NCBI GenBank assembly: GCA_045047305.1
Contig: JASFYO010000002.1
Location: 96,001 to 160,000 of the forward strand
Origin: Planctomycetota bacterium
GTDB taxonomy: Bacteria; Planctomycetota; UBA1135
DNA length: 64,000 nt
Direction: 5' to 3'
The position numbers were made by a program, and so were the translations under genes. Below, piece by piece: positions 1 through 64,000 of the stretch (position 1 is its first letter; each line of letters begins with the position of its first letter). The notes under the pieces were generated by a model that saw nothing but the letters and a program-made list of their open reading frames with translations, made no database searches and was not told the DNA's origin.

Positions 1-1
1 G

Positions 2-1084
2 ACGCAGTGGTTTGGCGGTTTGGGTGTCATCGCTTTGTTCGTAGTTGTTCTTCCACAGTTAGGAATTGCCGGACGCCAAATCCTTTTCGCCGAAGGCTCG
101 GATGCCACCACCGACGTCATCAGCCCCAGCGTACGCGAATCCGCCCGCCGTTTATGGCAGCTCTACGGCTTCCTCACCATTTTGGAAATGGGCATGCTGT
201 TTTTCCTTGGCAACATGGGTATCTACGATGCGTGCTGCCACGCCTTAACCACCATGTCGGCCGGCGGTTTCTCGCCGAACCCCGCCTCGATCGCTGGGTA
301 CAACAGCGCAAGCGTGGAATGGATTATCACCGGCTTCATGATCTTAAGTGGCATGAGCTTTCCACTGATTTGGGTTGGTTTCACGCGCCGACCAAAGGAA
401 TTCTTACGCGATGGCGAGTTCCGCTTCTACATCGTGTGCATCTTGCTCGCAGCCGGCGGATTGTCCTTCCTGCTTGCCGGGGGCATGCCCAGCATGGAAG
501 ATGTTCGTATTAGTTTATTCCAAACCACGAGTCTGATTTCAAGCACCGGATTCGCTAGCGTGGATTATGCGCAAGCACCCTGGACCGATGGCATGAGAGT
601 GCTTCTACTATTCGTCATGTTAGTTGGCGGGTGCGCGGGATCTGCAGCTGGTGGCCCCAAAGCAGTGCGTATTTTGTTATCGCTTAAATTCATGTGGCGC
701 GAATTCACCCGTGTATTGCACCCACGTGGGGTGATACCTCTACGCCACCGTGGACGCGCCGTACCCAACGACGCCATGCGCGCCATCCTCAATCTAGTAC
801 TTGTGTTTGGCGTATTAGAGTTGGTCGTAGGCGCGATGATGGTGCTGTTAAATCCCGGCATGGACCTCATCTCTGGATTCACATCGGCGCTGGCTTGCAT
901 CGGCAATATTGGCCCCGGCTTTGAAGCGGTTGGCCCGATGGAGAATTTCGCCGCGCTTCACCCGCTATCGAAAATCATTCTCACCCTAGGCATGTGGATG
1001 GGACGCTTGGAACTACTCACGGTCTTGGTGCTGCTCCATCCCGATGTCCTGCGCAATCTGCATTGGCGGGGCCGCCGTTCGTGA
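2..1084 (+). CDS. trkH: Trk-type K+ uptake membrane protein (5' truncated by window edge)
   Basis: Frame open from base 2 (TQWFGGLGVI). Pore-loop motifs TTMSAGGF, SSTGF, GGCAGSAAGG, ACIGNIGPG and C-terminal MWMGRLE. Confidence 0.95.
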   Translation, partial: TQWFGGLGVIALFVVVLPQLGIAGRQILFAEGSDATTDVISPSVRESARRLWQLYGFLTILEMGMLFFLGNMGIYDACCHALTTMSAGGFSPNPASIAGYNSASVEWIITGFMILSGMSFPLIWVGFTRRPKEFLRDGEFRFYIVCILLAAGGLSFLLAGGMPSMEDVRISLFQTTSLISSTGFASVDYAQAPWTDGMRVLLLFVMLVGGCAGSAAGGPKAVRILLSLKFMWREFTRVLHPRGVIPLRHRGRAVPNDAMRAILNLVLVFGVLELVVGAMMVLLNPGMDLISGFTSALACIGNIGPGFEAVGPMENFAALHPLSKIILTLGMWMGRLELLTVLVLLHPDVLRNLHWRGRRS

Positions 1085-2091
1085 TTAAGTACCTAGGCTC
1101 CAAACGCCTGCTACTTCCATTCATCCTCCAGGCATGTGAGGATGTAGTTGCGTCGGGCAAGGTACTGGATTTGTTTTCAGGAACCTCGCGCGTTGGCCAA
1201 GCGATGAAGGCTGCTGGCTACCGCGTGATTTCAAATGACAACAATCGTTACGCCGAAATTGTGGCACGTTGTTACGTTGAGGCCGACGCTGAAGAACATA
1301 CAGATTTTATTCAGCAGGCATTGATGGAGTTGCGTAATGCCCCCCCCATCGATGCTTGGTTCACCCAAACCTACTGTCGCGACAGCCGCTTCTTTCAACC
1401 CGAAAACGGAGTCAAGATCGAAGGTATGCGCTCTGCATTAGAAGCCATGCAACTGCCTGCGCTGCAGAAATCGATTCTATTGGTTTCCATCATGGAAGCT
1501 GCCGACCGAGTCGATTCCACCACTGGCGTGCAAATGGCATACCTAAAGCAATGGGCCAAACGATCCTCCAACTGCTTAGAATTGCGCGCACCAGAATTGC
1601 TACCGCGCTCCCAAGGCGGCAGCTGCGAAGCCTGGTGCATGGACGCCCTGGATGCCGCCAAACGTTTCCAAGGTGATTTGGTTTATCTAGATCCGCCGTA
1701 CAACCAACACTCCTATCTTGGCAACTATCACATCTGGGAAACCCTAGTGCGCTGGGATCAACCCGAGGTTTACGGCATTGCCTGCAAACGCGTGGATTGC
1801 CGCGAACGTCGCAGTTTGTTTAACTCCAAACCTGGTTTCAAAGACGCCTTTGGAGCCGTATTGCAAGCCCTCCACGGACACCCAATGATCATTTCATTCA
1901 ACGATGAAGGTTACATCACGCGAGAGGAAATGGTTCCGTTACTAGAACGACACGGCGCGGTAGAAGTCCGTGCGCAATCTCACCCGCGCTATGTTGGAGC
2001 AAAAATAGGGATTCATAACCAACAGGGCGTGAAAGTCGGCAAGGTCTCCCACCTCAGGAACAAGGAGTACTTGTTTCTGGTGCGTCCCTAA
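1081..2091 (+). CDS. D12-class N6-adenine DNA methyltransferase (orphan)
   Basis: GTG start overlapping the trkH stop (GTGA). IKYLGSK N-terminus, SAM-binding DLFSGT, catalytic YLDPPY. Confidence 0.9.
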   Translation: MIKYLGSKRLLLPFILQACEDVVASGKVLDLFSGTSRVGQAMKAAGYRVISNDNNRYAEIVARCYVEADAEEHTDFIQQALMELRNAPPIDAWFTQTYCRDSRFFQPENGVKIEGMRSALEAMQLPALQKSILLVSIMEAADRVDSTTGVQMAYLKQWAKRSSNCLELRAPELLPRSQGGSCEAWCMDALDAAKRFQGDLVYLDPPYNQHSYLGNYHIWETLVRWDQPEVYGIACKRVDCRERRSLFNSKPGFKDAFGAVLQALHGHPMIISFNDEGYITREEMVPLLERHGAVEVRAQSHPRYVGAKIGIHNQQGVKVGKVSHLRNKEYLFLVRP

Positions 2092-2119
2092 AGGGAGCTT
2101 GGGGGGAGGGTAGCTAGTT

Positions 2120-2536
2120 CTAGCCTTCGTGCATCGCGATGTAGTCGCGCATCTCACGCACCTCATCATGGATGAGGTCACGAATCGATAACACACCGAC
2201 CAGTTGGCCGACGGCATCGAGTACCGGCAAATGCCGGATGTGATGGCGGCGCATCAAGAAACGAGCATCCGATGTGGTGTGCCCGATTTCTGCGCAAATC
2301 AATTCCCGAGTCATGACATCCTCAACACACACTTTGTCGACATTGAGGTTTTGCAGCAAGACGCGTTTGAGCACGTCGCGCTCCGTGAAAAGACCCACTA
2401 ATTTGGTGCCATCCATGATTGCGGCTGCACCTACATTCGCTTCCGCCATTGCTTTGGCTGCATCGCGCACCGTGGCTTGCGGGCTAATCGAGACGACCCG
2501 CTTCTGCTTACCCACGAGATTATTCAGTTCTGTCAT
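2120..2536 (-). CDS. CBS-domain pair protein
   Basis: Two CBS repeats (LVGLFTERD; IRHLPV..LVGVLSIRDL). GGAG RBS upstream. Confidence 0.9.
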   Translation of the reverse strand: MTELNNLVGKQKRVVSISPQATVRDAAKAMAEANVGAAAIMDGTKLVGLFTERDVLKRVLLQNLNVDKVCVEDVMTRELICAEIGHTTSDARFLMRRHHIRHLPVLDAVGQLVGVLSIRDLIHDEVREMRDYIAMHEG

Positions 2537-2616
2537 TTATTTCTCCTTATCTAACTTTACGCTGTAAACATCCCTTTCACAAATTATTTTAGTCATAGAG
2601 TTGCAATCAAATAGCT

Positions 2617-3090
2617 CTACCCCGCCTCAACGGGTACTACAAGGTTGGGCCAAACCGCTTTTTGCTCGACTCCGAATAAAAGCGCAGTTTGAATCTGAGC
2701 GACCTCCTCACGCGTGGTGAAGGCATCGAGTGCGAGATCGCGAAGGTGGTTGGCATCGCGTACGGCGACGTGCACGAGAAAATCGAAATCTCCAGCGAGA
2801 TGGAAAAAGCCCACTGTTTCAGGCAATTGCAGGATGTGCTCCGTGAGGCTTACCACCTGATTGCGTGAATGTCGCGCCAACCGCACCTGAATCATCGCCT
2901 GGATTCCAATCCCAAGAGCTTGCGGATCCACCCGAGCATGAAACCCCTGTAAAACCCCATTTGCCTGGAGTCTTTTGACCCGCTCCAAACAACTGGAGGC
3001 CGCCAAATGCACTTTCGCCGCAAGCTCCTTGTTATTGAGCCGTGCATTCTTCTGTAATTCATCTAGAATTGCGTAATCTATTCGGTCCAT
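2617..3090 (-). CDS. Lrp/AsnC family transcriptional regulator
   Basis: MDRIDYAILDELQKNAR..ELAAKV HTH plus C-terminal ligand domain (LAGDFDFLV). Divergent from the PLP lyase. Confidence 0.95.
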   Translation of the reverse strand: MDRIDYAILDELQKNARLNNKELAAKVHLAASSCLERVKRLQANGVLQGFHARVDPQALGIGIQAMIQVRLARHSRNQVVSLTEHILQLPETVGFFHLAGDFDFLVHVAVRDANHLRDLALDAFTTREEVAQIQTALLFGVEQKAVWPNLVVPVEAG

Positions 3091-3160
3091 AAGCCAATAC
3101 TACCGCTAAATACGTGGATTATTCGATGGATTCCGCATGATTTTCGGATGGAATTAGGCC

Positions 3161-4378
3161 ATGGCTTACCATCTTGATACGCAGGCCGTCCATGGAGGAC
3201 GGGAAGATTTTCGCGACCTGGGCGTGCACGCTCCGCCGCTAGATTTCTCCACGACCTATCCAGTCCCAGACCTGGAGAGCGGCCGCGACAGCATTGATGC
3301 TTTAGCTAGCGGGAAAGCCCGTGCCGACTCCCCCATTTATGCGCGTTTGCACAACCCTACGGTCGATCGCTATGAAACGGCGTTTGCCGTGATGGAAAAC
3401 GCAGAGGCAAGCATCGCATTCGCTTCTGGTATGGCTGCGATTAACGGTATCTTTCAGGCCCTACGTATCCGCGACATGCAAGATGGGATCAAGCGCAACC
3501 GCATTCTGGCCGTGCGGCCGCTTTACGGCTGTACCGATCACTTGCTCGCAAGCGGTCTACTTGGTTTCGATGTTACTTGGGTTCACGAAAATGGCATTGC
3601 GGATGAAATCGATGAGAGCGTCGCGTTGATCGTGGTGGAAACCCCAGCCAACCCGACCCTGAGTTTGGTCGACATCGCAGCGGTGGTCGCACAAAGCGGT
3701 GGTGTTCCGGTGATGGTGGATAACACTTTTGCCACCCCACTACTGCAACTACCGCTCAACCTTGGTGCCACCTTCTCGGTGCATAGTGGGACCAAATACC
3801 TCGGTGGCCATGGCGACGTGCTCGCCGGCATCGTTGCAACCGACAACACTTGGGCAGCACGCATTCGTCAGGTACGTATCCTCACTGGCGGCAACCTACA
3901 CCCGATGGCGGCTTACCTTTTGCATCGTAGCCTTCCAACCCTTGGCTTACGCGTCGAACGTGCCCAGGAAAACGCGCGGGTTTTAGTCGACCGCTTGGCC
4001 CAACATCATCAGGTTGCTGCCATGTACTACCCAGGCTTTGCCGACAGCGACCCGACTGACATCGTCGGACGCCAGATGAAGGGCACTGGATCGGTAATTG
4101 CACTCGAGATGCACGGTGGCTTTGCTGCTGCCGCAAGCATGATGCAAGCGGTGAAGTTGTTTACCCCTGCCGTCAGCCTTGGCTCTACGGATAGCCTGAT
4201 AGAGCACCCTGCAGGCCTCACCCATCGCATTGTGGCTGAGGAAGGTCGCGAAGAAGGAGGCATCACCGAAGGCCTGGTTCGTATTGCCGTCGGCATTGAG
4301 CACATTGAGGATCTATGGCAGGACCTCGAACAAGCGCTTGAGAGCCTGCCAGTACCAGCGGCACGAAAAACCGCTTAA
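3161..4378 (+). CDS. Cys/Met metabolism PLP enzyme, methionine gamma-lyase-like
   Basis: YARLHNPT, FASGMAAI, LYGCT (Cys typical of MGL), VDNTFATP, HSGTKYLGGHGD with PLP lysine, AVSLG. Confidence 0.85.
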   Translation: MAYHLDTQAVHGGREDFRDLGVHAPPLDFSTTYPVPDLESGRDSIDALASGKARADSPIYARLHNPTVDRYETAFAVMENAEASIAFASGMAAINGIFQALRIRDMQDGIKRNRILAVRPLYGCTDHLLASGLLGFDVTWVHENGIADEIDESVALIVVETPANPTLSLVDIAAVVAQSGGVPVMVDNTFATPLLQLPLNLGATFSVHSGTKYLGGHGDVLAGIVATDNTWAARIRQVRILTGGNLHPMAAYLLHRSLPTLGLRVERAQENARVLVDRLAQHHQVAAMYYPGFADSDPTDIVGRQMKGTGSVIALEMHGGFAAAASMMQAVKLFTPAVSLGSTDSLIEHPAGLTHRIVAEEGREEGGITEGLVRIAVGIEHIEDLWQDLEQALESLPVPAARKTA

Positions 4379-6777
4379 GCCTTCTGCGTGGCTGCTTTCT
4401 CTTCCTTTAGCACCACGCCCATCATGTGAACAAGGCTGTCTGGGTTGAGCGAGATGGAATCTATCCCTCGCTCGACTAACCACTGCGTGATTTCAGGGAA
4501 ATCGGAGGGAGCTTGACCACAAATACCGATGTACTTGCCTTGCGCGCGGCAAGCCTTAATCGCCATTTCCATGAGTCTTAGCACGGCGGGATTGCGTTCA
4601 TCGTATCCAGTTAGCATGCCGGAATCCCGGTCCACCCCTAGAGTGAGCTGAGTGAGGTCATTGGAACCGATGGAAAGGCCATCGAAGTGTTCGAGGAACT
4701 CATCGGCAAGAATGGCATTACTCGGAAGTTCACACATCAAATAAACCTTGAGCCCATTTTCTCCACGACGCAATCCATAGCTAGCCATCTTATCCAGCAC
4801 CGCCTTGCCCTCTTCGACAGTGCGCACGAATGGGATCATCAGAATGACATTATCCAAGCCCATTTCCTCGCGCACACCTTTTAGCGCAGCGCATTCCATG
4901 GCGAAGGCTTCGGCGAATTGTTCGGAGAAGTAACGCGAAGCGCCGCGCCAGCCCAACATGGGGTTTTCTTCAAAGGGTTCATAGCGCGTACCGCCAAGCA
5001 GAGCCGCATATTCATTCGACTTGAAGTCGGACATACGCACCACCACCGGCCGCGGATGAAAGGCTGCAGCGATGGTTGCAACGCCTTCTGCCAAACGTCG
5101 AACGAAATAGTCTCGCGGGGTTGGATACCCTGCAATGATGGGCTCGATTTTTGCCCGCGTTTCCGCATCCAGGCCCTCGAAATCGAGCAAAGCCTGAGGG
5201 TGGACCTTGATGCTGTTGTTGATGATGAATTCAAGTCGAGCAAGGCCGACACCATCGGCAGGTAGACCGGAGAAATTTAGCGCCTGCTGCGGGTCGCCCA
5301 CATTGAGGTAAAGCTTGGTCTTCGGCTTCTCACGTCCTTCCAGATTGATCGTTTCTGCACTAAACGGTAAGACACCGGAATACACGTAACCGGTTTCCCC
5401 TTCTGCGCAGGAGACCGTCACTTTTTGATTCATCTTGATGCGTTCGGTTGCATCGCCACAACCCACAATGGCAGGAATGCCTAACTCGCGCGCAATGATG
5501 GCTGCATGGCAGGTTCGTCCACCGCGGTTGGTGACGATGGCGGATGCCGTTTTCATCACTGGCTCCCAATCAGGGTCAGTGATGTCGGTGACTAGGACAT
5601 CGCCGGGATGCACCTCGTGCATATTCTCTGAATCCAAAATGACACGTGCTGTTCCAGCGCCAATACGTTTGCCAACTGCGCGTCCTTCGACCAACACGGG
5701 GCCGCGTTCTTCCAACTGAAAGATCTCGTGGATATATCCAGTCTGACGCGAATGTACCGTTTCAGGGCGCGCTTGCAAAATGTAAAGCTCGCCATCTAAA
5801 CCATCCTTCGCCCATTCAATGTCCATTGGAGTGGGCTTCCCGCGTTCGTTGCTGTAATGATCTTCAATCAGTAAAGCGAATCGCGCCAACTGCTCGACTT
5901 CCTCATCGCTCAGGCAAAACTTCTTTTGCTCATCAATCAAAACCGCGACATTATGCACCGCACGGGTGGTGTCGGGATCACGGTCATAGACCATCTTGAT
6001 GGCCTTTTCTCCCAAACGTCTACGCAGAATCGGACGATTCCCAGCCCGCAAACCGGGCTTGTAGACATGCCATTCATCGGGGTTCACCGCACCTTGCACG
6101 ACATTCTCTCCAAGCCCATAAGCACCGTTGATGAGCACCAAATCGCGGAACCCCGTTTCCGTATCTAGGGTAAACATGACACCTGCACAACCGCGATCAG
6201 AGCGCACCATTTTCTGAACCCCAACCGAAATCGCAATCTCATCCACTCCATAACCTGTATGCGCGCGATAGGAAATCGCACGATTGGTATACAGACTGGC
6301 ATATACCCGGCGCACCTTCTCAATCAATACGGTCGAGGTACGCACGTTCAGGAAAGTCTCTTGTTGCCCCGCAAAGGAAGCATCAGGTAGATCTTCCGCA
6401 GTTGCAGAGCTGCGCACAGCTACGTCGTAATTGGTGCCGTACTCATTTTCGCGTCTGTTGTAGGCCGCGCGTATTTCAGCCGCTAAATCAACTGGCATTG
6501 GTGCTGCGCGAATCCACTGGCGAATCAAAGAACCGACTTGTTCTAATTGATCAAGTTTGGTCGGATCCAATCCCTTGATGGCCTGATCAATACGGGCCTC
6601 GAGATTGTTCTCACGTAAAAAATGGCGGTAAGCATTCGCCGTGACGGCGAAACCATTGGGCACTTGCACGCCCAAATCGGACAGTGCATGGAACATCTCA
6701 CCGAGGGATGAGTTCTTGCCGCCCACTTGAGGTAGGTCGGCAAGGCGAATTTTTGAAAAGGGAAGAATGAAGGTCAT
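4375..6777 (-). CDS. ppsA: Phosphoenolpyruvate synthase
   Basis: VGGKNSSLGEM, VRSSATAEDLP.ASFAGQQ, phospho-His GGRTCHAAI, SIGSNDLTQ, GICGQAPSD. Confidence 0.97.
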   Translation of the reverse strand: MTFILPFSKIRLADLPQVGGKNSSLGEMFHALSDLGVQVPNGFAVTANAYRHFLRENNLEARIDQAIKGLDPTKLDQLEQVGSLIRQWIRAAPMPVDLAAEIRAAYNRRENEYGTNYDVAVRSSATAEDLPDASFAGQQETFLNVRTSTVLIEKVRRVYASLYTNRAISYRAHTGYGVDEIAISVGVQKMVRSDRGCAGVMFTLDTETGFRDLVLINGAYGLGENVVQGAVNPDEWHVYKPGLRAGNRPILRRRLGEKAIKMVYDRDPDTTRAVHNVAVLIDEQKKFCLSDEEVEQLARFALLIEDHYSNERGKPTPMDIEWAKDGLDGELYILQARPETVHSRQTGYIHEIFQLEERGPVLVEGRAVGKRIGAGTARVILDSENMHEVHPGDVLVTDITDPDWEPVMKTASAIVTNRGGRTCHAAIIARELGIPAIVGCGDATERIKMNQKVTVSCAEGETGYVYSGVLPFSAETINLEGREKPKTKLYLNVGDPQQALNFSGLPADGVGLARLEFIINNSIKVHPQALLDFEGLDAETRAKIEPIIAGYPTPRDYFVRRLAEGVATIAAAFHPRPVVVRMSDFKSNEYAALLGGTRYEPFEENPMLGWRGASRYFSEQFAEAFAMECAALKGVREEMGLDNVILMIPFVRTVEEGKAVLDKMASYGLRRGENGLKVYLMCELPSNAILADEFLEHFDGLSIGSNDLTQLTLGVDRDSGMLTGYDERNPAVLRLMEMAIKACRAQGKYIGICGQAPSDFPEITQWLVERGIDSISLNPDSLVHMMGVVLKEEKAATQKA

Positions 6778-6827
6778 GGGGGGAAGTACCTGACTTATGT
6801 ATACCCTTATCTTGGACGTTTTTCCGC

Positions 6828-7661
6828 CTATTCCTCAATCATATGGCGATACAAGAAGTCCAACGCCACCGGCATGATGTCATCGGTCTCGGCACGCATG
6901 ACTGTATGCCCTTGCTGCGGATAGTAATTAGTTTCGCAAACGATTCTCGCGGCAAGTGCGGTGGATTCCAACTCAAGTGCGTAAGCAAAAGGAACCCGCA
7001 TATCCTGCATGCCATGATTGATCAGCAAGGGTGCCTCACCATGTCCAATACTCGGTAGGTTGTAAAGACGGCCGCTTACATCGACGCATGCAGCAACGGC
7101 AAAGGAAACATCCGGCAAGTTTGGATTATGTACCTTCAAGCCTTGGTCATAAGCCGCGCCAAGAACCGCATAACCACCAGAACTATTACCACAAATAGCA
7201 ATTTTTTCCGGATCGATACGTAACGCGGACGCTTGCGTACGCAGCCAACGCACGGCGGCTTGGGTATCTGCTCCAGCATAAATGGCGCCCAGATTCTGGC
7301 GATCCCAGGCGGTGACCAACCGATAGTTCAAAGCAATCGCAACATAGCCACGCGAAGCGTAATAGTTGCACATGGTTTCCATTTCAGACTTATCGCCACC
7401 GGTAAAACCACCTCCATGCACCCAGAAAACTACTGCGCGCGCCTCTGCGTTATCACCCGCAGGCTGATAAATATCTAACTGCAAATCATCCACGAAGTTG
7501 GTGGAGAAGTTGAGCACAGCACCGTACGAAACATCTTTCGTCAGGGTTACACCGAAGGTTGGATCGATGTACCGCACGTTGACGAATTCTCCCGCGGGGG
7601 TCGGGGAAAGAGAAACGAATGAGAGGACGGAGAGCGCAAGAATCTGGAGGAGCGCTTTCAC
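6828..7661 (-). CDS. Exported alpha/beta hydrolase (esterase/lipase)
   Basis: Signal peptide, HGGGF oxyanion motif, GNSSGG nucleophile, HG..D and GH triad positions. Confidence 0.85.
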   Translation of the reverse strand: MKALLQILALSVLSFVSLSPTPAGEFVNVRYIDPTFGVTLTKDVSYGAVLNFSTNFVDDLQLDIYQPAGDNAEARAVVFWVHGGGFTGGDKSEMETMCNYYASRGYVAIALNYRLVTAWDRQNLGAIYAGADTQAAVRWLRTQASALRIDPEKIAICGNSSGGYAVLGAAYDQGLKVHNPNLPDVSFAVAACVDVSGRLYNLPSIGHGEAPLLINHGMQDMRVPFAYALELESTALAARIVCETNYYPQQGHTVMRAETDDIMPVALDFLYRHMIEE

Positions 7662-7719
7662 GGAGGGACTTCTACCCTACCAAGAGAAACTCAATTTTGG
7701 AAGGAACTTGCGTATTTCC

Positions 7720-9681
7720 TCAATCCAAGGCCAGCTGCGGCCTTTCCCTATATTGCTCAAGTGCCTCAGGGTTGGCGAGAGCTTCGGTGTTTTTCACCCT
7801 GCGGCCGTGGACGACGTCACGCACCGCGATTTCTGATATTTTCCCGCTGCGTGTCCGCGGGATATCAGAAACAGCACAAATCACCGCGGGAACATGCCTA
7901 GGCGTAGCTTGAGTCCTAATTTCATGGCGCAAACGGTCCTCTAAGCTTTGGTCAAGGACCACATTCTCAGCTAAGCGCAGGAATAAAACTACGCGTTGGT
8001 CTCCATCACCGGTGTCCTGGCCAATCACAACCGCCTCCTCCACTTCTTCAAAGCGCTCCACTTGGCGATAAATCTCTGCGGTGCCAATACGCACACCACC
8101 AGGGTTGAGAGTGGTATCGGAGCGGCCGTAAACGATAAGTCCCTGATTTACAGTAAGAGCAACCCAATCACCGTGCCGCCAAACATTGGGATAGGTGCTG
8201 AAGTAGGCTTCGAAATAGCGGCTGCCGTTGGAATCGTTCCAAAACCCGACCGGCATCGAAGGAAAGGACTTCGTGCATACCAACTCCCCTGCTTGATCAA
8301 CAACAGGTTGGTTTTCATCCTCCCAAACTTCGACTGCCATACCAAGACCACGTTTTTGCAATTCTCCGCGTCTTACTGGCGCAATTGGGCAACCTAATGC
8401 GAAGCAGGACAGTAAATCTGTTCCGCCCGTGATCGATGCTAATTGCAGATTTGCTTTCACATCCTTGTAAACCCAATCGAAAGATTCTGCAACCAGGGGT
8501 GAGCCTGTGGAAAGTATCAGGCGAAGGTGATTGCATTGATGACTCTCGCGTGGGGCGAGTCCTGCTTTCTTGCACGCATCTAAGTACTTGGCAGAGGTAC
8601 CAAAAACATGGAGTTGCTCGCGGTCGATGAGATCCCACATCGCATCGGGTGATGGATGGAAGGGGTTGCCGTCGAAAAGCACCACGGTGGCGCCTGTAGC
8701 CAAACCAGTCACCAACCAGTTCCACATCATCCACCCTGTGGTGGTGTAATAAAAGAAACGTTCACCCTCGCGCAAATCACAATGCAATACGTGCTCTTTA
8801 CGATGCTGCAATAAGGTCCCTCCTTGTCCATGAACAATACACTTTGGCTGGCCGGTGGTTCCAGAACTAAACATCACATAAAGTGGATGCGCAAACGGCA
8901 AAGGTGCAAAGGCCAGTACATGCTCCTCAGCAGCTTGTTGCGCCTGCTCCCAAGTGCAGGCAAGACCATCCTCCTTACACCAAGCAGTGCTTGCGTCCTG
9001 CTGCAGAAATGGAATCGTGACCACCTTTTCCAAAGAGGAAAGACCATCCACGATGGCGCCTAACTTCTGCCGCGTGTCGATGGTCTTGCCCTTGAAAGAA
9101 TAACTTTCGACAGCGAGCAAAACTTTAGGCGCAATCTGGCTAAACCGATCTAAAACACCGCGCTCGCCAAAGTCTGGTGAACAGGAAGACCACACCGCGC
9201 CCAAGCTGGAAGCTGCAAGCATGCCAATCACAGCCTCGGGGCAATTGGGCAAGAAAGCTGCAACGCGATCCCCCTCTTTTACACCCCACTCCAAAAAATT
9301 GGCTTGAAGGCGGCGGACTCTCTCGCGCAACTCGTCGCGGCTGAAAGCTATGCGCGTTCCATTCTCACCGCAAAACACCAAAGCCTCGGCCGCACCAGTG
9401 TGAGAAAGGAGGTTCTCGGCAAAGTTCAATTGTGCTTCCGGGAACCACTCAGCGCCAGGCATGGCATCCATACCGAGGATGATGGAGCCCTTCTGACCCA
9501 CCACTCCGGTAAAATCCCACACCGCACTCCAAAAGTCTTCGCGGTTTTCAATCGACCACTGCCACAAGGCATCGTAGCCATTGTCCTTCCCTTCGAGCGC
9601 AAAACCAATCTGTGCAGCAAAGGCTGTCAAACGACTTTGCGCGACACAAGCCGCACTCGGTTGCCACAGGACTTCGTGCAT
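7720..9681 (-). CDS. Acetoacetate--CoA ligase
   Basis: WSSCSPDFG, MFSSGTTGQPKCIVH, TTTGWMMWNW, GRSDTTLNPGGVRIG, NTEALANPE. Confidence 0.93.
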   Translation of the reverse strand: MHEVLWQPSAACVAQSRLTAFAAQIGFALEGKDNGYDALWQWSIENREDFWSAVWDFTGVVGQKGSIILGMDAMPGAEWFPEAQLNFAENLLSHTGAAEALVFCGENGTRIAFSRDELRERVRRLQANFLEWGVKEGDRVAAFLPNCPEAVIGMLAASSLGAVWSSCSPDFGERGVLDRFSQIAPKVLLAVESYSFKGKTIDTRQKLGAIVDGLSSLEKVVTIPFLQQDASTAWCKEDGLACTWEQAQQAAEEHVLAFAPLPFAHPLYVMFSSGTTGQPKCIVHGQGGTLLQHRKEHVLHCDLREGERFFYYTTTGWMMWNWLVTGLATGATVVLFDGNPFHPSPDAMWDLIDREQLHVFGTSAKYLDACKKAGLAPRESHQCNHLRLILSTGSPLVAESFDWVYKDVKANLQLASITGGTDLLSCFALGCPIAPVRRGELQKRGLGMAVEVWEDENQPVVDQAGELVCTKSFPSMPVGFWNDSNGSRYFEAYFSTYPNVWRHGDWVALTVNQGLIVYGRSDTTLNPGGVRIGTAEIYRQVERFEEVEEAVVIGQDTGDGDQRVVLFLRLAENVVLDQSLEDRLRHEIRTQATPRHVPAVICAVSDIPRTRSGKISEIAVRDVVHGRRVKNTEALANPEALEQYRERPQLALD

Positions 9682-9696
9682 CTGGGTTTTCCTGGT

Positions 9697-10902
9697 TTAA
9701 GAAATGACGCCGTGAGCGCGACCAACTTTGATAAAGGCCTGGACGGCTTTCTCGATGTGGGCTTCGGTGTGTCCAGCAGAAATCTGCACCCGGATTCGCG
9801 CCTGACCTTTAGGCACAACCGGAAAGCTAAAGCCAATCACATAAATCCCCTCGGCAAGCAAATCCTTGGCCATGTCGGCAGCGAGACGTGCATCACCCAA
9901 CATAATGGGAGCAATCGCATGCACACTTTCGGGAATGTTGAAGCCTGCAGCCGTCATCTTTTCGCGGAAGATCATGGTGTTGGCTTCAAGACGGTCACGA
10001 AGCTCAGTAGTAGTAGACAAACGATCGAAAACCGCAATGCTGGCAGCCACAATCGGGGGCGCGACTGAATTTGAGAACAGGTAAGGACGCGAGCGATTGC
10101 GCAACATGTCGATGACAATCTTATTGGCGCAAGTAAAGCCACCACTCGCCCCGCCCAATGCTTTGCCAAGGGTACTGGTGATAATGTCCACTCGCCCCAT
10201 GACCCCACAATGCTCATGGGTACCGCGACCGGTCTTGCCCATGAAACCCGTGCTGTGCGAATCATCGACGTGCACCATTGCGCCGTATTGATCTGCCAAA
10301 TCACAGATCTCCTTCAGCTTGGCGATGAAGCCGTCCATCGAAAACACGCCGTCGGTCGAAATCAAAATCCGGCGCGCCCCAGCTGCACGCGCTTGCTTGA
10401 GGCAGTCCTCCAGCTCTTGCATATTGCTGTTGGCGTAACGAAAACGCTTGGCCTTAGACAAACGCACTCCATCGATAATCGATGCGTGGTTGAGCGAATC
10501 CGAAACGACTGCATCTTCCGCCTTCAAAATTGTCTCATAGAGGCCACCATTTGCATCGAAGCAGGAGGTGTAAAGGATCGTATCCTCAAAGCCTAAAAAT
10601 TCGGAAATCTTCTCTTCGAGTTGCTTGTGAATGTCCTGAGTTCCGCAAATAAAGCGTACAGAAGACATGCCAAAGCCACGCTCGTTCAGACAATCCGCTG
10701 CTGCCTTAATTAGAGCGGGATCGTCTGAAAGTCCTAGGTAATTATTCGCGCAAAAGTTGGTCACTTCTTCACCGCTCGACACCTTGATATCGGCATCTTG
10801 TGGGGTAGTGATCACGCGCTCCTCTTTCCACAAACCAGCGTCGCGGATTTCTTGCAGTTCCGCTGCAATGGATTCAAGGAATTCAGTTTTTCCGTTTGCC
10901 AT
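9697..10902 (-). CDS. kbl: Glycine C-acetyltransferase (2-amino-3-ketobutyrate CoA ligase)
   Basis: [38 protein letters not shown]. Start at ATG 10902 or 10923 rather than the ORF-track 10980. Confidence 0.95.
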
Positions 10903-10924
10903 GGTAGTTTCAGGATTGGACATC

Positions 10925-11998
10925 TTAAGCAGTAGGATCAAGCACGACTTTATGCGCCTCACCGCGGTCGAGCAGAGCAATGCCTTCGTGAAAAGAAGAC
11001 ATGGGCAAGCGGTGAGTCACGATGTGTTCCACATCCAGGCCACGCTGCAACAAAGAAAGCATTTCATCCCAGGTCGCAAACATGCGCCTCCCAAGAATGC
11101 CTTTCCAGGTGAGTCCTTTAAAAATGAACTCTTGGGAAAAGTTCTTCAACTCCAAATCGGTGCTGGTGGGGATGCCTAGCTGCATCATCTCGCCACCGGG
11201 ATACAGCATTTCTATGCCCGCTTGAATCGCAGGAGCTGCACCGGACATTTCGATTACGACGTCGACTCCACCCTTGGTTGCCTGCCGCACACTCTCCACC
11301 ATATCGGGGCCTTCTGTGGCCGGGTCGTGAATTGAAATTGGCACCCTTCCGCTCAATCCGGCCGCCCATTTTTTGGCGCGCTCCAAATGACCCGGCATCA
11401 CTTCCGTGATGGTCAAACTCTTAGCACCTTCAAACTCCACCACCGCTGCAGCCATCGCGCCAATAGCACCATAGCCGGACATAAGTACATGGCGCCCTGC
11501 GATGCTACTGGCAGATTGCACCGTATGGACTGCATTGCCCAGGGCGTCCAGAAAAGATCCGATGTGTGGTGGCACAATCTTTGGGTCTAAACGCACCAGA
11601 TTCGAAGCTGGCACCACCACGTATTCGGCAAAGCAGCCTGCGCGATGCAAACCTGCGATTTCCGTTTTCTCACAAATGTGCTGATTCCCTGCTTGGCACG
11701 CGCGACAGCGGCCGCACACAATGTGCATTTCTGCCGAAACATAATCCTCTAAGTTCCAGCCATCGACCCCCACCCCAATTTCATCGAGATGGCCACAAAA
11801 CTCGTGGCCGATGGTGACCGGTGGAGTAATCATCGAGGCCACGGAAGGGTCCCAATGATAAATATGGCGGTCAGTGCCACAAATCGCAGTGTTCAAGACT
11901 CGGACGCGCACCTCGCCGGGGCCAGGTGTGGGAGAATCAAGGTCCGTGATGAGTACTGCTGCCCCCGCTTCGGGTCGGGCCATTTGGATTGCCTGCAT
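10925..11998 (-). CDS. tdh: L-threonine 3-dehydrogenase
   Basis: ICGTD.H, GHEFCG, structural Zn CGRCRAC..C, GRRMF.TW. Adjacent to kbl. Confidence 0.9.
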
Positions 11999-12037
11999 TG
12001 AACGAGATTCTAGCAGGTCGGCCGGCCTGGGTCGCGG

Positions 12038-13174
12038 TCAGGCCTCGAAGGCACGAGAGGAGAAAAGAGGAGCTCTGGTTGCACCAACCACGAGAGCTAA
12101 CCCAAGAGCCAAGCCGCTAGCCATCATCGAACTGCCGCCAAAGGAAATCATCGGTAGTGGGAGTCCTGTCGTCGGCCAAACGCCAAGAGTGACACCCACA
12201 TTCAACGATAGATGGATCAGGAAATGAATGCCGACACCGGCCATTACGTAACGCGCAAAGGGGTCACGATAGCGTGCTGCGTAGGCCAATAAAGTGATGC
12301 CAAGACTAGCGTAAAGCAACAAGAAGCCAACCGCCCCGATAAATCCATACTCCTCAGCAATGACTGGAAAAACGAAGTCATTATGACGTTCTGGGAGAAG
12401 ATCAAGGCGATTCTCTGGTCCTTGTCCAAAGCCAAAGCCCGTCAACCCGCCGCTACCAACTGCGAGTTTGGCATGATGTAAGTGATAGCCTTCAATTGCG
12501 ATTTCCTCAGGCGACAATTCGTTCTGGTGCCACCACGTCAGAATGCGCTCTTTTTGATAATCCTGAATGGCAAACCAACCAATGGGCGCAAGGATCGCAG
12601 GCAGCAATAGTAGCCAGCGAAAACTGCGCCACGGCAAGCCAGCTAACCAAGTCATGGACAGGAAGAGCGGAACCAACACCAAGGCAGTACCGAGGTCAGG
12701 CTCCACCAAAATCAGCATGGCTGGAATGGCAACCAGCACCCCTGGCTTCACGATATCGCTTAGCCGAGAAGGCTTCGGGTGGTCGGCAAACCAACGTGCT
12801 AAAACAAGAATGATGGCAACCTTCATGAACTCACTTGGCTGCAACTTGAAGCCGCCAAAGAGATCAATCCAGCGGCGCGATCCATTGGTGGCGCGACCGG
12901 CGATTAATACCCATATCAAGGGCATCAGCACAGCTGCATAAAAGAAAAAAGCATGGGCGCGCCATCGCTTCGCCGACAAAACTAATGCGGCAATCGTAAA
13001 AAAAATAAGTGCGCCAATCCGCAGGATGTGCCCGCTTGGAATCGCAAGCTCTGGGCTAACGCTCCATTGCACAAAAAAACTGAAGGTCAGAATAACGCCA
13101 ACCAAAGGCAGGATCGGCCAACAGGTCCGATGCAGGAACCCGCGCATGCGGTAAACAATAGAAGGGCCTCTCAT
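12038..13174 (-). CDS. rodA: SEDS peptidoglycan glycosyltransferase RodA
   Basis: RRWI..LQPSEFMK, EPDLGT, LPERHNDFVF..IAEE, GLPLPMISFGGSS. ATG 13174 overlaps the mrdA stop (ATGA). Confidence 0.92.
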   Translation of the reverse strand: MRGPSIVYRMRGFLHRTCWPILPLVGVILTFSFFVQWSVSPELAIPSGHILRIGALIFFTIAALVLSAKRWRAHAFFFYAAVLMPLIWVLIAGRATNGSRRWIDLFGGFKLQPSEFMKVAIILVLARWFADHPKPSRLSDIVKPGVLVAIPAMLILVEPDLGTALVLVPLFLSMTWLAGLPWRSFRWLLLLPAILAPIGWFAIQDYQKERILTWWHQNELSPEEIAIEGYHLHHAKLAVGSGGLTGFGFGQGPENRLDLLPERHNDFVFPVIAEEYGFIGAVGFLLLYASLGITLLAYAARYRDPFARYVMAGVGIHFLIHLSLNVGVTLGVWPTTGLPLPMISFGGSSMMASGLALGLALVVGATRAPLFSSRAFEA

Positions 13175-15783
13175 TCGAACAATACCTTCGCTTCGGGGCT
13201 CTTTAAGAATTCCTTCAAGATGAAGGATGCGATTTGCCCGCCGTGCAGGCCAACGTTTTCGCACAATATTGCGAATGAGTAACGCGGGTTATCACGCGGG
13301 AAAAAACCAGTCAACCAAGCATGGGTAGGCTGTAGAAGCCCGTTAGCAAAAATTTGCGCAGTTCCAGTTTTACAAACGATTTGCCACTCGGGATTAAACT
13401 TGGTGCGTGCGGCAGTGCCACCGTCTTCATAGCCCACGGCATACAGCGCATCAAGGATGAGTGCTCGGTTCGATGCCGATAGTACGGGCACGGCGTGCTG
13501 CTCACGTGCTGGGGAACCACCACCGCCAGCATGCACCAATCTTGGCTGCAACAACTCTCCGGTAGCAAGCCAACCGTACATGCGGGCCATTTGCAAAGGG
13601 CTGGCCTGCACTCCCACTTGACCGATTGCAGTGCGCATTAACCGAATCGTATTGTCCTGTAAGGATTTCTTATCCGATAGGTAGTTCGCCTTGCGCTCCA
13701 AACGCACGTCGCCGCTTAGGTGAAGGTTTTCTGCAGAATCCTCAGAAGCGTCAAAGCGCACTAACTCCAAGCCGGTGGGGCGATCAAAACCAAGACCCTT
13801 GGCATAGGCGTAGATCACATCGGCGCCAATATCTCTAGCAAGCAAGTAAAAGTAAACATTGCAGGAACGCTTGAGGGCTTCGCGCATGGCAACGTCTTGA
13901 TGCCCCCATTTACTATCACACTTCAAAGTTGTGCCGCCACTAATAGGAGTGATGGCACCCTCACAATGATAAACCTTGTTCCAGTAGTTAGGGTTCAAGG
14001 ACAAGGCAGCAGCGGCAACCAAAGGCTTAAAAGTGGAGCCTGGGTACGGAACTTCAGGCCCTAGATACCCACCTCCAAGTGCCCGATTACGCAGAGGGTT
14101 TCCGGCCTTTATTTCGGCGAGCTGTTGGTAATCGGTACGAAACTCCTCGCGCGAAAAACCCGGGGTGCTCATTAACAGAGGTGTTTCGCCATTGCGTAAA
14201 TCAAGCAAGGCAAATCCGACCCGTGGAAGATTGGGGTTGAATTTGCGTAATGACTCAGCTGGAGTTTCAGGGAAGGTGGACGCGAGTGTGCTTGGCGTTT
14301 CACGATAGACCTTCAGAATCGAGCGCTGCGCTGCATGGGCCAGGTCCACGTCAAGCGAAAGAGTGATGTCGGTGCCATCACGAGGTTTGGAGAAAAGAAG
14401 CTCTAGAGGTCGTCCATCACCTTCTCCCCCCTCAAGGACTTGCAGATATCCACGGCTGCCTCGGAGTTGATCCTCATAAACCAATTCGATCCCGGTGGCA
14501 CCACGCAATTCGTCTGGACGGAGCGCGTCGCTCCAGAGCCAATCACGCACTTTACGAAACTCAGCCTCCTCTTCTGGCTGGCGAATAAAAATGCGACGTA
14601 AAGCATGGAATCGATCGACTGCTTCTGCAAACTCCGACGTTTCATCGGGGTCCACCTTACGCACATTGCCCACCAACATGGGTGATATTTCATTGGGGTA
14701 GATTCGCCGGGCAACTTCTTGCAGATACAAACCTTGGTAGTTTTCCGATTGCTGCGCGAGCAAATCCACCAACTCAAAGCTGAGGTCACGTTTCAGCGTC
14801 TTGACACGATATTGGTGGATACGGCGCGCCTGCGAACGACGTACCCCGGTGGCGTCGTCGGTATGATTCTTTTCCAAATCAGAAAGGAAGTTGTCGAGCA
14901 ATTGATTTTTCTCAACTCGCGACATGGCATCCAGCGCATCTTTGGCCGCGCCGCCTAAAGGCTTCAATAACGCGCCTAATGCTGCAGGATCAGCTTGCCA
15001 TGACCAGCGCTCACTAAGGGTTTGTAAGGCTTGATCTCTCTCTTCACCGGCTTTAGCGATCCGGGAGAGCAAACTATACGAAGAAATCCCCAAAGCGCGG
15101 CCGGCGCATTCCTGCAATGCACGAGTCAGCACCATGCCCTCTAGCACTTGACGCCGGAGCTCCAGCTTGGGAAGAAGGGTGCCACGCCAAGCTGGTCCAA
15201 GAAGTTCCTCAAGCAAAGCAATCTCGCGCCGAGCTTCGACGAGACCGCGACTAAGTCCGTCGAAAGCTTGTGGGAAATGCTCGCCGAAAGAATCCTCACT
15301 CCCGTCTGCCCATTCTTGGACAGCAAGCCGCAACCGCGAGGACGGCATTTCGGCGATGCCGCGTAAGTAAAACATCAAGTCACCACGTTGCCGAGGGGTG
15401 ATGCTGCGCAAGTCCTTTGGCGTCCAAGAAAAGCACAAGCGCCCCAAGCGCTCGCCGTCAGCCATGCACTCTTCGAGACCGCCAGATGCGACCCCCATCA
15501 AGGCAAGCGCCTCATGCAACTGCCCTGCGATGTGGCCGCGACGGAAATCACGGTAGCGGAAGGATAAGTCGTAAGATGGCTTATCCATCGCCAACACTTT
15601 TTCGTTGCGATCCAGAATCCGGCCACGACGAAATGGAATCGACTCCCGGTCTAACCGCGAGTTCCTGGCCTCGCGCAACCAATAGTCATGTTCCTTAATT
15701 TGCAATTGAAAGAGGCGCCCAATCAGGACTGCCACAATCAGCAAGAACAGATACGCCAGATTGCGCAAACGTAAGCCTCTCAT
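13171..15783 (-). CDS. mrdA: Class B penicillin-binding protein 2 with large insertions
   Basis: N-terminal TM, RGRILDRN, G..GIE..Y..QLRG. Transpeptidase motifs PGSTFK, SCN and KTGTAQ. Lies between mreD and rodA. Confidence 0.88.
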   Translation of the reverse strand: MRGLRLRNLAYLFLLIVAVLIGRLFQLQIKEHDYWLREARNSRLDRESIPFRRGRILDRNEKVLAMDKPSYDLSFRYRDFRRGHIAGQLHEALALMGVASGGLEECMADGERLGRLCFSWTPKDLRSITPRQRGDLMFYLRGIAEMPSSRLRLAVQEWADGSEDSFGEHFPQAFDGLSRGLVEARREIALLEELLGPAWRGTLLPKLELRRQVLEGMVLTRALQECAGRALGISSYSLLSRIAKAGEERDQALQTLSERWSWQADPAALGALLKPLGGAAKDALDAMSRVEKNQLLDNFLSDLEKNHTDDATGVRRSQARRIHQYRVKTLKRDLSFELVDLLAQQSENYQGLYLQEVARRIYPNEISPMLVGNVRKVDPDETSEFAEAVDRFHALRRIFIRQPEEEAEFRKVRDWLWSDALRPDELRGATGIELVYEDQLRGSRGYLQVLEGGEGDGRPLELLFSKPRDGTDITLSLDVDLAHAAQRSILKVYRETPSTLASTFPETPAESLRKFNPNLPRVGFALLDLRNGETPLLMSTPGFSREEFRTDYQQLAEIKAGNPLRNRALGGGYLGPEVPYPGSTFKPLVAAAALSLNPNYWNKVYHCEGAITPISGGTTLKCDSKWGHQDVAMREALKRSCNVYFYLLARDIGADVIYAYAKGLGFDRPTGLELVRFDASEDSAENLHLSGDVRLERKANYLSDKKSLQDNTIRLMRTAIGQVGVQASPLQMARMYGWLATGELLQPRLVHAGGGGSPAREQHAVPVLSASNRALILDALYAVGYEDGGTAARTKFNPEWQIVCKTGTAQIFANGLLQPTHAWLTGFFPRDNPRYSFAILCENVGLHGGQIASFILKEFLKSPEAKVLFE

Positions 15784-16271
15784 CGGCCCCCTCCCTTAGA
15801 AAGGAAATTTGCACGCGTCGGGCGATGGAAGAAAGCCATAAGAAGACCTGTATACAAACAACGAATCCAGGCGTCGGAAGGGCTGAGTTGCGTGCCAAGT
15901 TGTTGCGCGGCAAGACGATCGAGCAAGGCAAGCGGGACCGCTGCCGAAAACCCGGTTACGAAACGCAGGAGTGGATTGTATTCACTCAAACGTCGTGCAA
16001 GTGTTTCACGCACGAACAGCGCCAATCCAAAACCAGCCCATGCGCTAAAAGGCGATATCGCGGTCACGCTACTGCGCAGAACGCCGAGCAGGATCACTAT
16101 GTGCACCGAGCGTCGCCAGGAGTCTGGCGCGGGGACGGGGATCGAGAGCAGCAGAAGCACCAGCCAGACATCGGGGAGTTGGGCGCCTCCTGGGAGCTGG
16201 CGCAAGATTGGAGCCAATAGGGTCACCAGGATGGCCACTGGAATCAGAATGCGTAAACGCGGGCCTTTCAC
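15780..16271 (-). CDS. mreD: MreD-like membrane protein
   Basis: 163 aa, multi-TM, PD..LVLLL motif, canonical position, 4-nt overlaps with both neighbours. Sequence is divergent. Confidence 0.65.
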   Translation of the reverse strand: MKGPRLRILIPVAILVTLLAPILRQLPGGAQLPDVWLVLLLLSIPVPAPDSWRRSVHIVILLGVLRSSVTAISPFSAWAGFGLALFVRETLARRLSEYNPLLRFVTGFSAAVPLALLDRLAAQQLGTQLSPSDAWIRCLYTGLLMAFFHRPTRANFLSKGGGR

Positions 16272-17473
16272 GGCGTGTCCTCCGCTTGTGCGTCTAAGCG
16301 CAACACTTCCAGATTCACCAGCGGTGACATTGCGGCTTCATCTTGATAACCAAGCCATAAACCACGTGGGATGTGATCGCCGCCGCGGGTGAACAAGGGC
16401 AATGGGTTCGAAGATGCCTCCCATGCCTTGACTCCAAGGACCTCGCCGGCATCGGGGTCAAGAGCCACGGCTCCCTGGTCCCAAGATGCTGGAGCAAGGC
16501 GTCGCGCCCAACCCCATCCACTTCGCCACACACGCAACTCTCCACTCACCTTGGCCTGGTCGGTCACTACCGTAGGTGTGAAATTAGCGGGAGAGCTCAA
16601 GGCATACCAATCAGATCCGAGCAGGGCATCGGTGCGTAAAAGACGCGAGGCCACTTGCCGCTTTTGCGCGGGCTCTGCAATCAAGTCCTTGCCGACAGCT
16701 CCAGCAGCAATGAATACACGTCCCTGTGCCCCGACCGGAATGGAATGCTCGATTACCCATAAGGCTTCGCCACGGCTGGAGTCTCCCTCCAACTGCATCG
16801 TTCCCAAATGCAATCCTGCCTGTGCCAAGTTGGGAGGGTCCAAGGGGCGCGGCCGCCACATCAGAGTTTGGCCAACCAAATAACCAGTTTCATCTTCAGA
16901 CCATTCCACCACGGCCGTGCCTCCTCCGCCGCGGCCAAAACAAACCGCGCGAATGGGTTGGCCTGATTCTGGCACGACGGTTAATCCAGTGCGCAATCCA
17001 GCGGCCGACCACAGCTCAACATCGGCGGCATGCTCTCGCACTTCCCCTAGTCGGCCAAGAAAGGCATTCCCAAAAGCGACCAACTGACCTTGTGCCAAAT
17101 GGAAGTCCTTTCCAGCGGCAATCACTAAACGTCCACGCGCTAAATCCAGCGACCACACTGGAACTTCCAACCAAGCCATGCCCGGAATCGCTGCTGGCAA
17201 TCCAAGTCGACGCTCCAAAGAAACCAGTGCGGATCGAGTTGGCGACGGTGCTGTTTCACCCAGCACAGAAGCCTGGCCCGCCGAGTCACCGGTTAAAAAA
17301 TCATCCAACCTCCCTGCAAGCGCTGCAATCGGCTTTTGCACCGGCGCCAGGACCACGCTCACTACATGCTCTAGTTGCGGTAATTGTAAAACGGCCTGCA
17401 AAGCCAACAACCCAACCGCTGCCCCAGTGAGCAGTACACGCCGATAGCGCTCCGCTCCCGGCAGCAGGAACAC
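16268..17473 (-). CDS. mreC: MreC-like protein (divergent, long)
   Basis: N-terminal TM. LVIAAGKDFHLAQGQLV..FLGRLGEV and LFTRGG..IPRGLWLG resemble MreC barrel motifs. GTG overlaps the mreB stop. Confidence 0.65.
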   Translation of the reverse strand: MFLLPGAERYRRVLLTGAAVGLLALQAVLQLPQLEHVVSVVLAPVQKPIAALAGRLDDFLTGDSAGQASVLGETAPSPTRSALVSLERRLGLPAAIPGMAWLEVPVWSLDLARGRLVIAAGKDFHLAQGQLVAFGNAFLGRLGEVREHAADVELWSAAGLRTGLTVVPESGQPIRAVCFGRGGGGTAVVEWSEDETGYLVGQTLMWRPRPLDPPNLAQAGLHLGTMQLEGDSSRGEALWVIEHSIPVGAQGRVFIAAGAVGKDLIAEPAQKRQVASRLLRTDALLGSDWYALSSPANFTPTVVTDQAKVSGELRVWRSGWGWARRLAPASWDQGAVALDPDAGEVLGVKAWEASSNPLPLFTRGGDHIPRGLWLGYQDEAAMSPLVNLEVLRLDAQAEDTP

Positions 17474-18525
17474 TAGGCCAAATCCTCTCCGTCGGAGAGG
17501 AAGGATGCGTAAAGGTCGAGGTCTTCGAGGAACTTGGCAGTTCCACGCACCACTGCGGTCAATGGATCCTTGCCGATTTTACATGGCAAACCCGTATTCT
17601 TGGTCATGTACTCACTCAAGCCTGGAAGCAATGCACCACCGCCTACGATGACGATGCCTTGATCCAGCAAGTCGGAGCCAATTTCCGGTGGTGCCATTTC
17701 TAGACAATCCAAAACCGCACGCATAATGCCGCGCAGTGGGACGTCGAGTGCATCACGGATTTCTTCTGAATTGAGGACTGCCTTGCGCGGCATCAGGTTC
17801 AGGGTATCGCGACCTGCAATCTCTAAAGTCTTTTCTTCCTTGAGGGCCCAAGCCGAACCGATGGTTATCTTTAACTGCTCAGCAGTTTGTGGACCAATCT
17901 GCAAGTTATGACTCTTGCGGATGAAATCGACGATAGCATCGTCCATGTTGTCGCCTGCCATCTTCACCGACTTCACCGAAACCGGCCCACCGAGTGCAAG
18001 AATCGCAACCTCGGTAGTTCCACCGCCGATGTCGACGACCATGGAGCCTTCCGCTTCCGTAATCGGCAATTCGACACCGAGCCCAGCCGCCATCGGCTCA
18101 TCGACAAGGAATACTTTGCGTGCTCCAGCGCGCTCAGCGGAGTTAATCACCGCGCGACGCTCTACTGTGGTAATCCCAGATGGAACTGAAATCACGACCC
18201 GTGGGCGAACCCAAGAGCGGCCTTCTTGCGACTTGCGCAGGAAGTAGCGCAACAGCTTCTCGGTGACTTCAAAGTCTGCGATCACACCGCCCTTCATTGG
18301 GCGCACTGCGTCAATGTTGATCGGCGTTTTACCCAACATGCGGTAAGCCTCAATGCCTACGCCTTGGCCATCCAAGATGACCTCATTGGTGCCCTTGTAA
18401 ACCGCGACCACCGAAGGCTCATTCAAAATGATGCCGCGCTCCTGCGACGCAACCAAAGTATTGGCTGTGCCGAGGTCAATGCCGAGGTCCTCAGAAAGGG
18501 AGAACCGACGAAAAAGCCAATCCAT
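17473..18525 (-). CDS. mreB: Rod shape-determining actin MreB
   Basis: GIDLGTANT, NEPSVVA, RPMKGGVIADF, DEPMAA, VDIGGGTTEVA, GGGALL. Confidence 0.98.
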   Translation of the reverse strand: MDWLFRRFSLSEDLGIDLGTANTLVASQERGIILNEPSVVAVYKGTNEVILDGQGVGIEAYRMLGKTPINIDAVRPMKGGVIADFEVTEKLLRYFLRKSQEGRSWVRPRVVISVPSGITTVERRAVINSAERAGARKVFLVDEPMAAGLGVELPITEAEGSMVVDIGGGTTEVAILALGGPVSVKSVKMAGDNMDDAIVDFIRKSHNLQIGPQTAEQLKITIGSAWALKEEKTLEIAGRDTLNLMPRKAVLNSEEIRDALDVPLRGIMRAVLDCLEMAPPEIGSDLLDQGIVIVGGGALLPGLSEYMTKNTGLPCKIGKDPLTAVVRGTAKFLEDLDLYASFLSDGEDLA

Positions 18526-18570
18526 GTGTAGGAAGTGTTGGGGTTTGGAAGCGGATGCAGTTCCTTGCGC

Positions 18571-18576
18571 AGTATA
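18571..18576 (-). promoter_or_regulatory. Putative sigma70 -10 box (TATACT) for the mreB operon
   Basis: TATACT on the minus strand about 45 nt upstream of the mreB ATG, downstream of a terminator. Confidence 0.45.
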
Positions 18577-18631
18577 GGGACCCTTTCCTTGGGATTAAAG
18601 CACCACAGAACAAAACAGGGTCCGCAAAAGG

Positions 18632-18669
18632 AAAGAAGGCCGGAACCATTTCTGATTCCGGCCTTCTTT
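18632..18669 (-). terminator. Intrinsic terminator after the small basic membrane protein
   Basis: Perfect 14-bp inverted repeat AAAGAAGGCCGGAA / TTCCGGCCTTCTTT with 10-nt loop and T-rich tail. Confidence 0.85.
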
Positions 18670-18682
18670 GATTTGGCTTGTT

Positions 18683-18928
18683 CTACTTACCGTAGTTACC
18701 GGAGAACAAGGCGCCCATCCCGTAGTTGGTGCCTGAGGAGTGATCAATCATGATGACCGCTGCCAAAAGCATTACTGCAGTGACGATGCTCAGAACCACT
18801 TCCATTGGAGGGCCTGGGCTGACTTCCTTAGCTTCCTTGACCTTTTTGGCCTTCTTAGCTTTAGGAGCCTTCTTTCCGCCACCCTTTGCAGGAGCGGCTT
18901 TCTTAGCGTTACGTCGACGTGCTGCCAT
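18683..18928 (-). CDS. Small Lys/Ala-rich protein with one TM helix
   Basis: AGGAG RBS right after the upstream stop. Basic N-half, hydrophobic VVLSIVTAVMLLAAVIMI, terminator downstream. Confidence 0.75.
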   Translation of the reverse strand: MAARRRNAKKAAPAKGGGKKAPKAKKAKKVKEAKEVSPGPPMEVVLSIVTAVMLLAAVIMIDHSSGTNYGMGALFSGNYGK

Positions 18929-18939
18929 CTGGAGACTCC

Positions 18940-19794
18940 TTACAGGCGAGTGGTGACGCGGTCGCCAGCGGTGATTGCGCCGTTACCGTCGAGGACAACC
19001 GTTGCAGCAGACTTGGTCTGGTTCACGGAGTGGACGTAGATGCGACCCTTGTAAGTCGAACCGTTAAAGACGTCGTAGGTGTAGCCAGGCTGAACGTTGT
19101 TGTCCTTGCCCAAGTTCACAACCACGTAGGTGGTGTTATCCACCGTCTCAACACTCAACACCGAGCCATCCATCTGCGGCTGCGCACCAATCTGCTCGAT
19201 GTCGACCTTGTACAGGCTAACCACCGTTGCGAGCTTGGCTTCAGCAGCGGAGGAACGCTCCATTTCACGATCCAGCTTAATCTGGAGATCATGGGCAGCG
19301 CCATTCGCCATGTTGGCGGAATCCTCTGCAGCGTTTGCACTTGCAAGAGCTGCATCACGCGAGTCCAGAGCATCGTCGCGCTCTTGGCGGACGGCTTCGA
19401 ACTGACGGTGCAAGCCTTCAAGCTGCGTGGACTGTTGACCGTTGGTACCTTCGAGGTCACCAAGCTTGCCATCAATCACCTGCAGGCTTTCGCGCAGATC
19501 TGAGTTTTGCTGACGCTCAGACTCGAGGCTCTCAGTGAGAGCTGTCTTGTCGGCAGTGAGGGTGCTGTTGTCGTTGCGCAGCTGACTACTGATGCTGTTA
19601 GCTGTGCGCAGTTGAGCGGTGAGGTCGCTAACTTCGGCAGTAGAGCTGGCTTCAAGGTCGGCGACGACCTGTTGCTCAGCTTCATACTTGCCTCGGTACT
19701 CCTCGCTATGCCCAATCAGGGAAGCGGCTGCCCCCACGAAAAGGGCAGACAATGCAAGGTTCAAAACGACAAAAAACTTTCCGATGGTACTCAT
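18940..19794 (-). CDS. Membrane-anchored coiled-coil protein with C-terminal beta-barrel
   Basis: N-terminal TM, about 170 aa heptad-rich region, C-terminal VVVNLGKDNNVQPG..YKGRIYV..V..SAATV. Confidence 0.85.
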   Translation of the reverse strand: MSTIGKFFVVLNLALSALFVGAAASLIGHSEEYRGKYEAEQQVVADLEASSTAEVSDLTAQLRTANSISSQLRNDNSTLTADKTALTESLESERQQNSDLRESLQVIDGKLGDLEGTNGQQSTQLEGLHRQFEAVRQERDDALDSRDAALASANAAEDSANMANGAAHDLQIKLDREMERSSAAEAKLATVVSLYKVDIEQIGAQPQMDGSVLSVETVDNTTYVVVNLGKDNNVQPGYTYDVFNGSTYKGRIYVHSVNQTKSAATVVLDGNGAITAGDRVTTRL

Positions 19795-19894
19795 CCCAGA
19801 TGGTGCGGGCTTGTTATGGGGAGGTGAAGCGCAGGGTCGCGCGGGGCTCAGTCTAGGCGTGCGTGGGCATTGGGTTTACGCCTGAGAAGCGAAA

Positions 19895-19923
19895 AATCTA
19901 CCCCAACCCTAGAGAAGGGTCAA
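19895..19923 (-). promoter_or_regulatory. Putative sigma70 promoter TTGACC-N17-TAGATT
   Basis: Near-consensus -35/-10 with 17-nt spacer about 100 nt upstream of the 19794 ATG. Confidence 0.6.
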
Positions 19924-19927
19924 GCGC

Positions 19928-21547
19928 TTAGGCCTTCTTGCGCTGAGAAGCCCGCTTAACAAGCTTTTCACCCCAGACCATCAAGCAAAAAAGAAGTCCG
20001 ATGGCGGCCCAAATGGGCGCCATCAACCATCCGCCGCGGCAGTATGGAGTCAGTGCGGCGCCTACGGGGGCAACCGGAAGATCCACCGCCCACCATCCCT
20101 TCGTGTTGGGTTCAATCCCGTAAATCACTTCTCCATCTGATCTTACGAGACATGTATAGCCAGTGTTGGTAGCTCGGAGCATCGCTAAGCCGACCTCGGC
20201 AGCACGCAAACGGGTGGCAGCAATCATTTGATGCATTTCTAGACCCTCTTCTCCGAACCAATCCTCATTCGAAAGGATGACGAATGCCTGGGCTCCGGCA
20301 TTGGCTTGTCGACGGTATGGAGCTTCAAAAACATTTTCCCAACAAACCGTGCCTCCAATCTCGGGAAGATTCCCAATTCCGGCTAACGGGCCCGCATCCT
20401 GCGTAATGTTGAAGTCAGGACGGAGACCAAAGGTGTTGTGCGCCCAGCGACGAAATGCTTCTGTACCTGGGAGTAAGCCCCAAAACGGTATGGATTCACC
20501 AAATGGCACCAACTCTTGCTTGGAGAAATGATGCAGTAGATCACCGCGGTCATTGAAAAGCACAAACTCCGTCCCCCTAGGGGAGTACTCTGATTCCAGA
20601 TTCTCCTTGGTGACGGGATAATAGAAGTGGGCGCCGGTAAGGAAATACGGGGTGTTCGTAGCTGCCGCAAGAAGGCTTTTCACCTTTTCCTTTTGACGTA
20701 AGGCCACCAAATCCATACTCACGATTTCGTCTTCGCGACCAGGCCAAGGGCGGCGCAAAAAGCCGCCTATATCTTCCTCGCAGCCAGGATAAGGCCACAT
20801 GGTTTCAGCCCAAATCACCAAATCTGCTTTCACCCCCATCGCAAAGGCTTCCCAAGTAACATCGCGTTGACGCTCGTAGAAGGTCTTTGCCGACATCAGC
20901 ACTCCATTCTTATCCTCCACGGAAACGTTTGGCTGTACGGTTAAGCAACGCAGAGTTTCACTGGGCTGTTTCGCACTAGCGAGCCAAGGACTGCCACCTA
21001 TCAACAAGACTCCCAGCACCAAGCTTGGACGTAAGTTGCGTGCAAAGATAAGCGACCAAAGTGAAACCCCAACACCAACCGCAAGCACTACCAAACCAGC
21101 CTCCCCGAAGACGCGCGCGTAGGGATAGAACGGAGAAGGTTCCAAAGCCAACCCCATCGAAGCCCATGGCACCCCACCGACTCCAAGATAAAACACCTTC
21201 ATGCGCAGGAACTCTGCCGCTGGCAAAGCAAAAAAAGCCGCAAACGATGCTGGAAGCCTAGAACGTAATGCACGGTAGAGCAATCCTTCCACAAACCAAC
21301 AGCTGGCCAGAATGAGCGCCGCTCCAAGCGGAGCCAAAACGTGAACGTGGATTAGAAAAGAAAAGCTAAGCGTCCAATAAACCAAGCCGCCGACATAATC
21401 CACCCACAACCGAGGCTGCTTCTCCCAGGCCATGATGCGCAGCACCACAGAAACAAAAATGAGCGGCCACATCCAATCCCCAAACCAACCCGGCAACGCG
21501 AATGCGCGGGTGAGGGCAGCAAAAACACATAGCCAAAGCGCGGGCAC
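19928..21547 (-). CDS. lnt: Apolipoprotein N-acyltransferase
   Basis: TM N-half, VQPNV, nitrilase triad IWAET / SKQELVPFGE / VCWEN, RATNTG. GTG at 21547 (or 21556) overlaps the moeA stop. Confidence 0.9.
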   Translation of the reverse strand: MPALWLCVFAALTRAFALPGWFGDWMWPLIFVSVVLRIMAWEKQPRLWVDYVGGLVYWTLSFSFLIHVHVLAPLGAALILASCWFVEGLLYRALRSRLPASFAAFFALPAAEFLRMKVFYLGVGGVPWASMGLALEPSPFYPYARVFGEAGLVVLAVGVGVSLWSLIFARNLRPSLVLGVLLIGGSPWLASAKQPSETLRCLTVQPNVSVEDKNGVLMSAKTFYERQRDVTWEAFAMGVKADLVIWAETMWPYPGCEEDIGGFLRRPWPGREDEIVSMDLVALRQKEKVKSLLAAATNTPYFLTGAHFYYPVTKENLESEYSPRGTEFVLFNDRGDLLHHFSKQELVPFGESIPFWGLLPGTEAFRRWAHNTFGLRPDFNITQDAGPLAGIGNLPEIGGTVCWENVFEAPYRRQANAGAQAFVILSNEDWFGEEGLEMHQMIAATRLRAAEVGLAMLRATNTGYTCLVRSDGEVIYGIEPNTKGWWAVDLPVAPVGAALTPYCRGGWLMAPIWAAIGLLFCLMVWGEKLVKRASQRKKA

Positions 21548-22782
21548 TAGTGGCACTCCAATGGCAAGTAGTGGATGACGTCGCCGCTGGACAGGTTTTG
21601 CTGAGGCTCCATGAAAAGCAGGACCTCCGCACTGGCTAGGCTGGTCCAGTCGCCAGATCCAAATTCTTGGGTAGGCATTACAGTTAATGTGAGGTCGGAG
21701 GTGAACTTGCCGGGCAAGAAACGTGGGCGCGCGCGGCTGCGGACATCGCCCTGTAGGCGAGCAGTGCGCATGGTACGTGGATATTCCACGGAGCATCCAG
21801 CAAGACGGTCCATAAGTAGACGACCAAATAATTCCAGCACCACAAAGGAGGACACCGGATTACCAGGCAAGCCCAACACAAAACGCCCCCCTCTCTCACC
21901 AGCCCATACCGGCTTACCAGGTTGCACATCAACCTTATGGAAGAGTTGCTCCACCTCTAAGGCGCCAAATACCTGTGGAAGATAATCCTTCTCCCCCATG
22001 CTGACACCACCAATGGTCACCACCAAATCAGCAATTCCCAGGGCTTGATCGACCGCTTGCAACAAGGCCTCTTTTTGATCTAAAACATGATGGTGGGCAA
22101 CCACGTCGGCGCCGAAGGATTCCACTTGCACCTTAGCCAACAAGCGGTTGGAATCGCGCACTTGATGCGCTTTCGGCATCGCTTCAAAAGGAACCACCTC
22201 ATCGCCGGTAGCCAAGATCACCACCTTGGGCCTGGCGTAAACCAGCAGCGGATCGACACCACACCCTGCAATCGCGCCTAAATCGGCAACCCGGAGCCTC
22301 TGCCCAGGATTCAGGATGACGCGCCCCTTCACGCCTATCTCCCCCGCCTTACGCACATGCTGCCCAGGGGTGGGGACGGCCTCAATCGATAGAATTTCCC
22401 CCTCCCGGGTGGTGCGTTCCACTGGAATCACAGCGTCGGCACCATCAGGAACTGTCCCGCCGGTCATCACCGCAACCGCTTGCCCATGCTGCAGGCAAGT
22501 TTGACCTTCCGTTCCAGCAAAGTAGGTGCCTACAATGCGACGCGCGGCAAGGCCATCGGCACTGATGAGAGCAAAACCGTCCATTGCCGAACGTCTTACC
22601 GGTGGTTCATCGCGGTCCAAAGCAATCTCTTGAGCCAACACGCGACCGACCGCCTGCTGCAAGGGGACATGTTCCGTGGATGGGATTCTCTGAAAACGAC
22701 CCTCCAACACTTGGAGAGCTTCCGCGTATGGAAGCAAGTCCCCCCCCCCACTTGATTGCGATGTTTGCGATTGAGTGCCCAT
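21547..22782 (-). CDS. moeA: Molybdopterin molybdotransferase MoeA
   Basis: GRVLA, SAMDGFA, MTGG.VPDGADAV, ATGDEV, DSN, GGVSMG, PGKP, GLPGNPVS. ATG 22782 more plausible than the ORF-track 23226. Confidence 0.93.
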   Translation of the reverse strand: MGTQSQTSQSSGGGDLLPYAEALQVLEGRFQRIPSTEHVPLQQAVGRVLAQEIALDRDEPPVRRSAMDGFALISADGLAARRIVGTYFAGTEGQTCLQHGQAVAVMTGGTVPDGADAVIPVERTTREGEILSIEAVPTPGQHVRKAGEIGVKGRVILNPGQRLRVADLGAIAGCGVDPLLVYARPKVVILATGDEVVPFEAMPKAHQVRDSNRLLAKVQVESFGADVVAHHHVLDQKEALLQAVDQALGIADLVVTIGGVSMGEKDYLPQVFGALEVEQLFHKVDVQPGKPVWAGERGGRFVLGLPGNPVSSFVVLELFGRLLMDRLAGCSVEYPRTMRTARLQGDVRSRARPRFLPGKFTSDLTLTVMPTQEFGSGDWTSLASAEVLLFMEPQQNLSSGDVIHYLPLECH

Positions 22783-22843
22783 GATGCCGTCAGCTTGACC
22801 TACGAAGGCCTCATAATAGGGTCCCCCGTGTTCCTCATCCGCC

Positions 22844-23977
22844 ATGACCTCCCTTAAGCCCACCCTGCTCTCCCTTTCTCTGCTAGTGGCGTTCAGTTGC
22901 TCCCGCCTAGCCGAGAAGGATGACACCTCCTCTGAGGTTTCCGCCCCTGAAGTCGAAGCAGAGGTTGTGAAAAAGGAGCCTGTGTTGGTGCGTGCCTCGC
23001 ACCTAAGCATGGGCGACGTGGAGAAAACCCTCGAATCCAGCGCCAACGTCATGTCGATGGATGTGGTGGACTTGATGCCAGAACGCGCCGAGCCGGTGGT
23101 CGAAATTTTGGTAGAGGAAGGCGACTTGGTGGTTGCAGGACAGGTGCTGGCACGCTTGCGCGACGCCAATGCCAAGCTCGCCGTTGCCGAAGCCGATGTG
23201 CGGGTGGTTGAAACGCGGCAAGCCATGGAGCAAGCTGAGCGTGAGTTCGACCGCGATAAAAAGCTGATGGAGACTGGCGGTCCAACCGGAGTTTTGTCCG
23301 ACCGGGTTTTCGAAACCAGCCGTCAAACTTGGGACGCAAGCAAAACCGCCCACCAAACCGCAACGGTAGCCAAGGAGCGGGCTCTTTTGGAGTTGGCGCA
23401 ATGTAACCTCATTTCCCCAATCAGCGGCACCGTCAGTGTGCGCGACATTTCGGTCGGTGACATGGCCACCGTTGGCGCGCGCGCTTTTGAAATCACCGAT
23501 CAGAGCAAACCCAAGATGGTGCTTTTCCGCCCGCAGCGGGAGCTCATGGATCTTCGTGTTGGTCAACGCCTGACCGCCTTTTCGGATGCCTTCCCGGGCA
23601 TCATCGTGGATGGCTACATTGAACGCATTGCGCCGACTGTGGACCTCGCTACCGGAACTGTAAAAGTGACCGCGGCATTAGAGCCGAAGGAACAATTAAT
23701 TCCAGTCGGGATTTTGGCCAAGCTGGTACTGGTTATGGAGCGACATGAAAATGTTTTGCTCATCCCAAAGAAGGCTCTCGTCCACGAAGGCAGTCAAGTA
23801 TTTTGCTATGCGGTCCGTGACAACCTAGCGGTCCGGGTCGAAGTCTTTGAGGGGTATGAAAACGAAGACATGGTGGAAGTTGCAGAAGGCACCGACTTAA
23901 CCATCGATGATTTAGTCGTGGTGGTTGGAGCGGATCGCATTGGTGATGGCGATCCTGTGGAGCTCGCAGACGAATGA
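22844..23977 (+). CDS. RND efflux periplasmic adaptor (probable lipoprotein)
   Basis: Lipobox-like VAFSC, lipoyl halves (VEEGD.V..GQVLA; SPISGTV), helical hairpin, LLIPKKAL. Confidence 0.92.
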   Translation: MTSLKPTLLSLSLLVAFSCSRLAEKDDTSSEVSAPEVEAEVVKKEPVLVRASHLSMGDVEKTLESSANVMSMDVVDLMPERAEPVVEILVEEGDLVVAGQVLARLRDANAKLAVAEADVRVVETRQAMEQAEREFDRDKKLMETGGPTGVLSDRVFETSRQTWDASKTAHQTATVAKERALLELAQCNLISPISGTVSVRDISVGDMATVGARAFEITDQSKPKMVLFRPQRELMDLRVGQRLTAFSDAFPGIIVDGYIERIAPTVDLATGTVKVTAALEPKEQLIPVGILAKLVLVMERHENVLLIPKKALVHEGSQVFCYAVRDNLAVRVEVFEGYENEDMVEVAEGTDLTIDDLVVVVGADRIGDGDPVELADE

Positions 23978-26900
23978 ACAAGCAGGAATCACAAAGCGGC
24001 GGTTTTGGGGGCTTGTTCGCTCTAGGTGTACGCCGGCCGGTGGGCATGGGCATGATTGTCGCCGCGGCGGTGGTCTTCGGCATCATCTCGCTTGGCAAAC
24101 TACCGGTGGACTTGTTGCCACCTATCAATTATCCCTCGCTTACTGTGCGCACCACCTACTCCGGAGCTGCTCCGGAAGATGTAGAGGAGCGCGTGACCGA
24201 ACGCCTGGAAGATGTGCTTTCCACCGTTGGACATTTGGTGCATATCAGTTCCAGTTCGCGGGCAGAGGTTTCAGAAATCCTGATGGAGTTCGAATGGGGT
24301 GCGAATCTTCCATTCCTAGTGCAAGATGTGCGTGAACGCCTAGACCGGGTGTTTTTGCCCAACGGCGTGGAGAAACCGCTCATCCTGCGTTACGACCCGA
24401 GCTTGGATCCCGTACTACGCATTGCACTCTCCGGGGGCACCGATTTAGTGCGTTTGCGCGGCATCGCCGAATCCGAGGTCGAGCGTCAGTTGGAAGGGCT
24501 GCCTGGAGTGGCAGCGGTGCGGGTGAAAGGCGGGCTTGAAGACGAAGTCCACGTTCTATTTGACCCTCAAAAACTTGCGCGGTTCGGACTCTCCGGCGAA
24601 GACATTCGGCAACGTTTAATCGACGAAAATCTCAACGTTCCTGGGGGCAAGCTGGAAGAGGGCTCGGTGGAATACGTTGTGCGCACACTCAACCAATTCC
24701 GTACTCTCGATGAGATTCGGGATTTGCCGATCCTGACCGTAGAGCAGACCACCGTAAAGCTGCGTGACATCGCGACGATTTCACGTGGGAGCAAAGACCG
24801 CGACGTCGTGCAACGAGTCGCGGGCGCAGAGGCGGTGGAGATTGCGGTTTATCGCGAAGCTGGCGCTAATATTGTTTCGGTAGCACAGGAGGTACGTGCA
24901 AAGCTATTCGGCAAGGTAGTCGACACCAGTCGTCCGCCACCCAAGGACGATTTTGAAAGCGATTCTGCCGATGACCTTGCTCCTGAGAGGCCGGATTACA
25001 TCGCTGCAAAACTACCCTCCGATGTCAAGCTCACCCTGCTTTCCGACCAATCCACTTTCGTCGCTGACGCGATCTCGGAAGTCAACCGCGCCGCCATGTT
25101 TGGTGGCATTTTCGCGGTCCTAGTTTGTTACTTCTTCCTTAGAAGATTCGGTACCACTTTCATCATCGGCCTCGCCGTACCGATTTCAATCGTTGCCACC
25201 TTCGGCGCTATGTACAGCTCTGGTGTTTCGATGAACATCATGTCTTTGGGTGGTCTCGCCCTTGGTATTGGCATGTTGGTGGACAACGCGATTGTGGTGC
25301 TCGAATCCATCACCCGGTGCCGAGAAGAGGGTGACTCCCCGAGCGATGCAGCCATTCGCGGCGTCGCCGAAGTAGGCAGCGCAGTCACAGCGTCTACCCT
25401 GACCACGATTGCGGTCTTTGCTCCCATCATCTTCGTTGAGGGCATTGCAGGGCAAACCTTTGGCGATCAAGCTTTGACCGTAGTCGCGTCTTTGCTCATT
25501 TCCCTAGCCGTCGCCTTGTTCTTTATTCCGGGGCTAGCAGCGCGGATCCAGCTTACGGATCAAGACAAACAAGAAGGTGGCGTGGGCGGCATAATCGGGC
25601 GCATGAGCGCGCAACTTTTGCCGCACATTCGTTCTGGCAAGCTGTTTCAGGGACTACTTCAAACCAAACGTGTCCGCTTCTTGGTGGGCAGTGCTGTTTG
25701 TGGCGTGGCCGCTGCAGTCTTGGTGTTGGTCGTTCTCCCTCCAATGGATGACGAGTGGGTCAAGCAAGGCATGAAGCTCAAAGGCGATTGGAATCCCGTG
25801 CCGAAAGATGTGCGGCAAAGCATGGCGCTCTTAAAGTTCATCGGGATATTGCTATTCCTGCCATTCCTTTGGATTTGGGGACAACCTGCAATCGCATTTC
25901 TTTCGCGCTTACTGTTCGACGTTCTCGGGCTAGGACTTTTTGTGGTCAAGGCTTTGTTAGGCGCAGTTCTGTTTGCAGTCAAGATTGCACTTTGGCCTCC
26001 CTCGTTCTTGTTGAACTTAATTTTCACCCTGTCAGAAAAGACTTACCCTCTAGTCTTACGTGGGGCCTTGCGTGCACCTGCGATTGTGCTGTTTATCGCC
26101 ATGGGCTTGGCCGCCCTCAGCTTCCGGGGCGCCAGCGACATGGGTCGCGAACTCTTACCCGAAGTCATGCAAGGTGAATTCACCGCAGAGCTGTATTTCC
26201 CGGCAGGCACACCGCTGTTGGAAACCGATCTTCTCGCGCGCAAAATGGAGCAGAAAATCCGCAACTTGGATGGTGTTCTGGAAACCGCGATTACTTCCGG
26301 CGCCGACCGCGAGACGGTTTCTACGGAAGAAACCGGGCCACACACGGCTCGCATTTCCATCCGCTTAGACCCCAAGGTAGCGGACCCTCACGCACTAGAG
26401 CGTAGCGCGGAAGCGCAAATCCGTGGGCTGATGGAAAGAGAACCAGCCTTGGCGCGCTTCTCCTTACGCCGGCCGACACTCTTGGCCCTGAATGCGCCGT
26501 TAGAGATCGAAATCATTGGCGACAATCTCGACACTCTTGCCGAAGTCTCTAAACGCACACAAGCAGCATTGCAGGACATTCCTGGCTTGGTCGACATTCG
26601 TTCTTCCTTGCGTCGCGGCAACCCGGAAATCCGAATCACACCAGACCGTGTCATGCTGGCACGCCATGGCTTAACAGCTGCGCAGATTTCCAGCCGCTTA
26701 CGCCTCGCAGTCGAAGGCGAAACCGCATCGACCTTCCCGGGCAGGGACGAACGCATCGACATTCGTGTCCGCGCCGACATGGATGGCATGAAGCGCGTTG
26801 AACAGCTCATGGATTTGCCGATTAACCCAGATGCGGAACATCCGTTGCCACTGAGTGCCGTCGCGCACTTTGAGCTGCAAGATGGGCCAAGCGATATCCG

Positions 26901-27603
26901 CCATATCCGTGGGCGTCGGGCTGCCGTGCTTTCCGCTTCGCTTGCAGGATTCGACTTGGGGGATACCAGCGCTGTGGTTGCGGAACGCCTCAGCCACATC
27001 CCCCTCCCACCTGATGTAGTGATTAACCTTGGCGGCCAAACCGATGAAATGGCCGACGCACTCAATTCCTTGATGTTCGCACTAGGATTGGCGATTTTCT
27101 TGGTTTATGCGGTAATGGCAGCACAGTTTGAATCCCTACTGCAACCATTCCTCATTCTGTTCTCAGTCCCTCTCGCTGGCGTTGGTGCTATCACCGTGAT
27201 GCGCTTTACCGATACCCCGATTTCTGTGGTCGCGCTACTCGGTGCGGTCATCCTTGCAGGCATTGTGGTCAACAACGCTATTGTGCTTGTCGATCGAATT
27301 AACCGCAACCGCCTGAGAGGCATGAGCGTGAATGAAGCCATCATTGAAGGCGGCCAAGCACGCTTGCGGCCCATCTTGATGACCACCACCACCACCGTTC
27401 TCGGCATGCTACCCATGACTGGTTGGATTTCATTCCTTGGCGGTCAACAAGGCGCCGAGCTACGCACTCCGATGGCATTGGTGGTCATTGCTGGACTAAT
27501 TAGTTCCACCGTGCTCACACTACTTGTGATTCCCACTGGTTATCGCCTGCTGACAGCACTGGAAAGAGGCGACCGCTACTCCAAGGAGAAGGCAACTGTC
27601 TGA
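23974..27603 (+). CDS. RND efflux permease (AcrB/D/F family) with mid-protein insertion
   Basis: RRPV, LPVDLLP, GMLVDNAIVV, GIVVNNAIV, RLRPILMT. 1209 aa. Confidence 0.95.
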   Translation: MNKQESQSGGFGGLFALGVRRPVGMGMIVAAAVVFGIISLGKLPVDLLPPINYPSLTVRTTYSGAAPEDVEERVTERLEDVLSTVGHLVHISSSSRAEVSEILMEFEWGANLPFLVQDVRERLDRVFLPNGVEKPLILRYDPSLDPVLRIALSGGTDLVRLRGIAESEVERQLEGLPGVAAVRVKGGLEDEVHVLFDPQKLARFGLSGEDIRQRLIDENLNVPGGKLEEGSVEYVVRTLNQFRTLDEIRDLPILTVEQTTVKLRDIATISRGSKDRDVVQRVAGAEAVEIAVYREAGANIVSVAQEVRAKLFGKVVDTSRPPPKDDFESDSADDLAPERPDYIAAKLPSDVKLTLLSDQSTFVADAISEVNRAAMFGGIFAVLVCYFFLRRFGTTFIIGLAVPISIVATFGAMYSSGVSMNIMSLGGLALGIGMLVDNAIVVLESITRCREEGDSPSDAAIRGVAEVGSAVTASTLTTIAVFAPIIFVEGIAGQTFGDQALTVVASLLISLAVALFFIPGLAARIQLTDQDKQEGGVGGIIGRMSAQLLPHIRSGKLFQGLLQTKRVRFLVGSAVCGVAAAVLVLVVLPPMDDEWVKQGMKLKGDWNPVPKDVRQSMALLKFIGILLFLPFLWIWGQPAIAFLSRLLFDVLGLGLFVVKALLGAVLFAVKIALWPPSFLLNLIFTLSEKTYPLVLRGALRAPAIVLFIAMGLAALSFRGASDMGRELLPEVMQGEFTAELYFPAGTPLLETDLLARKMEQKIRNLDGVLETAITSGADRETVSTEETGPHTARISIRLDPKVADPHALERSAEAQIRGLMEREPALARFSLRRPTLLALNAPLEIEIIGDNLDTLAEVSKRTQAALQDIPGLVDIRSSLRRGNPEIRITPDRVMLARHGLTAAQISSRLRLAVEGETASTFPGRDERIDIRVRADMDGMKRVEQLMDLPINPDAEHPLPLSAVAHFELQDGPSDIRHIRGRRAAVLSASLAGFDLGDTSAVVAERLSHIPLPPDVVINLGGQTDEMADALNSLMFALGLAIFLVYAVMAAQFESLLQPFLILFSVPLAGVGAITVMRFTDTPISVVALLGAVILAGIVVNNAIVLVDRINRNRLRGMSVNEAIIEGGQARLRPILMTTTTTVLGMLPMTGWISFLGGQQGAELRTPMALVVIAGLISSTVLTLLVIPTGYRLLTALERGDRYSKEKATV

Positions 27604-27622
27604 ACCTCGAGATCCAGCCTTA

Positions 27623-30600
27623 GTGCGCTTCTTCCGCGCCTTGATCCAGCACCCGATTGGGGTGCTGATGATCTCCATTGCTCTTTTGGGCATGAGTTTC
27701 ATCGCGGCCAAGCGCATTCCACTGGAGTTGATTCCTTCTGGATTAACTGGTTCGCAGATTTCGATTAATGCTGCATGGGAAGGCGCCAACCCGATTGAAC
27801 TCGAGCAGAAGGTGCTGAAACCACTCGAGAAGGAATTGCGTTCGATTTCTAATCTAGAGGAAATCGTATCTTGGGCCTCCGATGGCAACGTTGGTTTCCA
27901 ACTTGAATTCCCTGGCGACCTCGACATGGACCTGGTTTACAGCGAAGTCGCAGACCGGGTAGAACGTGCGCGACCGGCTTTACCCAAGGAAGTCGATCGC
28001 ATTCTGATTCGCAAAAACGGTATGGATCAGATTCCGGTCATGATGGCAGGAATCCAATACAACGGATTAGATGACGATGTTGCCCAAGACCTAATTGCCA
28101 ACGTATTAGTTCCCCGCATTGAGGCCATCGACGGCGTAGCGAGCGCCAATTCCTGGGGGCTAACCCCACTTTCCGTGCGCATTTGGCTCGACGAGCAGAA
28201 GGTCTTTGCCAATCGCGTAGATATCGGATCCTTGGTAGCACGTCTACAAGGCGATAATATTTCCTCCCCAGTCGGCGATCTCGATGACGGGGGCTCCCGC
28301 GCCATCATCCGCGTTGACTCACGCTTCACAACTCTGGAGGAGATTGAAAACTTCCCAGTACGTGATGGCCTGCTAATCAAGGATATAGGCCGCGTAGTCA
28401 AAGCACGAAGTGCGCCCGAATTTCTATTCAAGTTTGATGGCGAATACAGCACTACCATCCAAATCACTAAAGAGAGTTCGGCAAACACCTTCGAATTATG
28501 TGAAGCGCTAAATAAAGAATTTATGCAGCTGCTGCCAAACGATCCGGTCCTCGGGCGTTTCACTTATCTCATCTACTTTGACCAAGGTGAGATGATTGGG
28601 CAAAGCATCATGGGCTTGGTCGACGACTCCCTTTTGGGTGGGGCCATCGCCTGCATCGTGCTGCTCTTATTCCTGCGAAGGCTTTCTTACACCTTATTAA
28701 TCACGCTTTCGATTCCCTTCGCGGTGTTGATTGCATTGAGCTACCTCTACTTCAGTGGCAAAAGTCTGAACCTCATGTCGATGATGGGAATTACAATTTC
28801 CATCGGCATGCTAGTCGATAATTCGGTGGTGATTGTCGAGAGTATCTTTAAGCGCCGTGAAAATGGTGCAAGCACCTTGGACTCCATCACCCGAGGCCCA
28901 GCAGAAGTCATGTTAGCAATCGTCACGGCAACCTTGACCACGGTTGTTGTGTTCTTGCCTCTTATGTTCTTGACTAGCGATCGCTCTCAACGCGTAATTG
29001 CTGGCGCCATTGGCATGCCTTTGATTGTCGCGCTGCTCTCAGCATTGGTTCTCTCTATCGTGATGGTGCCTGTGGCTGCGCGTTACCTTCAACACCACGG
29101 CAAGCGTGGCAAGAAGGAAGCCAAGTCCGCCGGACAAATGCCGAAATGGATGACCAAGCCTTTACTTGGCACTTTGGCATTGGCTTTACGTTTCCGTTTT
29201 GCAGCAAGTGCAGTCTGCATCGCCATCCTCATGTCAGGCGCGATCCCCACCGCCAGCCAAAGTGCAACGGGTGGCAATGAAGGTGACGACGGTCAAATTC
29301 AAATCGGATTCAACTTCACGGAAGATACTTCCCTAAACGACGCTCATGACGAAGTAAAACTGATGGAAGCAGTGCTGCTCACCAGCGACTTCAAGGAGGC
29401 CTTCCCTGATGTCGGCACCGGAATTTTGTTCGATGATGACAGTGGCCAAATTATGGTGTGGCCAAACAAACCGCTTAAGGTGCGCCAAAAAGAAGCCTTG
29501 CTGGCCTACCTCCGAGAAAGCTTGCCACAACGCTCCCGCGTAAAATACCGTTTTGAAAAGGAGTTCAGCCAAGGCAATTCCAAGGACCAGGAATGGACTC
29601 GCATTCGGATTGAAGGCCCGGAGAGCGGAGGGGTCGCTGCAATCCTAACCCAGGTGCGAGAAGCCGCGCTGCTCAGCCCTGACTTCACGGAAGTAAGTAA
29701 AGACCGCGGCAAGGTTCGTGAGATTCTGGTTAGCTTGGACCGTAACCGTATGAGCCAGCTCGGCGTGGATAGCCGTTCGGTGATTGGTAACATTGAATGG
29801 ACGATGCGTGGTTTTATGGTTTCGCGTTTTGAGACTCCAAATCAAGATTTGCCGCTCATCATCGAGTACGACACACCCACCAACCCCGATCGTTCAAGCC
29901 TCGAGGAAATGGTGGTGGCTGCGCAGGGAACCATGGTGCCGCTGTCAACCTTCGCCAACTTCACCAACTCGCGTTCCAATAGCGGAATTTTTCGCCGCAA
30001 TGGAAAGTTATCCGATTCGATTGGCTTGAAGGCCAAAGATGAAGACATCAAGGCTGCTTATGCCGCCGCCACGCGCCTAATGGACACGATTGAAATGCCG
30101 GAGGGTTATCGCTGGACCCAGGATGGAGGCTGGTCGAAAACACAACAAGATATGGGTGAACTGGGTAACGCCATGACACTTGCGATCGGTTTAGTGTTCT
30201 TACTGATGGGACTTCTTTTTAACTCGATAGTCCTTCCTATTTCAGCACTCACCACGATTGCATTTGCCATTCTAGGTGCCAACTGGGCCTTCTATATCAT
30301 GGATCAACCTGTCGGCCCGATGGAGTACATCGGCATGATTGTCTTGGCTGGCGTAGTCGTCAACAACGGCATTGTGCTTATCGATGCCATTCTGCAGTTC
30401 GAGCGTACCGGCCTCAACACCCACGATGCCATCCTCGCTGCGGTAAAGGATCGAATGCGGCCGGTGTTCATGACTGCTCTCACTACGGTCTGTGGCCTAC
30501 TCCCGATTGCGCTGTCTGAGCCTTCCGGGAATGGCATGAACTTCCAAGGCCTCGCCATCGGTATTGTCGGCGGCATCACTGTGGCGACCTTCTTCACCCT

Positions 30601-30712
30601 GACCGTGGTCCCCCTCTCCTTCTCGCTTTTGCGTGATTTGGGCTGCTTGTTCTCAAACGCTTTCCTTGGTAAACCATTACCTTGGGCGCAGGTTGAGAAA
30701 GATGTGCTATAG
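27623..30712 (+). CDS. Second RND efflux permease
   Basis: GMLVDNSVV, GVVVNNGIV, RMRPVFMT. 1029 aa. Confidence 0.93.
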   Translation: MRFFRALIQHPIGVLMISIALLGMSFIAAKRIPLELIPSGLTGSQISINAAWEGANPIELEQKVLKPLEKELRSISNLEEIVSWASDGNVGFQLEFPGDLDMDLVYSEVADRVERARPALPKEVDRILIRKNGMDQIPVMMAGIQYNGLDDDVAQDLIANVLVPRIEAIDGVASANSWGLTPLSVRIWLDEQKVFANRVDIGSLVARLQGDNISSPVGDLDDGGSRAIIRVDSRFTTLEEIENFPVRDGLLIKDIGRVVKARSAPEFLFKFDGEYSTTIQITKESSANTFELCEALNKEFMQLLPNDPVLGRFTYLIYFDQGEMIGQSIMGLVDDSLLGGAIACIVLLLFLRRLSYTLLITLSIPFAVLIALSYLYFSGKSLNLMSMMGITISIGMLVDNSVVIVESIFKRRENGASTLDSITRGPAEVMLAIVTATLTTVVVFLPLMFLTSDRSQRVIAGAIGMPLIVALLSALVLSIVMVPVAARYLQHHGKRGKKEAKSAGQMPKWMTKPLLGTLALALRFRFAASAVCIAILMSGAIPTASQSATGGNEGDDGQIQIGFNFTEDTSLNDAHDEVKLMEAVLLTSDFKEAFPDVGTGILFDDDSGQIMVWPNKPLKVRQKEALLAYLRESLPQRSRVKYRFEKEFSQGNSKDQEWTRIRIEGPESGGVAAILTQVREAALLSPDFTEVSKDRGKVREILVSLDRNRMSQLGVDSRSVIGNIEWTMRGFMVSRFETPNQDLPLIIEYDTPTNPDRSSLEEMVVAAQGTMVPLSTFANFTNSRSNSGIFRRNGKLSDSIGLKAKDEDIKAAYAAATRLMDTIEMPEGYRWTQDGGWSKTQQDMGELGNAMTLAIGLVFLLMGLLFNSIVLPISALTTIAFAILGANWAFYIMDQPVGPMEYIGMIVLAGVVVNNGIVLIDAILQFERTGLNTHDAILAAVKDRMRPVFMTALTTVCGLLPIALSEPSGNGMNFQGLAIGIVGGITVATFFTLTVVPLSFSLLRDLGCLFSNAFLGKPLPWAQVEKDVL

Positions 30713-30781
30713 GAATCAGGAAACCTAAAAGCTCCACAGACGTAACCGCTTTGATGCCGTACAATGTATGGCAACCCAGTC

Positions 30782-31300
30782 ATGGCGACGTTCCTTGAAG
30801 GCAATCCAGCGGATTCTGACGGTCGATTTGCGATCGTTGTTGCCCGCTTCAACGCAGACATCACCGAGTCTCTACTCGATGGATGCCTGCACACTCTCGC
30901 CCTACACGGCGTTGACCTCGACAACATTGATGTCGCACGTGTACCGGGTGCCTTTGAGCTACCCCTGACTTGCGACCGCCTCGCGCGCACTGGCCACTAT
31001 GGTGCCGTCATTGCGCTTGGGTGTGTCATCCGCGGCGGCACCCCACACTTTGATTATGTGTGTACTGAAACCAGTCGCGGCCTGATGGACGTAAATCTAG
31101 GCCACGGGATTCCCATCATTATGGGATTACTCACCTGCGACGACCTCGCTCAGGCACAGTTTCGCGCCGACCGGGAAATGCTGCAAAGCAGTGATCAGGT
31201 TGAGCCTGGTCGCAGCACAAAGCAAACTCCACGTTCGAATAAGGGTTCGGAATGCGCCGAAGCCGCCCTCGAGATGTCATCCCTCTTATCTCGGATCTAA
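30782..31300 (+). CDS. ribH: 6,7-dimethyl-8-ribityllumazine synthase
   Basis: AIVVARFN..IT, VPGAFELP, LGCVIRGGTPHFDYV, NKG. Start 30782, with a TACAAT -10 box at 30760-30765. Confidence 0.96.
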   Translation: MATFLEGNPADSDGRFAIVVARFNADITESLLDGCLHTLALHGVDLDNIDVARVPGAFELPLTCDRLARTGHYGAVIALGCVIRGGTPHFDYVCTETSRGLMDVNLGHGIPIIMGLLTCDDLAQAQFRADREMLQSSDQVEPGRSTKQTPRSNKGSECAEAALEMSSLLSRI

Positions 31301-31303
31301 ATC

Positions 31304-31915
31304 ATGGCTCCCGTTAGACGTCGTACGCGTGCGCGCGAACTTGCACTTCAATTCCTGTACATGTTGGAGCTGCGTGGCAGTGAAGCCATGGAAGAATTGG
31401 TCCCATTCGTGGATCACCATACCAAGGGTTCCCGCGACAAAAAGGGTCGTGGCGAGCTAGCTGACTTCACCCTTACATTGGCACGTGGTGTGGTAGAGAA
31501 CCGTGGCGAGCTCGATTGCTGGATTGAAGCGATTGCGCGAAACTGGCGTATCGATCGCATGGCGCACCTCGACCGCAATGTGTTGCGTTTGGCCGTCTAT
31601 GAGTTGATCTTCGAGAAGGACACGCCCTACAAGGTGATCATTAACGAAGCCATCGATATCGCCAAGCGCTTTTCGACTGCGCAGTCCGGCTCCTTTGTGA
31701 ACGGCATCCTAGATCGAGCGCGCCTAATGATTGCCGAGGCCCGGGAGACTCCTGACAGCCATCCAACGCCACCCAAGGCTAAGGCGATCAGCGACACTCC
31801 TGCCGCAGCACATAGCGCGCGGTCGCAGGCTTCTCCTTCCGAGTCCATTCCCTTCTCCTCGGTTCCGGTGCCGCGTCCGCGAAAGCGCACAGCTCCTGCC
31901 GACGACCTCTCCTAA
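31304..31915 (+). CDS. nusB: Transcription antitermination factor NusB with Pro/Ser-rich tail
   Basis: RTRARELALQFLY, DRNVLRLA.YE, INEAIDIAKRF, FVNGILD. Confidence 0.95.
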   Translation: MAPVRRRTRARELALQFLYMLELRGSEAMEELVPFVDHHTKGSRDKKGRGELADFTLTLARGVVENRGELDCWIEAIARNWRIDRMAHLDRNVLRLAVYELIFEKDTPYKVIINEAIDIAKRFSTAQSGSFVNGILDRARLMIAEARETPDSHPTPPKAKAISDTPAAAHSARSQASPSESIPFSSVPVPRPRKRTAPADDLS

Positions 31916-31933
31916 GCCTCCCCCAGTCGATAC

Positions 31934-32863
31934 ATGGTTTTTGCACGGCTCAAAAAAGGACTTTCCCGCACCCGCAACCGCATTTCCAACGCCATGCGCC
32001 GCCTCGCTGGCGACAATAGCAAAGAGGAGACCTTGGATGCCCTGGAAGAGCTGCTTTACTCCGCCGACGTCGGTCCCCTGGCAACCGAATTGTTGGAGGA
32101 AGTGGAAGCTGAGTTGAACAAAGGCAACTTAGCCAGAGCCGGAGAAATGCCGGTTTGGTTACGTTCGAAGCTATTAGAAGTTGCGCAAGGCCCCGACGGC
32201 GACCCCCTTCCCCTCACCGCCGAATCCGGTCCGACCGTAGTTTTAGTGGTTGGAGTAAACGGATCCGGCAAGACCACCTCAATTGCCAAGCTTATTACTT
32301 GGTTGCGCAACCGCAATCAAAGCGTATTGGTTGCTGCCTGCGATACCTTCCGCGCGGCAGCCGTCGAACAGTTGGCGATTTGGTGTGAGCGCACTGATGT
32401 GGAACTGATCAAAGGCGAACAGGGATCCGACCCCGCAGCAGTCGCTCATGACGCAGCGCAGGCAGCGAAGGCGCGCGATGTCGATGTCCTTTTAGTCGAC
32501 ACGGCTGGGCGTCTGCACACGCAGAAAAACTTGATGAAGGAACTTGAGAAAGTTTCCCGCGTCATCGGACGTCAAATCGAAGGAGCTCCACACCACACTG
32601 TGTTAGTCCTCGATGCTACTACCGGCCAAAACGCCATTCAACAAGCCCGCCAATTCGGTGAATCGGTACCGCTTTCTGGCGTGTTCCTAACCAAGCTGGA
32701 TGGCACTGCCAAAGGTGGGGCTACGCTTTCCATCGGGCATCAACTTGGGCTGCCGGTGCTCTTTGTCGGACTCGGTGAAAGCAAAGAAGATATCGAAGTC
32801 TTCGAGCCCGAATCCTTCCTCGACGCCTTGCTTGAGCCACGCGCCGAGGAGGCAGAAGCCTGA
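31934..32863 (+). CDS. ftsY: SRP receptor FtsY (no acidic A domain)
   Basis: GVNGSGKTT, DTFRAAA, DTAGR, DATTGQN, TKLDGTAKGG. Confidence 0.97.
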   Translation: MVFARLKKGLSRTRNRISNAMRRLAGDNSKEETLDALEELLYSADVGPLATELLEEVEAELNKGNLARAGEMPVWLRSKLLEVAQGPDGDPLPLTAESGPTVVLVVGVNGSGKTTSIAKLITWLRNRNQSVLVAACDTFRAAAVEQLAIWCERTDVELIKGEQGSDPAAVAHDAAQAAKARDVDVLLVDTAGRLHTQKNLMKELEKVSRVIGRQIEGAPHHTVLVLDATTGQNAIQQARQFGESVPLSGVFLTKLDGTAKGGATLSIGHQLGLPVLFVGLGESKEDIEVFEPESFLDALLEPRAEEAEA

Positions 32864-32880
32864 ACCGCGTAGAACGTTCC

Positions 32881-34746
32881 ATGCCATGGATGGCATCGGT
32901 TGCAGTCTTGCTACCCATGCTCACATGGTCTGCGTATCGCCTGGATGAATCACGTGCCGACGGCGCCGTATTCTCGATGTTGGCATTGGCCTTCACCGCC
33001 TTCACTTTGTGGAAGCAAAAGCGCATTGCCGTTCTACCTGGAAGTTTCCTGATTCTGGGCGCACTACTTTGCGGATTCATTCCGCTGCTCCGCCTTGCAA
33101 GTGGTAGCACTGGTTGGGCGCCAAGCCTTGGTGGTCTAGCGGACCGTGCACCACTACTTGCAGCCTGGGTGTTCGCCGCTGCTGCAGCCACATGGCAAGA
33201 CCTCTCCGCCCGACGCCTCGCATTGCCCTTACTCTTTGGCGGTGGCATCGCGGCACTGCTTGGAATAGTCCAAGCCTTCGGTTGGGATCCACCCGGCTAC
33301 GACTCGCTGCTTTCCATACGCCCGGCTTATCCATTCGCCGGACCGAGTCACGCAATCGAAGTGCAACTGCCACTCTTGCTGCTCGGTTTAGTTTTTCTAC
33401 CTAAGGATTTACGCGAACGACGCATATTCTGGTTATTACTTGCTCCGATTGCCTTGCAGGTTGGTTATCTCGGGTCAAACGCAGGCCGCCTTGGCCTAAT
33501 CGCTGCTTGTGCGTGGATGATCCTGCGACAACGCGCCCATCGCCTCCCCATCATCAGCGCCTTGGTCTTAGTGGTCTGTGGCGAGCTCATGCGCAGCTTT
33601 CTCGGTGGTGCCAGCATCCTTCCGCCCGATTCCGCCCCTCGGGGTGTTTCGGTGCGCAAGGAAATCTACCTCGCATCCAGTGGTCACATCCTCACCACCC
33701 CGCTCGGTATCGGCATCGGACGCTTCGAATCGGATTATCCCGAATGGCGACCAGAGGAAGAAGCACGTCTAACCTCTGGCAACTGGGCAGACACCTCGAA
33801 CCGGATCCCCAAAACCCCGCACCAAGAGTTCTTACTCACTGGATTGGAATTAGGCTGGGTCGGCAGTCTTTTATTAGCCGTGGCACTCTTACGCTTGGCG
33901 CGTGGACGCCGCGAAACCGGTGGCACAGAAGCTGTTTGGATCGGCCTTGGAGTACTCGCCATGCTGCGCTCCCCTTTCAGCGACAACCCCGCTGCTTTAG
34001 GTATTGCCGCACTGCTTTTAGGCAGTGATTTACGCACTCTGGCTCCACAGATCCATTTTCGCGGGATGTCCTTATTACCTTTAGGGCTGGGAATCCTTGC
34101 TGTCACACCAGCATGGGCACAACTACGTGGTGAGCAGCACGTCGCCGCAGCGGTTCAGGACCAGGAGTTCTTGGAGAAGCACTTAACAGCGGCAGTGGAA
34201 GCACGTCCGTGGGACAACCGCAGTTTGGTTCTGCTCGGGTCCTTCTATTTTGCCAACCAAGAGTTCGACGCCGCGCGCAACTGCTTCGACCGCGCATTGG
34301 TTTACAACCCCACTGACCTTGCCGCACTCACAGCCTACATTAAGGTAGAGATGTTTGCGCCGGATGGCGACGAGGTACTCATGTTGCGCCTTCTTGCTCG
34401 CGGTGAAGAGTTCGCCCCGTTTCACCCCAGCGTGAAACAAGCGCGCATCCTATGGCTGCAGAGTTACAAGAAGGCCTTTTTGGATGAAGCGGTGCGCAGG
34501 ATTCAAAAAGGTATTCCGAATGCTGGCCCTTGGTGGTTGGCAAACCATTTAGCCGAAGCATATATTGCTGCTGTGAATGGCAATGCGGAGGAGACCAAAC
34601 AAGCTCTATTCCGTGCCTCGGCCTACGCCAAAGGCGGGAACAAGGGTTTACTGGAACGAACCGCAGAACAACCCGCCTTAGAGCCGGATACCATCGCTGA
34701 GCTCACTCGCCGAGTGTTCCCGCAATGGCCACGAGTGGCTTATTAG
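32881..34746 (+). CDS. O-antigen ligase / O-oligosaccharyltransferase-like membrane protein with TPRs
   Basis: Many TM segments, Wzy_C-like R..IY..PLGIGIGRF..PHQEFL..ELGWVG, C-terminal TPR helices. Confidence 0.75.
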   Translation: MPWMASVAVLLPMLTWSAYRLDESRADGAVFSMLALAFTAFTLWKQKRIAVLPGSFLILGALLCGFIPLLRLASGSTGWAPSLGGLADRAPLLAAWVFAAAAATWQDLSARRLALPLLFGGGIAALLGIVQAFGWDPPGYDSLLSIRPAYPFAGPSHAIEVQLPLLLLGLVFLPKDLRERRIFWLLLAPIALQVGYLGSNAGRLGLIAACAWMILRQRAHRLPIISALVLVVCGELMRSFLGGASILPPDSAPRGVSVRKEIYLASSGHILTTPLGIGIGRFESDYPEWRPEEEARLTSGNWADTSNRIPKTPHQEFLLTGLELGWVGSLLLAVALLRLARGRRETGGTEAVWIGLGVLAMLRSPFSDNPAALGIAALLLGSDLRTLAPQIHFRGMSLLPLGLGILAVTPAWAQLRGEQHVAAAVQDQEFLEKHLTAAVEARPWDNRSLVLLGSFYFANQEFDAARNCFDRALVYNPTDLAALTAYIKVEMFAPDGDEVLMLRLLARGEEFAPFHPSVKQARILWLQSYKKAFLDEAVRRIQKGIPNAGPWWLANHLAEAYIAAVNGNAEETKQALFRASAYAKGGNKGLLERTAEQPALEPDTIAELTRRVFPQWPRVAY

Positions 34747-34799
34747 GGCTCGATATTCCAGCTTTGTCCTCGATTTCAGGTTCCACCGGGGACCAAAGA

Positions 34800-34836
34800 A
34801 AACTGGCGAGCCATGTTGCCCATGGCTCGCCAGTTT
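34800..34836. terminator. Bidirectional intrinsic terminator
   Basis: 16-bp inverted repeat AAACTGGCGAGCCATG / CATGGCTCGCCAGTTT between convergent genes. Confidence 0.85.
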
Positions 34837-34861
34837 CGATGACTCACAAAAGCCTAGAGGC

Positions 34862-36664
34862 CTAGAGGCCTAGATCATCCAGTTCATTGGCTTCGTTTTC
34901 GGTAACGACCTTGGTCAATCCGTAAAGGTTTGCCATGCCTTCGAAGGAAAGGACATCGGCCTGAAAACGTTGACTTGCGGCGGTGTAGGCAGCACGTTCA
35001 GCACGTTGACGTTCGGCTGGCCACATTTCATCCGGGTTGGCGGGACGACGCCCCTTCAACTGCGCAATGACAATGCCATTTTCACCGAAGTCCTCAGGAC
35101 CAATCACCTCACCGTCGGTCAGAGTTTCCAACTCCAAACCTACACGGTAGCGCAGCATCGGCAGGATCTTGGCGTCGGCTGGCCAGATTGGGTCAGTGGT
35201 ACGACGGATGGTGTGGGAAATCCAGCCCATTTGCTCAACCGCACGATCAGCGCCAGCAAGTGCAGCAGCGAAGGCATCGGCGTCCATGACCACGGGATCA
35301 CCCTCGGCTTGGTCTTCGCCTTTTGGCAAAGCTTCGAGGAATGCATCGGCGGCTTCTTTAGCCAAAACACCTTGTTGGGTTTCACGCCATAAAGCAATCA
35401 CTTCATCCTTGATGTCCTCAAGTTCCGGCATAACCCGATCACGACGCTCCAATGGGCGTGCGAGGTAAACCATGCCCTCGGTTTGAATCGGGGTTTGCAC
35501 CCAGAAGTTGAGTTCTGCATTGAACAGGCGACGTAACTGCATGTGCCCGATACGCTCGACATCAGGAAGATCGCTGTACGCGACCATTTCTTCTTGCTTC
35601 ACGTATTCCGCGCCCTTCTCAGCTGCAAATGCGGCAGCGTCGGCGGCTTGTGGCAACTCCAAGGCGAGGGTAGTAATGGCCTTATGCAAAAGGTAATCAC
35701 CACGGAGGCGATCACCAAGTTCTTCCACCGTTAGGTGATCACCCAAGTCGGGATCGACCTCTTCGCCTTCTTTAGGCTCCGGGCGACGGTAAAGCGAGAA
35801 ACGATTAACCTGGTAGAAACCGTCCAGAGCCTCCTGAGTGGGCTCTTCCGGAGTGAACCAAGCTTTCACGGCATCGCTTGCGAGCGCGTCGGCAGTAAGG
35901 ATGAGCGAGTCGAAGGAAACCGCTTGCTCCACCTCGAGGTCACGACGCTGTAGTCCATTTAGGCCAGTGAGAAAGAATGTGTTGAGCTCTTCTTCTTCTG
36001 GCACTAAGGCTGCTGCTGCATCGGCGAAAGCCGATGCGTGCCATACGGCGTATTGCACATCCATCTCTTCATAATCCTTAGCCCATGCTGCAACGATTTC
36101 AGACTCCGAAGGCAGTGAGGCAGAGGCTAGGAAACCGACCAGCGTTTGCACGCGAAGCGAGGCGCGCACTTGCGCCTCAAACTGACGTGCATTGGCAAAC
36201 CCAAGTCCGCGATAAGCGCGCTCGTATTCACCCGTGCTGAGTTGACCATAACCCCGCATACTGAGGAAAGCCTGAAGTTGGGTGTTAGTGACTACCACTT
36301 CCAACTCATCCGCAAGCAACATCAAAGCGGCATAAGTTAGGTTCGACTCGGTATCGTCGGCGTCTTCTGGAAACAGAAAAATGCCAAACTGCTCGCCCCA
36401 GCTGCGCAAGCGACTTGCATGCTGAGAATCTTGCACCGTGATGTCGACCGTGCCACTTGGCAAGTTGACCGTGCCACGCACAGGGGGCCCGGAACCGAAC
36501 CAACTGGTGATGACATCCGACATGGGGCCGGTGACTGAGAAAATCAACAGGCAGAACACCGCGACTCCACTAATAATCCAGCGTCGCAGCGGCGACATCG
36601 GTTTATGAGTGTGGACAGCGGCGTGTTGGTCGACCACTTTGGCCTTTTCGTGAGATTTCGACAT
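34862..36664 (-). CDS. Membrane-anchored periplasmic chaperone-like protein (PpiD/SurA N-domain-like)
   Basis: One N-terminal TM, acidic 600-aa helical body with PpiD-like spacing (V.N..L; SE.EI; ELEDIKDEV..LW..A..AA). No clear rotamase active site. Confidence 0.55.
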   Translation of the reverse strand: MSKSHEKAKVVDQHAAVHTHKPMSPLRRWIISGVAVFCLLIFSVTGPMSDVITSWFGSGPPVRGTVNLPSGTVDITVQDSQHASRLRSWGEQFGIFLFPEDADDTESNLTYAALMLLADELEVVVTNTQLQAFLSMRGYGQLSTGEYERAYRGLGFANARQFEAQVRASLRVQTLVGFLASASLPSESEIVAAWAKDYEEMDVQYAVWHASAFADAAAALVPEEEELNTFFLTGLNGLQRRDLEVEQAVSFDSLILTADALASDAVKAWFTPEEPTQEALDGFYQVNRFSLYRRPEPKEGEEVDPDLGDHLTVEELGDRLRGDYLLHKAITTLALELPQAADAAAFAAEKGAEYVKQEEMVAYSDLPDVERIGHMQLRRLFNAELNFWVQTPIQTEGMVYLARPLERRDRVMPELEDIKDEVIALWRETQQGVLAKEAADAFLEALPKGEDQAEGDPVVMDADAFAAALAGADRAVEQMGWISHTIRRTTDPIWPADAKILPMLRYRVGLELETLTDGEVIGPEDFGENGIVIAQLKGRRPANPDEMWPAERQRAERAAYTAASQRFQADVLSFEGMANLYGLTKVVTENEANELDDLGL

Positions 36665-36730
36665 GCTTAATGGGGCGTAGAGCCGTTTTCGCTAGCCGAG
36701 AAGTGTACCCCCTCCCAGCCAGCACGCCTA

Positions 36731-37420
36731 CTATTCGGCGCTTGGCTCCCCCTCAGGGGAGGAAGATTCTGGTTGTTCAGTAGATTCCGGCTTCGGTTCA
36801 ACCGCAATCTGCTCGGCCGGGTTGGCCAGACGTCCGGCTTCGGGGAGATCATCTAGATCACGCAGGCCAAAGCGATCGAGGAAATCTTTGCTGGTGCCAT
36901 ATAAAAATGGACGTCCAGGCAAATCTGCGCGGCCGAGAATACGTACCAAGCGCAAATCCAACAGGTGGCGCAGGTGGGTTCCTGATTTCACACCGCGGAT
37001 GGCGTCGATATCAGCCTTAAGAACCGGCTGGCGGTAAGCCACGAGCGCCAAGACTTCGAGCCCGGCAGAGCCAAGACTCTCCTTCTGCGCAGTTTTACGC
37101 ACCGCTTGGAGCGAATCGGCCATATCCTCACTGGTCAGTAGGCGCCAGCTGCGGCCGGCTTGATGCAGCACCAAAGGAAGATTGCGCTCTTCCATCCAGT
37201 TTTCCAGTGCCGCCAAATGCGCTCGTGGGCTGAAGTGCTCCAGCTCCTCGAGCACCGCCTCCGGGGTGCATTCCTTGTCTGCGCCCTCAGCCTCGGCCTT
37301 GTTTGGGGTCGGATAGAGCACCTGCCGAATCCGATCGAGGTTGACGGCTTCAGGTGAGGAGAACAACAGCGCGAACAAAAGACGCAGCTTGTCGTCGAAA
37401 ATCTGTGGTTGCTTGTCCAC
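36731..37420 (-). CDS. scpB: SMC-ScpAB subunit ScpB
   Basis: LEVLALVAYRQPV.KADIDAIRGV, GR..LPGRPFLYGTS..FL.RFGL..L.DLP. GTG at 37420 is the likely start. Confidence 0.93.
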   Translation of the reverse strand: MDKQPQIFDDKLRLLFALLFSSPEAVNLDRIRQVLYPTPNKAEAEGADKECTPEAVLEELEHFSPRAHLAALENWMEERNLPLVLHQAGRSWRLLTSEDMADSLQAVRKTAQKESLGSAGLEVLALVAYRQPVLKADIDAIRGVKSGTHLRHLLDLRLVRILGRADLPGRPFLYGTSKDFLDRFGLRDLDDLPEAGRLANPAEQIAVEPKPESTEQPESSSPEGEPSAE

Positions 37421-37427
37421 AGTAGCT

Positions 37428-38342
37428 TCAGCGGGAGAACTCAAAGGCTTGGGTCGGGCCGGAGAATGGTGAAAGACTCGTGGAAACAGTATAGCGACGG
37501 GACATCTTCTCAAACCAGGCCCGGGCTTCAAGAGCGTCGATTGGCTGGTTTTTCAATTCTTCGAGCAGGATGGCGACGGGCGGAAGCTCGGTTTCAGGGT
37601 CCAATACTTCGGTGACAAGCCCTACGCGCCAACTGCGGTCGCCTTCCAGCTGGAGCGGTCCAATCACCTGGCCGACGCTTGGATTCTGAAGTTGCTCCCC
37701 CAACATGCCGGGGAGATCACGACTCACGGGTGGGTAGCTACCATCTGGGCTGGGGCCAGCCAAGAGGGACTCTTCCACCATCGATTGTGGACTGCGGCCG
37801 GCCTTCAGCCCCGAGGCCCAGGAGCGAGCTTGCGCCTGATCACCAGTGACAAACCAATACAGGCCTACGCGCCCACTTTGGCGAGCGTCCGCACGCAGAA
37901 CGATTTGATAAAGCAGGTTGTCTGCGAGGTTTTGGCGGTACAAGGGCTGCACTTCCCGCCACGAGGCATCGTGGCGGGCCAGCGCCCAGGCATCTGGATT
38001 TGTGTTGGCGCCGAGTTGGGCAACCAGACCCTGGGTGAACTGAGTAAAGGCTTGGTCGATTCGTGACTCAGGAACCGATAATTCAAGACGCTCCGCTTCC
38101 AGCCTTGCCATTTGCGTGCGTACCAAACTGCGGGTCAATTCGGCCGACTCCGCCGGAAATACGAACGCCATTTGCGCGACAAAGGCGCGCAAATTTAATC
38201 CCGCTCCTTGGACCGCTACCCCAGCAACGCTTTGGTTACGCTGGACGCGTGATGTCCGCGAGTTGGGGAGCTCGTGCGTCGGCCCAGCTTGGCATGAAAA
38301 CCCAAGGAGCAAAAGGCCGACAACTGCGAGGCGCGGCGTCAC
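37428..38342 (-). CDS. Putative lipoprotein, degenerate SurA/PrsA-like
   Basis: Lipobox-like LLGFSC, LEAERLELSVP..RID helical motif, parvulin-like GQVIGP. Confidence 0.55.
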   Translation of the reverse strand: MTPRLAVVGLLLLGFSCQAGPTHELPNSRTSRVQRNQSVAGVAVQGAGLNLRAFVAQMAFVFPAESAELTRSLVRTQMARLEAERLELSVPESRIDQAFTQFTQGLVAQLGANTNPDAWALARHDASWREVQPLYRQNLADNLLYQIVLRADARQSGRVGLYWFVTGDQAQARSWASGLKAGRSPQSMVEESLLAGPSPDGSYPPVSRDLPGMLGEQLQNPSVGQVIGPLQLEGDRSWRVGLVTEVLDPETELPPVAILLEELKNQPIDALEARAWFEKMSRRYTVSTSLSPFSGPTQAFEFSR

Positions 38343-39814
38343 TTGAAGCTGACGCTGCGCCTAACCTGAATACCGTGGCATGTCGGGCACTTCTTTTTCC
38401 GCTGACGTGCTCCATTCTGCGACACATCCATAATCTCGATATATCCACTTCCAGCACAAGTTTGGCAGAAAGTGAATTTAACCGCGATGACGTTGTAGTC
38501 TCCGGAGAACTCCGAGTAGTAAGCCAACATCCACTGGAATCGCGAGGTCACCGATGCACGGCGCCACCAATCTTCAGGGCTCACATCTCCAGCGCCACCG
38601 GATGCCGAACGACGCGTGGCCTGAATGTTATCGAGGTAACGCTTCATGCGATCCTCCATTTCCCGTTGCTGGTCTGACTTGCCGTCGTCCTTCTTTTCCT
38701 CTTCATCTTTGAGACCAACCGTGGCTCTTTCTGCACCCAGAATCCAAGTTCCGTCATTAAACCCTGCAGTATGTGCGGTTGGTGCGGTTTCGAGACGGGC
38801 GAGCCAACGCGCGTCAATGCTGCCGAGATCCAAATGAGAATCCATGTCCTTCAGCTCGATTAACAACTGCTGACGCACAAGCAAGGGCACCTCCGTCTCC
38901 AACCAGCTACTAAGCTGATCCATAGCCACTCCCTTCTCTAGCGACTTACGTTTAAGCACCTTGACCACCCGACTAAACCAGTGACGCTCAAGGTAGCGTG
39001 TCACCGCAGCATCGCGACGTTCTTCAAAACGATCGGCCAGCTGCAAGTACTCACCGCGTAAAGGTGAGTCGCTGTGCTCTTGATCAAACTCCGCAAGTAA
39101 GCCTTCAGCCACGGTGTAGCGATCACGGTGCATCATTTGTCGAACCATGTCGAGTTTTTGCGCCTCGACGCGGTTCGCAATCGTGTCCTCTAACTTTGCC
39201 AGCGCCCCTTCGATACGGTTCAGTAGGGCGGTATCGCCTTCAGCCGAGGCGATTTCTTGGCTCAAAAGATAATGCGCTTTCGCTTCATCCAGGGCGAACA
39301 TGACTTCGAGCTCTTGCGCAAAATCGAAGTGCGCAAAACGACTTGTGCTATCGATTTTTGGCACGCGCTCAGCGTAGTACTGCTCCGGAGTGAGAATGGT
39401 AGAAGCCTCCACCACCACTTCTTCTGGCGGAGCGGCCAGGCGTGACTTCGGCACTAAGGAAGTGGTGTCACGTACGCGAATTTCTAGGTTGCGGTTATCT
39501 TCGCGCAACAAGCGGCCAATGATTTCACGTCCGTTCTGCAACAACACGCGGTGGGCAGTGGTCATCGGAACTTGAGTTTGATTACGATAACCGAAGTTGT
39601 CGCGCAAACGCTCTGCTTCGCCAGGAAACAAGTCCCGCCAGGAGAGCTGATAACGACCACCATCCAGGGCGGTGGTTAACACGAGCCCGTCGAGATCATG
39701 CTCCACGATGGCACCCACCAACAGGCGGCCGTCACGCAGACGCACGATTTGATCTTCGCCATTTTGTTGAACGGCAGGAATCAGTAAAGAAGTAAGAAGT
39801 ATGGCGAGCATCAT
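38339..39814 (-). CDS. Exported hypothetical protein with C-terminal CxxC..CxxC zinc finger
   Basis: Signal peptide, two V.L..GR...G beta modules, helical middle, CQTCAGSG..CPTCHG. Confidence 0.75.
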   Translation of the reverse strand: MMLAILLTSLLIPAVQQNGEDQIVRLRDGRLLVGAIVEHDLDGLVLTTALDGGRYQLSWRDLFPGEAERLRDNFGYRNQTQVPMTTAHRVLLQNGREIIGRLLREDNRNLEIRVRDTTSLVPKSRLAAPPEEVVVEASTILTPEQYYAERVPKIDSTSRFAHFDFAQELEVMFALDEAKAHYLLSQEIASAEGDTALLNRIEGALAKLEDTIANRVEAQKLDMVRQMMHRDRYTVAEGLLAEFDQEHSDSPLRGEYLQLADRFEERRDAAVTRYLERHWFSRVVKVLKRKSLEKGVAMDQLSSWLETEVPLLVRQQLLIELKDMDSHLDLGSIDARWLARLETAPTAHTAGFNDGTWILGAERATVGLKDEEEKKDDGKSDQQREMEDRMKRYLDNIQATRRSASGGAGDVSPEDWWRRASVTSRFQWMLAYYSEFSGDYNVIAVKFTFCQTCAGSGYIEIMDVSQNGARQRKKKCPTCHGIQVRRSVSFK

Positions 39815-40248
39815 TTTTTCTGGCCCTCTAGGAAACGCGCGATGGGGACACTCCGCTCAAGCAGAAATGTCACACGAGTCAAAACACGATCTGGAGACTT
39901 GCGGTAGAAACGTAGTTCGGCGCGACGCAAAAAAGGATTATCCCCTTCGGGCCGCACAATGAGGTCGTAACGGTAAGCAGAAGCACCTGGTACCGCTTCT
40001 CCTTTAAGTTCCCGTAGACCGGTTGTTTTGCCTTTTTCGTCGACAATCCAAGCATTCTGGCGGACGTATTCCACCAAAGGCTCGATTGCCGGGGCAAGTT
40101 CAGCATGAACCCGAGCATCCTGCTCCAGATTACCACCGACTTGGAATAGCCCCAAGATTGCGGTGATGCCAAACATAAAAATGGCGATGGCAATCACCAC
40201 TTCGATTAGGGTAAAACCCTGCATAGGTTGCTTGACGTGCAATTTCAT
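39811..40248 (-). CDS. Prepilin-like minor subunit (GspI/PilV-like)
   Basis: Class III signal QG|FTLIEVVIA. 145 aa. Confidence 0.88.
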   Translation of the reverse strand: MKLHVKQPMQGFTLIEVVIAIAIFMFGITAILGLFQVGGNLEQDARVHAELAPAIEPLVEYVRQNAWIVDEKGKTTGLRELKGEAVPGASAYRYDLIVRPEGDNPFLRRAELRFYRKSPDRVLTRVTFLLERSVPIARFLEGQKK

Positions 40249-41168
40249 CGCAAACGCCTCCCCCCTGCAGAAACTGGGCTTTGACTACTGTAGCGCGAGG
40301 CAAAGAACACCTCACTGCGTGCCTTATGTTCCGCCGGCAAGCTGCCCCGCCGGCCGCGAGCAGTGATACTCAACGAAGGGAACTGGCCAGCCACGCTCAC
40401 CCATTCAGAATCTATCAACACCATGTCGGGCATGCGACTTGGAGCATTTCCGCGCAATAGCATGGTGGTGGGTTCCTTGTTGATTGCATGATCTAACAGG
40501 GGCGGATGCTTTCGTGCAGTTCCGGACACATGTTCCACATTGAGCTCTATGCTTGCAGGAAAGTGAAATGGCTGCCCAGCATCGACGCGAAACTTGGTCT
40601 TTTTCTCGCTGCCATCGTGGGCCACAAACTCCGCCCACAGCACACCATCCATTAGGACTAATCCGTTCCCGGAACGCAGCACTGCATTCGCAACACGCTT
40701 GTCCTGCAAAGGAGCCGATGGATCTTCCACCTTGGCGAAACGGACCAAGCGATAAATCTTACTGCCCGGCGCTTCCGGGACCATGCACCACATCACTTCA
40801 ACCGCAGCTTGAGCGGAAGGGTCGATCTCGGGCAGAGATGCGCCGTCGGCCAAAAAGCGCAAACGCGGCATGAAGGTTGAGGGTTGTCCTTCGGTAGCTG
40901 GTGGAATCTCCCATTCGTCTAAGACCATCCAGCCCCGGGCGCCCGTATGCATCGCGCGCAAGTCGCCACGGAATCGTTCGACGGTTGCAGCGTAAACCAA
41001 ATCCCCGCGCCCGCGGCGTTCCCCGGCACTCCAAAGGTTGAGCACGGAATCCATGATTTGAATGACGAATGCTGACAACACTCCAAACAGGAATAGCGCG
41101 AGCATCACCTCTAATAGGGTCATGCCACGTTTGCCGCGGGCCTTCAAAGAAAGCGTGGCCGCATTCAT
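40245..41168 (-). CDS. Prepilin-like minor subunit (GspJ/PilW-like)
   Basis: Class III signal RG|MTLLEVML. 307 aa. Confidence 0.88.
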   Translation of the reverse strand: MNAATLSLKARGKRGMTLLEVMLALFLFGVLSAFVIQIMDSVLNLWSAGERRGRGDLVYAATVERFRGDLRAMHTGARGWMVLDEWEIPPATEGQPSTFMPRLRFLADGASLPEIDPSAQAAVEVMWCMVPEAPGSKIYRLVRFAKVEDPSAPLQDKRVANAVLRSGNGLVLMDGVLWAEFVAHDGSEKKTKFRVDAGQPFHFPASIELNVEHVSGTARKHPPLLDHAINKEPTTMLLRGNAPSRMPDMVLIDSEWVSVAGQFPSLSITARGRRGSLPAEHKARSEVFFASRYSSQSPVSAGGRRLR

Positions 41169-44100
41169 TCTGTGATCTCCTGACTGCGCTCAATCCGAGT
41201 ATTGCCGAGATAATCGACTAGCAGATTGCGCAGGCGCGGCGCTTGAGTCCAGCCAACGGAGCGGAAGGTTGCAGGGTCAAACGCACCTGGCCCCCAATCG
41301 AACATCACCCGCAGGTCGAGGCGATCGCTGTAGAAGCCAAGCTTTTGATATCCGCCCTGGACAACATCTTTACCGCGCTGAAAAAGGGTTAAACCAGGCG
41401 TAGTGCGTGGGTCATCCTCCCAAGAAGCTGGCCCACTGCGTGCAAGAACACGAATGGAATGCGAGTTGTCCGGTAACTCTGCTTGGTATTGAATCCCGCG
41501 CCAGAATGCTTCCGGCTCATTGAATCCCAATTGCAGCCACGCACCGACACCACTGTCAGACTCAGGGACATAGTTATCCATCCAGCGATTGGGGAAACTG
41601 TAGACCAGGGTGCCTACCTGATGATTCGCCGGTTGAGTTCCAAAACGCCCGCGCAGAATGCCTTGCCCAACTTGACCTTCCGGACCGCGGCGTTCTCGCG
41701 GCATAGCCAATCCACCGCCAACACCACGCATGGGTGTATGCAGCAATTCCGAATCGATCAGAAGCATGCCGCTACGTCCGAAGCCTAATTGGTTTTGAAC
41801 TTGTATCGTCTCGGAATAGGAAGTGAGATTGCTATTGAGTACCGAGGAGGCGCGACTATCCATAAGGCGCACCGTTGCGCCGGTGCTGTGGGCGCGGACC
41901 TCAGTGCCAAGGAATCCCCGACCATTCGATGCAATGGTGAATTCGCCGTTGGTGGTATCGAGATCAGAGTAAGCGATGAGTTCGCCGTCGATATCTAGCA
42001 AGCCGCTAGCAGGGAGAATGCTTAGCCAGTCACCGGGTTGAGCATTCGGATCACTCACGCGGAATCCATCCTGATAATAATCGCGAGGATTTACCCGGAC
42101 CGTGGACATGGTGCCTTGCTGCAGGTCTTCGCGCAGGAAGAACGCTCCCCGGGCAGTACGCACACCAGTTCGTCCCTGACCACCGACTGCAGTAAAAGAT
42201 ACTTCATCCACATAGCCCTGCAGGTTTGGCGAACCGCCAGAAGCAGTGCCGCCTACGACCAAGTTACCAAAGTTACGTGGACGTTCATGGTTGGGGAACT
42301 TGCTTAGACGACTGAACTCACGGCGATCACCACCTCTTGGAAGCGTGGCAAACTCCCCTACAGTATGGCCGGTAAACGGAATGCCTGTCGAGGCATCAAA
42401 GGCGACATAATTCACCCCCAAACGCACCCGGGCCCCATCCGGCAACGGGTCGGTTGGCGTATTCACGGGATCGTGTGCCCAACTCACCTCAAACCAAAAT
42501 GGCAGGCTTTGTTCACCGGCTTGCATCACAGCAACGCGGTCGAAACGCCCAACGTAGCCATAACCCGAATCCACCAAGCCGTTCGGGAGCTTTTGCGTGT
42601 TAAACACAGGCACCATTTCTTCGCCAGCGGTATGCGCATGATCATAAGTCCCCATCACACCACGAAAATTCAAGTTGTAGGCATAAGCCTCGTTCGGGAA
42701 GCTAGTCGGCTTCTTATGGCTAGCAAGGCGATCGTCACGATCTTGAACGGGTTCACCTAGCCAGGTACGTCCAGGATTCGTAGGGTCCTGGGGGAGCCAG
42801 CTAGTGTTCATGCCGAGAGGCTCGGCAGCTGGATCGGGCAAGGAGAAATCCTCTTCCGCCAACGAGGAGTCAATGATTTCAGAAAAGGTGCGCGTTAAAT
42901 GATCCCAATTGTCACGCACAAAGTGTCCTTGAAAAATATGGTCGTAGCGAATCCACTCCAATTCCTGAGGCCGGCTTTTGCTCCCAAGTTGTACGTAGGC
43001 ACTGAACTCATCTGACCCAGGTTGATAAGTCAAATCAGATGCGCCGGAAGCATGAACCGAGATTGGAATCACGGTAATGTTCAATCCCTGAACCTGGTTT
43101 AGGAAACGCCCATCAGTGAACTGAACGTCTCCGGAGTACTCCACTAGGTGAGTGATTCCTGTGGTACTAAGACTGGTATTCCGAGCGCCATCCCGTGGTG
43201 CATTGACAAGCCCGGGCAAATCTTGAACATTGCGCCGAGCGATGGTCAGGACATCGCCGGTACGAGCGGAATATTCAATAATCTCGACGCCGCCAATCGG
43301 GCTATCGTCCTCGGTATTGGTCGCTGGCACTGGGCCAGAAATCAGATAGGCATAACCCCCATCCGACTGAAAAGCACCACTGTAGAAGGTGTCTCCAGGA
43401 ATCCGATACATAGGTGCAAGCTCTAGAGGGCCCACGTAAGAGGCATTGATGCCCTTGCCTAAGTTCGGGATCACGAAACCTTGATTGGTTAGCGCGGTGA
43501 TGTCTTCTCCACCAACGAAAACACTTGCCATCGACCAAGGTCCAACATCACCGGAAAGGCTTTTACCGCCAGGGGGAATGTTGCCTTGAATCAGGGCAGA
43601 GTAGCCGTACAACTCCACCGCACATCCGGCTGGGTGTTTGGTGTCGATTGCAAAGGCGTCTCCATCTGATTTCTCACGAATGGCACGTCCTCCGAAGTAC
43701 TGCCCTGGAACTAAATCTGCATTAAATGATGTCTGGGTCTTCGATGTGTACTCAATAATCTCTGGCCCAATCCGGAGCACCCCGCGGTCAGGGAATCCAA
43801 CGGTAGATTCCACGCTAATGACATTGCCTGTGGTAGAGGCATCGTATTCGTTTAGCGCTGCAGTGAGATAAGTGAAGCCATCAATATCGCCACGCGGAAC
43901 TCCGTCGATGAGCACCTGGACACCGCGGTGGGAGAAATCGCGAATCAAAACCGATAGATGGAACCAACGGTCAGCCAAAGGGTATTCCGCGGGATCAATG
44001 CGCACGATGATTTCTTCCGGCATACCTTGCAGATCATAATCGTCCGGCCCGGCGGTGCCCTGCACCCGCACCACCAACTCCCCCTGCTCCATTGCGGCAG

Positions 44101-46066
44101 TCACACGGTTACGGTCGTTTTCAAAACCAGCTAGCTCGAACAAAGTACCAGCCTGTAAATCTTCGCTAAAAAACCAAGCTTGAAAGCAAAGAGGTTCTAC
44201 ATCGCTAACATTCGAAACACCAGCTACGGTCCATTCCTCAAATAGGGGGCTGTATGGGCCCGTTTGAGGAATGTAACGCCCTAGCGGCGATGGGTCGAAA
44301 TCAAAGTGTTGTACCCGGCCGAGACCATTGAAAGCAAACTGGTCGGACTCTCGCGCTGGCATCGGGATGACAGCGGAAGTTTCAGGGTCCTTCTCCGGAA
44401 CCATACGTCCCGTTTCTTCCCATGTGCCGAGTTGAAGTGTTAAGCCATTCTCGGACGCGTCAAAATCTCCGGTGAGTGATCCCATGGAAACTGGCAGCGT
44501 CACCACACCATGCATGCCTCGCCCCCACCGGGTTGCGTCTTCTAACGTTTCTTGATCGCCAAAAAGAGACAACAGTTCACCAGCAGGGATGGCCGCCACA
44601 TTTTGTTTGAACGATGCGCGTGCAAGCGTGCGACCTAAACGAGAACGTACGGCTGCGTTGATGCGCTGGGTGTAATGATTACCACTGCGGTAACCAAACG
44701 AAGTCGTGCTTTGAAGCAGGCTACCGTTGTTGGGATCCATACTGTTTAGGTACAGCGCCCAGGAATCCGCATCGGAAATAGCGCCATCATCAGCTAACGG
44801 CTTCAACACGCGGTCCCACAAATCTTGAGGTCCATGCAACGGCCGGGCCTGCACCACACGGGCTGCAAAGCGTCGAGCCTCAGCAGGGTTTACCCAATCG
44901 CGACTACGTCCAGCGTTCGCTGGGGCAGCGCCATTTGCAGCCTGACCGGCAAAGGAAATAGGAGGGCTTCCATTAAAGGCAACACCAAGCGCAAGAGCTT
45001 CTACGATTTCTGGTCGACACGCATTGATGTCAATCGGCTCGCGACGCATGGGATAGACGCGAGTGGTGAGTGCATCAAAATCGGTGGGAAGCGGTGCCGC
45101 CAAACGCAAGGTTCCACCACCTGCGGCAATCACTAAGCGGTCAAGCGGATCTCCAAACTCTGGCAAAAAACGAACCACCGTCCCCATGTTGAAGTAGCTG
45201 GCTTCATCCACCCGCACTCGATTGGGATGCTCTGGATCGATCCGACGTACCGTCCAACTAGCTGGCTCCCAAATATCGGCGCCGTAAGCACCCGAACGCA
45301 ACACGCATTGGTCCTGCAAGATTTGCAGGTCGGTTGCCGGTAACAAACTATCCGCTCCGCCGCCTAAATCGAAGGCGAAGGCGTCGGCAAAGAACTCTGG
45401 CGGCACGTGCCCCTCCGCTTTAAAGTTCGACAAAACTAAAGTTTGCACCCGGGGGTCTTGCACCAAATAACCCTCCAAGAAACGTAATTGATCTAAATCT
45501 TCCGGCTCTGATCCATCGGGAACCAAGTCGGTAAACGCGGTTTTCGTTTTACTCAGGTACTGAATCCACGAGGTCCCCACCAAGATAAAGCCTTGCTCTG
45601 GGAATCCTGCTGTGGAATTCACCGGAATGGTACCGGCGCGATAGCTCACGTCGGTTTTGAGGAAGCAAGGATGCAGTAGGTTTTGCAACAACATCACTGG
45701 CGCTGTGGCCAAAGACACTTTGGCCTGCATACTCTCAATCTCTGCACCCCAAGATTCCGTTGAGCGCTCCCAAGCGGAGCCCAGAGCTTGCGGCATAGGG
45801 CCGATAGTGCTGCCATCCCACTCCGCAGCATCGTCCCATAACGGAGTTGGGTCAGAGAAAGGATGGGAAAGCGATTGCTGGAATGCTGTAGCGAGGGAGG
45901 CAGACTCCACCGCGACGCGGGCGGTCGAGCGGCTAAAAGTTTCACTCGACGCCTCGGAACGCATGCGACTTGCAAACAGGAACGGGACGCCCATGGAGAA
46001 CAACAGCGCCAAAGCCATCAGCACCACGATCAAGGCAGCGCCATCGCGATTCGTTATCTTTCTCAT
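41165..46066 (-). CDS. Giant GspK/PilX-like pilin with LamG-like and repeated beta modules
   Basis: RDG|AALIVVLMALALL lacks Glu+5 as in GspK/PilX. GspK-like landmarks IESMQAKVSL and PIDINA. 1633 aa. Confidence 0.8.
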   Translation of the reverse strand: MRKITNRDGAALIVVLMALALLFSMGVPFLFASRMRSEASSETFSRSTARVAVESASLATAFQQSLSHPFSDPTPLWDDAAEWDGSTIGPMPQALGSAWERSTESWGAEIESMQAKVSLATAPVMLLQNLLHPCFLKTDVSYRAGTIPVNSTAGFPEQGFILVGTSWIQYLSKTKTAFTDLVPDGSEPEDLDQLRFLEGYLVQDPRVQTLVLSNFKAEGHVPPEFFADAFAFDLGGGADSLLPATDLQILQDQCVLRSGAYGADIWEPASWTVRRIDPEHPNRVRVDEASYFNMGTVVRFLPEFGDPLDRLVIAAGGGTLRLAAPLPTDFDALTTRVYPMRREPIDINACRPEIVEALALGVAFNGSPPISFAGQAANGAAPANAGRSRDWVNPAEARRFAARVVQARPLHGPQDLWDRVLKPLADDGAISDADSWALYLNSMDPNNGSLLQSTTSFGYRSGNHYTQRINAAVRSRLGRTLARASFKQNVAAIPAGELLSLFGDQETLEDATRWGRGMHGVVTLPVSMGSLTGDFDASENGLTLQLGTWEETGRMVPEKDPETSAVIPMPARESDQFAFNGLGRVQHFDFDPSPLGRYIPQTGPYSPLFEEWTVAGVSNVSDVEPLCFQAWFFSEDLQAGTLFELAGFENDRNRVTAAMEQGELVVRVQGTAGPDDYDLQGMPEEIIVRIDPAEYPLADRWFHLSVLIRDFSHRGVQVLIDGVPRGDIDGFTYLTAALNEYDASTTGNVISVESTVGFPDRGVLRIGPEIIEYTSKTQTSFNADLVPGQYFGGRAIREKSDGDAFAIDTKHPAGCAVELYGYSALIQGNIPPGGKSLSGDVGPWSMASVFVGGEDITALTNQGFVIPNLGKGINASYVGPLELAPMYRIPGDTFYSGAFQSDGGYAYLISGPVPATNTEDDSPIGGVEIIEYSARTGDVLTIARRNVQDLPGLVNAPRDGARNTSLSTTGITHLVEYSGDVQFTDGRFLNQVQGLNITVIPISVHASGASDLTYQPGSDEFSAYVQLGSKSRPQELEWIRYDHIFQGHFVRDNWDHLTRTFSEIIDSSLAEEDFSLPDPAAEPLGMNTSWLPQDPTNPGRTWLGEPVQDRDDRLASHKKPTSFPNEAYAYNLNFRGVMGTYDHAHTAGEEMVPVFNTQKLPNGLVDSGYGYVGRFDRVAVMQAGEQSLPFWFEVSWAHDPVNTPTDPLPDGARVRLGVNYVAFDASTGIPFTGHTVGEFATLPRGGDRREFSRLSKFPNHERPRNFGNLVVGGTASGGSPNLQGYVDEVSFTAVGGQGRTGVRTARGAFFLREDLQQGTMSTVRVNPRDYYQDGFRVSDPNAQPGDWLSILPASGLLDIDGELIAYSDLDTTNGEFTIASNGRGFLGTEVRAHSTGATVRLMDSRASSVLNSNLTSYSETIQVQNQLGFGRSGMLLIDSELLHTPMRGVGGGLAMPRERRGPEGQVGQGILRGRFGTQPANHQVGTLVYSFPNRWMDNYVPESDSGVGAWLQLGFNEPEAFWRGIQYQAELPDNSHSIRVLARSGPASWEDDPRTTPGLTLFQRGKDVVQGGYQKLGFYSDRLDLRVMFDWGPGAFDPATFRSVGWTQAPRLRNLLVDYLGNTRIERSQEITE

Positions 46067-47100
46067 TGCGCAATCTCCTGGGTAAAGCGCCCTATCACAA
46101 AGGAGGCGATTTCCTCATCAAACACCTCTAAGCGCACAGGTACGCCGGCGGAATGGAACTTCGGATCTAATGTGCCGTAGCGGTCGAAATTCACTTTGTC
46201 TGAGCCGAAGGTCAACTTGACGTCGATGGGGAGCTCTGGGCCGGATTCCGCAACACGGGCCCAAACGGTGAACTCATCTAATCGTCCGCGCCAACCTTGA
46301 CTATCGTGTCCAAATCGAGCTGCTTCACGGGGTGAACCAAGCACCGGAGGAATGGCTACGCGCTTCACTTCCTTGCCGTCGATAACCAAAGCAGCGCTTC
46401 CGTCGGCAGCAACCAGTTTGATGTGCTGCCAACGATTCGGTTGCAGCGTTCCGACAGGGCTTTCGATGAGTACATCCTGAAACAACTCATCACCACCGTT
46501 GCCTGCTCGCAACGAAACCGCAAGGACGCCATTTTTGCGCACCCGCATGTCGAGCAATCCCTCCCAACGAAGCAGTTCTCCTCCATTTGAGTCCAGCGCT
46601 TCGAGGTCGAAGTCGAGAGAAAATCCGTGTTCAAGCTGAGGGTTACCGCGGCCAGCAACGGTAATCGATCCGCCCTCACGCAAATCAATCCCCGTACCAT
46701 AACGGCCAGTGGTTTCTAAACCAGCTGCTCCACTAGCCACAACATCTTCTCGGCCGCGGAAGCGCGGTTCAAAAGTGGCCTCCATCGAGCGGCGATAAAC
46801 GAATCGCCGCAATCGCTTGCTGCCTTGTTCCTTGTCGACGTCGACCACCATAACCGTGACGGGGTGTCCAGAGGTGCGTGCGCGATCACGGCTGCTTTCC
46901 AAAAAGGTTTCGACTGTGGACTGCAAACCCTTGAAGCCAGGATCCATACGATCGAAACCGGCTACGCCTATCCCCATGATGATGCCCATCAATACCATGA
47001 CAAAAAGCATTTCAAGCAAAGTGTAGCCTGTGGCTCTACTTTGCTTGGCACGTAGAAGACTTGTCCTTCTACTGATCGCCGGTGTAGGAAAAGAGATCAT
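46063..47100 (-). CDS. GspH/FimT-like pilin with LamG domain
   Basis: TG|YTLLEML, SRDRARTSG.PV, LamG motifs RWQHIKL/LVIDG/GRLDEF. Start uncertain (ATG 47100). Confidence 0.82.
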   Translation of the reverse strand: MISFPTPAISRRTSLLRAKQSRATGYTLLEMLFVMVLMGIIMGIGVAGFDRMDPGFKGLQSTVETFLESSRDRARTSGHPVTVMVVDVDKEQGSKRLRRFVYRRSMEATFEPRFRGREDVVASGAAGLETTGRYGTGIDLREGGSITVAGRGNPQLEHGFSLDFDLEALDSNGGELLRWEGLLDMRVRKNGVLAVSLRAGNGGDELFQDVLIESPVGTLQPNRWQHIKLVAADGSAALVIDGKEVKRVAIPPVLGSPREAARFGHDSQGWRGRLDEFTVWARVAESGPELPIDVKLTFGSDKVNFDRYGTLDPKFHSAGVPVRLEVFDEEIASFVIGRFTQEIAQ

Positions 47101-47686
47101 CTTCGGTCTCAAACAGACCATCTGCGCCTGCGGAGACTAGTTGGAAGCCACTTGGTTCATAGAAACTTCCGGTGCGCTCGCTGCGACCCGGTGAGACATT
47201 TTGCTCTTCATAGTATTCATCTTCGCCAGCCTGCACCGTGGCGCCAGTTTTGTTGCTGTAGTGCAAGCTCTCAAAGTAAACAATAGGATTGCCCCACTCA
47301 TCGCCGATTTCAAAGAGTTCACGCGATTGCAGAATGGTTAAGTTACGCGTAGTTTCATCGCCGTCAGTGTTAACCAGCCAATCCTGTGCAGGCCGTTCAC
47401 CGGAATATTCCGGGTCAAACAGAGCGAGGAACAAAGCCTCACTATGCGAGTTAAAGCGGTTGCTTGTAGTCCCTTTTGGCAGGCGATCATCGGGGTACTC
47501 GCCTTCCATGGTGCGGTAGCTTTGCAACATGATGGCCAAAGACTGCATCCGAGCTTTTGCTGCCCGCTCTTTGCTTTTACTAAACATGCTCCCTCCGACT
47601 CCTGCGAAAGCAGCCGCCAAAATACCGATGATGACCATGACGATCATCAACTCCATGAGAGTAAATCCTTGTTGTTTGGTTTTCAT
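47069..47686 (-). CDS. GspG-like (pseudo)pilin
   Basis: QG|FTLMELMIVMVIIGILAA, GEYP, DEWGNP, LVSAGADG..DD. Confidence 0.9.
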   Translation of the reverse strand: MKTKQQGFTLMELMIVMVIIGILAAAFAGVGGSMFSKSKERAAKARMQSLAIMLQSYRTMEGEYPDDRLPKGTTSNRFNSHSEALFLALFDPEYSGERPAQDWLVNTDGDETTRNLTILQSRELFEIGDEWGNPIVYFESLHYSNKTGATVQAGEDEYYEEQNVSPGRSERTGSFYEPSGFQLVSAGADGLFETEDDLFSYTGDQ

Positions 47687-50376
47687 TGGACTGCGTAAAT
47701 CAGTTCCACGTTATCTAGAGAAGCATCCACTGGCAAAGCAAGCGCGGTACGCACTAACAAGCCAGAAGCCATGACACCCGTTGGATTGCGCAAGCTACTC
47801 ACGGCTTCGGAGTAAATCACTTCGTCGTTGAAGCGAACCGTAAGAATAGGTTGCTTGGGTTCCCGATTCACATGGAAGGAGATGCGTGCCGTCTCGCCCT
47901 CCGCAAGCCGATAGGCCGTTTGACCATTTTCAGGGCGCGTGCCGCGCATCATGCTCCACCCGATTGCGCCTTCACGATCACGGATGACGCGGAAAGACCA
48001 GGTTTCTTTATTTCGGTTCTGCAATGCAATATAGGCAGCGGCGTCGCCACGATGCCCATTCTCGATATGCAGATCTGCAACAAAATCACGGAAGGCCAAG
48101 CCTGGAACCGTGTAGTAAGCGCTAGTTTCGGCAGCTCCGGAATGCTCCCCTTGAATCAATAAAGACTGATTCTCTAAACGCGGCTCCACTCCGGCACGGG
48201 CACCAGTCTGTGTATCCCAGCCTGGCCGCAAACGTCGTCCATCAAAAGAATCTACCCAGCGACGCATTTTGGCATGACTTAAAACACGGTCCTGCCAAGT
48301 TGCCGCATAGATGAACTGCAAGTCATCTTCACTCTCGCGCAGAGTATCTTGCAGATATGCAAACTCAGCAACGGCTGCATCTAAATCACCTTCTTGGTAA
48401 AGCACCATACCCTTGGCGTTTCGCGCAGCATTAAGGCTGGGATCCATAGACAAAGCCTGGTCGAATGCAGACATCGCGTCTTCAAGAAGATTCCGATGAA
48501 GTAAATTCAAACCATGACGCATCACCACTCCAGCCCACGCGGGAGCATCATTGGTATTGCGAACCCAATCCGGGAAGGCCTCTTCCAAGCTACGGAAAGC
48601 GACTTCAGCACGCCCGTAGGATGCTTCGGTGTAAAGCAAGTCTGCGAACTCAGCAAGAATTCCGGCGCAAACTGGAGCAGTACGCACCAAGTCTTGCAGG
48701 CCAAGCCGGGCGCCTTCTAAATCGCCATCGCGTGCAGCCCAATGCACTTGCAGATAGCGGCTGTAGAGGTGACGTGGAGAAAGTTCAAGCGCGCTTGCCA
48801 ATGCTTCTTGGGCCGCATCCGTCTCACCGATACGATCCAACCAAAAAGCCTGTGCGGAAAGAGCAGGTGCAGCATCGAATGGAGTCGCGGCTGCAGAGGC
48901 ACGTAAATCGCGAATAACCTCACCGGCAGCTCCACCATCCGCTGCTTCTGCGATACCGCGTAGGTAAAGCAAACCAGCATTCGCGCCGAAGTTGTCGATG
49001 GCAGTCCCTGCAAGCGCCCGCGCTCCAGAGAAGTCACCAGACAAGTAGGTCGAGGCAATCAATCCGGACTGTGCCCGCATTGCAGCGACTTTATTATTGC
49101 CTGCAGCACGTTCTGCATTAAGGAAAGCCTGGTTCGCTTCACTCCAATTCCCAGAGCGCATGGAAGCTTCACCTAAGGCAACGGCATTGCGTAGGGCGCT
49201 CTTAGAATTGCGTTGGCCTTGCATCCCCATGGCGCGCGTAAGAAGCTGACGGCCCTCCTCCACTCGACCGAGGTCAAGCATTAAGAGGCCTAACTCCATC
49301 GGAGCATTCGCATCCCCGGATGCGAGGTCGACCGCTGCACGAAACTGGACCTCAGAATCCGCATCCAAGCCGATGCGACGTAGGATGACACCCATACGTA
49401 CCCGCGGTCCTGCAGAACGCGCAAAGCGTCCTTTCTCAACGGTTAATCCGAAGTCCGGCAAGGTCTCGCCTAGATTCTCACCTGCGAGCATCGCGTAGAG
49501 GGCAAACGCGCGGTCGAGGTCAAATGTCCGTTCCCAAACCTCACCGAGCAACATCCAATTGGTGACATCGTCGGGGGCAAGACGCACGGCATCGCGCGCA
49601 AGCTCATCCGCGTATCCAAAAGCAATCGGCTCGGCTAGACCTTGATCCAACAGCCAATGCACAAACACACCAAGGTCTTGTACACGGGCGGCAGACATAC
49701 GCGTCCGCTGATCACGCACGCCAAGTTCAATCTGATTGTGCAAGGTATCGGCGAATCCGAATCCTTCGTATTCCTCGGCATCGAACTCAAGCTCAGCGCG
49801 TTCCCGGCCAGTGTAAGGGTCTACCTGCTTAAAGCGCAGGGTGTCGCCCTTGACGTAATCAAAACGACCATCGCCCAGGAGGTAACCGTAAAAGGTTGCC
49901 AACGGATTCAGCCGAACCCAATCGTAAACCTTGCGGTACTGATCGTCTTGATCAGAAAAAGTGTCGGCAACCGATTGATCCAAGCCAAGCAGGTCGGTTC
50001 CATTGGAGCCTGCGTCCACCAAATCATCTAATCCACCGAGAATGGTTGGATTTGCGGCAAAGAGGTGTTCACTCCAATAAGAGGCCCCGCTGTCTGGGAT
50101 TGGCGGTGGCATCAACACACCGAGAGGAGCCAAACTTGGGTCCGGCAGCTGCAGCGCATCGAGTGGCTCATCGGCGCTTGGTCGACGCAACAGATCACGC
50201 CGCGAGCCTTGCGCCGGAAGGGCCACAACTGGATTGGAAAGTGGCATTTGGAAGGCTTCTAAAGCTTTTCCGCCAGAGACACGTGGCGCACGTGGCGCCT
50301 CCTGTTGCATGAGGTTGTAAGTCATCAAGCTCAAGATGAGCAGAACAACAACCAGAATGATGGGTTCACGCTTCAT
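47683..50376 (-). CDS. Membrane-anchored TPR protein with C-terminal beta-sandwich
   Basis: N-terminal TM, Pro-rich linker, many TPR-like repeats, about 185-aa beta-rich C-terminus. Confidence 0.8.
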   Translation of the reverse strand: MKREPIILVVVLLILSLMTYNLMQQEAPRAPRVSGGKALEAFQMPLSNPVVALPAQGSRRDLLRRPSADEPLDALQLPDPSLAPLGVLMPPPIPDSGASYWSEHLFAANPTILGGLDDLVDAGSNGTDLLGLDQSVADTFSDQDDQYRKVYDWVRLNPLATFYGYLLGDGRFDYVKGDTLRFKQVDPYTGRERAELEFDAEEYEGFGFADTLHNQIELGVRDQRTRMSAARVQDLGVFVHWLLDQGLAEPIAFGYADELARDAVRLAPDDVTNWMLLGEVWERTFDLDRAFALYAMLAGENLGETLPDFGLTVEKGRFARSAGPRVRMGVILRRIGLDADSEVQFRAAVDLASGDANAPMELGLLMLDLGRVEEGRQLLTRAMGMQGQRNSKSALRNAVALGEASMRSGNWSEANQAFLNAERAAGNNKVAAMRAQSGLIASTYLSGDFSGARALAGTAIDNFGANAGLLYLRGIAEAADGGAAGEVIRDLRASAAATPFDAAPALSAQAFWLDRIGETDAAQEALASALELSPRHLYSRYLQVHWAARDGDLEGARLGLQDLVRTAPVCAGILAEFADLLYTEASYGRAEVAFRSLEEAFPDWVRNTNDAPAWAGVVMRHGLNLLHRNLLEDAMSAFDQALSMDPSLNAARNAKGMVLYQEGDLDAAVAEFAYLQDTLRESEDDLQFIYAATWQDRVLSHAKMRRWVDSFDGRRLRPGWDTQTGARAGVEPRLENQSLLIQGEHSGAAETSAYYTVPGLAFRDFVADLHIENGHRGDAAAYIALQNRNKETWSFRVIRDREGAIGWSMMRGTRPENGQTAYRLAEGETARISFHVNREPKQPILTVRFNDEVIYSEAVSSLRNPTGVMASGLLVRTALALPVDASLDNVELIYAVQ

Positions 50377-51155
50377 TGGAGATCCTCCCCGACAGCAATC
50401 TGCGGCATGACGCCAACCCCGAATTCCAACACGATGCGTTGTTCCATACGTTTTGCGTTACGTGGCAAGACCTCAAATGCAGTCAGCCCTAGTGGATTTC
50501 CACTTGCTTGTTCCGCAGCTAACTTACGCAAAAAAGGAGTTGCGCTCACTCGTTTGAAGACAATCTCCATGGTTACAGGAGTGATGTCTAGTGGCGATGC
50601 ATGGCGCCCACTACGACGCCTTCTCTTTTGTGAAATTCGGATTTTATCGACCTTGGAGGCTCCGTGATCCACCGCCATGTGAACCACACGATCCACCACG
50701 TCGAGGCCATGAAGAATGCGTTCGATCTGTTGTGGTTGCGAAGGCGAAACCGGAGGTAGACCTAAGGAGTCATCCACTTCACAGTTGTGACGCAAGGACC
50801 ATCCAATGATTTCGTCGCGCAGTTCCCCTGTCAGCGAAATGTAATGCTGAGCAGCTGGGGTTCCATTTGGAATCCGAAACCGTTCTCGAAACGGTGGCAG
50901 AGACATGCGTCCGAGCTCAGCGTTGCGTTCCTGCAAGGACGCTAGGCGCTTCTCCAAGGTGGCCACTTGAGCCGCTCCGTACATACTGCTCGAGTTCATC
51001 TTGCGCCGCGTGCTCGAGATGGAACTTGAGCTGCGCCGAAAATCCTCTTTCGACCCACTGCTGGTGAAGGCAAGCAGGATGAAGAACGCCACCACTCCGC
51101 CGGCAAGGCCAAGAATGAAGCGACGGTGGGTTTGCCAGAATGCGTCGAAATTCAC
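50373..51155 (-). CDS. PilO/GspM-like alignment protein
   Basis: One TM, short coiled coil and a ferredoxin-like alpha/beta pattern, directly after PilMN. Confidence 0.55.
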   Translation of the reverse strand: MNFDAFWQTHRRFILGLAGGVVAFFILLAFTSSGSKEDFRRSSSSISSTRRKMNSSSMYGAAQVATLEKRLASLQERNAELGRMSLPPFRERFRIPNGTPAAQHYISLTGELRDEIIGWSLRHNCEVDDSLGLPPVSPSQPQQIERILHGLDVVDRVVHMAVDHGASKVDKIRISQKRRRRSGRHASPLDITPVTMEIVFKRVSATPFLRKLAAEQASGNPLGLTAFEVLPRNAKRMEQRIVLEFGVGVMPQIAVGEDLQ

Positions 51156-52813
51156 TGATTATCCTCCGCGTCGAATTCTTCCCCTTCAGGCTCAGGCTCA
51201 TTCATTAACTGGGTCCGAAAACTCCACTCAAAACTTTTTCCTCGTGGATTCGAACTCGGTTGCATGTCGCGGTCAGCATCGGCTAAGAGAGCGCCCATGC
51301 CACCGGCGAAAACACCAAAAGCCTGACTTGCGGCGCGCACGTCGTCTTCTGCGCGTCCGGCAACTTCAAACACTGGGATTCGGCGCCCCTCGTGTCCGAA
51401 CTCCTTACCGTCGGCTAGGTCCACCCGAATCGATTCAACCCACAAACTTTCTGGCAGAGAACGTTCCATGTACTGCAACAGGGCGTTGGTGCCAAATGAA
51501 ATCGCAAAGCGCGATTCCAAGTCGTTATACAACAGGCTTTCCAAACGCACTTGCTCTAACAATTCGTTCGCGCGGGTGTTGCTACTTTCGATGCGTTTCT
51601 TACTAGCTTGCATCGCCTTCGATGATTTGCCTGCATCCTCAGCCAAACCGCCCATGATGATGAAATTTACCACCACAAAAGCAACCGCTGCCATCCCCAT
51701 CAAGATGTTGAAGATTGTGCGCTCGGAGAACTCTTTCTTCGCGCGCGCCGCAGCGGTGAGAATTTCCAAGGCATAGAGCTCAGAATCTGCTGCACCGAGC
51801 CCCAAACCCAGGGCCACAGTGGCACCAGGTCCGTCAGCTTCCAACTGCTCGATTTCGTCTTCTGGCAAAGATTCCACGTCGACCATTTCGACAGGATTCC
51901 ACACCTGAACAGGAACCCGCATGCGAGCTTCCAGGAATTCACTAAGACCGTTGGTATTAGCGCCACCTCCGGTGAGCAAAACGCGGTCCAAAGTCAACTC
52001 ACTCAAGCGCGCTTGCGCCTTGCATAAGGTCACCACTCCGCCTAGCAGAGTCGGCAAGCTCTCATACATTGGCATAAGAGGCCGGGTAACACGCTCGGCA
52101 TCGCTACTAAGACGTTCGCCGAGAGCGAGACGCAAATCCAAGTGCTTATGGATCAAACTGCGCGCACGTTCGCTATCAATCTTTAGTTGACCGGCAAGAG
52201 TGCTGTCGCGTTTTTCTAAGCTAGTCGATACAGAGCGCGCAAAATAAAGCTCGGTGCCATGGACCAACGCCAAATCCAAAGTCCCTGCGCCAATGCTAGC
52301 AATCAAAGTAGTCGATGCCTCGTGATCGCCGAGCACTAGGTATGCGTTGTAGAGGGCAACCGCATTCGGAGTGAATGCTTTGACACTCAAGCCACCAAGA
52401 TCGTTCATCGTGGACTCCAGCAAATCCTCGCGCACCAAGCTGAGTAGCATGGTGTCCTCGTCGTCGAGGCCTTTTGGCACCGGCAAGAGGTTGTAGGAAG
52501 ATGCCAAACTGGAACCCGACCGCGATTCCACCTCGCGAATTTCAAACTCCATCAGGCGCTCAAGTCGCCAATCCTCCACCGGAGGCACAGGCAAGTAACG
52601 CATCATCAAGTCCGAGCCAGTCAAACCAAGCTCGACTTGCCCTAACTTCTTCGCAGCACCAACAAGCACGGCACGGGCGGCTTCAACAGGAGATTCCTTG
52701 CCCTCTGGCGCCGCTGCCATGTAACGAGTTAAACGATGATGGCCTTTACTTGCTTCGAAAGCAGCTAAACGCACCAAGGAGGTACCAAGGTCAATTCCAC
52801 ATCCTTTGGCCAT
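51152..52813 (-). CDS. pilM: PilM actin-like protein fused to a PilN-like domain
   Basis: GIDLGTSLVRLA, VLLTGGGA, ALGLGL, then LEILT (INLLP-like), TM, coiled coil and LPESLWVESI. Confidence 0.82.
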   Translation of the reverse strand: MAKGCGIDLGTSLVRLAAFEASKGHHRLTRYMAAAPEGKESPVEAARAVLVGAAKKLGQVELGLTGSDLMMRYLPVPPVEDWRLERLMEFEIREVESRSGSSLASSYNLLPVPKGLDDEDTMLLSLVREDLLESTMNDLGGLSVKAFTPNAVALYNAYLVLGDHEASTTLIASIGAGTLDLALVHGTELYFARSVSTSLEKRDSTLAGQLKIDSERARSLIHKHLDLRLALGERLSSDAERVTRPLMPMYESLPTLLGGVVTLCKAQARLSELTLDRVLLTGGGANTNGLSEFLEARMRVPVQVWNPVEMVDVESLPEDEIEQLEADGPGATVALGLGLGAADSELYALEILTAAARAKKEFSERTIFNILMGMAAVAFVVVNFIIMGGLAEDAGKSSKAMQASKKRIESSNTRANELLEQVRLESLLYNDLESRFAISFGTNALLQYMERSLPESLWVESIRVDLADGKEFGHEGRRIPVFEVAGRAEDDVRAASQAFGVFAGGMGALLADADRDMQPSSNPRGKSFEWSFRTQLMNEPEPEGEEFDAEDNQ

Positions 52814-54561
52814 TAGTTTGCCTCCTGTTGAATCCAGCCCGAAAGCACTGGATAAGTACTCGCGAGTGCGTTTTTCACCCGGCTGCGATAATTCTTCGCC
52901 TTTTCCGCTTCCGCCGCGCGGAGTTCATCAAGGCTGGATTCTAATAGGCCAGATAACTCCAACGATTGACCTTCGATATTCGTTCCTGGAAAGCGGGAAG
53001 CTAGTTCCAAAACCTGTTGATTCAATCCATCGAGTTGGCCGATGGCGCCGACAAACAAAGCACCAGAAGCACGTAGTTGCAAGTTTGAGAATTCGGCACG
53101 CCCACTTTCAATCGCGTTGCGCGAAAGCACCAGTGCCTCTTGCACCTTGAGGTCGTCGAGCGGAAGTTCGCGCAATAAACGAGCAGTGGAGTTCAGCAAC
53201 AAGCGCACATCGCCGGAGCGAGCGGCACGACTGATTTCTTGGGTCAAGCGAGCGGCATCGGTGATGACTTCACGTAAATCCCAAAGCAACTCCAACGAGC
53301 TGTCAACGGCCAACCGAGCTTCCACTTGTCCACCAATCACCGTGCTTGGTTTTGCGGGGCGTAAAAGGAAGCGGCTAGCCCCTCCTCCAATCAACAAACC
53401 TGGGCTGTTGTCGACGCGAACACCACGTGCATTCCCAACAGGACCACCGTCTCCAAGGATGAGAAATGCACCGGCTTCATTCAGGGTGTCGGTGGCGGCA
53501 ACTGCCAACTCGGCCTTGCCAGAAGCGGTAAAGGTCATGCCATTGGCGCTGGGCGCCCATGAGCCACCCTGGCCGTGTATCACCAATAAATCGCCCAAAG
53601 GTCCGGTTAGAAACAGGTTGGCGCCACTGCTAATAGCGCTACCCGAAGGGGTCGACACTTTGCTCGGAGCACCCTCGGCAGCTTCTACTGTCAAAGCGGA
53701 GAGCGAACCACTACCCTCCAAAACCAAGCTTAGCTGAAACCATTTGGCCTCAGCAGGAAGGGCCAAAGTAGAGGTTCCAGAGGACAGGTCCTGCGCCTCC
53801 CACCGTCCGATGACAACTTCTTGGTCTTCATCTTCACCCCAACTGATGACCGGACGAACGGAAAGATCACTGACGCTGGCTGAAATCGTTAGCGCACCGT
53901 CTTGCATTGGAAAGGAACGCGACAATCGGATTTCATTACGCCCTGAGGCATTTTGAACCCTTCCATCGGCCAGGGTCACACCTTTCGGCAGGGCCCAGGC
54001 TTCGGCCTCGTCAAAGGTGCCGTAATTTCCGATAGCGTCGAGACTTGCTACTGCGGAACCACCTTCCGAAGAACCGCGGCCCGGCTGATCGACTTCGGCA
54101 TCGCTGCCGCCAAGAGTCCACCATGCAGCACCTCCTCCAGCGAGAATGAGAACAGCACCTAGAACCATAGTCAGCGGGCCACCTTTCTTTTTACCAGACA
54201 TCGCTGCCTCGCGAGCGCGGCGGTGGACGTCGTCGTCGGCGGCATCTCCAGCAGAGGAAATCGAGGCGGAGGATGTATCTAGGTAACGCAAAGAGCAATC
54301 ACCGAGGCGCATCTCGCTACCTGGAAACCACTCTCCGTCATTCACTTGGACGCCGCCGGCCCAAGTGCCATTAGTCGAACCCAAATCGCGGAAGCGGAGT
54401 GTGCCGCCTGCGTCAATTTGGAGTTCAAGATGTCGGCCCGACACGGAATCCAACGCCAAAACCAAATCGTTGGTCTTGGCGCGGCCGATGCTGTGTGTGC
54501 CCGGGCCGAGGTCTAGGACCTTACCCGTGTCGGGACCACTTAGGATCTCAATTTGAACCAT
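52813..54561 (-). CDS. FHA-domain single-pass membrane protein
   Basis: IGRAKTND, VSGRH, DLGSTNGT FHA motifs, then TM and a large extracytoplasmic part. ATG at 54561. Confidence 0.85.
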   Translation of the reverse strand: MVQIEILSGPDTGKVLDLGPGTHSIGRAKTNDLVLALDSVSGRHLELQIDAGGTLRFRDLGSTNGTWAGGVQVNDGEWFPGSEMRLGDCSLRYLDTSSASISSAGDAADDDVHRRAREAAMSGKKKGGPLTMVLGAVLILAGGGAAWWTLGGSDAEVDQPGRGSSEGGSAVASLDAIGNYGTFDEAEAWALPKGVTLADGRVQNASGRNEIRLSRSFPMQDGALTISASVSDLSVRPVISWGEDEDQEVVIGRWEAQDLSSGTSTLALPAEAKWFQLSLVLEGSGSLSALTVEAAEGAPSKVSTPSGSAISSGANLFLTGPLGDLLVIHGQGGSWAPSANGMTFTASGKAELAVAATDTLNEAGAFLILGDGGPVGNARGVRVDNSPGLLIGGGASRFLLRPAKPSTVIGGQVEARLAVDSSLELLWDLREVITDAARLTQEISRAARSGDVRLLLNSTARLLRELPLDDLKVQEALVLSRNAIESGRAEFSNLQLRASGALFVGAIGQLDGLNQQVLELASRFPGTNIEGQSLELSGLLESSLDELRAAEAEKAKNYRSRVKNALASTYPVLSGWIQQEAN

Positions 54562-54690
54562 ACGTGGGATGTTAGAGCGCCGCATGAGGAACCCAGCGGG
54601 CAGGTGGAAGTCTAAGCCCGCCCTTACGTTGCGGGCAAACCTCGTATGCCATCCTATCTCCACCTGCCGCTCCAGTAACCTTGACCGAGC

Positions 54691-55413
54691 ATGCGTTTCT
54701 TCTTCCTGACCACCTCGCCCGAAAGCGCCCATGGACCCTGGCGGCCAGAGGCAGAATTAGCCCGCCACTTGAAGGCTCTTCGTTTTCAGCCGGGTGAGGA
54801 GCTATTACTGCTCCCAGCACGAGGCGATGCCTACCATGCAACCTTCCACAGTGTGGACCATTTAGAACTGCTCGGGCGCACCGAGCGCCCCCAGCTTCCG
54901 CTGCTAAAGGTGACCCTTGCCACCGCCTGGCCCAAGGGCTCTCGCGGCGATGAGCTGCTTCGCCGATCCACCGAAAACGGAGTAACCCACCTACTACCAT
55001 TGGCTTGCGCACGCAGCGTAGTCGGGCGCGGCGAATTTAGTCCGTCGCGCCTGGCACGCTGGAACAAAATTGCCCAAGAAGTCTGTCAGCAAACCCGGCG
55101 CCCAGTGCTGCCTCGTATGGACCTCCAACCGACCCAGCTAAAGGACCTGCGTGCGGCCTTCCCCGATGCCCACCCCATTGCTTTGTTCCCTGGGACTTGG
55201 CCGCTTGGCATGGAGCTCGACCTCCATCGCCCCACCCATATTCTCTTGGTCGTGGGCCCCGAAGGTGGATTCACGGATGAGGAAGAAGCCTTGATGCGCG
55301 ATCAGAAATACAGCTTTGCTGGCTTATCTCCAACCATTTTACGCATCGAGGCAGCTGGCCCCCTGGCGATTGGTCTATGTCAGCACCACTATTTAATGCG
55401 CCAGGGGCACTAA
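54691..55413 (+). CDS. rsmE: 16S rRNA m3U1498 methyltransferase
   Basis: HLKALR, TENGV, A.E..QQ.RR, VGPEGGF, ILRIEAA. Confidence 0.92.
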   Translation: MRFFFLTTSPESAHGPWRPEAELARHLKALRFQPGEELLLLPARGDAYHATFHSVDHLELLGRTERPQLPLLKVTLATAWPKGSRGDELLRRSTENGVTHLLPLACARSVVGRGEFSPSRLARWNKIAQEVCQQTRRPVLPRMDLQPTQLKDLRAAFPDAHPIALFPGTWPLGMELDLHRPTHILLVVGPEGGFTDEEEALMRDQKYSFAGLSPTILRIEAAGPLAIGLCQHHYLMRQGH

Positions 55414-55430
55414 AAAGCAGCCGGCCGCCC

Positions 55431-57125
55431 CTAATCCTGGGCCGCAACCCGCATATAGAAGTTGCGATCAAGCTCGAAGGACTTCAGCGCGGACTTCAGC
55501 GCAATCTCTTTTGGAGTCTCGGAAACAAGGACACGCTGCTCTTTGCCGTTGATGTGCAAAAGAACCGGCACGCTGAATCCCGGCACCACGTCCTCGAACC
55601 AAACTGATAAGGACTTCCCTTTAACCGCGTATTTGAGCAGTGGAAGGCCTGCCGTGCGCAAGTACTGATCAAACACTCGACTGAAATCGAAACCTGACAC
55701 ACGACTGATGTAAGCCTCGACCTGAGCTGTGGTCACAGTCTGATGCCAAAACTCCTTTTGCAGGCCAAGCAAAACGGCATGCCACTTTTCGTCGTCGTTC
55801 AAAATATGCCGCATGGTGTGCAGCATGTTGGCGCCTTTGGGGTACATGTCTCCCGCACCCGAGTTATTCAGGCCATATTTCCCAATGATGGGCGCCCGGT
55901 TCGCAATTCCTTTGCGAATACCAACGATGTAATCTTGAGCCTCGGCTTTGCTGAAGTGATACTCCACATAGAGACTCTCCGCATAGGTCCCGAAACCCTC
56001 GTGAATCCACATATCTGCGCTGTCTTTCATCGAAATATTATTGCCCCACCACTCGTGGGCAGATTCGTGAATGATGATGTAGTCAAATTTAAGACCGATT
56101 CCAGTACCGCTCAAATCGCGCCCGCGATATCCATTCTTGAATCCGTTGCCATACGTCACCGAGCTCTGATGCTCCATACCCAAGTACGGCACCACCACTA
56201 ACTTGTAACTGTCTTCATAAAAAGGGTATTTGCCAAACCAGTACTCGAAAGCCTCAAGGGTGAGCGGCACTTGCTGGAATTGCTTTCGCGCTTTTTCCTC
56301 CTGCCCCTTCAGCACCCAGTAGTCGAGGTCCAACTTCCCAAACTCGCCCTCGTACACACCCGGCATTTCCACATAGTTGCCAATGTTCACATTCACCCCG
56401 TAGTTGTTAATCGGGTTCAGCACTTGCCAGTGGAAAGTACTGGTCTTCGCAGCAGAATTCTCCGAACGATCCTTTAAGCGGCCATTCGATACCGCTGTTA
56501 AACCCTGCGGAACGGTAATCCGCATGTCCATACCGCGATTGGGCTCATCCGCGCCATGGTCCTTATTCGGCCACCAAATGCTCGCACCAATCCCTTGGCA
56601 AGTCGTAGCGATGAAAGGATTTCCATCTTCATCTTTATTCCAGGTGAAACCACCACTCCACGGTGGATTTTTACTTTCAACCGGAGTGCCCTCATAGAAG
56701 ATCTGAACTTGATCCTCCACCGCTGGCACCAGGGCTTGCGGGAACTGAATCCAATAAACATTGCCCTCACGTTCGAAGTCCAAGTCTGCGTCGCCGTGAA
56801 CCACCCGTGTAATGACCAAAGGCGGCTGTAAATCCACCTGCATCCGATCGCCTGCCGCTACGGTACGAAAGGAAATGATGTTTGACCCCTTAATGCTTTT
56901 CGTCTTAGGAAAAACTTGCAGGGTGAGGTCGTAATGCTGCACATCCCACCACGCGCGCTCAGGTGTTATGGAGCCGCGCAGTTGGTCCTGACGGTTGAAT
57001 CCTTCTGGGATGGCACTGTCCTGGGAAGCGGAATCTTCTTGCGCTGCACTTTGAACGGACGATGCTAAGAATACCGACAACGTGAACACTACAAACAGAA
57101 GCGACTTGGTGATGCGATGTTGCAT
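55431..57125 (-). CDS. Exported M1 family aminopeptidase
   Basis: Signal peptide, LGMEHQ, HESAHEWWGN, WIHEGF, MYPKGA. Confidence 0.93.
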   Translation of the reverse strand: MQHRITKSLLFVVFTLSVFLASSVQSAAQEDSASQDSAIPEGFNRQDQLRGSITPERAWWDVQHYDLTLQVFPKTKSIKGSNIISFRTVAAGDRMQVDLQPPLVITRVVHGDADLDFEREGNVYWIQFPQALVPAVEDQVQIFYEGTPVESKNPPWSGGFTWNKDEDGNPFIATTCQGIGASIWWPNKDHGADEPNRGMDMRITVPQGLTAVSNGRLKDRSENSAAKTSTFHWQVLNPINNYGVNVNIGNYVEMPGVYEGEFGKLDLDYWVLKGQEEKARKQFQQVPLTLEAFEYWFGKYPFYEDSYKLVVVPYLGMEHQSSVTYGNGFKNGYRGRDLSGTGIGLKFDYIIIHESAHEWWGNNISMKDSADMWIHEGFGTYAESLYVEYHFSKAEAQDYIVGIRKGIANRAPIIGKYGLNNSGAGDMYPKGANMLHTMRHILNDDEKWHAVLLGLQKEFWHQTVTTAQVEAYISRVSGFDFSRVFDQYLRTAGLPLLKYAVKGKSLSVWFEDVVPGFSVPVLLHINGKEQRVLVSETPKEIALKSALKSFELDRNFYMRVAAQD

Positions 57126-57179
57126 GTATCCAGGATAACGTATCTTGGATTCTTAAGGTTTCCCGGAATCGTCCCTGAT

Positions 57180-57782
57180 TTACAACCATCCCTCTTCCAA
57201 AAACGAAAGGAAACTACCTGCGCCAATCACCACATGGTCCAATAACTCAATACCAAGCAAACGCCCTGCGCGCTGCAGACGACGTGTTGTGGTGCGATCA
57301 TCCGCGCTTGGTTGAGGGTCCCCTGAGGGATGATTATGTGCCACTAGAATTGCTGCCGCACGGCGACTTAGAGCTGGAGCGAAGACTTCCCGTGGATGCA
57401 CCAGGGAAGAGCTTAAGGTTCCGCGACTGATCTCTGCCTCGAAGAGAAGGCGGCCCTTACTGTCCAGGTAAAGCGCATAAAACACTTCACAGGGAAGGTG
57501 CGCGAGCTTGGGAGCCAAATAGCGGAAGACATCTTCGCCACCGCAAATCGGCGGCTCCAAAACAGCAGCATCAAGTACGGCGCGGCGCCCCAGTTCCATC
57601 GCGGCAGCCAAACGCTGGGCCGAAGCCGGCTCCAAGGTATGCCGTGCAGCTAAATCGGCTGGTTCCATTCCAGTAAAAGCAGCCAAGGAAACTTCTTGCT
57701 CCAGCTTTACGCCGAAAGAAGCTAAGAGTTCGCTCTCATTCCAAGTAGAAACAGGGCGCGTACAAAACGAGGAAGTATTCAT
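57180..57782 (-). CDS. radC: RadC (JAB/MPN) family protein
   Basis: AAMELGRR, GTL..SLVHPREVF, HNHPSGDP.PS.DD, LLDHVVI. N-terminus shortened. Confidence 0.92.
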   Translation of the reverse strand: MNTSSFCTRPVSTWNESELLASFGVKLEQEVSLAAFTGMEPADLAARHTLEPASAQRLAAAMELGRRAVLDAAVLEPPICGGEDVFRYLAPKLAHLPCEVFYALYLDSKGRLLFEAEISRGTLSSSLVHPREVFAPALSRRAAAILVAHNHPSGDPQPSADDRTTTRRLQRAGRLLGIELLDHVVIGAGSFLSFLEEGWL

Positions 57783-57813
57783 CCGCCATGACGACGGACT
57801 CCCCGTTCAAAAG

Positions 57814-59187
57814 TTACAGGTTTTCCCAGCGCGCACGATGATTCGCCTCGACCGTGGCAAAACTCAAGCCGAATGTACGTTCCCAGCCCTCTTCAAAGGT
57901 ATGCCCACGCACATTCTGAAAAAGATTGTGCAACACACCACGACCATATTCGTCTTCCAGCCAACCACAGAACGCCATCGAATAAAAATATGCCTGCGCA
58001 ACTCGGTCCCGATCCGTCCACGCGGTCCAATTGGAATCCAAGTCCTGTACTGAAATCCGCAAAGGCAAACGCGCACGCAATCCATCGCGTGCTAATTCCA
58101 CAGCATGGCCTTCTGCAATCTGCGCCATCCCCTCTTGCAGCCAAGTAGGAAGTCGGGTACCCAAAGTGAACAGCACGGCATGGGTTAGCTCATGGCGCAG
58201 AGTACTCCGAATAGCTTCTTTGCCGGCCGGATAGTCATCAATCACAATGCGCACACGCCCATCATATAAACCACTGGACCAATCGGGCGCACGCCATTGA
58301 TATTGCTCTGGGTCAAGCCACATCACTAGGATTCGTTGCTGTGGCTGAATACCGAGCAGGGCGACGACATCGGCGTAAGCTTCTTCTAAATCGCGCTTGA
58401 GGTCTGGAATCCATGCCACCATATCCGGGTCTTCTGGATCGAAGCGTGATTCGAAATGCGCGGTTGCGTCGGTCAGGAAAGTGCGATAAAGCTCTTCTTC
58501 GGTGCGCAACTGACTTGCGCGTTCGGCGAGATAAGGATCGTCTGGCGACTGCTCCAGCGCATCTGTAATTTCCTGCAGCGCACGTTGCAGGTCGCCCTCC
58601 AGCGCGGCAAGGTCGGCCGACAAGCGCAGCAACGCCGGCTGCTTGGGAAACTTCCCGAGCGCCGTATCCAAAACGGAACGCGCCTCTACCCGACGTCCGA
58701 TGCGCAAATAAATCCGTGCAATTCCGTAGGCCGGAATACCCTCATCAGCATCCACTTCCTGCGCCTCCAGCAACAGCTTCACCGCTTTCGCATGCCGCCC
58801 AGAACTGCCTTCGAGGCCAGCCCACCGTCCGAGAGAGCGAGATAGGTTCAAGCGTATCACCACGTCTTCTGGTGCGAGCGCTACGGCCTCACGCAATAGC
58901 AGAACCGCTTGCTGCGGGTTCTTCTGCTCGAGTGCTGCTAAGGCGCGTTGATTGAGCTCTAAGGCATTCAGGCGTTGCACATCCCCTTGCCCGATTTCCT
59001 CAGCAAAGGCCAGTTCTTCGGCACTCGGCTCCACCGCGGTTTGCGCGAGCAAAGCTTCGCGTTGAATCACGGCTCTACCTTCAGATAGGTCTGGGATCGA
59101 AGTTTCTGCTTGCTCACTCTTATGCAAGTAAGCGTAGACGCCGCCGCCAAGCAGGAGTGCCGCCAAGATGAGATTGCGAAGATTCAT
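57814..59187 (-). CDS. Membrane-anchored TPR protein with MA-family metallopeptidase domain
   Basis: TM, TPRs, W..GLYDG, HELTH, WLQEG. ATG 59187 overlaps the upstream stop. Confidence 0.85.
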   Translation of the reverse strand: MNLRNLILAALLLGGGVYAYLHKSEQAETSIPDLSEGRAVIQREALLAQTAVEPSAEELAFAEEIGQGDVQRLNALELNQRALAALEQKNPQQAVLLLREAVALAPEDVVIRLNLSRSLGRWAGLEGSSGRHAKAVKLLLEAQEVDADEGIPAYGIARIYLRIGRRVEARSVLDTALGKFPKQPALLRLSADLAALEGDLQRALQEITDALEQSPDDPYLAERASQLRTEEELYRTFLTDATAHFESRFDPEDPDMVAWIPDLKRDLEEAYADVVALLGIQPQQRILVMWLDPEQYQWRAPDWSSGLYDGRVRIVIDDYPAGKEAIRSTLRHELTHAVLFTLGTRLPTWLQEGMAQIAEGHAVELARDGLRARLPLRISVQDLDSNWTAWTDRDRVAQAYFYSMAFCGWLEDEYGRGVLHNLFQNVRGHTFEEGWERTFGLSFATVEANHRARWENL

Positions 59188-59858
59188 GCGTGTAAAGATG
59201 GCAAGCCCCCTTGCGCCATCCAACCGCCACGTCGGTCGGCGAGGATGCGCTCCCAAGGGGCCACCGACCAAGGATAGCCGGATTCTGTGGAGAGCGTTTC
59301 GAGATAAATACGAACCTCTTGCAGTGACTCCGGGCGCAGGATGCGACGCTCCTTAGCGCTGGCTAAATACAAATCGACTTCGATGGAACTGCCCCAACGC
59401 TCGCCATCCGCGGGAAGCAGCTGGCCAGCCGCAAGGTCCCTCTCCAGTACGGCATCCAAGAAGGCCGCGGCTGAGGCCAATACCAAGCTCAAGGTTGCAC
59501 GCTGCGGATAACGCTGAATCCCTTGGCAATAGCCGGCAGCCAGGTCCAGGGCATCGGCATGTTCGGTCAGTTGCGGCCAGTATGGGAAATCACGGCATTG
59601 CGCTGGGCGCTCCGCGTAAATCGAGCAATGGGCATCTCCATCTAAGAGAGAACAACTTCCATCTGCATTTTCCAAGATGGACAAACGATTGCCGACACGA
59701 CGCACAAAGCGTTGCACGAATGGGTCTACTTGGACTCCGAAGGCGGCCGCCATCGCCGGTAAATCGGATTCTTCAAACCAAACTTGCCCATGCCCGACGC
59801 GGCAACAATTTCCACAGCGATGACAATCGAAGGAAAACGCCGGTGCCTTCTCGCTCAT
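59184..59858 (-). CDS. YkgJ family cysteine-cluster (CxxCxxCC) protein
   Basis: FDCHRCGNCC, C.LL..CSIYAERPAQCRDFP. Confidence 0.88.
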   Translation of the reverse strand: MSEKAPAFSFDCHRCGNCCRVGHGQVWFEESDLPAMAAAFGVQVDPFVQRFVRRVGNRLSILENADGSCSLLDGDAHCSIYAERPAQCRDFPYWPQLTEHADALDLAAGYCQGIQRYPQRATLSLVLASAAAFLDAVLERDLAAGQLLPADGERWGSSIEVDLYLASAKERRILRPESLQEVRIYLETLSTESGYPWSVAPWERILADRRGGWMAQGGLPSLHA

Positions 59859-60862
59859 CGCGCCAAATGCGCTGCGATGTCTTCCATCAGCTCGGTCGGG
59901 GTGGAATAACGCACCTCGCGATCCTTGGCCATCATCTTCTCAATGAAGTAGTGCATATGCGGTGAAATCGAACGCCCCTTAAGAGCGGAACCTTTCAAGC
60001 TTTCAAGCACCTGTTTACGCACCATTTCCTGGTCGTCGCCCGCCTCAAAGGGTAGTGAACCCACTACTAAGTGATACAGGGTGGCGCCGAGGGAGTAAAT
60101 ATCTGCGCGGCCATCCAGATCTTGCATGCCTTGCGCTTGCTCCGGGGCCAGATATGCCGCCGTGCCCAAGGTGGTGCCTGCGCCTGCAGTACCCGTCATG
60201 CCTTCCCCAGCAAAACCGAGGTCAATCAACTTCACCCGGCCATCTTTCGCCACCATGACGTTGCCAGGCTTCAAATCGCGGTGCACCACGCCCTGCCCGC
60301 GCATGCCCTCCAGCGCCTCAGCCACTTGCAGCACAATGGAAAGGGCTTGCTTCTCACCAAACTCATGACCTTCGGCGAGCATGTCTTCCAAATTCTTGCC
60401 AGGCACCTTCTCCATTTCCAAGATGATGGTACCGATGAAGCGGAAGGCGCGAAACCCGCGCACCACTCCAGGGACATGCAAGTCCTTAAGTAACTTCACT
60501 TCCTGTAGAAAACGCTTAGCCGCAATCGGATCGACGGCTAAATCAGGGCGCAATATTTTCAGAGCAACGTGCTTAAAATCCTTATTACGCTGCGCTGCGA
60601 AGACTTCCGCAGTGGCACCTGTTCCGAGTAATGCGCCCATCTTGAACCCAGGAATCTCCGGTTTCTGCATCACCTTGGTGCGGCGCAGGAACGCAATCCT
60701 GGCAGCATCCCAATCGGTGACAGCCGCTAAAGCATCATCGAAAGGCACTTCGGCTGCGGCTTCTAAGACGACTGTCGCCAACTCCCGCGCAAGGTATCCG
60801 CGGAAAACTAGTTGAGCGAGGAAGCTTTGATCCTCAGCTGGCACGGGTGGTGATGCCGCCAT
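59855..60862 (-). CDS. Hanks-type Ser/Thr protein kinase (soluble)
   Basis: GTGATAEV, VALK, HRDLKPGN, DLG, GT..YLAPE, DIYSLG. No TM segment. Confidence 0.93.
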   Translation of the reverse strand: MAASPPVPAEDQSFLAQLVFRGYLARELATVVLEAAAEVPFDDALAAVTDWDAARIAFLRRTKVMQKPEIPGFKMGALLGTGATAEVFAAQRNKDFKHVALKILRPDLAVDPIAAKRFLQEVKLLKDLHVPGVVRGFRAFRFIGTIILEMEKVPGKNLEDMLAEGHEFGEKQALSIVLQVAEALEGMRGQGVVHRDLKPGNVMVAKDGRVKLIDLGFAGEGMTGTAGAGTTLGTAAYLAPEQAQGMQDLDGRADIYSLGATLYHLVVGSLPFEAGDDQEMVRKQVLESLKGSALKGRSISPHMHYFIEKMMAKDREVRYSTPTELMEDIAAHLAR

Positions 60863-60876
60863 CAGGCCAACATCCT

Positions 60877-60905
60877 ATATCGGCGAAGGCAGCGTGGGAA
60901 CTTTA
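60877..60905 (-). promoter_or_regulatory. sigma28-like promoter TAAAG-N16-GCCGATAT for the kinase gene
   Basis: Both boxes resemble the FliA/WhiG consensus. Spacer is slightly long. Confidence 0.45.
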
Positions 60906-60930
60906 GGCTTCGGGCGCAAAGCCTTTGGAC

Positions 60931-60958
60931 TCAAGCAAGAAAGCTGAGAAGCCGAAAT
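60931..60958 (+). promoter_or_regulatory. sigma28-like promoter TCAAG-N15-GCCGAAAT for the Clp ATPase gene
   Basis: Both boxes resemble the FliA/WhiG consensus, 44 nt upstream of the ATG. Confidence 0.45.
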
Positions 60959-61002
60959 AACCACGTCTGGCATTTTCCCGCCAGGCCACCCCACTGCCTG
61001 TC

Positions 61003-62289
61003 ATGTCTAACGGAACCGGAATCGTCTACAAATACTTCGACCTCATCGACGGGTTTATCCGCGTCAGAGTCTTGGGCCAAGATGTCTCACTCTCAGTGTT
61101 GCAGAAAGGTGTGGGCGAACCCCCTAGTCGCAGAGAATACCGCCGCTTGGTAGTGGAAAACTGTGTCATTGGAGTCGAAGACGAAGTGTTGCCCAAGGTG
61201 CACTCCATCTACCCAGAAGACACCATCGCAGCGGAAGATTTGCTGTATCAGATTTGTGTCGACGTCAATCCAAGCCTGGAAATCCATTCGGTTGCTTTGC
61301 CAGCAGAGGGTGCTCAAGAAGAAGTTGAAGACGAGGCCATGGAATCATTCCGTGAGCGCGCAGGTTTACTCCGCAACGCGGTGCTCAAGGAGTTGATTGG
61401 GCAAGATGAGGCCGTCAATAAGATCTGCCGTACGGTGCGCAAAGCCGCAAGTGGGATTGGAGACCCGCAACGTCCGGTTGGAAGTTTCCTTCTAGTAGGA
61501 CGCACCGGAACTGGCAAAACTGAGCTGGCAAAATCGCTCGCACGCCATCTATTCGAAAGTAACAACCTAGTCCGTATTGATTGTTCTGAGTTCGCTCTCC
61601 CCCACGAAACAGCGAAACTCATCGGTGCCCCTCCTGGATACGTTGGCCACAACGATGGCGGAACACTTACCGAAGCGCTGATGCGCGACCCCCACGCGGT
61701 AGTGCTCTTCGACGAGATTGAGAAAGGTCACGAAAAGTTGCACAACATGCTGCTTCAGATTCTGGACGACGGCCGCCTTACCGACAGTAAAGGCAACACG
61801 GTTTCCTTCACCAAATCCTTGGTGTTGATGACATCGAACGTAGGCACGGCAGATTACTCCGAAGCGACCAATCGCCTTGGCTTTGGCCGCAATGGTAGTT
61901 TGGATGATTGTGATTTCCAGTCGATTACCTCCGAAGCCTTACGCCGGAGCTTTAAGCCAGAGTTGATGAACCGTCTCGACGGAGTCCTCACCTTCCGCGC
62001 TTTGTCTCCGGATGACTGCACGCATATCGCAGAACTGCAATTGCAGAAACTGCGCAGCCGCATGGACAATGCTGGCATCCGCCTGAAGTGGTCGAAACGC
62101 CTAGCGAAAGCCGTTGCCGAGGCCGGTTATTGTGAAGAATTCGGCGCTCGGGAAGTGCGGCGTGCGATTGCACGTCTGGTAGAAGAACCACTCTCCAACG
62201 CCATTCTGGATGGAGAATTCGCCTCAGGCCATAAAGTCACCGCCGGTTGGCGTGGCGGCAAGGTGATTTTCCGCGGCGACGCTGCCTAA
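61003..62289 (+). CDS. Single-module Clp/Hsp100 AAA+ ATPase (ClpA/C D2-type)
   Basis: IGQDEAV, GRTGTGKTELAK, GAPPGYVG, LFDEIEK, MTSNVG, LGF loop, PELMNRLD, GAREVRR. Confidence 0.88.
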   Translation: MSNGTGIVYKYFDLIDGFIRVRVLGQDVSLSVLQKGVGEPPSRREYRRLVVENCVIGVEDEVLPKVHSIYPEDTIAAEDLLYQICVDVNPSLEIHSVALPAEGAQEEVEDEAMESFRERAGLLRNAVLKELIGQDEAVNKICRTVRKAASGIGDPQRPVGSFLLVGRTGTGKTELAKSLARHLFESNNLVRIDCSEFALPHETAKLIGAPPGYVGHNDGGTLTEALMRDPHAVVLFDEIEKGHEKLHNMLLQILDDGRLTDSKGNTVSFTKSLVLMTSNVGTADYSEATNRLGFGRNGSLDDCDFQSITSEALRRSFKPELMNRLDGVLTFRALSPDDCTHIAELQLQKLRSRMDNAGIRLKWSKRLAKAVAEAGYCEEFGAREVRRAIARLVEEPLSNAILDGEFASGHKVTAGWRGGKVIFRGDAA

Positions 62290-62345
62290 TCCGCGTCCAA
62301 ACTGCAGGGTTACCCACCACCGAGGCAAGGCTATCCTGTGCCTCG

Positions 62346-63737
62346 ATGTTGGCTGCCCTCCTCCTTTCACTCCCGATTGCCCTAGCGTCTGCTGCGCAGG
62401 AGCAAGCCCCATTGCGCCTCAAGCAAGACCAAGTTGCGGTGTGGAATGGTGGCTCCATTAGCCAAGATCGGTTTGACCGTTTCCTCGGTGCCAACGCGCA
62501 TTATCAAGAAACTGGGCGCGAGGCTTTAACCCACATCTTGCAAATCCAAGTGGTACAGATTGAAGCCGATGCGCGAGGGCTGAAAGTCGATTCCAAAGCA
62601 GTCGACGCAAGGGTCCAAGATGCGCGTGAGCAGATCGAGCTTGCTGGAAAAAGCCTGGAGGTTCTACTCAGTGCCCGCCAAATGGGAATGAAGGAATTCC
62701 GTTCCTTGATGCGCGACTCCTTGCTTCACGAACAACTGGTACGAGCCGACCGCAACCTTCCAGAATCCGCGGCCTTAACTCCAGAAATGCTGCTCGAGTG
62801 GACCAATGCGCGCATCGCTGAGCTCCTAGTGCTCTCGGCTTCCGCGCCGACTGGGATGATGCTCGACGCCCCCCCTTTCCGCGTCTCGGAACAAGAGGTT
62901 GGCGCCATCATCCGCCAAACGACTGGCAACGAAGACCTGGTGGATCGCGTGGAGCAGCTTGTTTTGATGGAAGCCTTGCCGCAATGGGCTGCAAGGCAGA
63001 AGATCCCACTGACCGACGACATCCTCCACCGCGAGATTGAATGGCGGCGTAAACGCGTGGATGAAAATCCAGCCTATGGTGGCACCACTTATGAAGATTT
63101 ACTGAAGGTGCGCAACTCCACCGTGGAGGCCGTGTTCAAATCAGAAGAACTGCGGGTTGCTGGTTATCTTCGATTACTGGCAGCGCAGCGCTATCCCGAT
63201 TCGTGGTTTGATGGCTTGAGCAGCAAGCAACGCAGTGCCTTTGACAATGAATACGGTGCCTCGCGCCGAGTGGGTTGGATTTTGATGCGCGCGCATGAAG
63301 AAAAAGAAGGCCCCTTAGATCTCACTTTTGAAGAAGCTAGCGATGAGCTATTGAAACTGCGAGATCGCATCAAGAGCGCGGATGATTTCCGCTCGATTGC
63401 GGCAGATTACTCGGAAGACCAAATCACCGGCCGACGTCAAGGCATGCTCGGTTGGGTACATCGTCAGGAGGAAGGGGTGACTCCGCAAATTTGCGCAGCT
63501 GCCTTTGAGGCTCCGGGAAAGGGCATTTTCGGCCCGGTAAAAATCACCGACCCAAACCCCTTTGCTCCCGTCAGTGGTATGGCCTTAATCCTCGTCGACG
63601 GAGTGCGTGAAGCTCCATCCGAAGCCGATTTCCGTGCTCTAGTACGTCGCGGCCAGCACCGCCAACTACGCTCCCAGTTCTTAAACGAAATCAACTTAAC
63701 CAGCCGCTGGACCCGACGCTTCGACAAAGCACATTAG
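62346..63737 (+). CDS. Exported SurA/PrsA-like peptidyl-prolyl isomerase
   Basis: Signal peptide, duplicated SurA-N-like helices, parvulin F..IA.DYSED..GMLGW..AAF..GPV. ATG at 62346. Confidence 0.78.
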   Translation: MLAALLLSLPIALASAAQEQAPLRLKQDQVAVWNGGSISQDRFDRFLGANAHYQETGREALTHILQIQVVQIEADARGLKVDSKAVDARVQDAREQIELAGKSLEVLLSARQMGMKEFRSLMRDSLLHEQLVRADRNLPESAALTPEMLLEWTNARIAELLVLSASAPTGMMLDAPPFRVSEQEVGAIIRQTTGNEDLVDRVEQLVLMEALPQWAARQKIPLTDDILHREIEWRRKRVDENPAYGGTTYEDLLKVRNSTVEAVFKSEELRVAGYLRLLAAQRYPDSWFDGLSSKQRSAFDNEYGASRRVGWILMRAHEEKEGPLDLTFEEASDELLKLRDRIKSADDFRSIAADYSEDQITGRRQGMLGWVHRQEEGVTPQICAAAFEAPGKGIFGPVKITDPNPFAPVSGMALILVDGVREAPSEADFRALVRRGQHRQLRSQFLNEINLTSRWTRRFDKAH

Positions 63738-64000
63738 TCTTTAGGACCGGCTGGTTGCGGCATGCTCTGTTGATTCAATGAAAGCAGACTCATTGCAGTT
63801 CCAAAGTGGGAGCTGCGTGGGAAAACACGGTCGTTGAAGGTCCAGGAATCCGCATCCATGCTTTGCAGAAGCAGTTCAGAGTAACTTGTGCGCAGAGCCG
63901 GACGCTCTTCCTCGGGCAGCTGCTCCATCGCTAAGGACGCGTAGTAATGCGCATAATAAAAGTAGTACGGAGCGATTCCATATTCGCCTTTATGCGTTCC
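63734..64000 (-). CDS. 3' end of a protein, possibly prenyltransferase/squalene-cyclase alpha-barrel fold
   Basis: Frame open to the window edge: APYYFYYAHYYASLA..LLQSMDADSW..FGTAMSLLSL. Confidence 0.5.
   Translation of the reverse strand, partial: GTHKGEYGIAPYYFYYAHYYASLAMEQLPEEERPALRTSYSELLLQSMDADSWTFNDRVFPRSSHFGTAMSLLSLNQQSMPQPAGPKD

Follow-up and report, generated by a model that had tools for sequence, protein, structure and literature searches.

We describe an operon for a non-canonical type IV filament in a window of 64,000 nucleotides from a Planctomycetota genome (G000). We propose that it supplies the inner-membrane alignment complex and the five pilins of a retractable filament, which would be driven by a motor encoded on contig C3, leave the cell through secretins encoded on contig C5 and use a giant tip to capture large glycans, or material coated with glycans, and bring them into the periplasm. 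We place the probability of this reading at roughly 0.45; glycan as the cargo, and ExbB/ExbD helping transport through the secretin, are its least certain parts. The order of the gene cluster is shared across many, mostly uncultured, planctomycete lineages.

Gene content and organization

The cluster consists of twelve open reading frames (ORFs), all on the minus strand, at positions 36731-54561 of the window (54732 with the longest FHA ORF). In order of transcription these are:

52813..54561 (longest ORF starts at 54732), minus strand, FHA-TM protein; Pfam FHA
51152..52813, minus strand, PilM-PilN fusion (PilMN); profile matches 3jc8_Ma (PilM) 8.4e-27 and 3jc8_Na (PilN) 1.8e-4
50373..51155, minus strand, PilO-like protein with an N-terminal TM; profile match PilO 3jc8_Oa, E 0.0079
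47683..50376, minus strand, 897-aa TPR protein; TPR Pfams
47069..47686, minus strand, major pilin G, GspG-type; N_methyl; best PDB profile match GspG 5wda, 7.7e-17
46063..47100 (start 47100 or 47121), minus strand, H-type minor pilin with a LamG domain; N_methyl; Laminin_G_3 1.2e-7; gspH 1.3e-5
41165..46066, minus strand, giant GspK-type tip pilin K, 1633 aa; discontinuous LamG fold and phage-tail-like repeats
40245..41168, minus strand, J-type minor pilin; N_methyl; C-terminal phage-tail-like repeat; profile matches 8vjh 1.6e-7 and 8rk3 9.7e-5
39811..40248, minus strand, I-type minor pilin; N_methyl; weak gspI and pilV matches
38339..39814, minus strand, 491-aa Zn protein, probably exported; two Sm/Hfq-like barrels, TPR-like helices and a C-terminal four-cysteine ribbon
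37428..38342, minus strand, PrsA/SurA-type parvulin foldase, likely a lipoprotein; profile matches PrsA 1.7e-17 and SurA 3.9e-17
36731..37420, minus strand, scpB; PF04079 3.1e-39

The ORF coordinates confirm the preliminary description, which reported twelve co-oriented genes with 1-4 nt overlaps at nine of eleven junctions. The overlap is 1 nt for FHA/PilMN and 4 nt for PilMN/PilO, PilO/TPR, TPR/G, H/K, K/J, J/I, I/Zn and Zn/lipoprotein. Between G and H the overlap varies from 32 to 53 nt with the choice of start, and the lipoprotein and scpB genes overlap by 104 nt by longest ORF or are separated by 7 nt if scpB starts at GTG 37420. The earlier gene labels are likewise borne out by Pfam matches to FHA and PilM, by the PilM, PilN and PilO (E 0.0079) profile matches and by the N-methyl motifs of G, H, J and I. 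GC content is flat over the region, and Rfam families were matched neither in the window nor in four partner loci. An FHA-GAF-sigma54 activator is often encoded upstream of the operon; control by it is unsupported, as a sigma-54 motif precedes the FHA gene in only 1 of 41 loci.

The FHA-TM protein has a cytoplasmic FHA domain, one TM helix, a periplasmic CBM-like domain and a helical C-terminus. The FHA residues G26, R27, S41, H44 and N64 are invariant in 37 rows of the alignment, and the profile of residues 178-331 weakly matches 4d0q (8.8e-5), 8ag9 (3e-4) and 8zdo (2.2e-5). PilM, PilN and PilO of the T4aP alignment complex are all represented, PilM and PilN being fused. The PilMN profile matches PilM, MreB and FtsA, with no GspL among its 13 PDB matches, and PilMN forms its own clade, apart from the GspL-like clade, in a PilM tree that leaves the order of clades without resolution. 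The closest named family is Amuc_1101 (Amuc_1101_fam, 4.7e-23; 81.8 of 650 bits, below the cut-off).

The TPR protein is laid out as a TM with a likely PilP-like linker, a small beta domain, a TPR array and a C-terminal lectin-like domain, for which an atlas search gave weak leads to GH59_C and a sialidase-like CBM (0.94). Its N-terminal approximately 130 aa form a separate ORF after pilO in three loci (L094, L096, L097), with RDPF or RNPF and without a Pfam match. An RDxF-like motif, which we take to be the PilP motif, is found in 21 of the 40 TPR proteins. These sequence features suggest that the N-terminus is likely PilP.

The pilins are class III prepilins, with N_methyl in G, H, J and I and a GspK-type helix in K, and are ordered G-H-K-J-I. 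The G profile fits GspG better than PilA-type major pilins, and includes a second GspG-matching stretch at the C-terminal loop; the match of G to TIGR01710 (8.8e-11, 42 of 88.85 bits) is below the cut-off. Similarly, 11 of 13 K orthologs match GspK NF037980 (best 2.2e-12), with at most 47 of 130 bits and thus below the cut-off. K carries an E5-less GspK-type helix and, at residues ~345-415, a helix-hairpin-helix-like segment that matches the ordinary GspK domain. The predicted model of K 495-1633 (pLDDT 87.8, pTM 0.87) has 5hon as its best fold match (Z 14.7, rmsd 2.8, 166 aligned), and domains of laminin, neurexin and agrin score within ~1 Z unit of the glycan-binding matches. Neurotoxin binding domains in the fold lists reflect only the shared LamG fold. 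Foldseek matches of K span small parts only, a homolog search returned hypothetical names only and the atlas clusters are without names. The two long lipoproteins encoded next to K in L086/L087 proved not to be secretins.

The predicted model of the Zn protein (pLDDT 87.5) has TPR-like matches with Z up to 9.6 and no significant Foldseek match (Hfq E ~0.03); CxxC..CxxC is present in 39 of 40 Zn proteins. A crude lipobox pattern is found in 20 of 38 foldase proteins. scpB follows the operon in at least 20 of 40 class loci, many of the remaining 20-kb stretches ending before this point, and is probably a conserved neighbour outside the machine. The count of four unexplained accessory subunits in the preliminary description thus holds only in part: the lipoprotein is of PrsA/SurA type, PilP likely accounts for the TPR N-terminus, and scpB probably just adjoins the operon.

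Conservation and distribution

Sampling 40 loci across 8 families of the class showed the eleven genes from FHA to lipoprotein in the same order every time; outside the class, 26 of 40 Planctomycetota loci retain the order of a nine-gene core. The accessory genes are conserved together with the pilins. Because the order is kept at a mean protein identity of 25-37%, chance is excluded for the arrangement. Pairwise-identity correlations among the operon genes (0.54-0.87) reflect kinship and were rejected as a sign of interaction. PilMN is present in 198 of 201 class genomes. Among 236 other genomes of the phylum (G201-G436), giant K gave a strong match in 119, a weak one in 39 and none in 78; it was not found in several families, for example f11 (0/13). 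The operon is kept in genomes of 1.8-2.5 Mb without a canonical pilus. Its named, cultured carrier is Saltatorellus ferox (L151).

Candidate motor and secretin genes elsewhere in the genome

Genome-wide family searches place no ATPase, platform, secretin or peptidase gene in the window, as had been noted earlier. Genome G000 encodes 5 PilB/GspE plus PilT, 4 platforms, 6 secretins and 1 PilD, none of them in the locus. In relatives, a canonical pilT-pilB-pilC adjoins pilD (G126, G023, G007, G231) and a canonical pilM..secretin block is present (G126). In G000 the genes flanking both canonical sites are adjacent inside C5, which are clean deletions. With a canonical PilM as query, nothing but the PilMN of the operon came up as best match in the window's family (matches in 35 of 41 genomes, at best 3e-19), whose genomes are 69-92% complete. 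For its T2SS, G000 encodes D-E-F-G-H-I-J on C21 together with GspK-like and L/M-like genes on C2 and C36, respectively; the operon as completion of the C21 T2SS was rejected on finding these K- and L/M-like genes.

Exactly one PilT is encoded in 40 of 41 family genomes, in a pilB-pilT-pilB-pilC cluster in all 15 loci fetched. The PilT on C3 scores above the cut-off, and the C3 ATPases form their own clades. Since the canonical pilus genes are lost and the T2SS is self-supplied, the C3 cluster likely extends and retracts the filament, by elimination. Two observations count against this assignment: in G007 the C3-type pilC lies apart from its ATPases, and the complete systems on C35 and C90 of G000 might also use PilT. 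A PilC search gave matches in 121 of 121 genomes, with no linkage to the operon seen.

Gene content and position suggest that a secretin pair on C5 is likely the exit of the filament. In G201-G436, which include kin and hence are not independent, C5-type secretins occur as a pair in 112 of the 119 genomes where K matches strongly, in 17 of the 39 where it matches weakly and in 9 of the 78 where it gives no match; secretin B is present in 41 of 41 family genomes. In 7 families the secretin block, which includes ExbB/ExbD, is found close to the operon. In G269, G381 and G395 the block lies upstream of the FHA operon in the same orientation; it is divergent at ~5 kb in G281 and G231, and within ~25 kb in G232 and G417. 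It is 12-25 kb from PilMN in G223, G427, G344, G254 and G296 and ~2 kb from K in G227. We did not find such linkage in G000 or in class genomes G005, G007, G025, G029, G031 and G083, where both positions were seen, or in G260 and G300. A block enzyme considered as a polysaccharide sulfatase was rejected on its motif, TxP[SA]H and not C/SxPxR.

It should be noted that a second PilMN-O-P set directly precedes secretin A in G306 and G249, and partly in G207 and G395. As this set is also closer to Amuc_1101 (1.1e-78 versus 4.7e-23 for operon PilMN), secretin A may belong to it instead.

Comparison with known systems

The T2SS pilin order is G-H-I-J-K. The operon differs in its G-H-K-J-I order, a K about five times longer, a PilM-type cytoplasmic domain, the lack of D/E/F in the locus, a likely PilT and the coexistence of a separate T2SS. 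It shares with the T2SS (Pul/Gsp) a major pilin and a tip whose best matches, below the curated cut-offs, are GspG and GspK, an L-like M-N fusion and a G-H-(K)-J-I set. With T4aP (Myxococcus PilM/N/O/P/Q, PilB, PilT, PilC) it shares homology of PilM, PilN and PilO, an M-N-O-P-like order, HIJK-type minor pilins, a spread over several loci and a candidate PilB/PilT/PilC partner. Unlike in T4aP, PilM is fused to PilN, the PilP-like segment is membrane-anchored and fused to TPR, the major pilin is GspG-type, and the operon has giant K in place of PilY1; two PilB and two TPR-bearing lipoprotein secretins would be on the operon's side. A non-canonical type IV filament operon, with T2SS-type major and tip pilins and a T4P-type PilM, is supported. 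The earlier term hybrid T4P/T2SS partly reflects nomenclature, since PulL itself combines PilM and PilN in one protein and the HIJK pilins are common to T2SS and T4aP, as described in PMC10191384.

The PVC-type PilM-like protein of Akkermansia MUL2 (Amuc_1098-1102), a locus linked to mucin attachment and uptake in the accounts of PMC13174399 and PMC12418764, is the best named match. The C5 secretins match Amuc_1098_fam weakly (9e-22 and 5e-27; 76.9 and 94.3 of 750 bits, below the cut-off). All matches being below cut-off, operon PilMN and the C5 secretins fall outside the Amuc_1101 and Amuc_1098 families, and a closer match is the PilMN paralog encoded ahead of secretin A; MUL2 as described in PMC13174399 is without giant K, FHA and Zn protein. 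The Verru_Chthon cassette (TIGR02596-TIGR02600) is also a PVC set of pilin-like genes, one of which is very large. Proteins A-D, however, gave weak N-terminal matches only: a single one of 13 giant K orthologs matches protein A, and no further than the N-terminal helix (1.8e-4), and K of the window not at all. Myxococcus Kil likewise combines FHA proteins with a type IV filament machine encoded in two loci, but it is Tad-type as characterized in PMC8460266, whereas the operon parts are PilM/O and GspG/K-type. The Tad/Kil markers Flp pilin, TadB/C and CpaB had no match among 14 proteins scanned.

Proposed function and alternatives

We suggest that PilD (C5) processes the pilins, that I, J and K prime the tip and that H joins it to the GspG-type polymer. 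The bridge between motor and secretin would be built from PilMN, PilO and the N-terminal PilP-like part of the TPR protein, the C3 cluster would drive extension and retraction, and the secretin pair would form the outer-membrane exit. The foldase may assist folding of the large beta-rich subunits, and the FHA domain may gate activity by reading a phosphothreonine signal. The giant tip would bind large glycans or glycan-coated material, to be pulled into the periplasm, and the ExbB/ExbD motor could help move this cargo through the secretin. Sugar-binding-type beta folds in four products (H, K, FHA and TPR) lend indirect, fold-level support to polysaccharide capture by the predicted tip, and the kinship of PilMN with Amuc_1101 of the mucin-linked MUL2 locus points the same way. 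Against a glycan cargo, folds of the LamG and CBM-like kinds are also used for contacts between proteins, and none of the operon genes was recognised as a glycosidase.

The operon could instead encode a dedicated second T2SS-like machine, in which a short periplasmic GspG filament pushes specific large proteins out via the secretin pair and the giant K, TPR and Sm domains recognise the cargo. The GspG-type major pilin, the GspK-type tip, two foldase genes downstream and the PulL architecture of PilMN (PMC10191384) are in line with this. We nevertheless consider it unlikely, given the PilM-type profile and clade of PilMN, the separate T2SS of the genome and a sole leftover motor that includes PilT, which the T2SS lacks as presented in PMC6668835; a compact 1,100-residue tip also looks hard to fit to a piston. 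Quite unlikely in our view is a filament that touches surfaces, serving adhesion, crawling or contact with prey or particles, and that is FHA-gated like myxobacterial Kil. PilT by elimination, the adhesin-like LamG and phage-tail-tip repeats and the intact FHA agree with it, and Saltatorellus crawls, its T4P genes being suggested as involved (in the account of 10.1101/817700). Yet the operon is kept in small genomes that lack a canonical pilus, Kil is of another type, and the link to the ExbB/ExbD block is left without explanation.

Two further readings are weaker. A retained retraction ATPase and the helix-hairpin-helix-like segment of K would suit a DNA-uptake pilus, which is very unlikely considering that the segment matches the ordinary GspK domain and that no competence gene was recognised in the annotated neighbourhoods. 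Highly improbable is a structural envelope machine, without cargo, that ties the two membranes or aids shape change or division: PilMN is nearly universal in the class, scpB and chaperone genes adjoin, and press-stud membrane contacts are known in other planctomycetes according to PMC5394234, but a tether would not need so complete a pilin set or so elaborate and conserved a tip, and K was not found in 78 of the 236 other genomes.

Implications

Import of large polymers by planctomycetes is described as proceeding by an unknown mechanism in PMC11131199 and PMC5394234. Dextran-binding fibres have been reported in Planctopirus and Gemmata, which may or may not carry the operon. We tentatively raise the idea, in itself rather unlikely, that an ATP-driven, retractable filament with its giant lectin-like tip, the secretin pair, TPR scaffolds and a proton-driven ExbB/ExbD motor form one ancestral planctomycete import machine, of which the operon would be one half, hauling intact macromolecules across the outer membrane, as a secretin-based alternative to TonB-dependent uptake. 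The operon points to a type IV filament with a GspG-type polymer and PilT, possibly with an ExbB/ExbD motor, a combination absent from the type IV filament types covered by the literature examined. It offers a concrete, widely conserved gene set that is testable in cultured Saltatorellus ferox.

Operon organization and conservation

The operon in contig C2 is real and widely conserved, and its product is predicted to work like a type IV filament machine.

36731..54561, minus strand: FHA-TM, PilMN, PilO, TPR, pilins G-H-K-J-I, Zn protein, lipoprotein, scpB

All twelve co-oriented genes of the preliminary description were recovered among the ORFs of the window, and nine of the eleven junctions overlap, as it had claimed, each by 1 or 4 nt; the G/H and lipoprotein/scpB junctions fall outside this pattern. 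The FHA gene is adjoined by rsmE. The source genome (G000) is 2.83 Mb with a completeness of 87.7%.

A search found PilMN, a PilM-PilN fusion, in 198 of 201 class genomes. From the carriers 40 loci were fetched, favouring long contigs and covering all 8 families. The proposed comparison of neighbourhoods across relatives bore the description out: the genes FHA through lipoprotein, eleven in all, occur in order, the accessory genes kept with the pilins, in 40/40 loci. This count is partly circular since the gene profiles came from the same loci, but members that were weak at first scored strongly in the second round. Four loci contain a fragmented gene.

The profile of K, a giant GspK-type tip pilin (1633 aa), matches 173/251 phylum genomes. 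Among 40 further loci, hand-picked outside the class from the better K matches, 26 hold FHA to I in order, two reach a contig end after K, five have a partial set and seven have K alone; the Zn gene is included in 19. A search of 30 chosen genomes with the Zn profile was positive in 19 and found nothing in families f29, f54, f76, f81 and f86. In f31 and f56 K is relocated, and PilMN and Zn are still about 9 kb apart. Planctomycetota MAGs and Saltatorellus ferox Poly30 make up the named relatives; the S. ferox locus (L151) keeps the operon order from FHA to K as far as the fetched DNA reaches.

By the tests run, the operon lies outside T2SS, T4aP, Tad, MUL2 and the Verru_Chthon cassette; the preliminary description had named an already described locus of one of the first three types as what would refute it. 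In the literature covered, mostly without subscription papers, no description of the operon was found; the supplement of 10.1101/817700 may list some of its genes. The accessible part of that source reports T4P genes, including PilB and PilT, in Saltatorellota. A term search of the accessible parts of 10.64898/2026.10.26.761892 and PMC11481906 found no discussion of pilins, secretins or FHA.

Anchor and alignment proteins

The FHA protein spans the membrane with a single TM helix; its periplasmic region resembles, by weak profile matches, carbohydrate-binding modules and a phage fibre. Its phosphothreonine-binding residues are invariant in 37 alignment rows, and a motif search found the pattern kept in 39/40 loci; two FHA domains are common in relatives outside the class. 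In several families an FHA-GAF-sigma54 activator is located directly upstream of the operon (L189:6435-8477, L192:5312-7195, L194:8539-10947), and its homolog in G000 is on contig C3, adjoining a Ser/Thr kinase.

Profile matches identify gene 2 as PilM (8.4e-27) fused with PilN (1.8e-4) and gene 3 as PilO-like (E 0.0079). The 897-aa TPR protein has an N-terminal TM helix followed by a proline-rich linker, and its C-terminal domain gives leads to lectin-like modules in an atlas search. In three loci of other families, its N-terminal segment is a stand-alone ORF directly 3' of pilO carrying RDPF or RNPF, which we take to be a PilP motif; from this motif and position we liken the segment to PilP.

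Pilins and tip

Among solved structures GspG is the best profile match of G, including the C-terminal loop, and H has a LamG domain (Pfam). K of the window gave no family match of note in Pfam and curated-family scans; 11/13 orthologs match GspK, below the cut-off. The model of K residues 495-1633 is confident and nearly all beta (pLDDT 87.8, pTM 0.87), with a LamG fold put together from distant segments. The best match of this fold is arabinanase AbnA domain 4 (Z 14.7, rmsd 2.8, 166 aligned), trailed by laminin-G, neurexin and CBM40 domains by about 1 Z unit. A short repeat is common to K and J, and its copy in J matches phage tail-tip proteins by profile. In G370:C10:20473-28465 the giant K gene occurs twice in tandem (~1300 and ~1340 aa), near PilMN.

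Zn protein, lipoprotein and flanking genes

In its model the 491-aa Zn protein has a pair of Sm/Hfq-like barrels, TPR-like helices and a ribbon with four cysteines. Profile matches identify the lipoprotein as a PrsA/SurA-type parvulin. It is followed by scpB in 20/40 class loci, and many other loci end at the 20-kb fetch limit. The operon is flanked in the window by the following genes.

32881-34746: Wzy_C (O-antigen ligase-like) and TPR protein, convergent with the operon
34862-36664: 600-aa membrane-anchored protein 3' of scpB, found in this place in nine class loci
57814-59271: TPR and peptidase-MA protein
59855-60862: Ser/Thr kinase, ~5 kb from the FHA gene

The Wzy_C-TPR protein could act in pilin glycosylation. 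The 600-aa protein is without Pfam match and may be SurA/PpiD-like. A Sm-TPR-peptidase gene similar to the peptidase-MA gene directly precedes K in L086 and L087. The kinase might supply the phosphothreonine signal that FHA would read.

Candidate motor

G000 encodes five PilB/GspE, one PilT, four platforms, six secretins and one PilD. A T2SS core with the genes D-E-F-G-H-I-J is on contig C21; a GspK-like gene is found on C2, and C36 carries L/M-like genes, the L label being a probable one from gene layout and tree. Apart from this core, at G000:C2:81598-84615 (L187), a GspK-like gene comes after a short secretin of 451 aa. Contigs C35 and C90 are each equipped with an ATPase, a platform and a secretin. 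Contig C3 encodes pilB-pilT-pilB-pilC, without pilin, PilM or secretin.

In relatives a C3-type cluster occurs together with canonical genes, namely pilT-pilB-pilC next to pilD and a block from pilM to the secretin, and the ATPases of the C3-type and canonical sets form separate clades. Inside contig C5 of G000, the genes that flank the two canonical sites of relatives lie next to each other, indicating that the canonical pilus was lost rather than missed through an assembly gap. The clean-loss sites of the pilT-pilB-pilC and pilM-to-secretin blocks are G000:C5:47548-50089 and 68894-71480; a pilin-like gene is left over there. A canonical PilM query matched 35 of the 41 family genomes, with the operon PilMN as best match and two weak second matches.

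Exactly one PilT is found in 40/41 family genomes, in the C3 arrangement in 15/15 loci fetched. With a cut-off too strict for weak platforms, G028, G029, G038 and G439 have two platform genes, one adjoining the family PilT, and the sole platform gene of G051 is beside PilT. By elimination of the other systems, the C3 cluster is the likely motor of the operon. The surroundings of this cluster are alike in 15/15 family loci (G000:C3:52665-56563, L183; L228-L242): between one and three related genes for lipoprotein-like products (~350-400 aa) lie ahead of pilB1, and pilC is followed by a histidine kinase gene.

Candidate channel

The candidate channel is encoded on C5 (G000:C5:8041-21051, L182), where a TPR protein, a Sm-TPR protein, ExbB and two ExbD are flanked by secretins A and B, both TPR-bearing lipoprotein secretins. 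A decarboxylase in L182 takes the slot held in 11 other loci by a phosphoesterase-like TPR protein with TxP[SA]H.

In a hand tally of the rest of Planctomycetota (G201-G436), a secretin pair (at least two matches to secretin A) accompanies 112/119 strong K matches (E at most 1e-40), 17/39 weak ones and 9/78 genomes with none, related genomes not being independent. At least two secretin matches are also still present in 38/41 family genomes. A C5-type block is near the operon in seven families: upstream and co-oriented (G269, G381, G395), divergent (G281, G231), within ~25 kb (G232, G417), near PilMN (G223, G427, G344, G254, G296) or beside K (G227). In G395, G232 and G417 rsmE lies between block and operon.

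Two observations, however, count against the link. In G000, and likewise in all class genomes with both positions seen, a long distance separates block and operon, and some lineages have a second PilMN-O-P set ahead of secretin A, closer to Amuc_1101, the PilM-like family of the Akkermansia MUL2 locus. Such a set, with a PilP(FN3)-like member, is directly 5' of secretin A at L204:1254-4891, L207:1538-5200 and L220:14736-17484; a search of G000 did not find it.

Proposed function

We consider the assignment of these partners, taken alone, probable, and the cargo, given the partners, a tentative call close to even odds. It is unlikely that the operon encodes a dedicated secretion machine, and, next in order, that the filament serves contact or motility. 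DNA uptake is improbable, and an envelope tether the most improbable of these alternatives.

Our preferred reading, with a probability of about 0.45, is a retractable filament delivering material through the secretin pair. Its giant lectin-like tip would capture large glycans or coated material, retraction would bring this to the secretin pair for passage, and ExbB/ExbD may aid the delivery.
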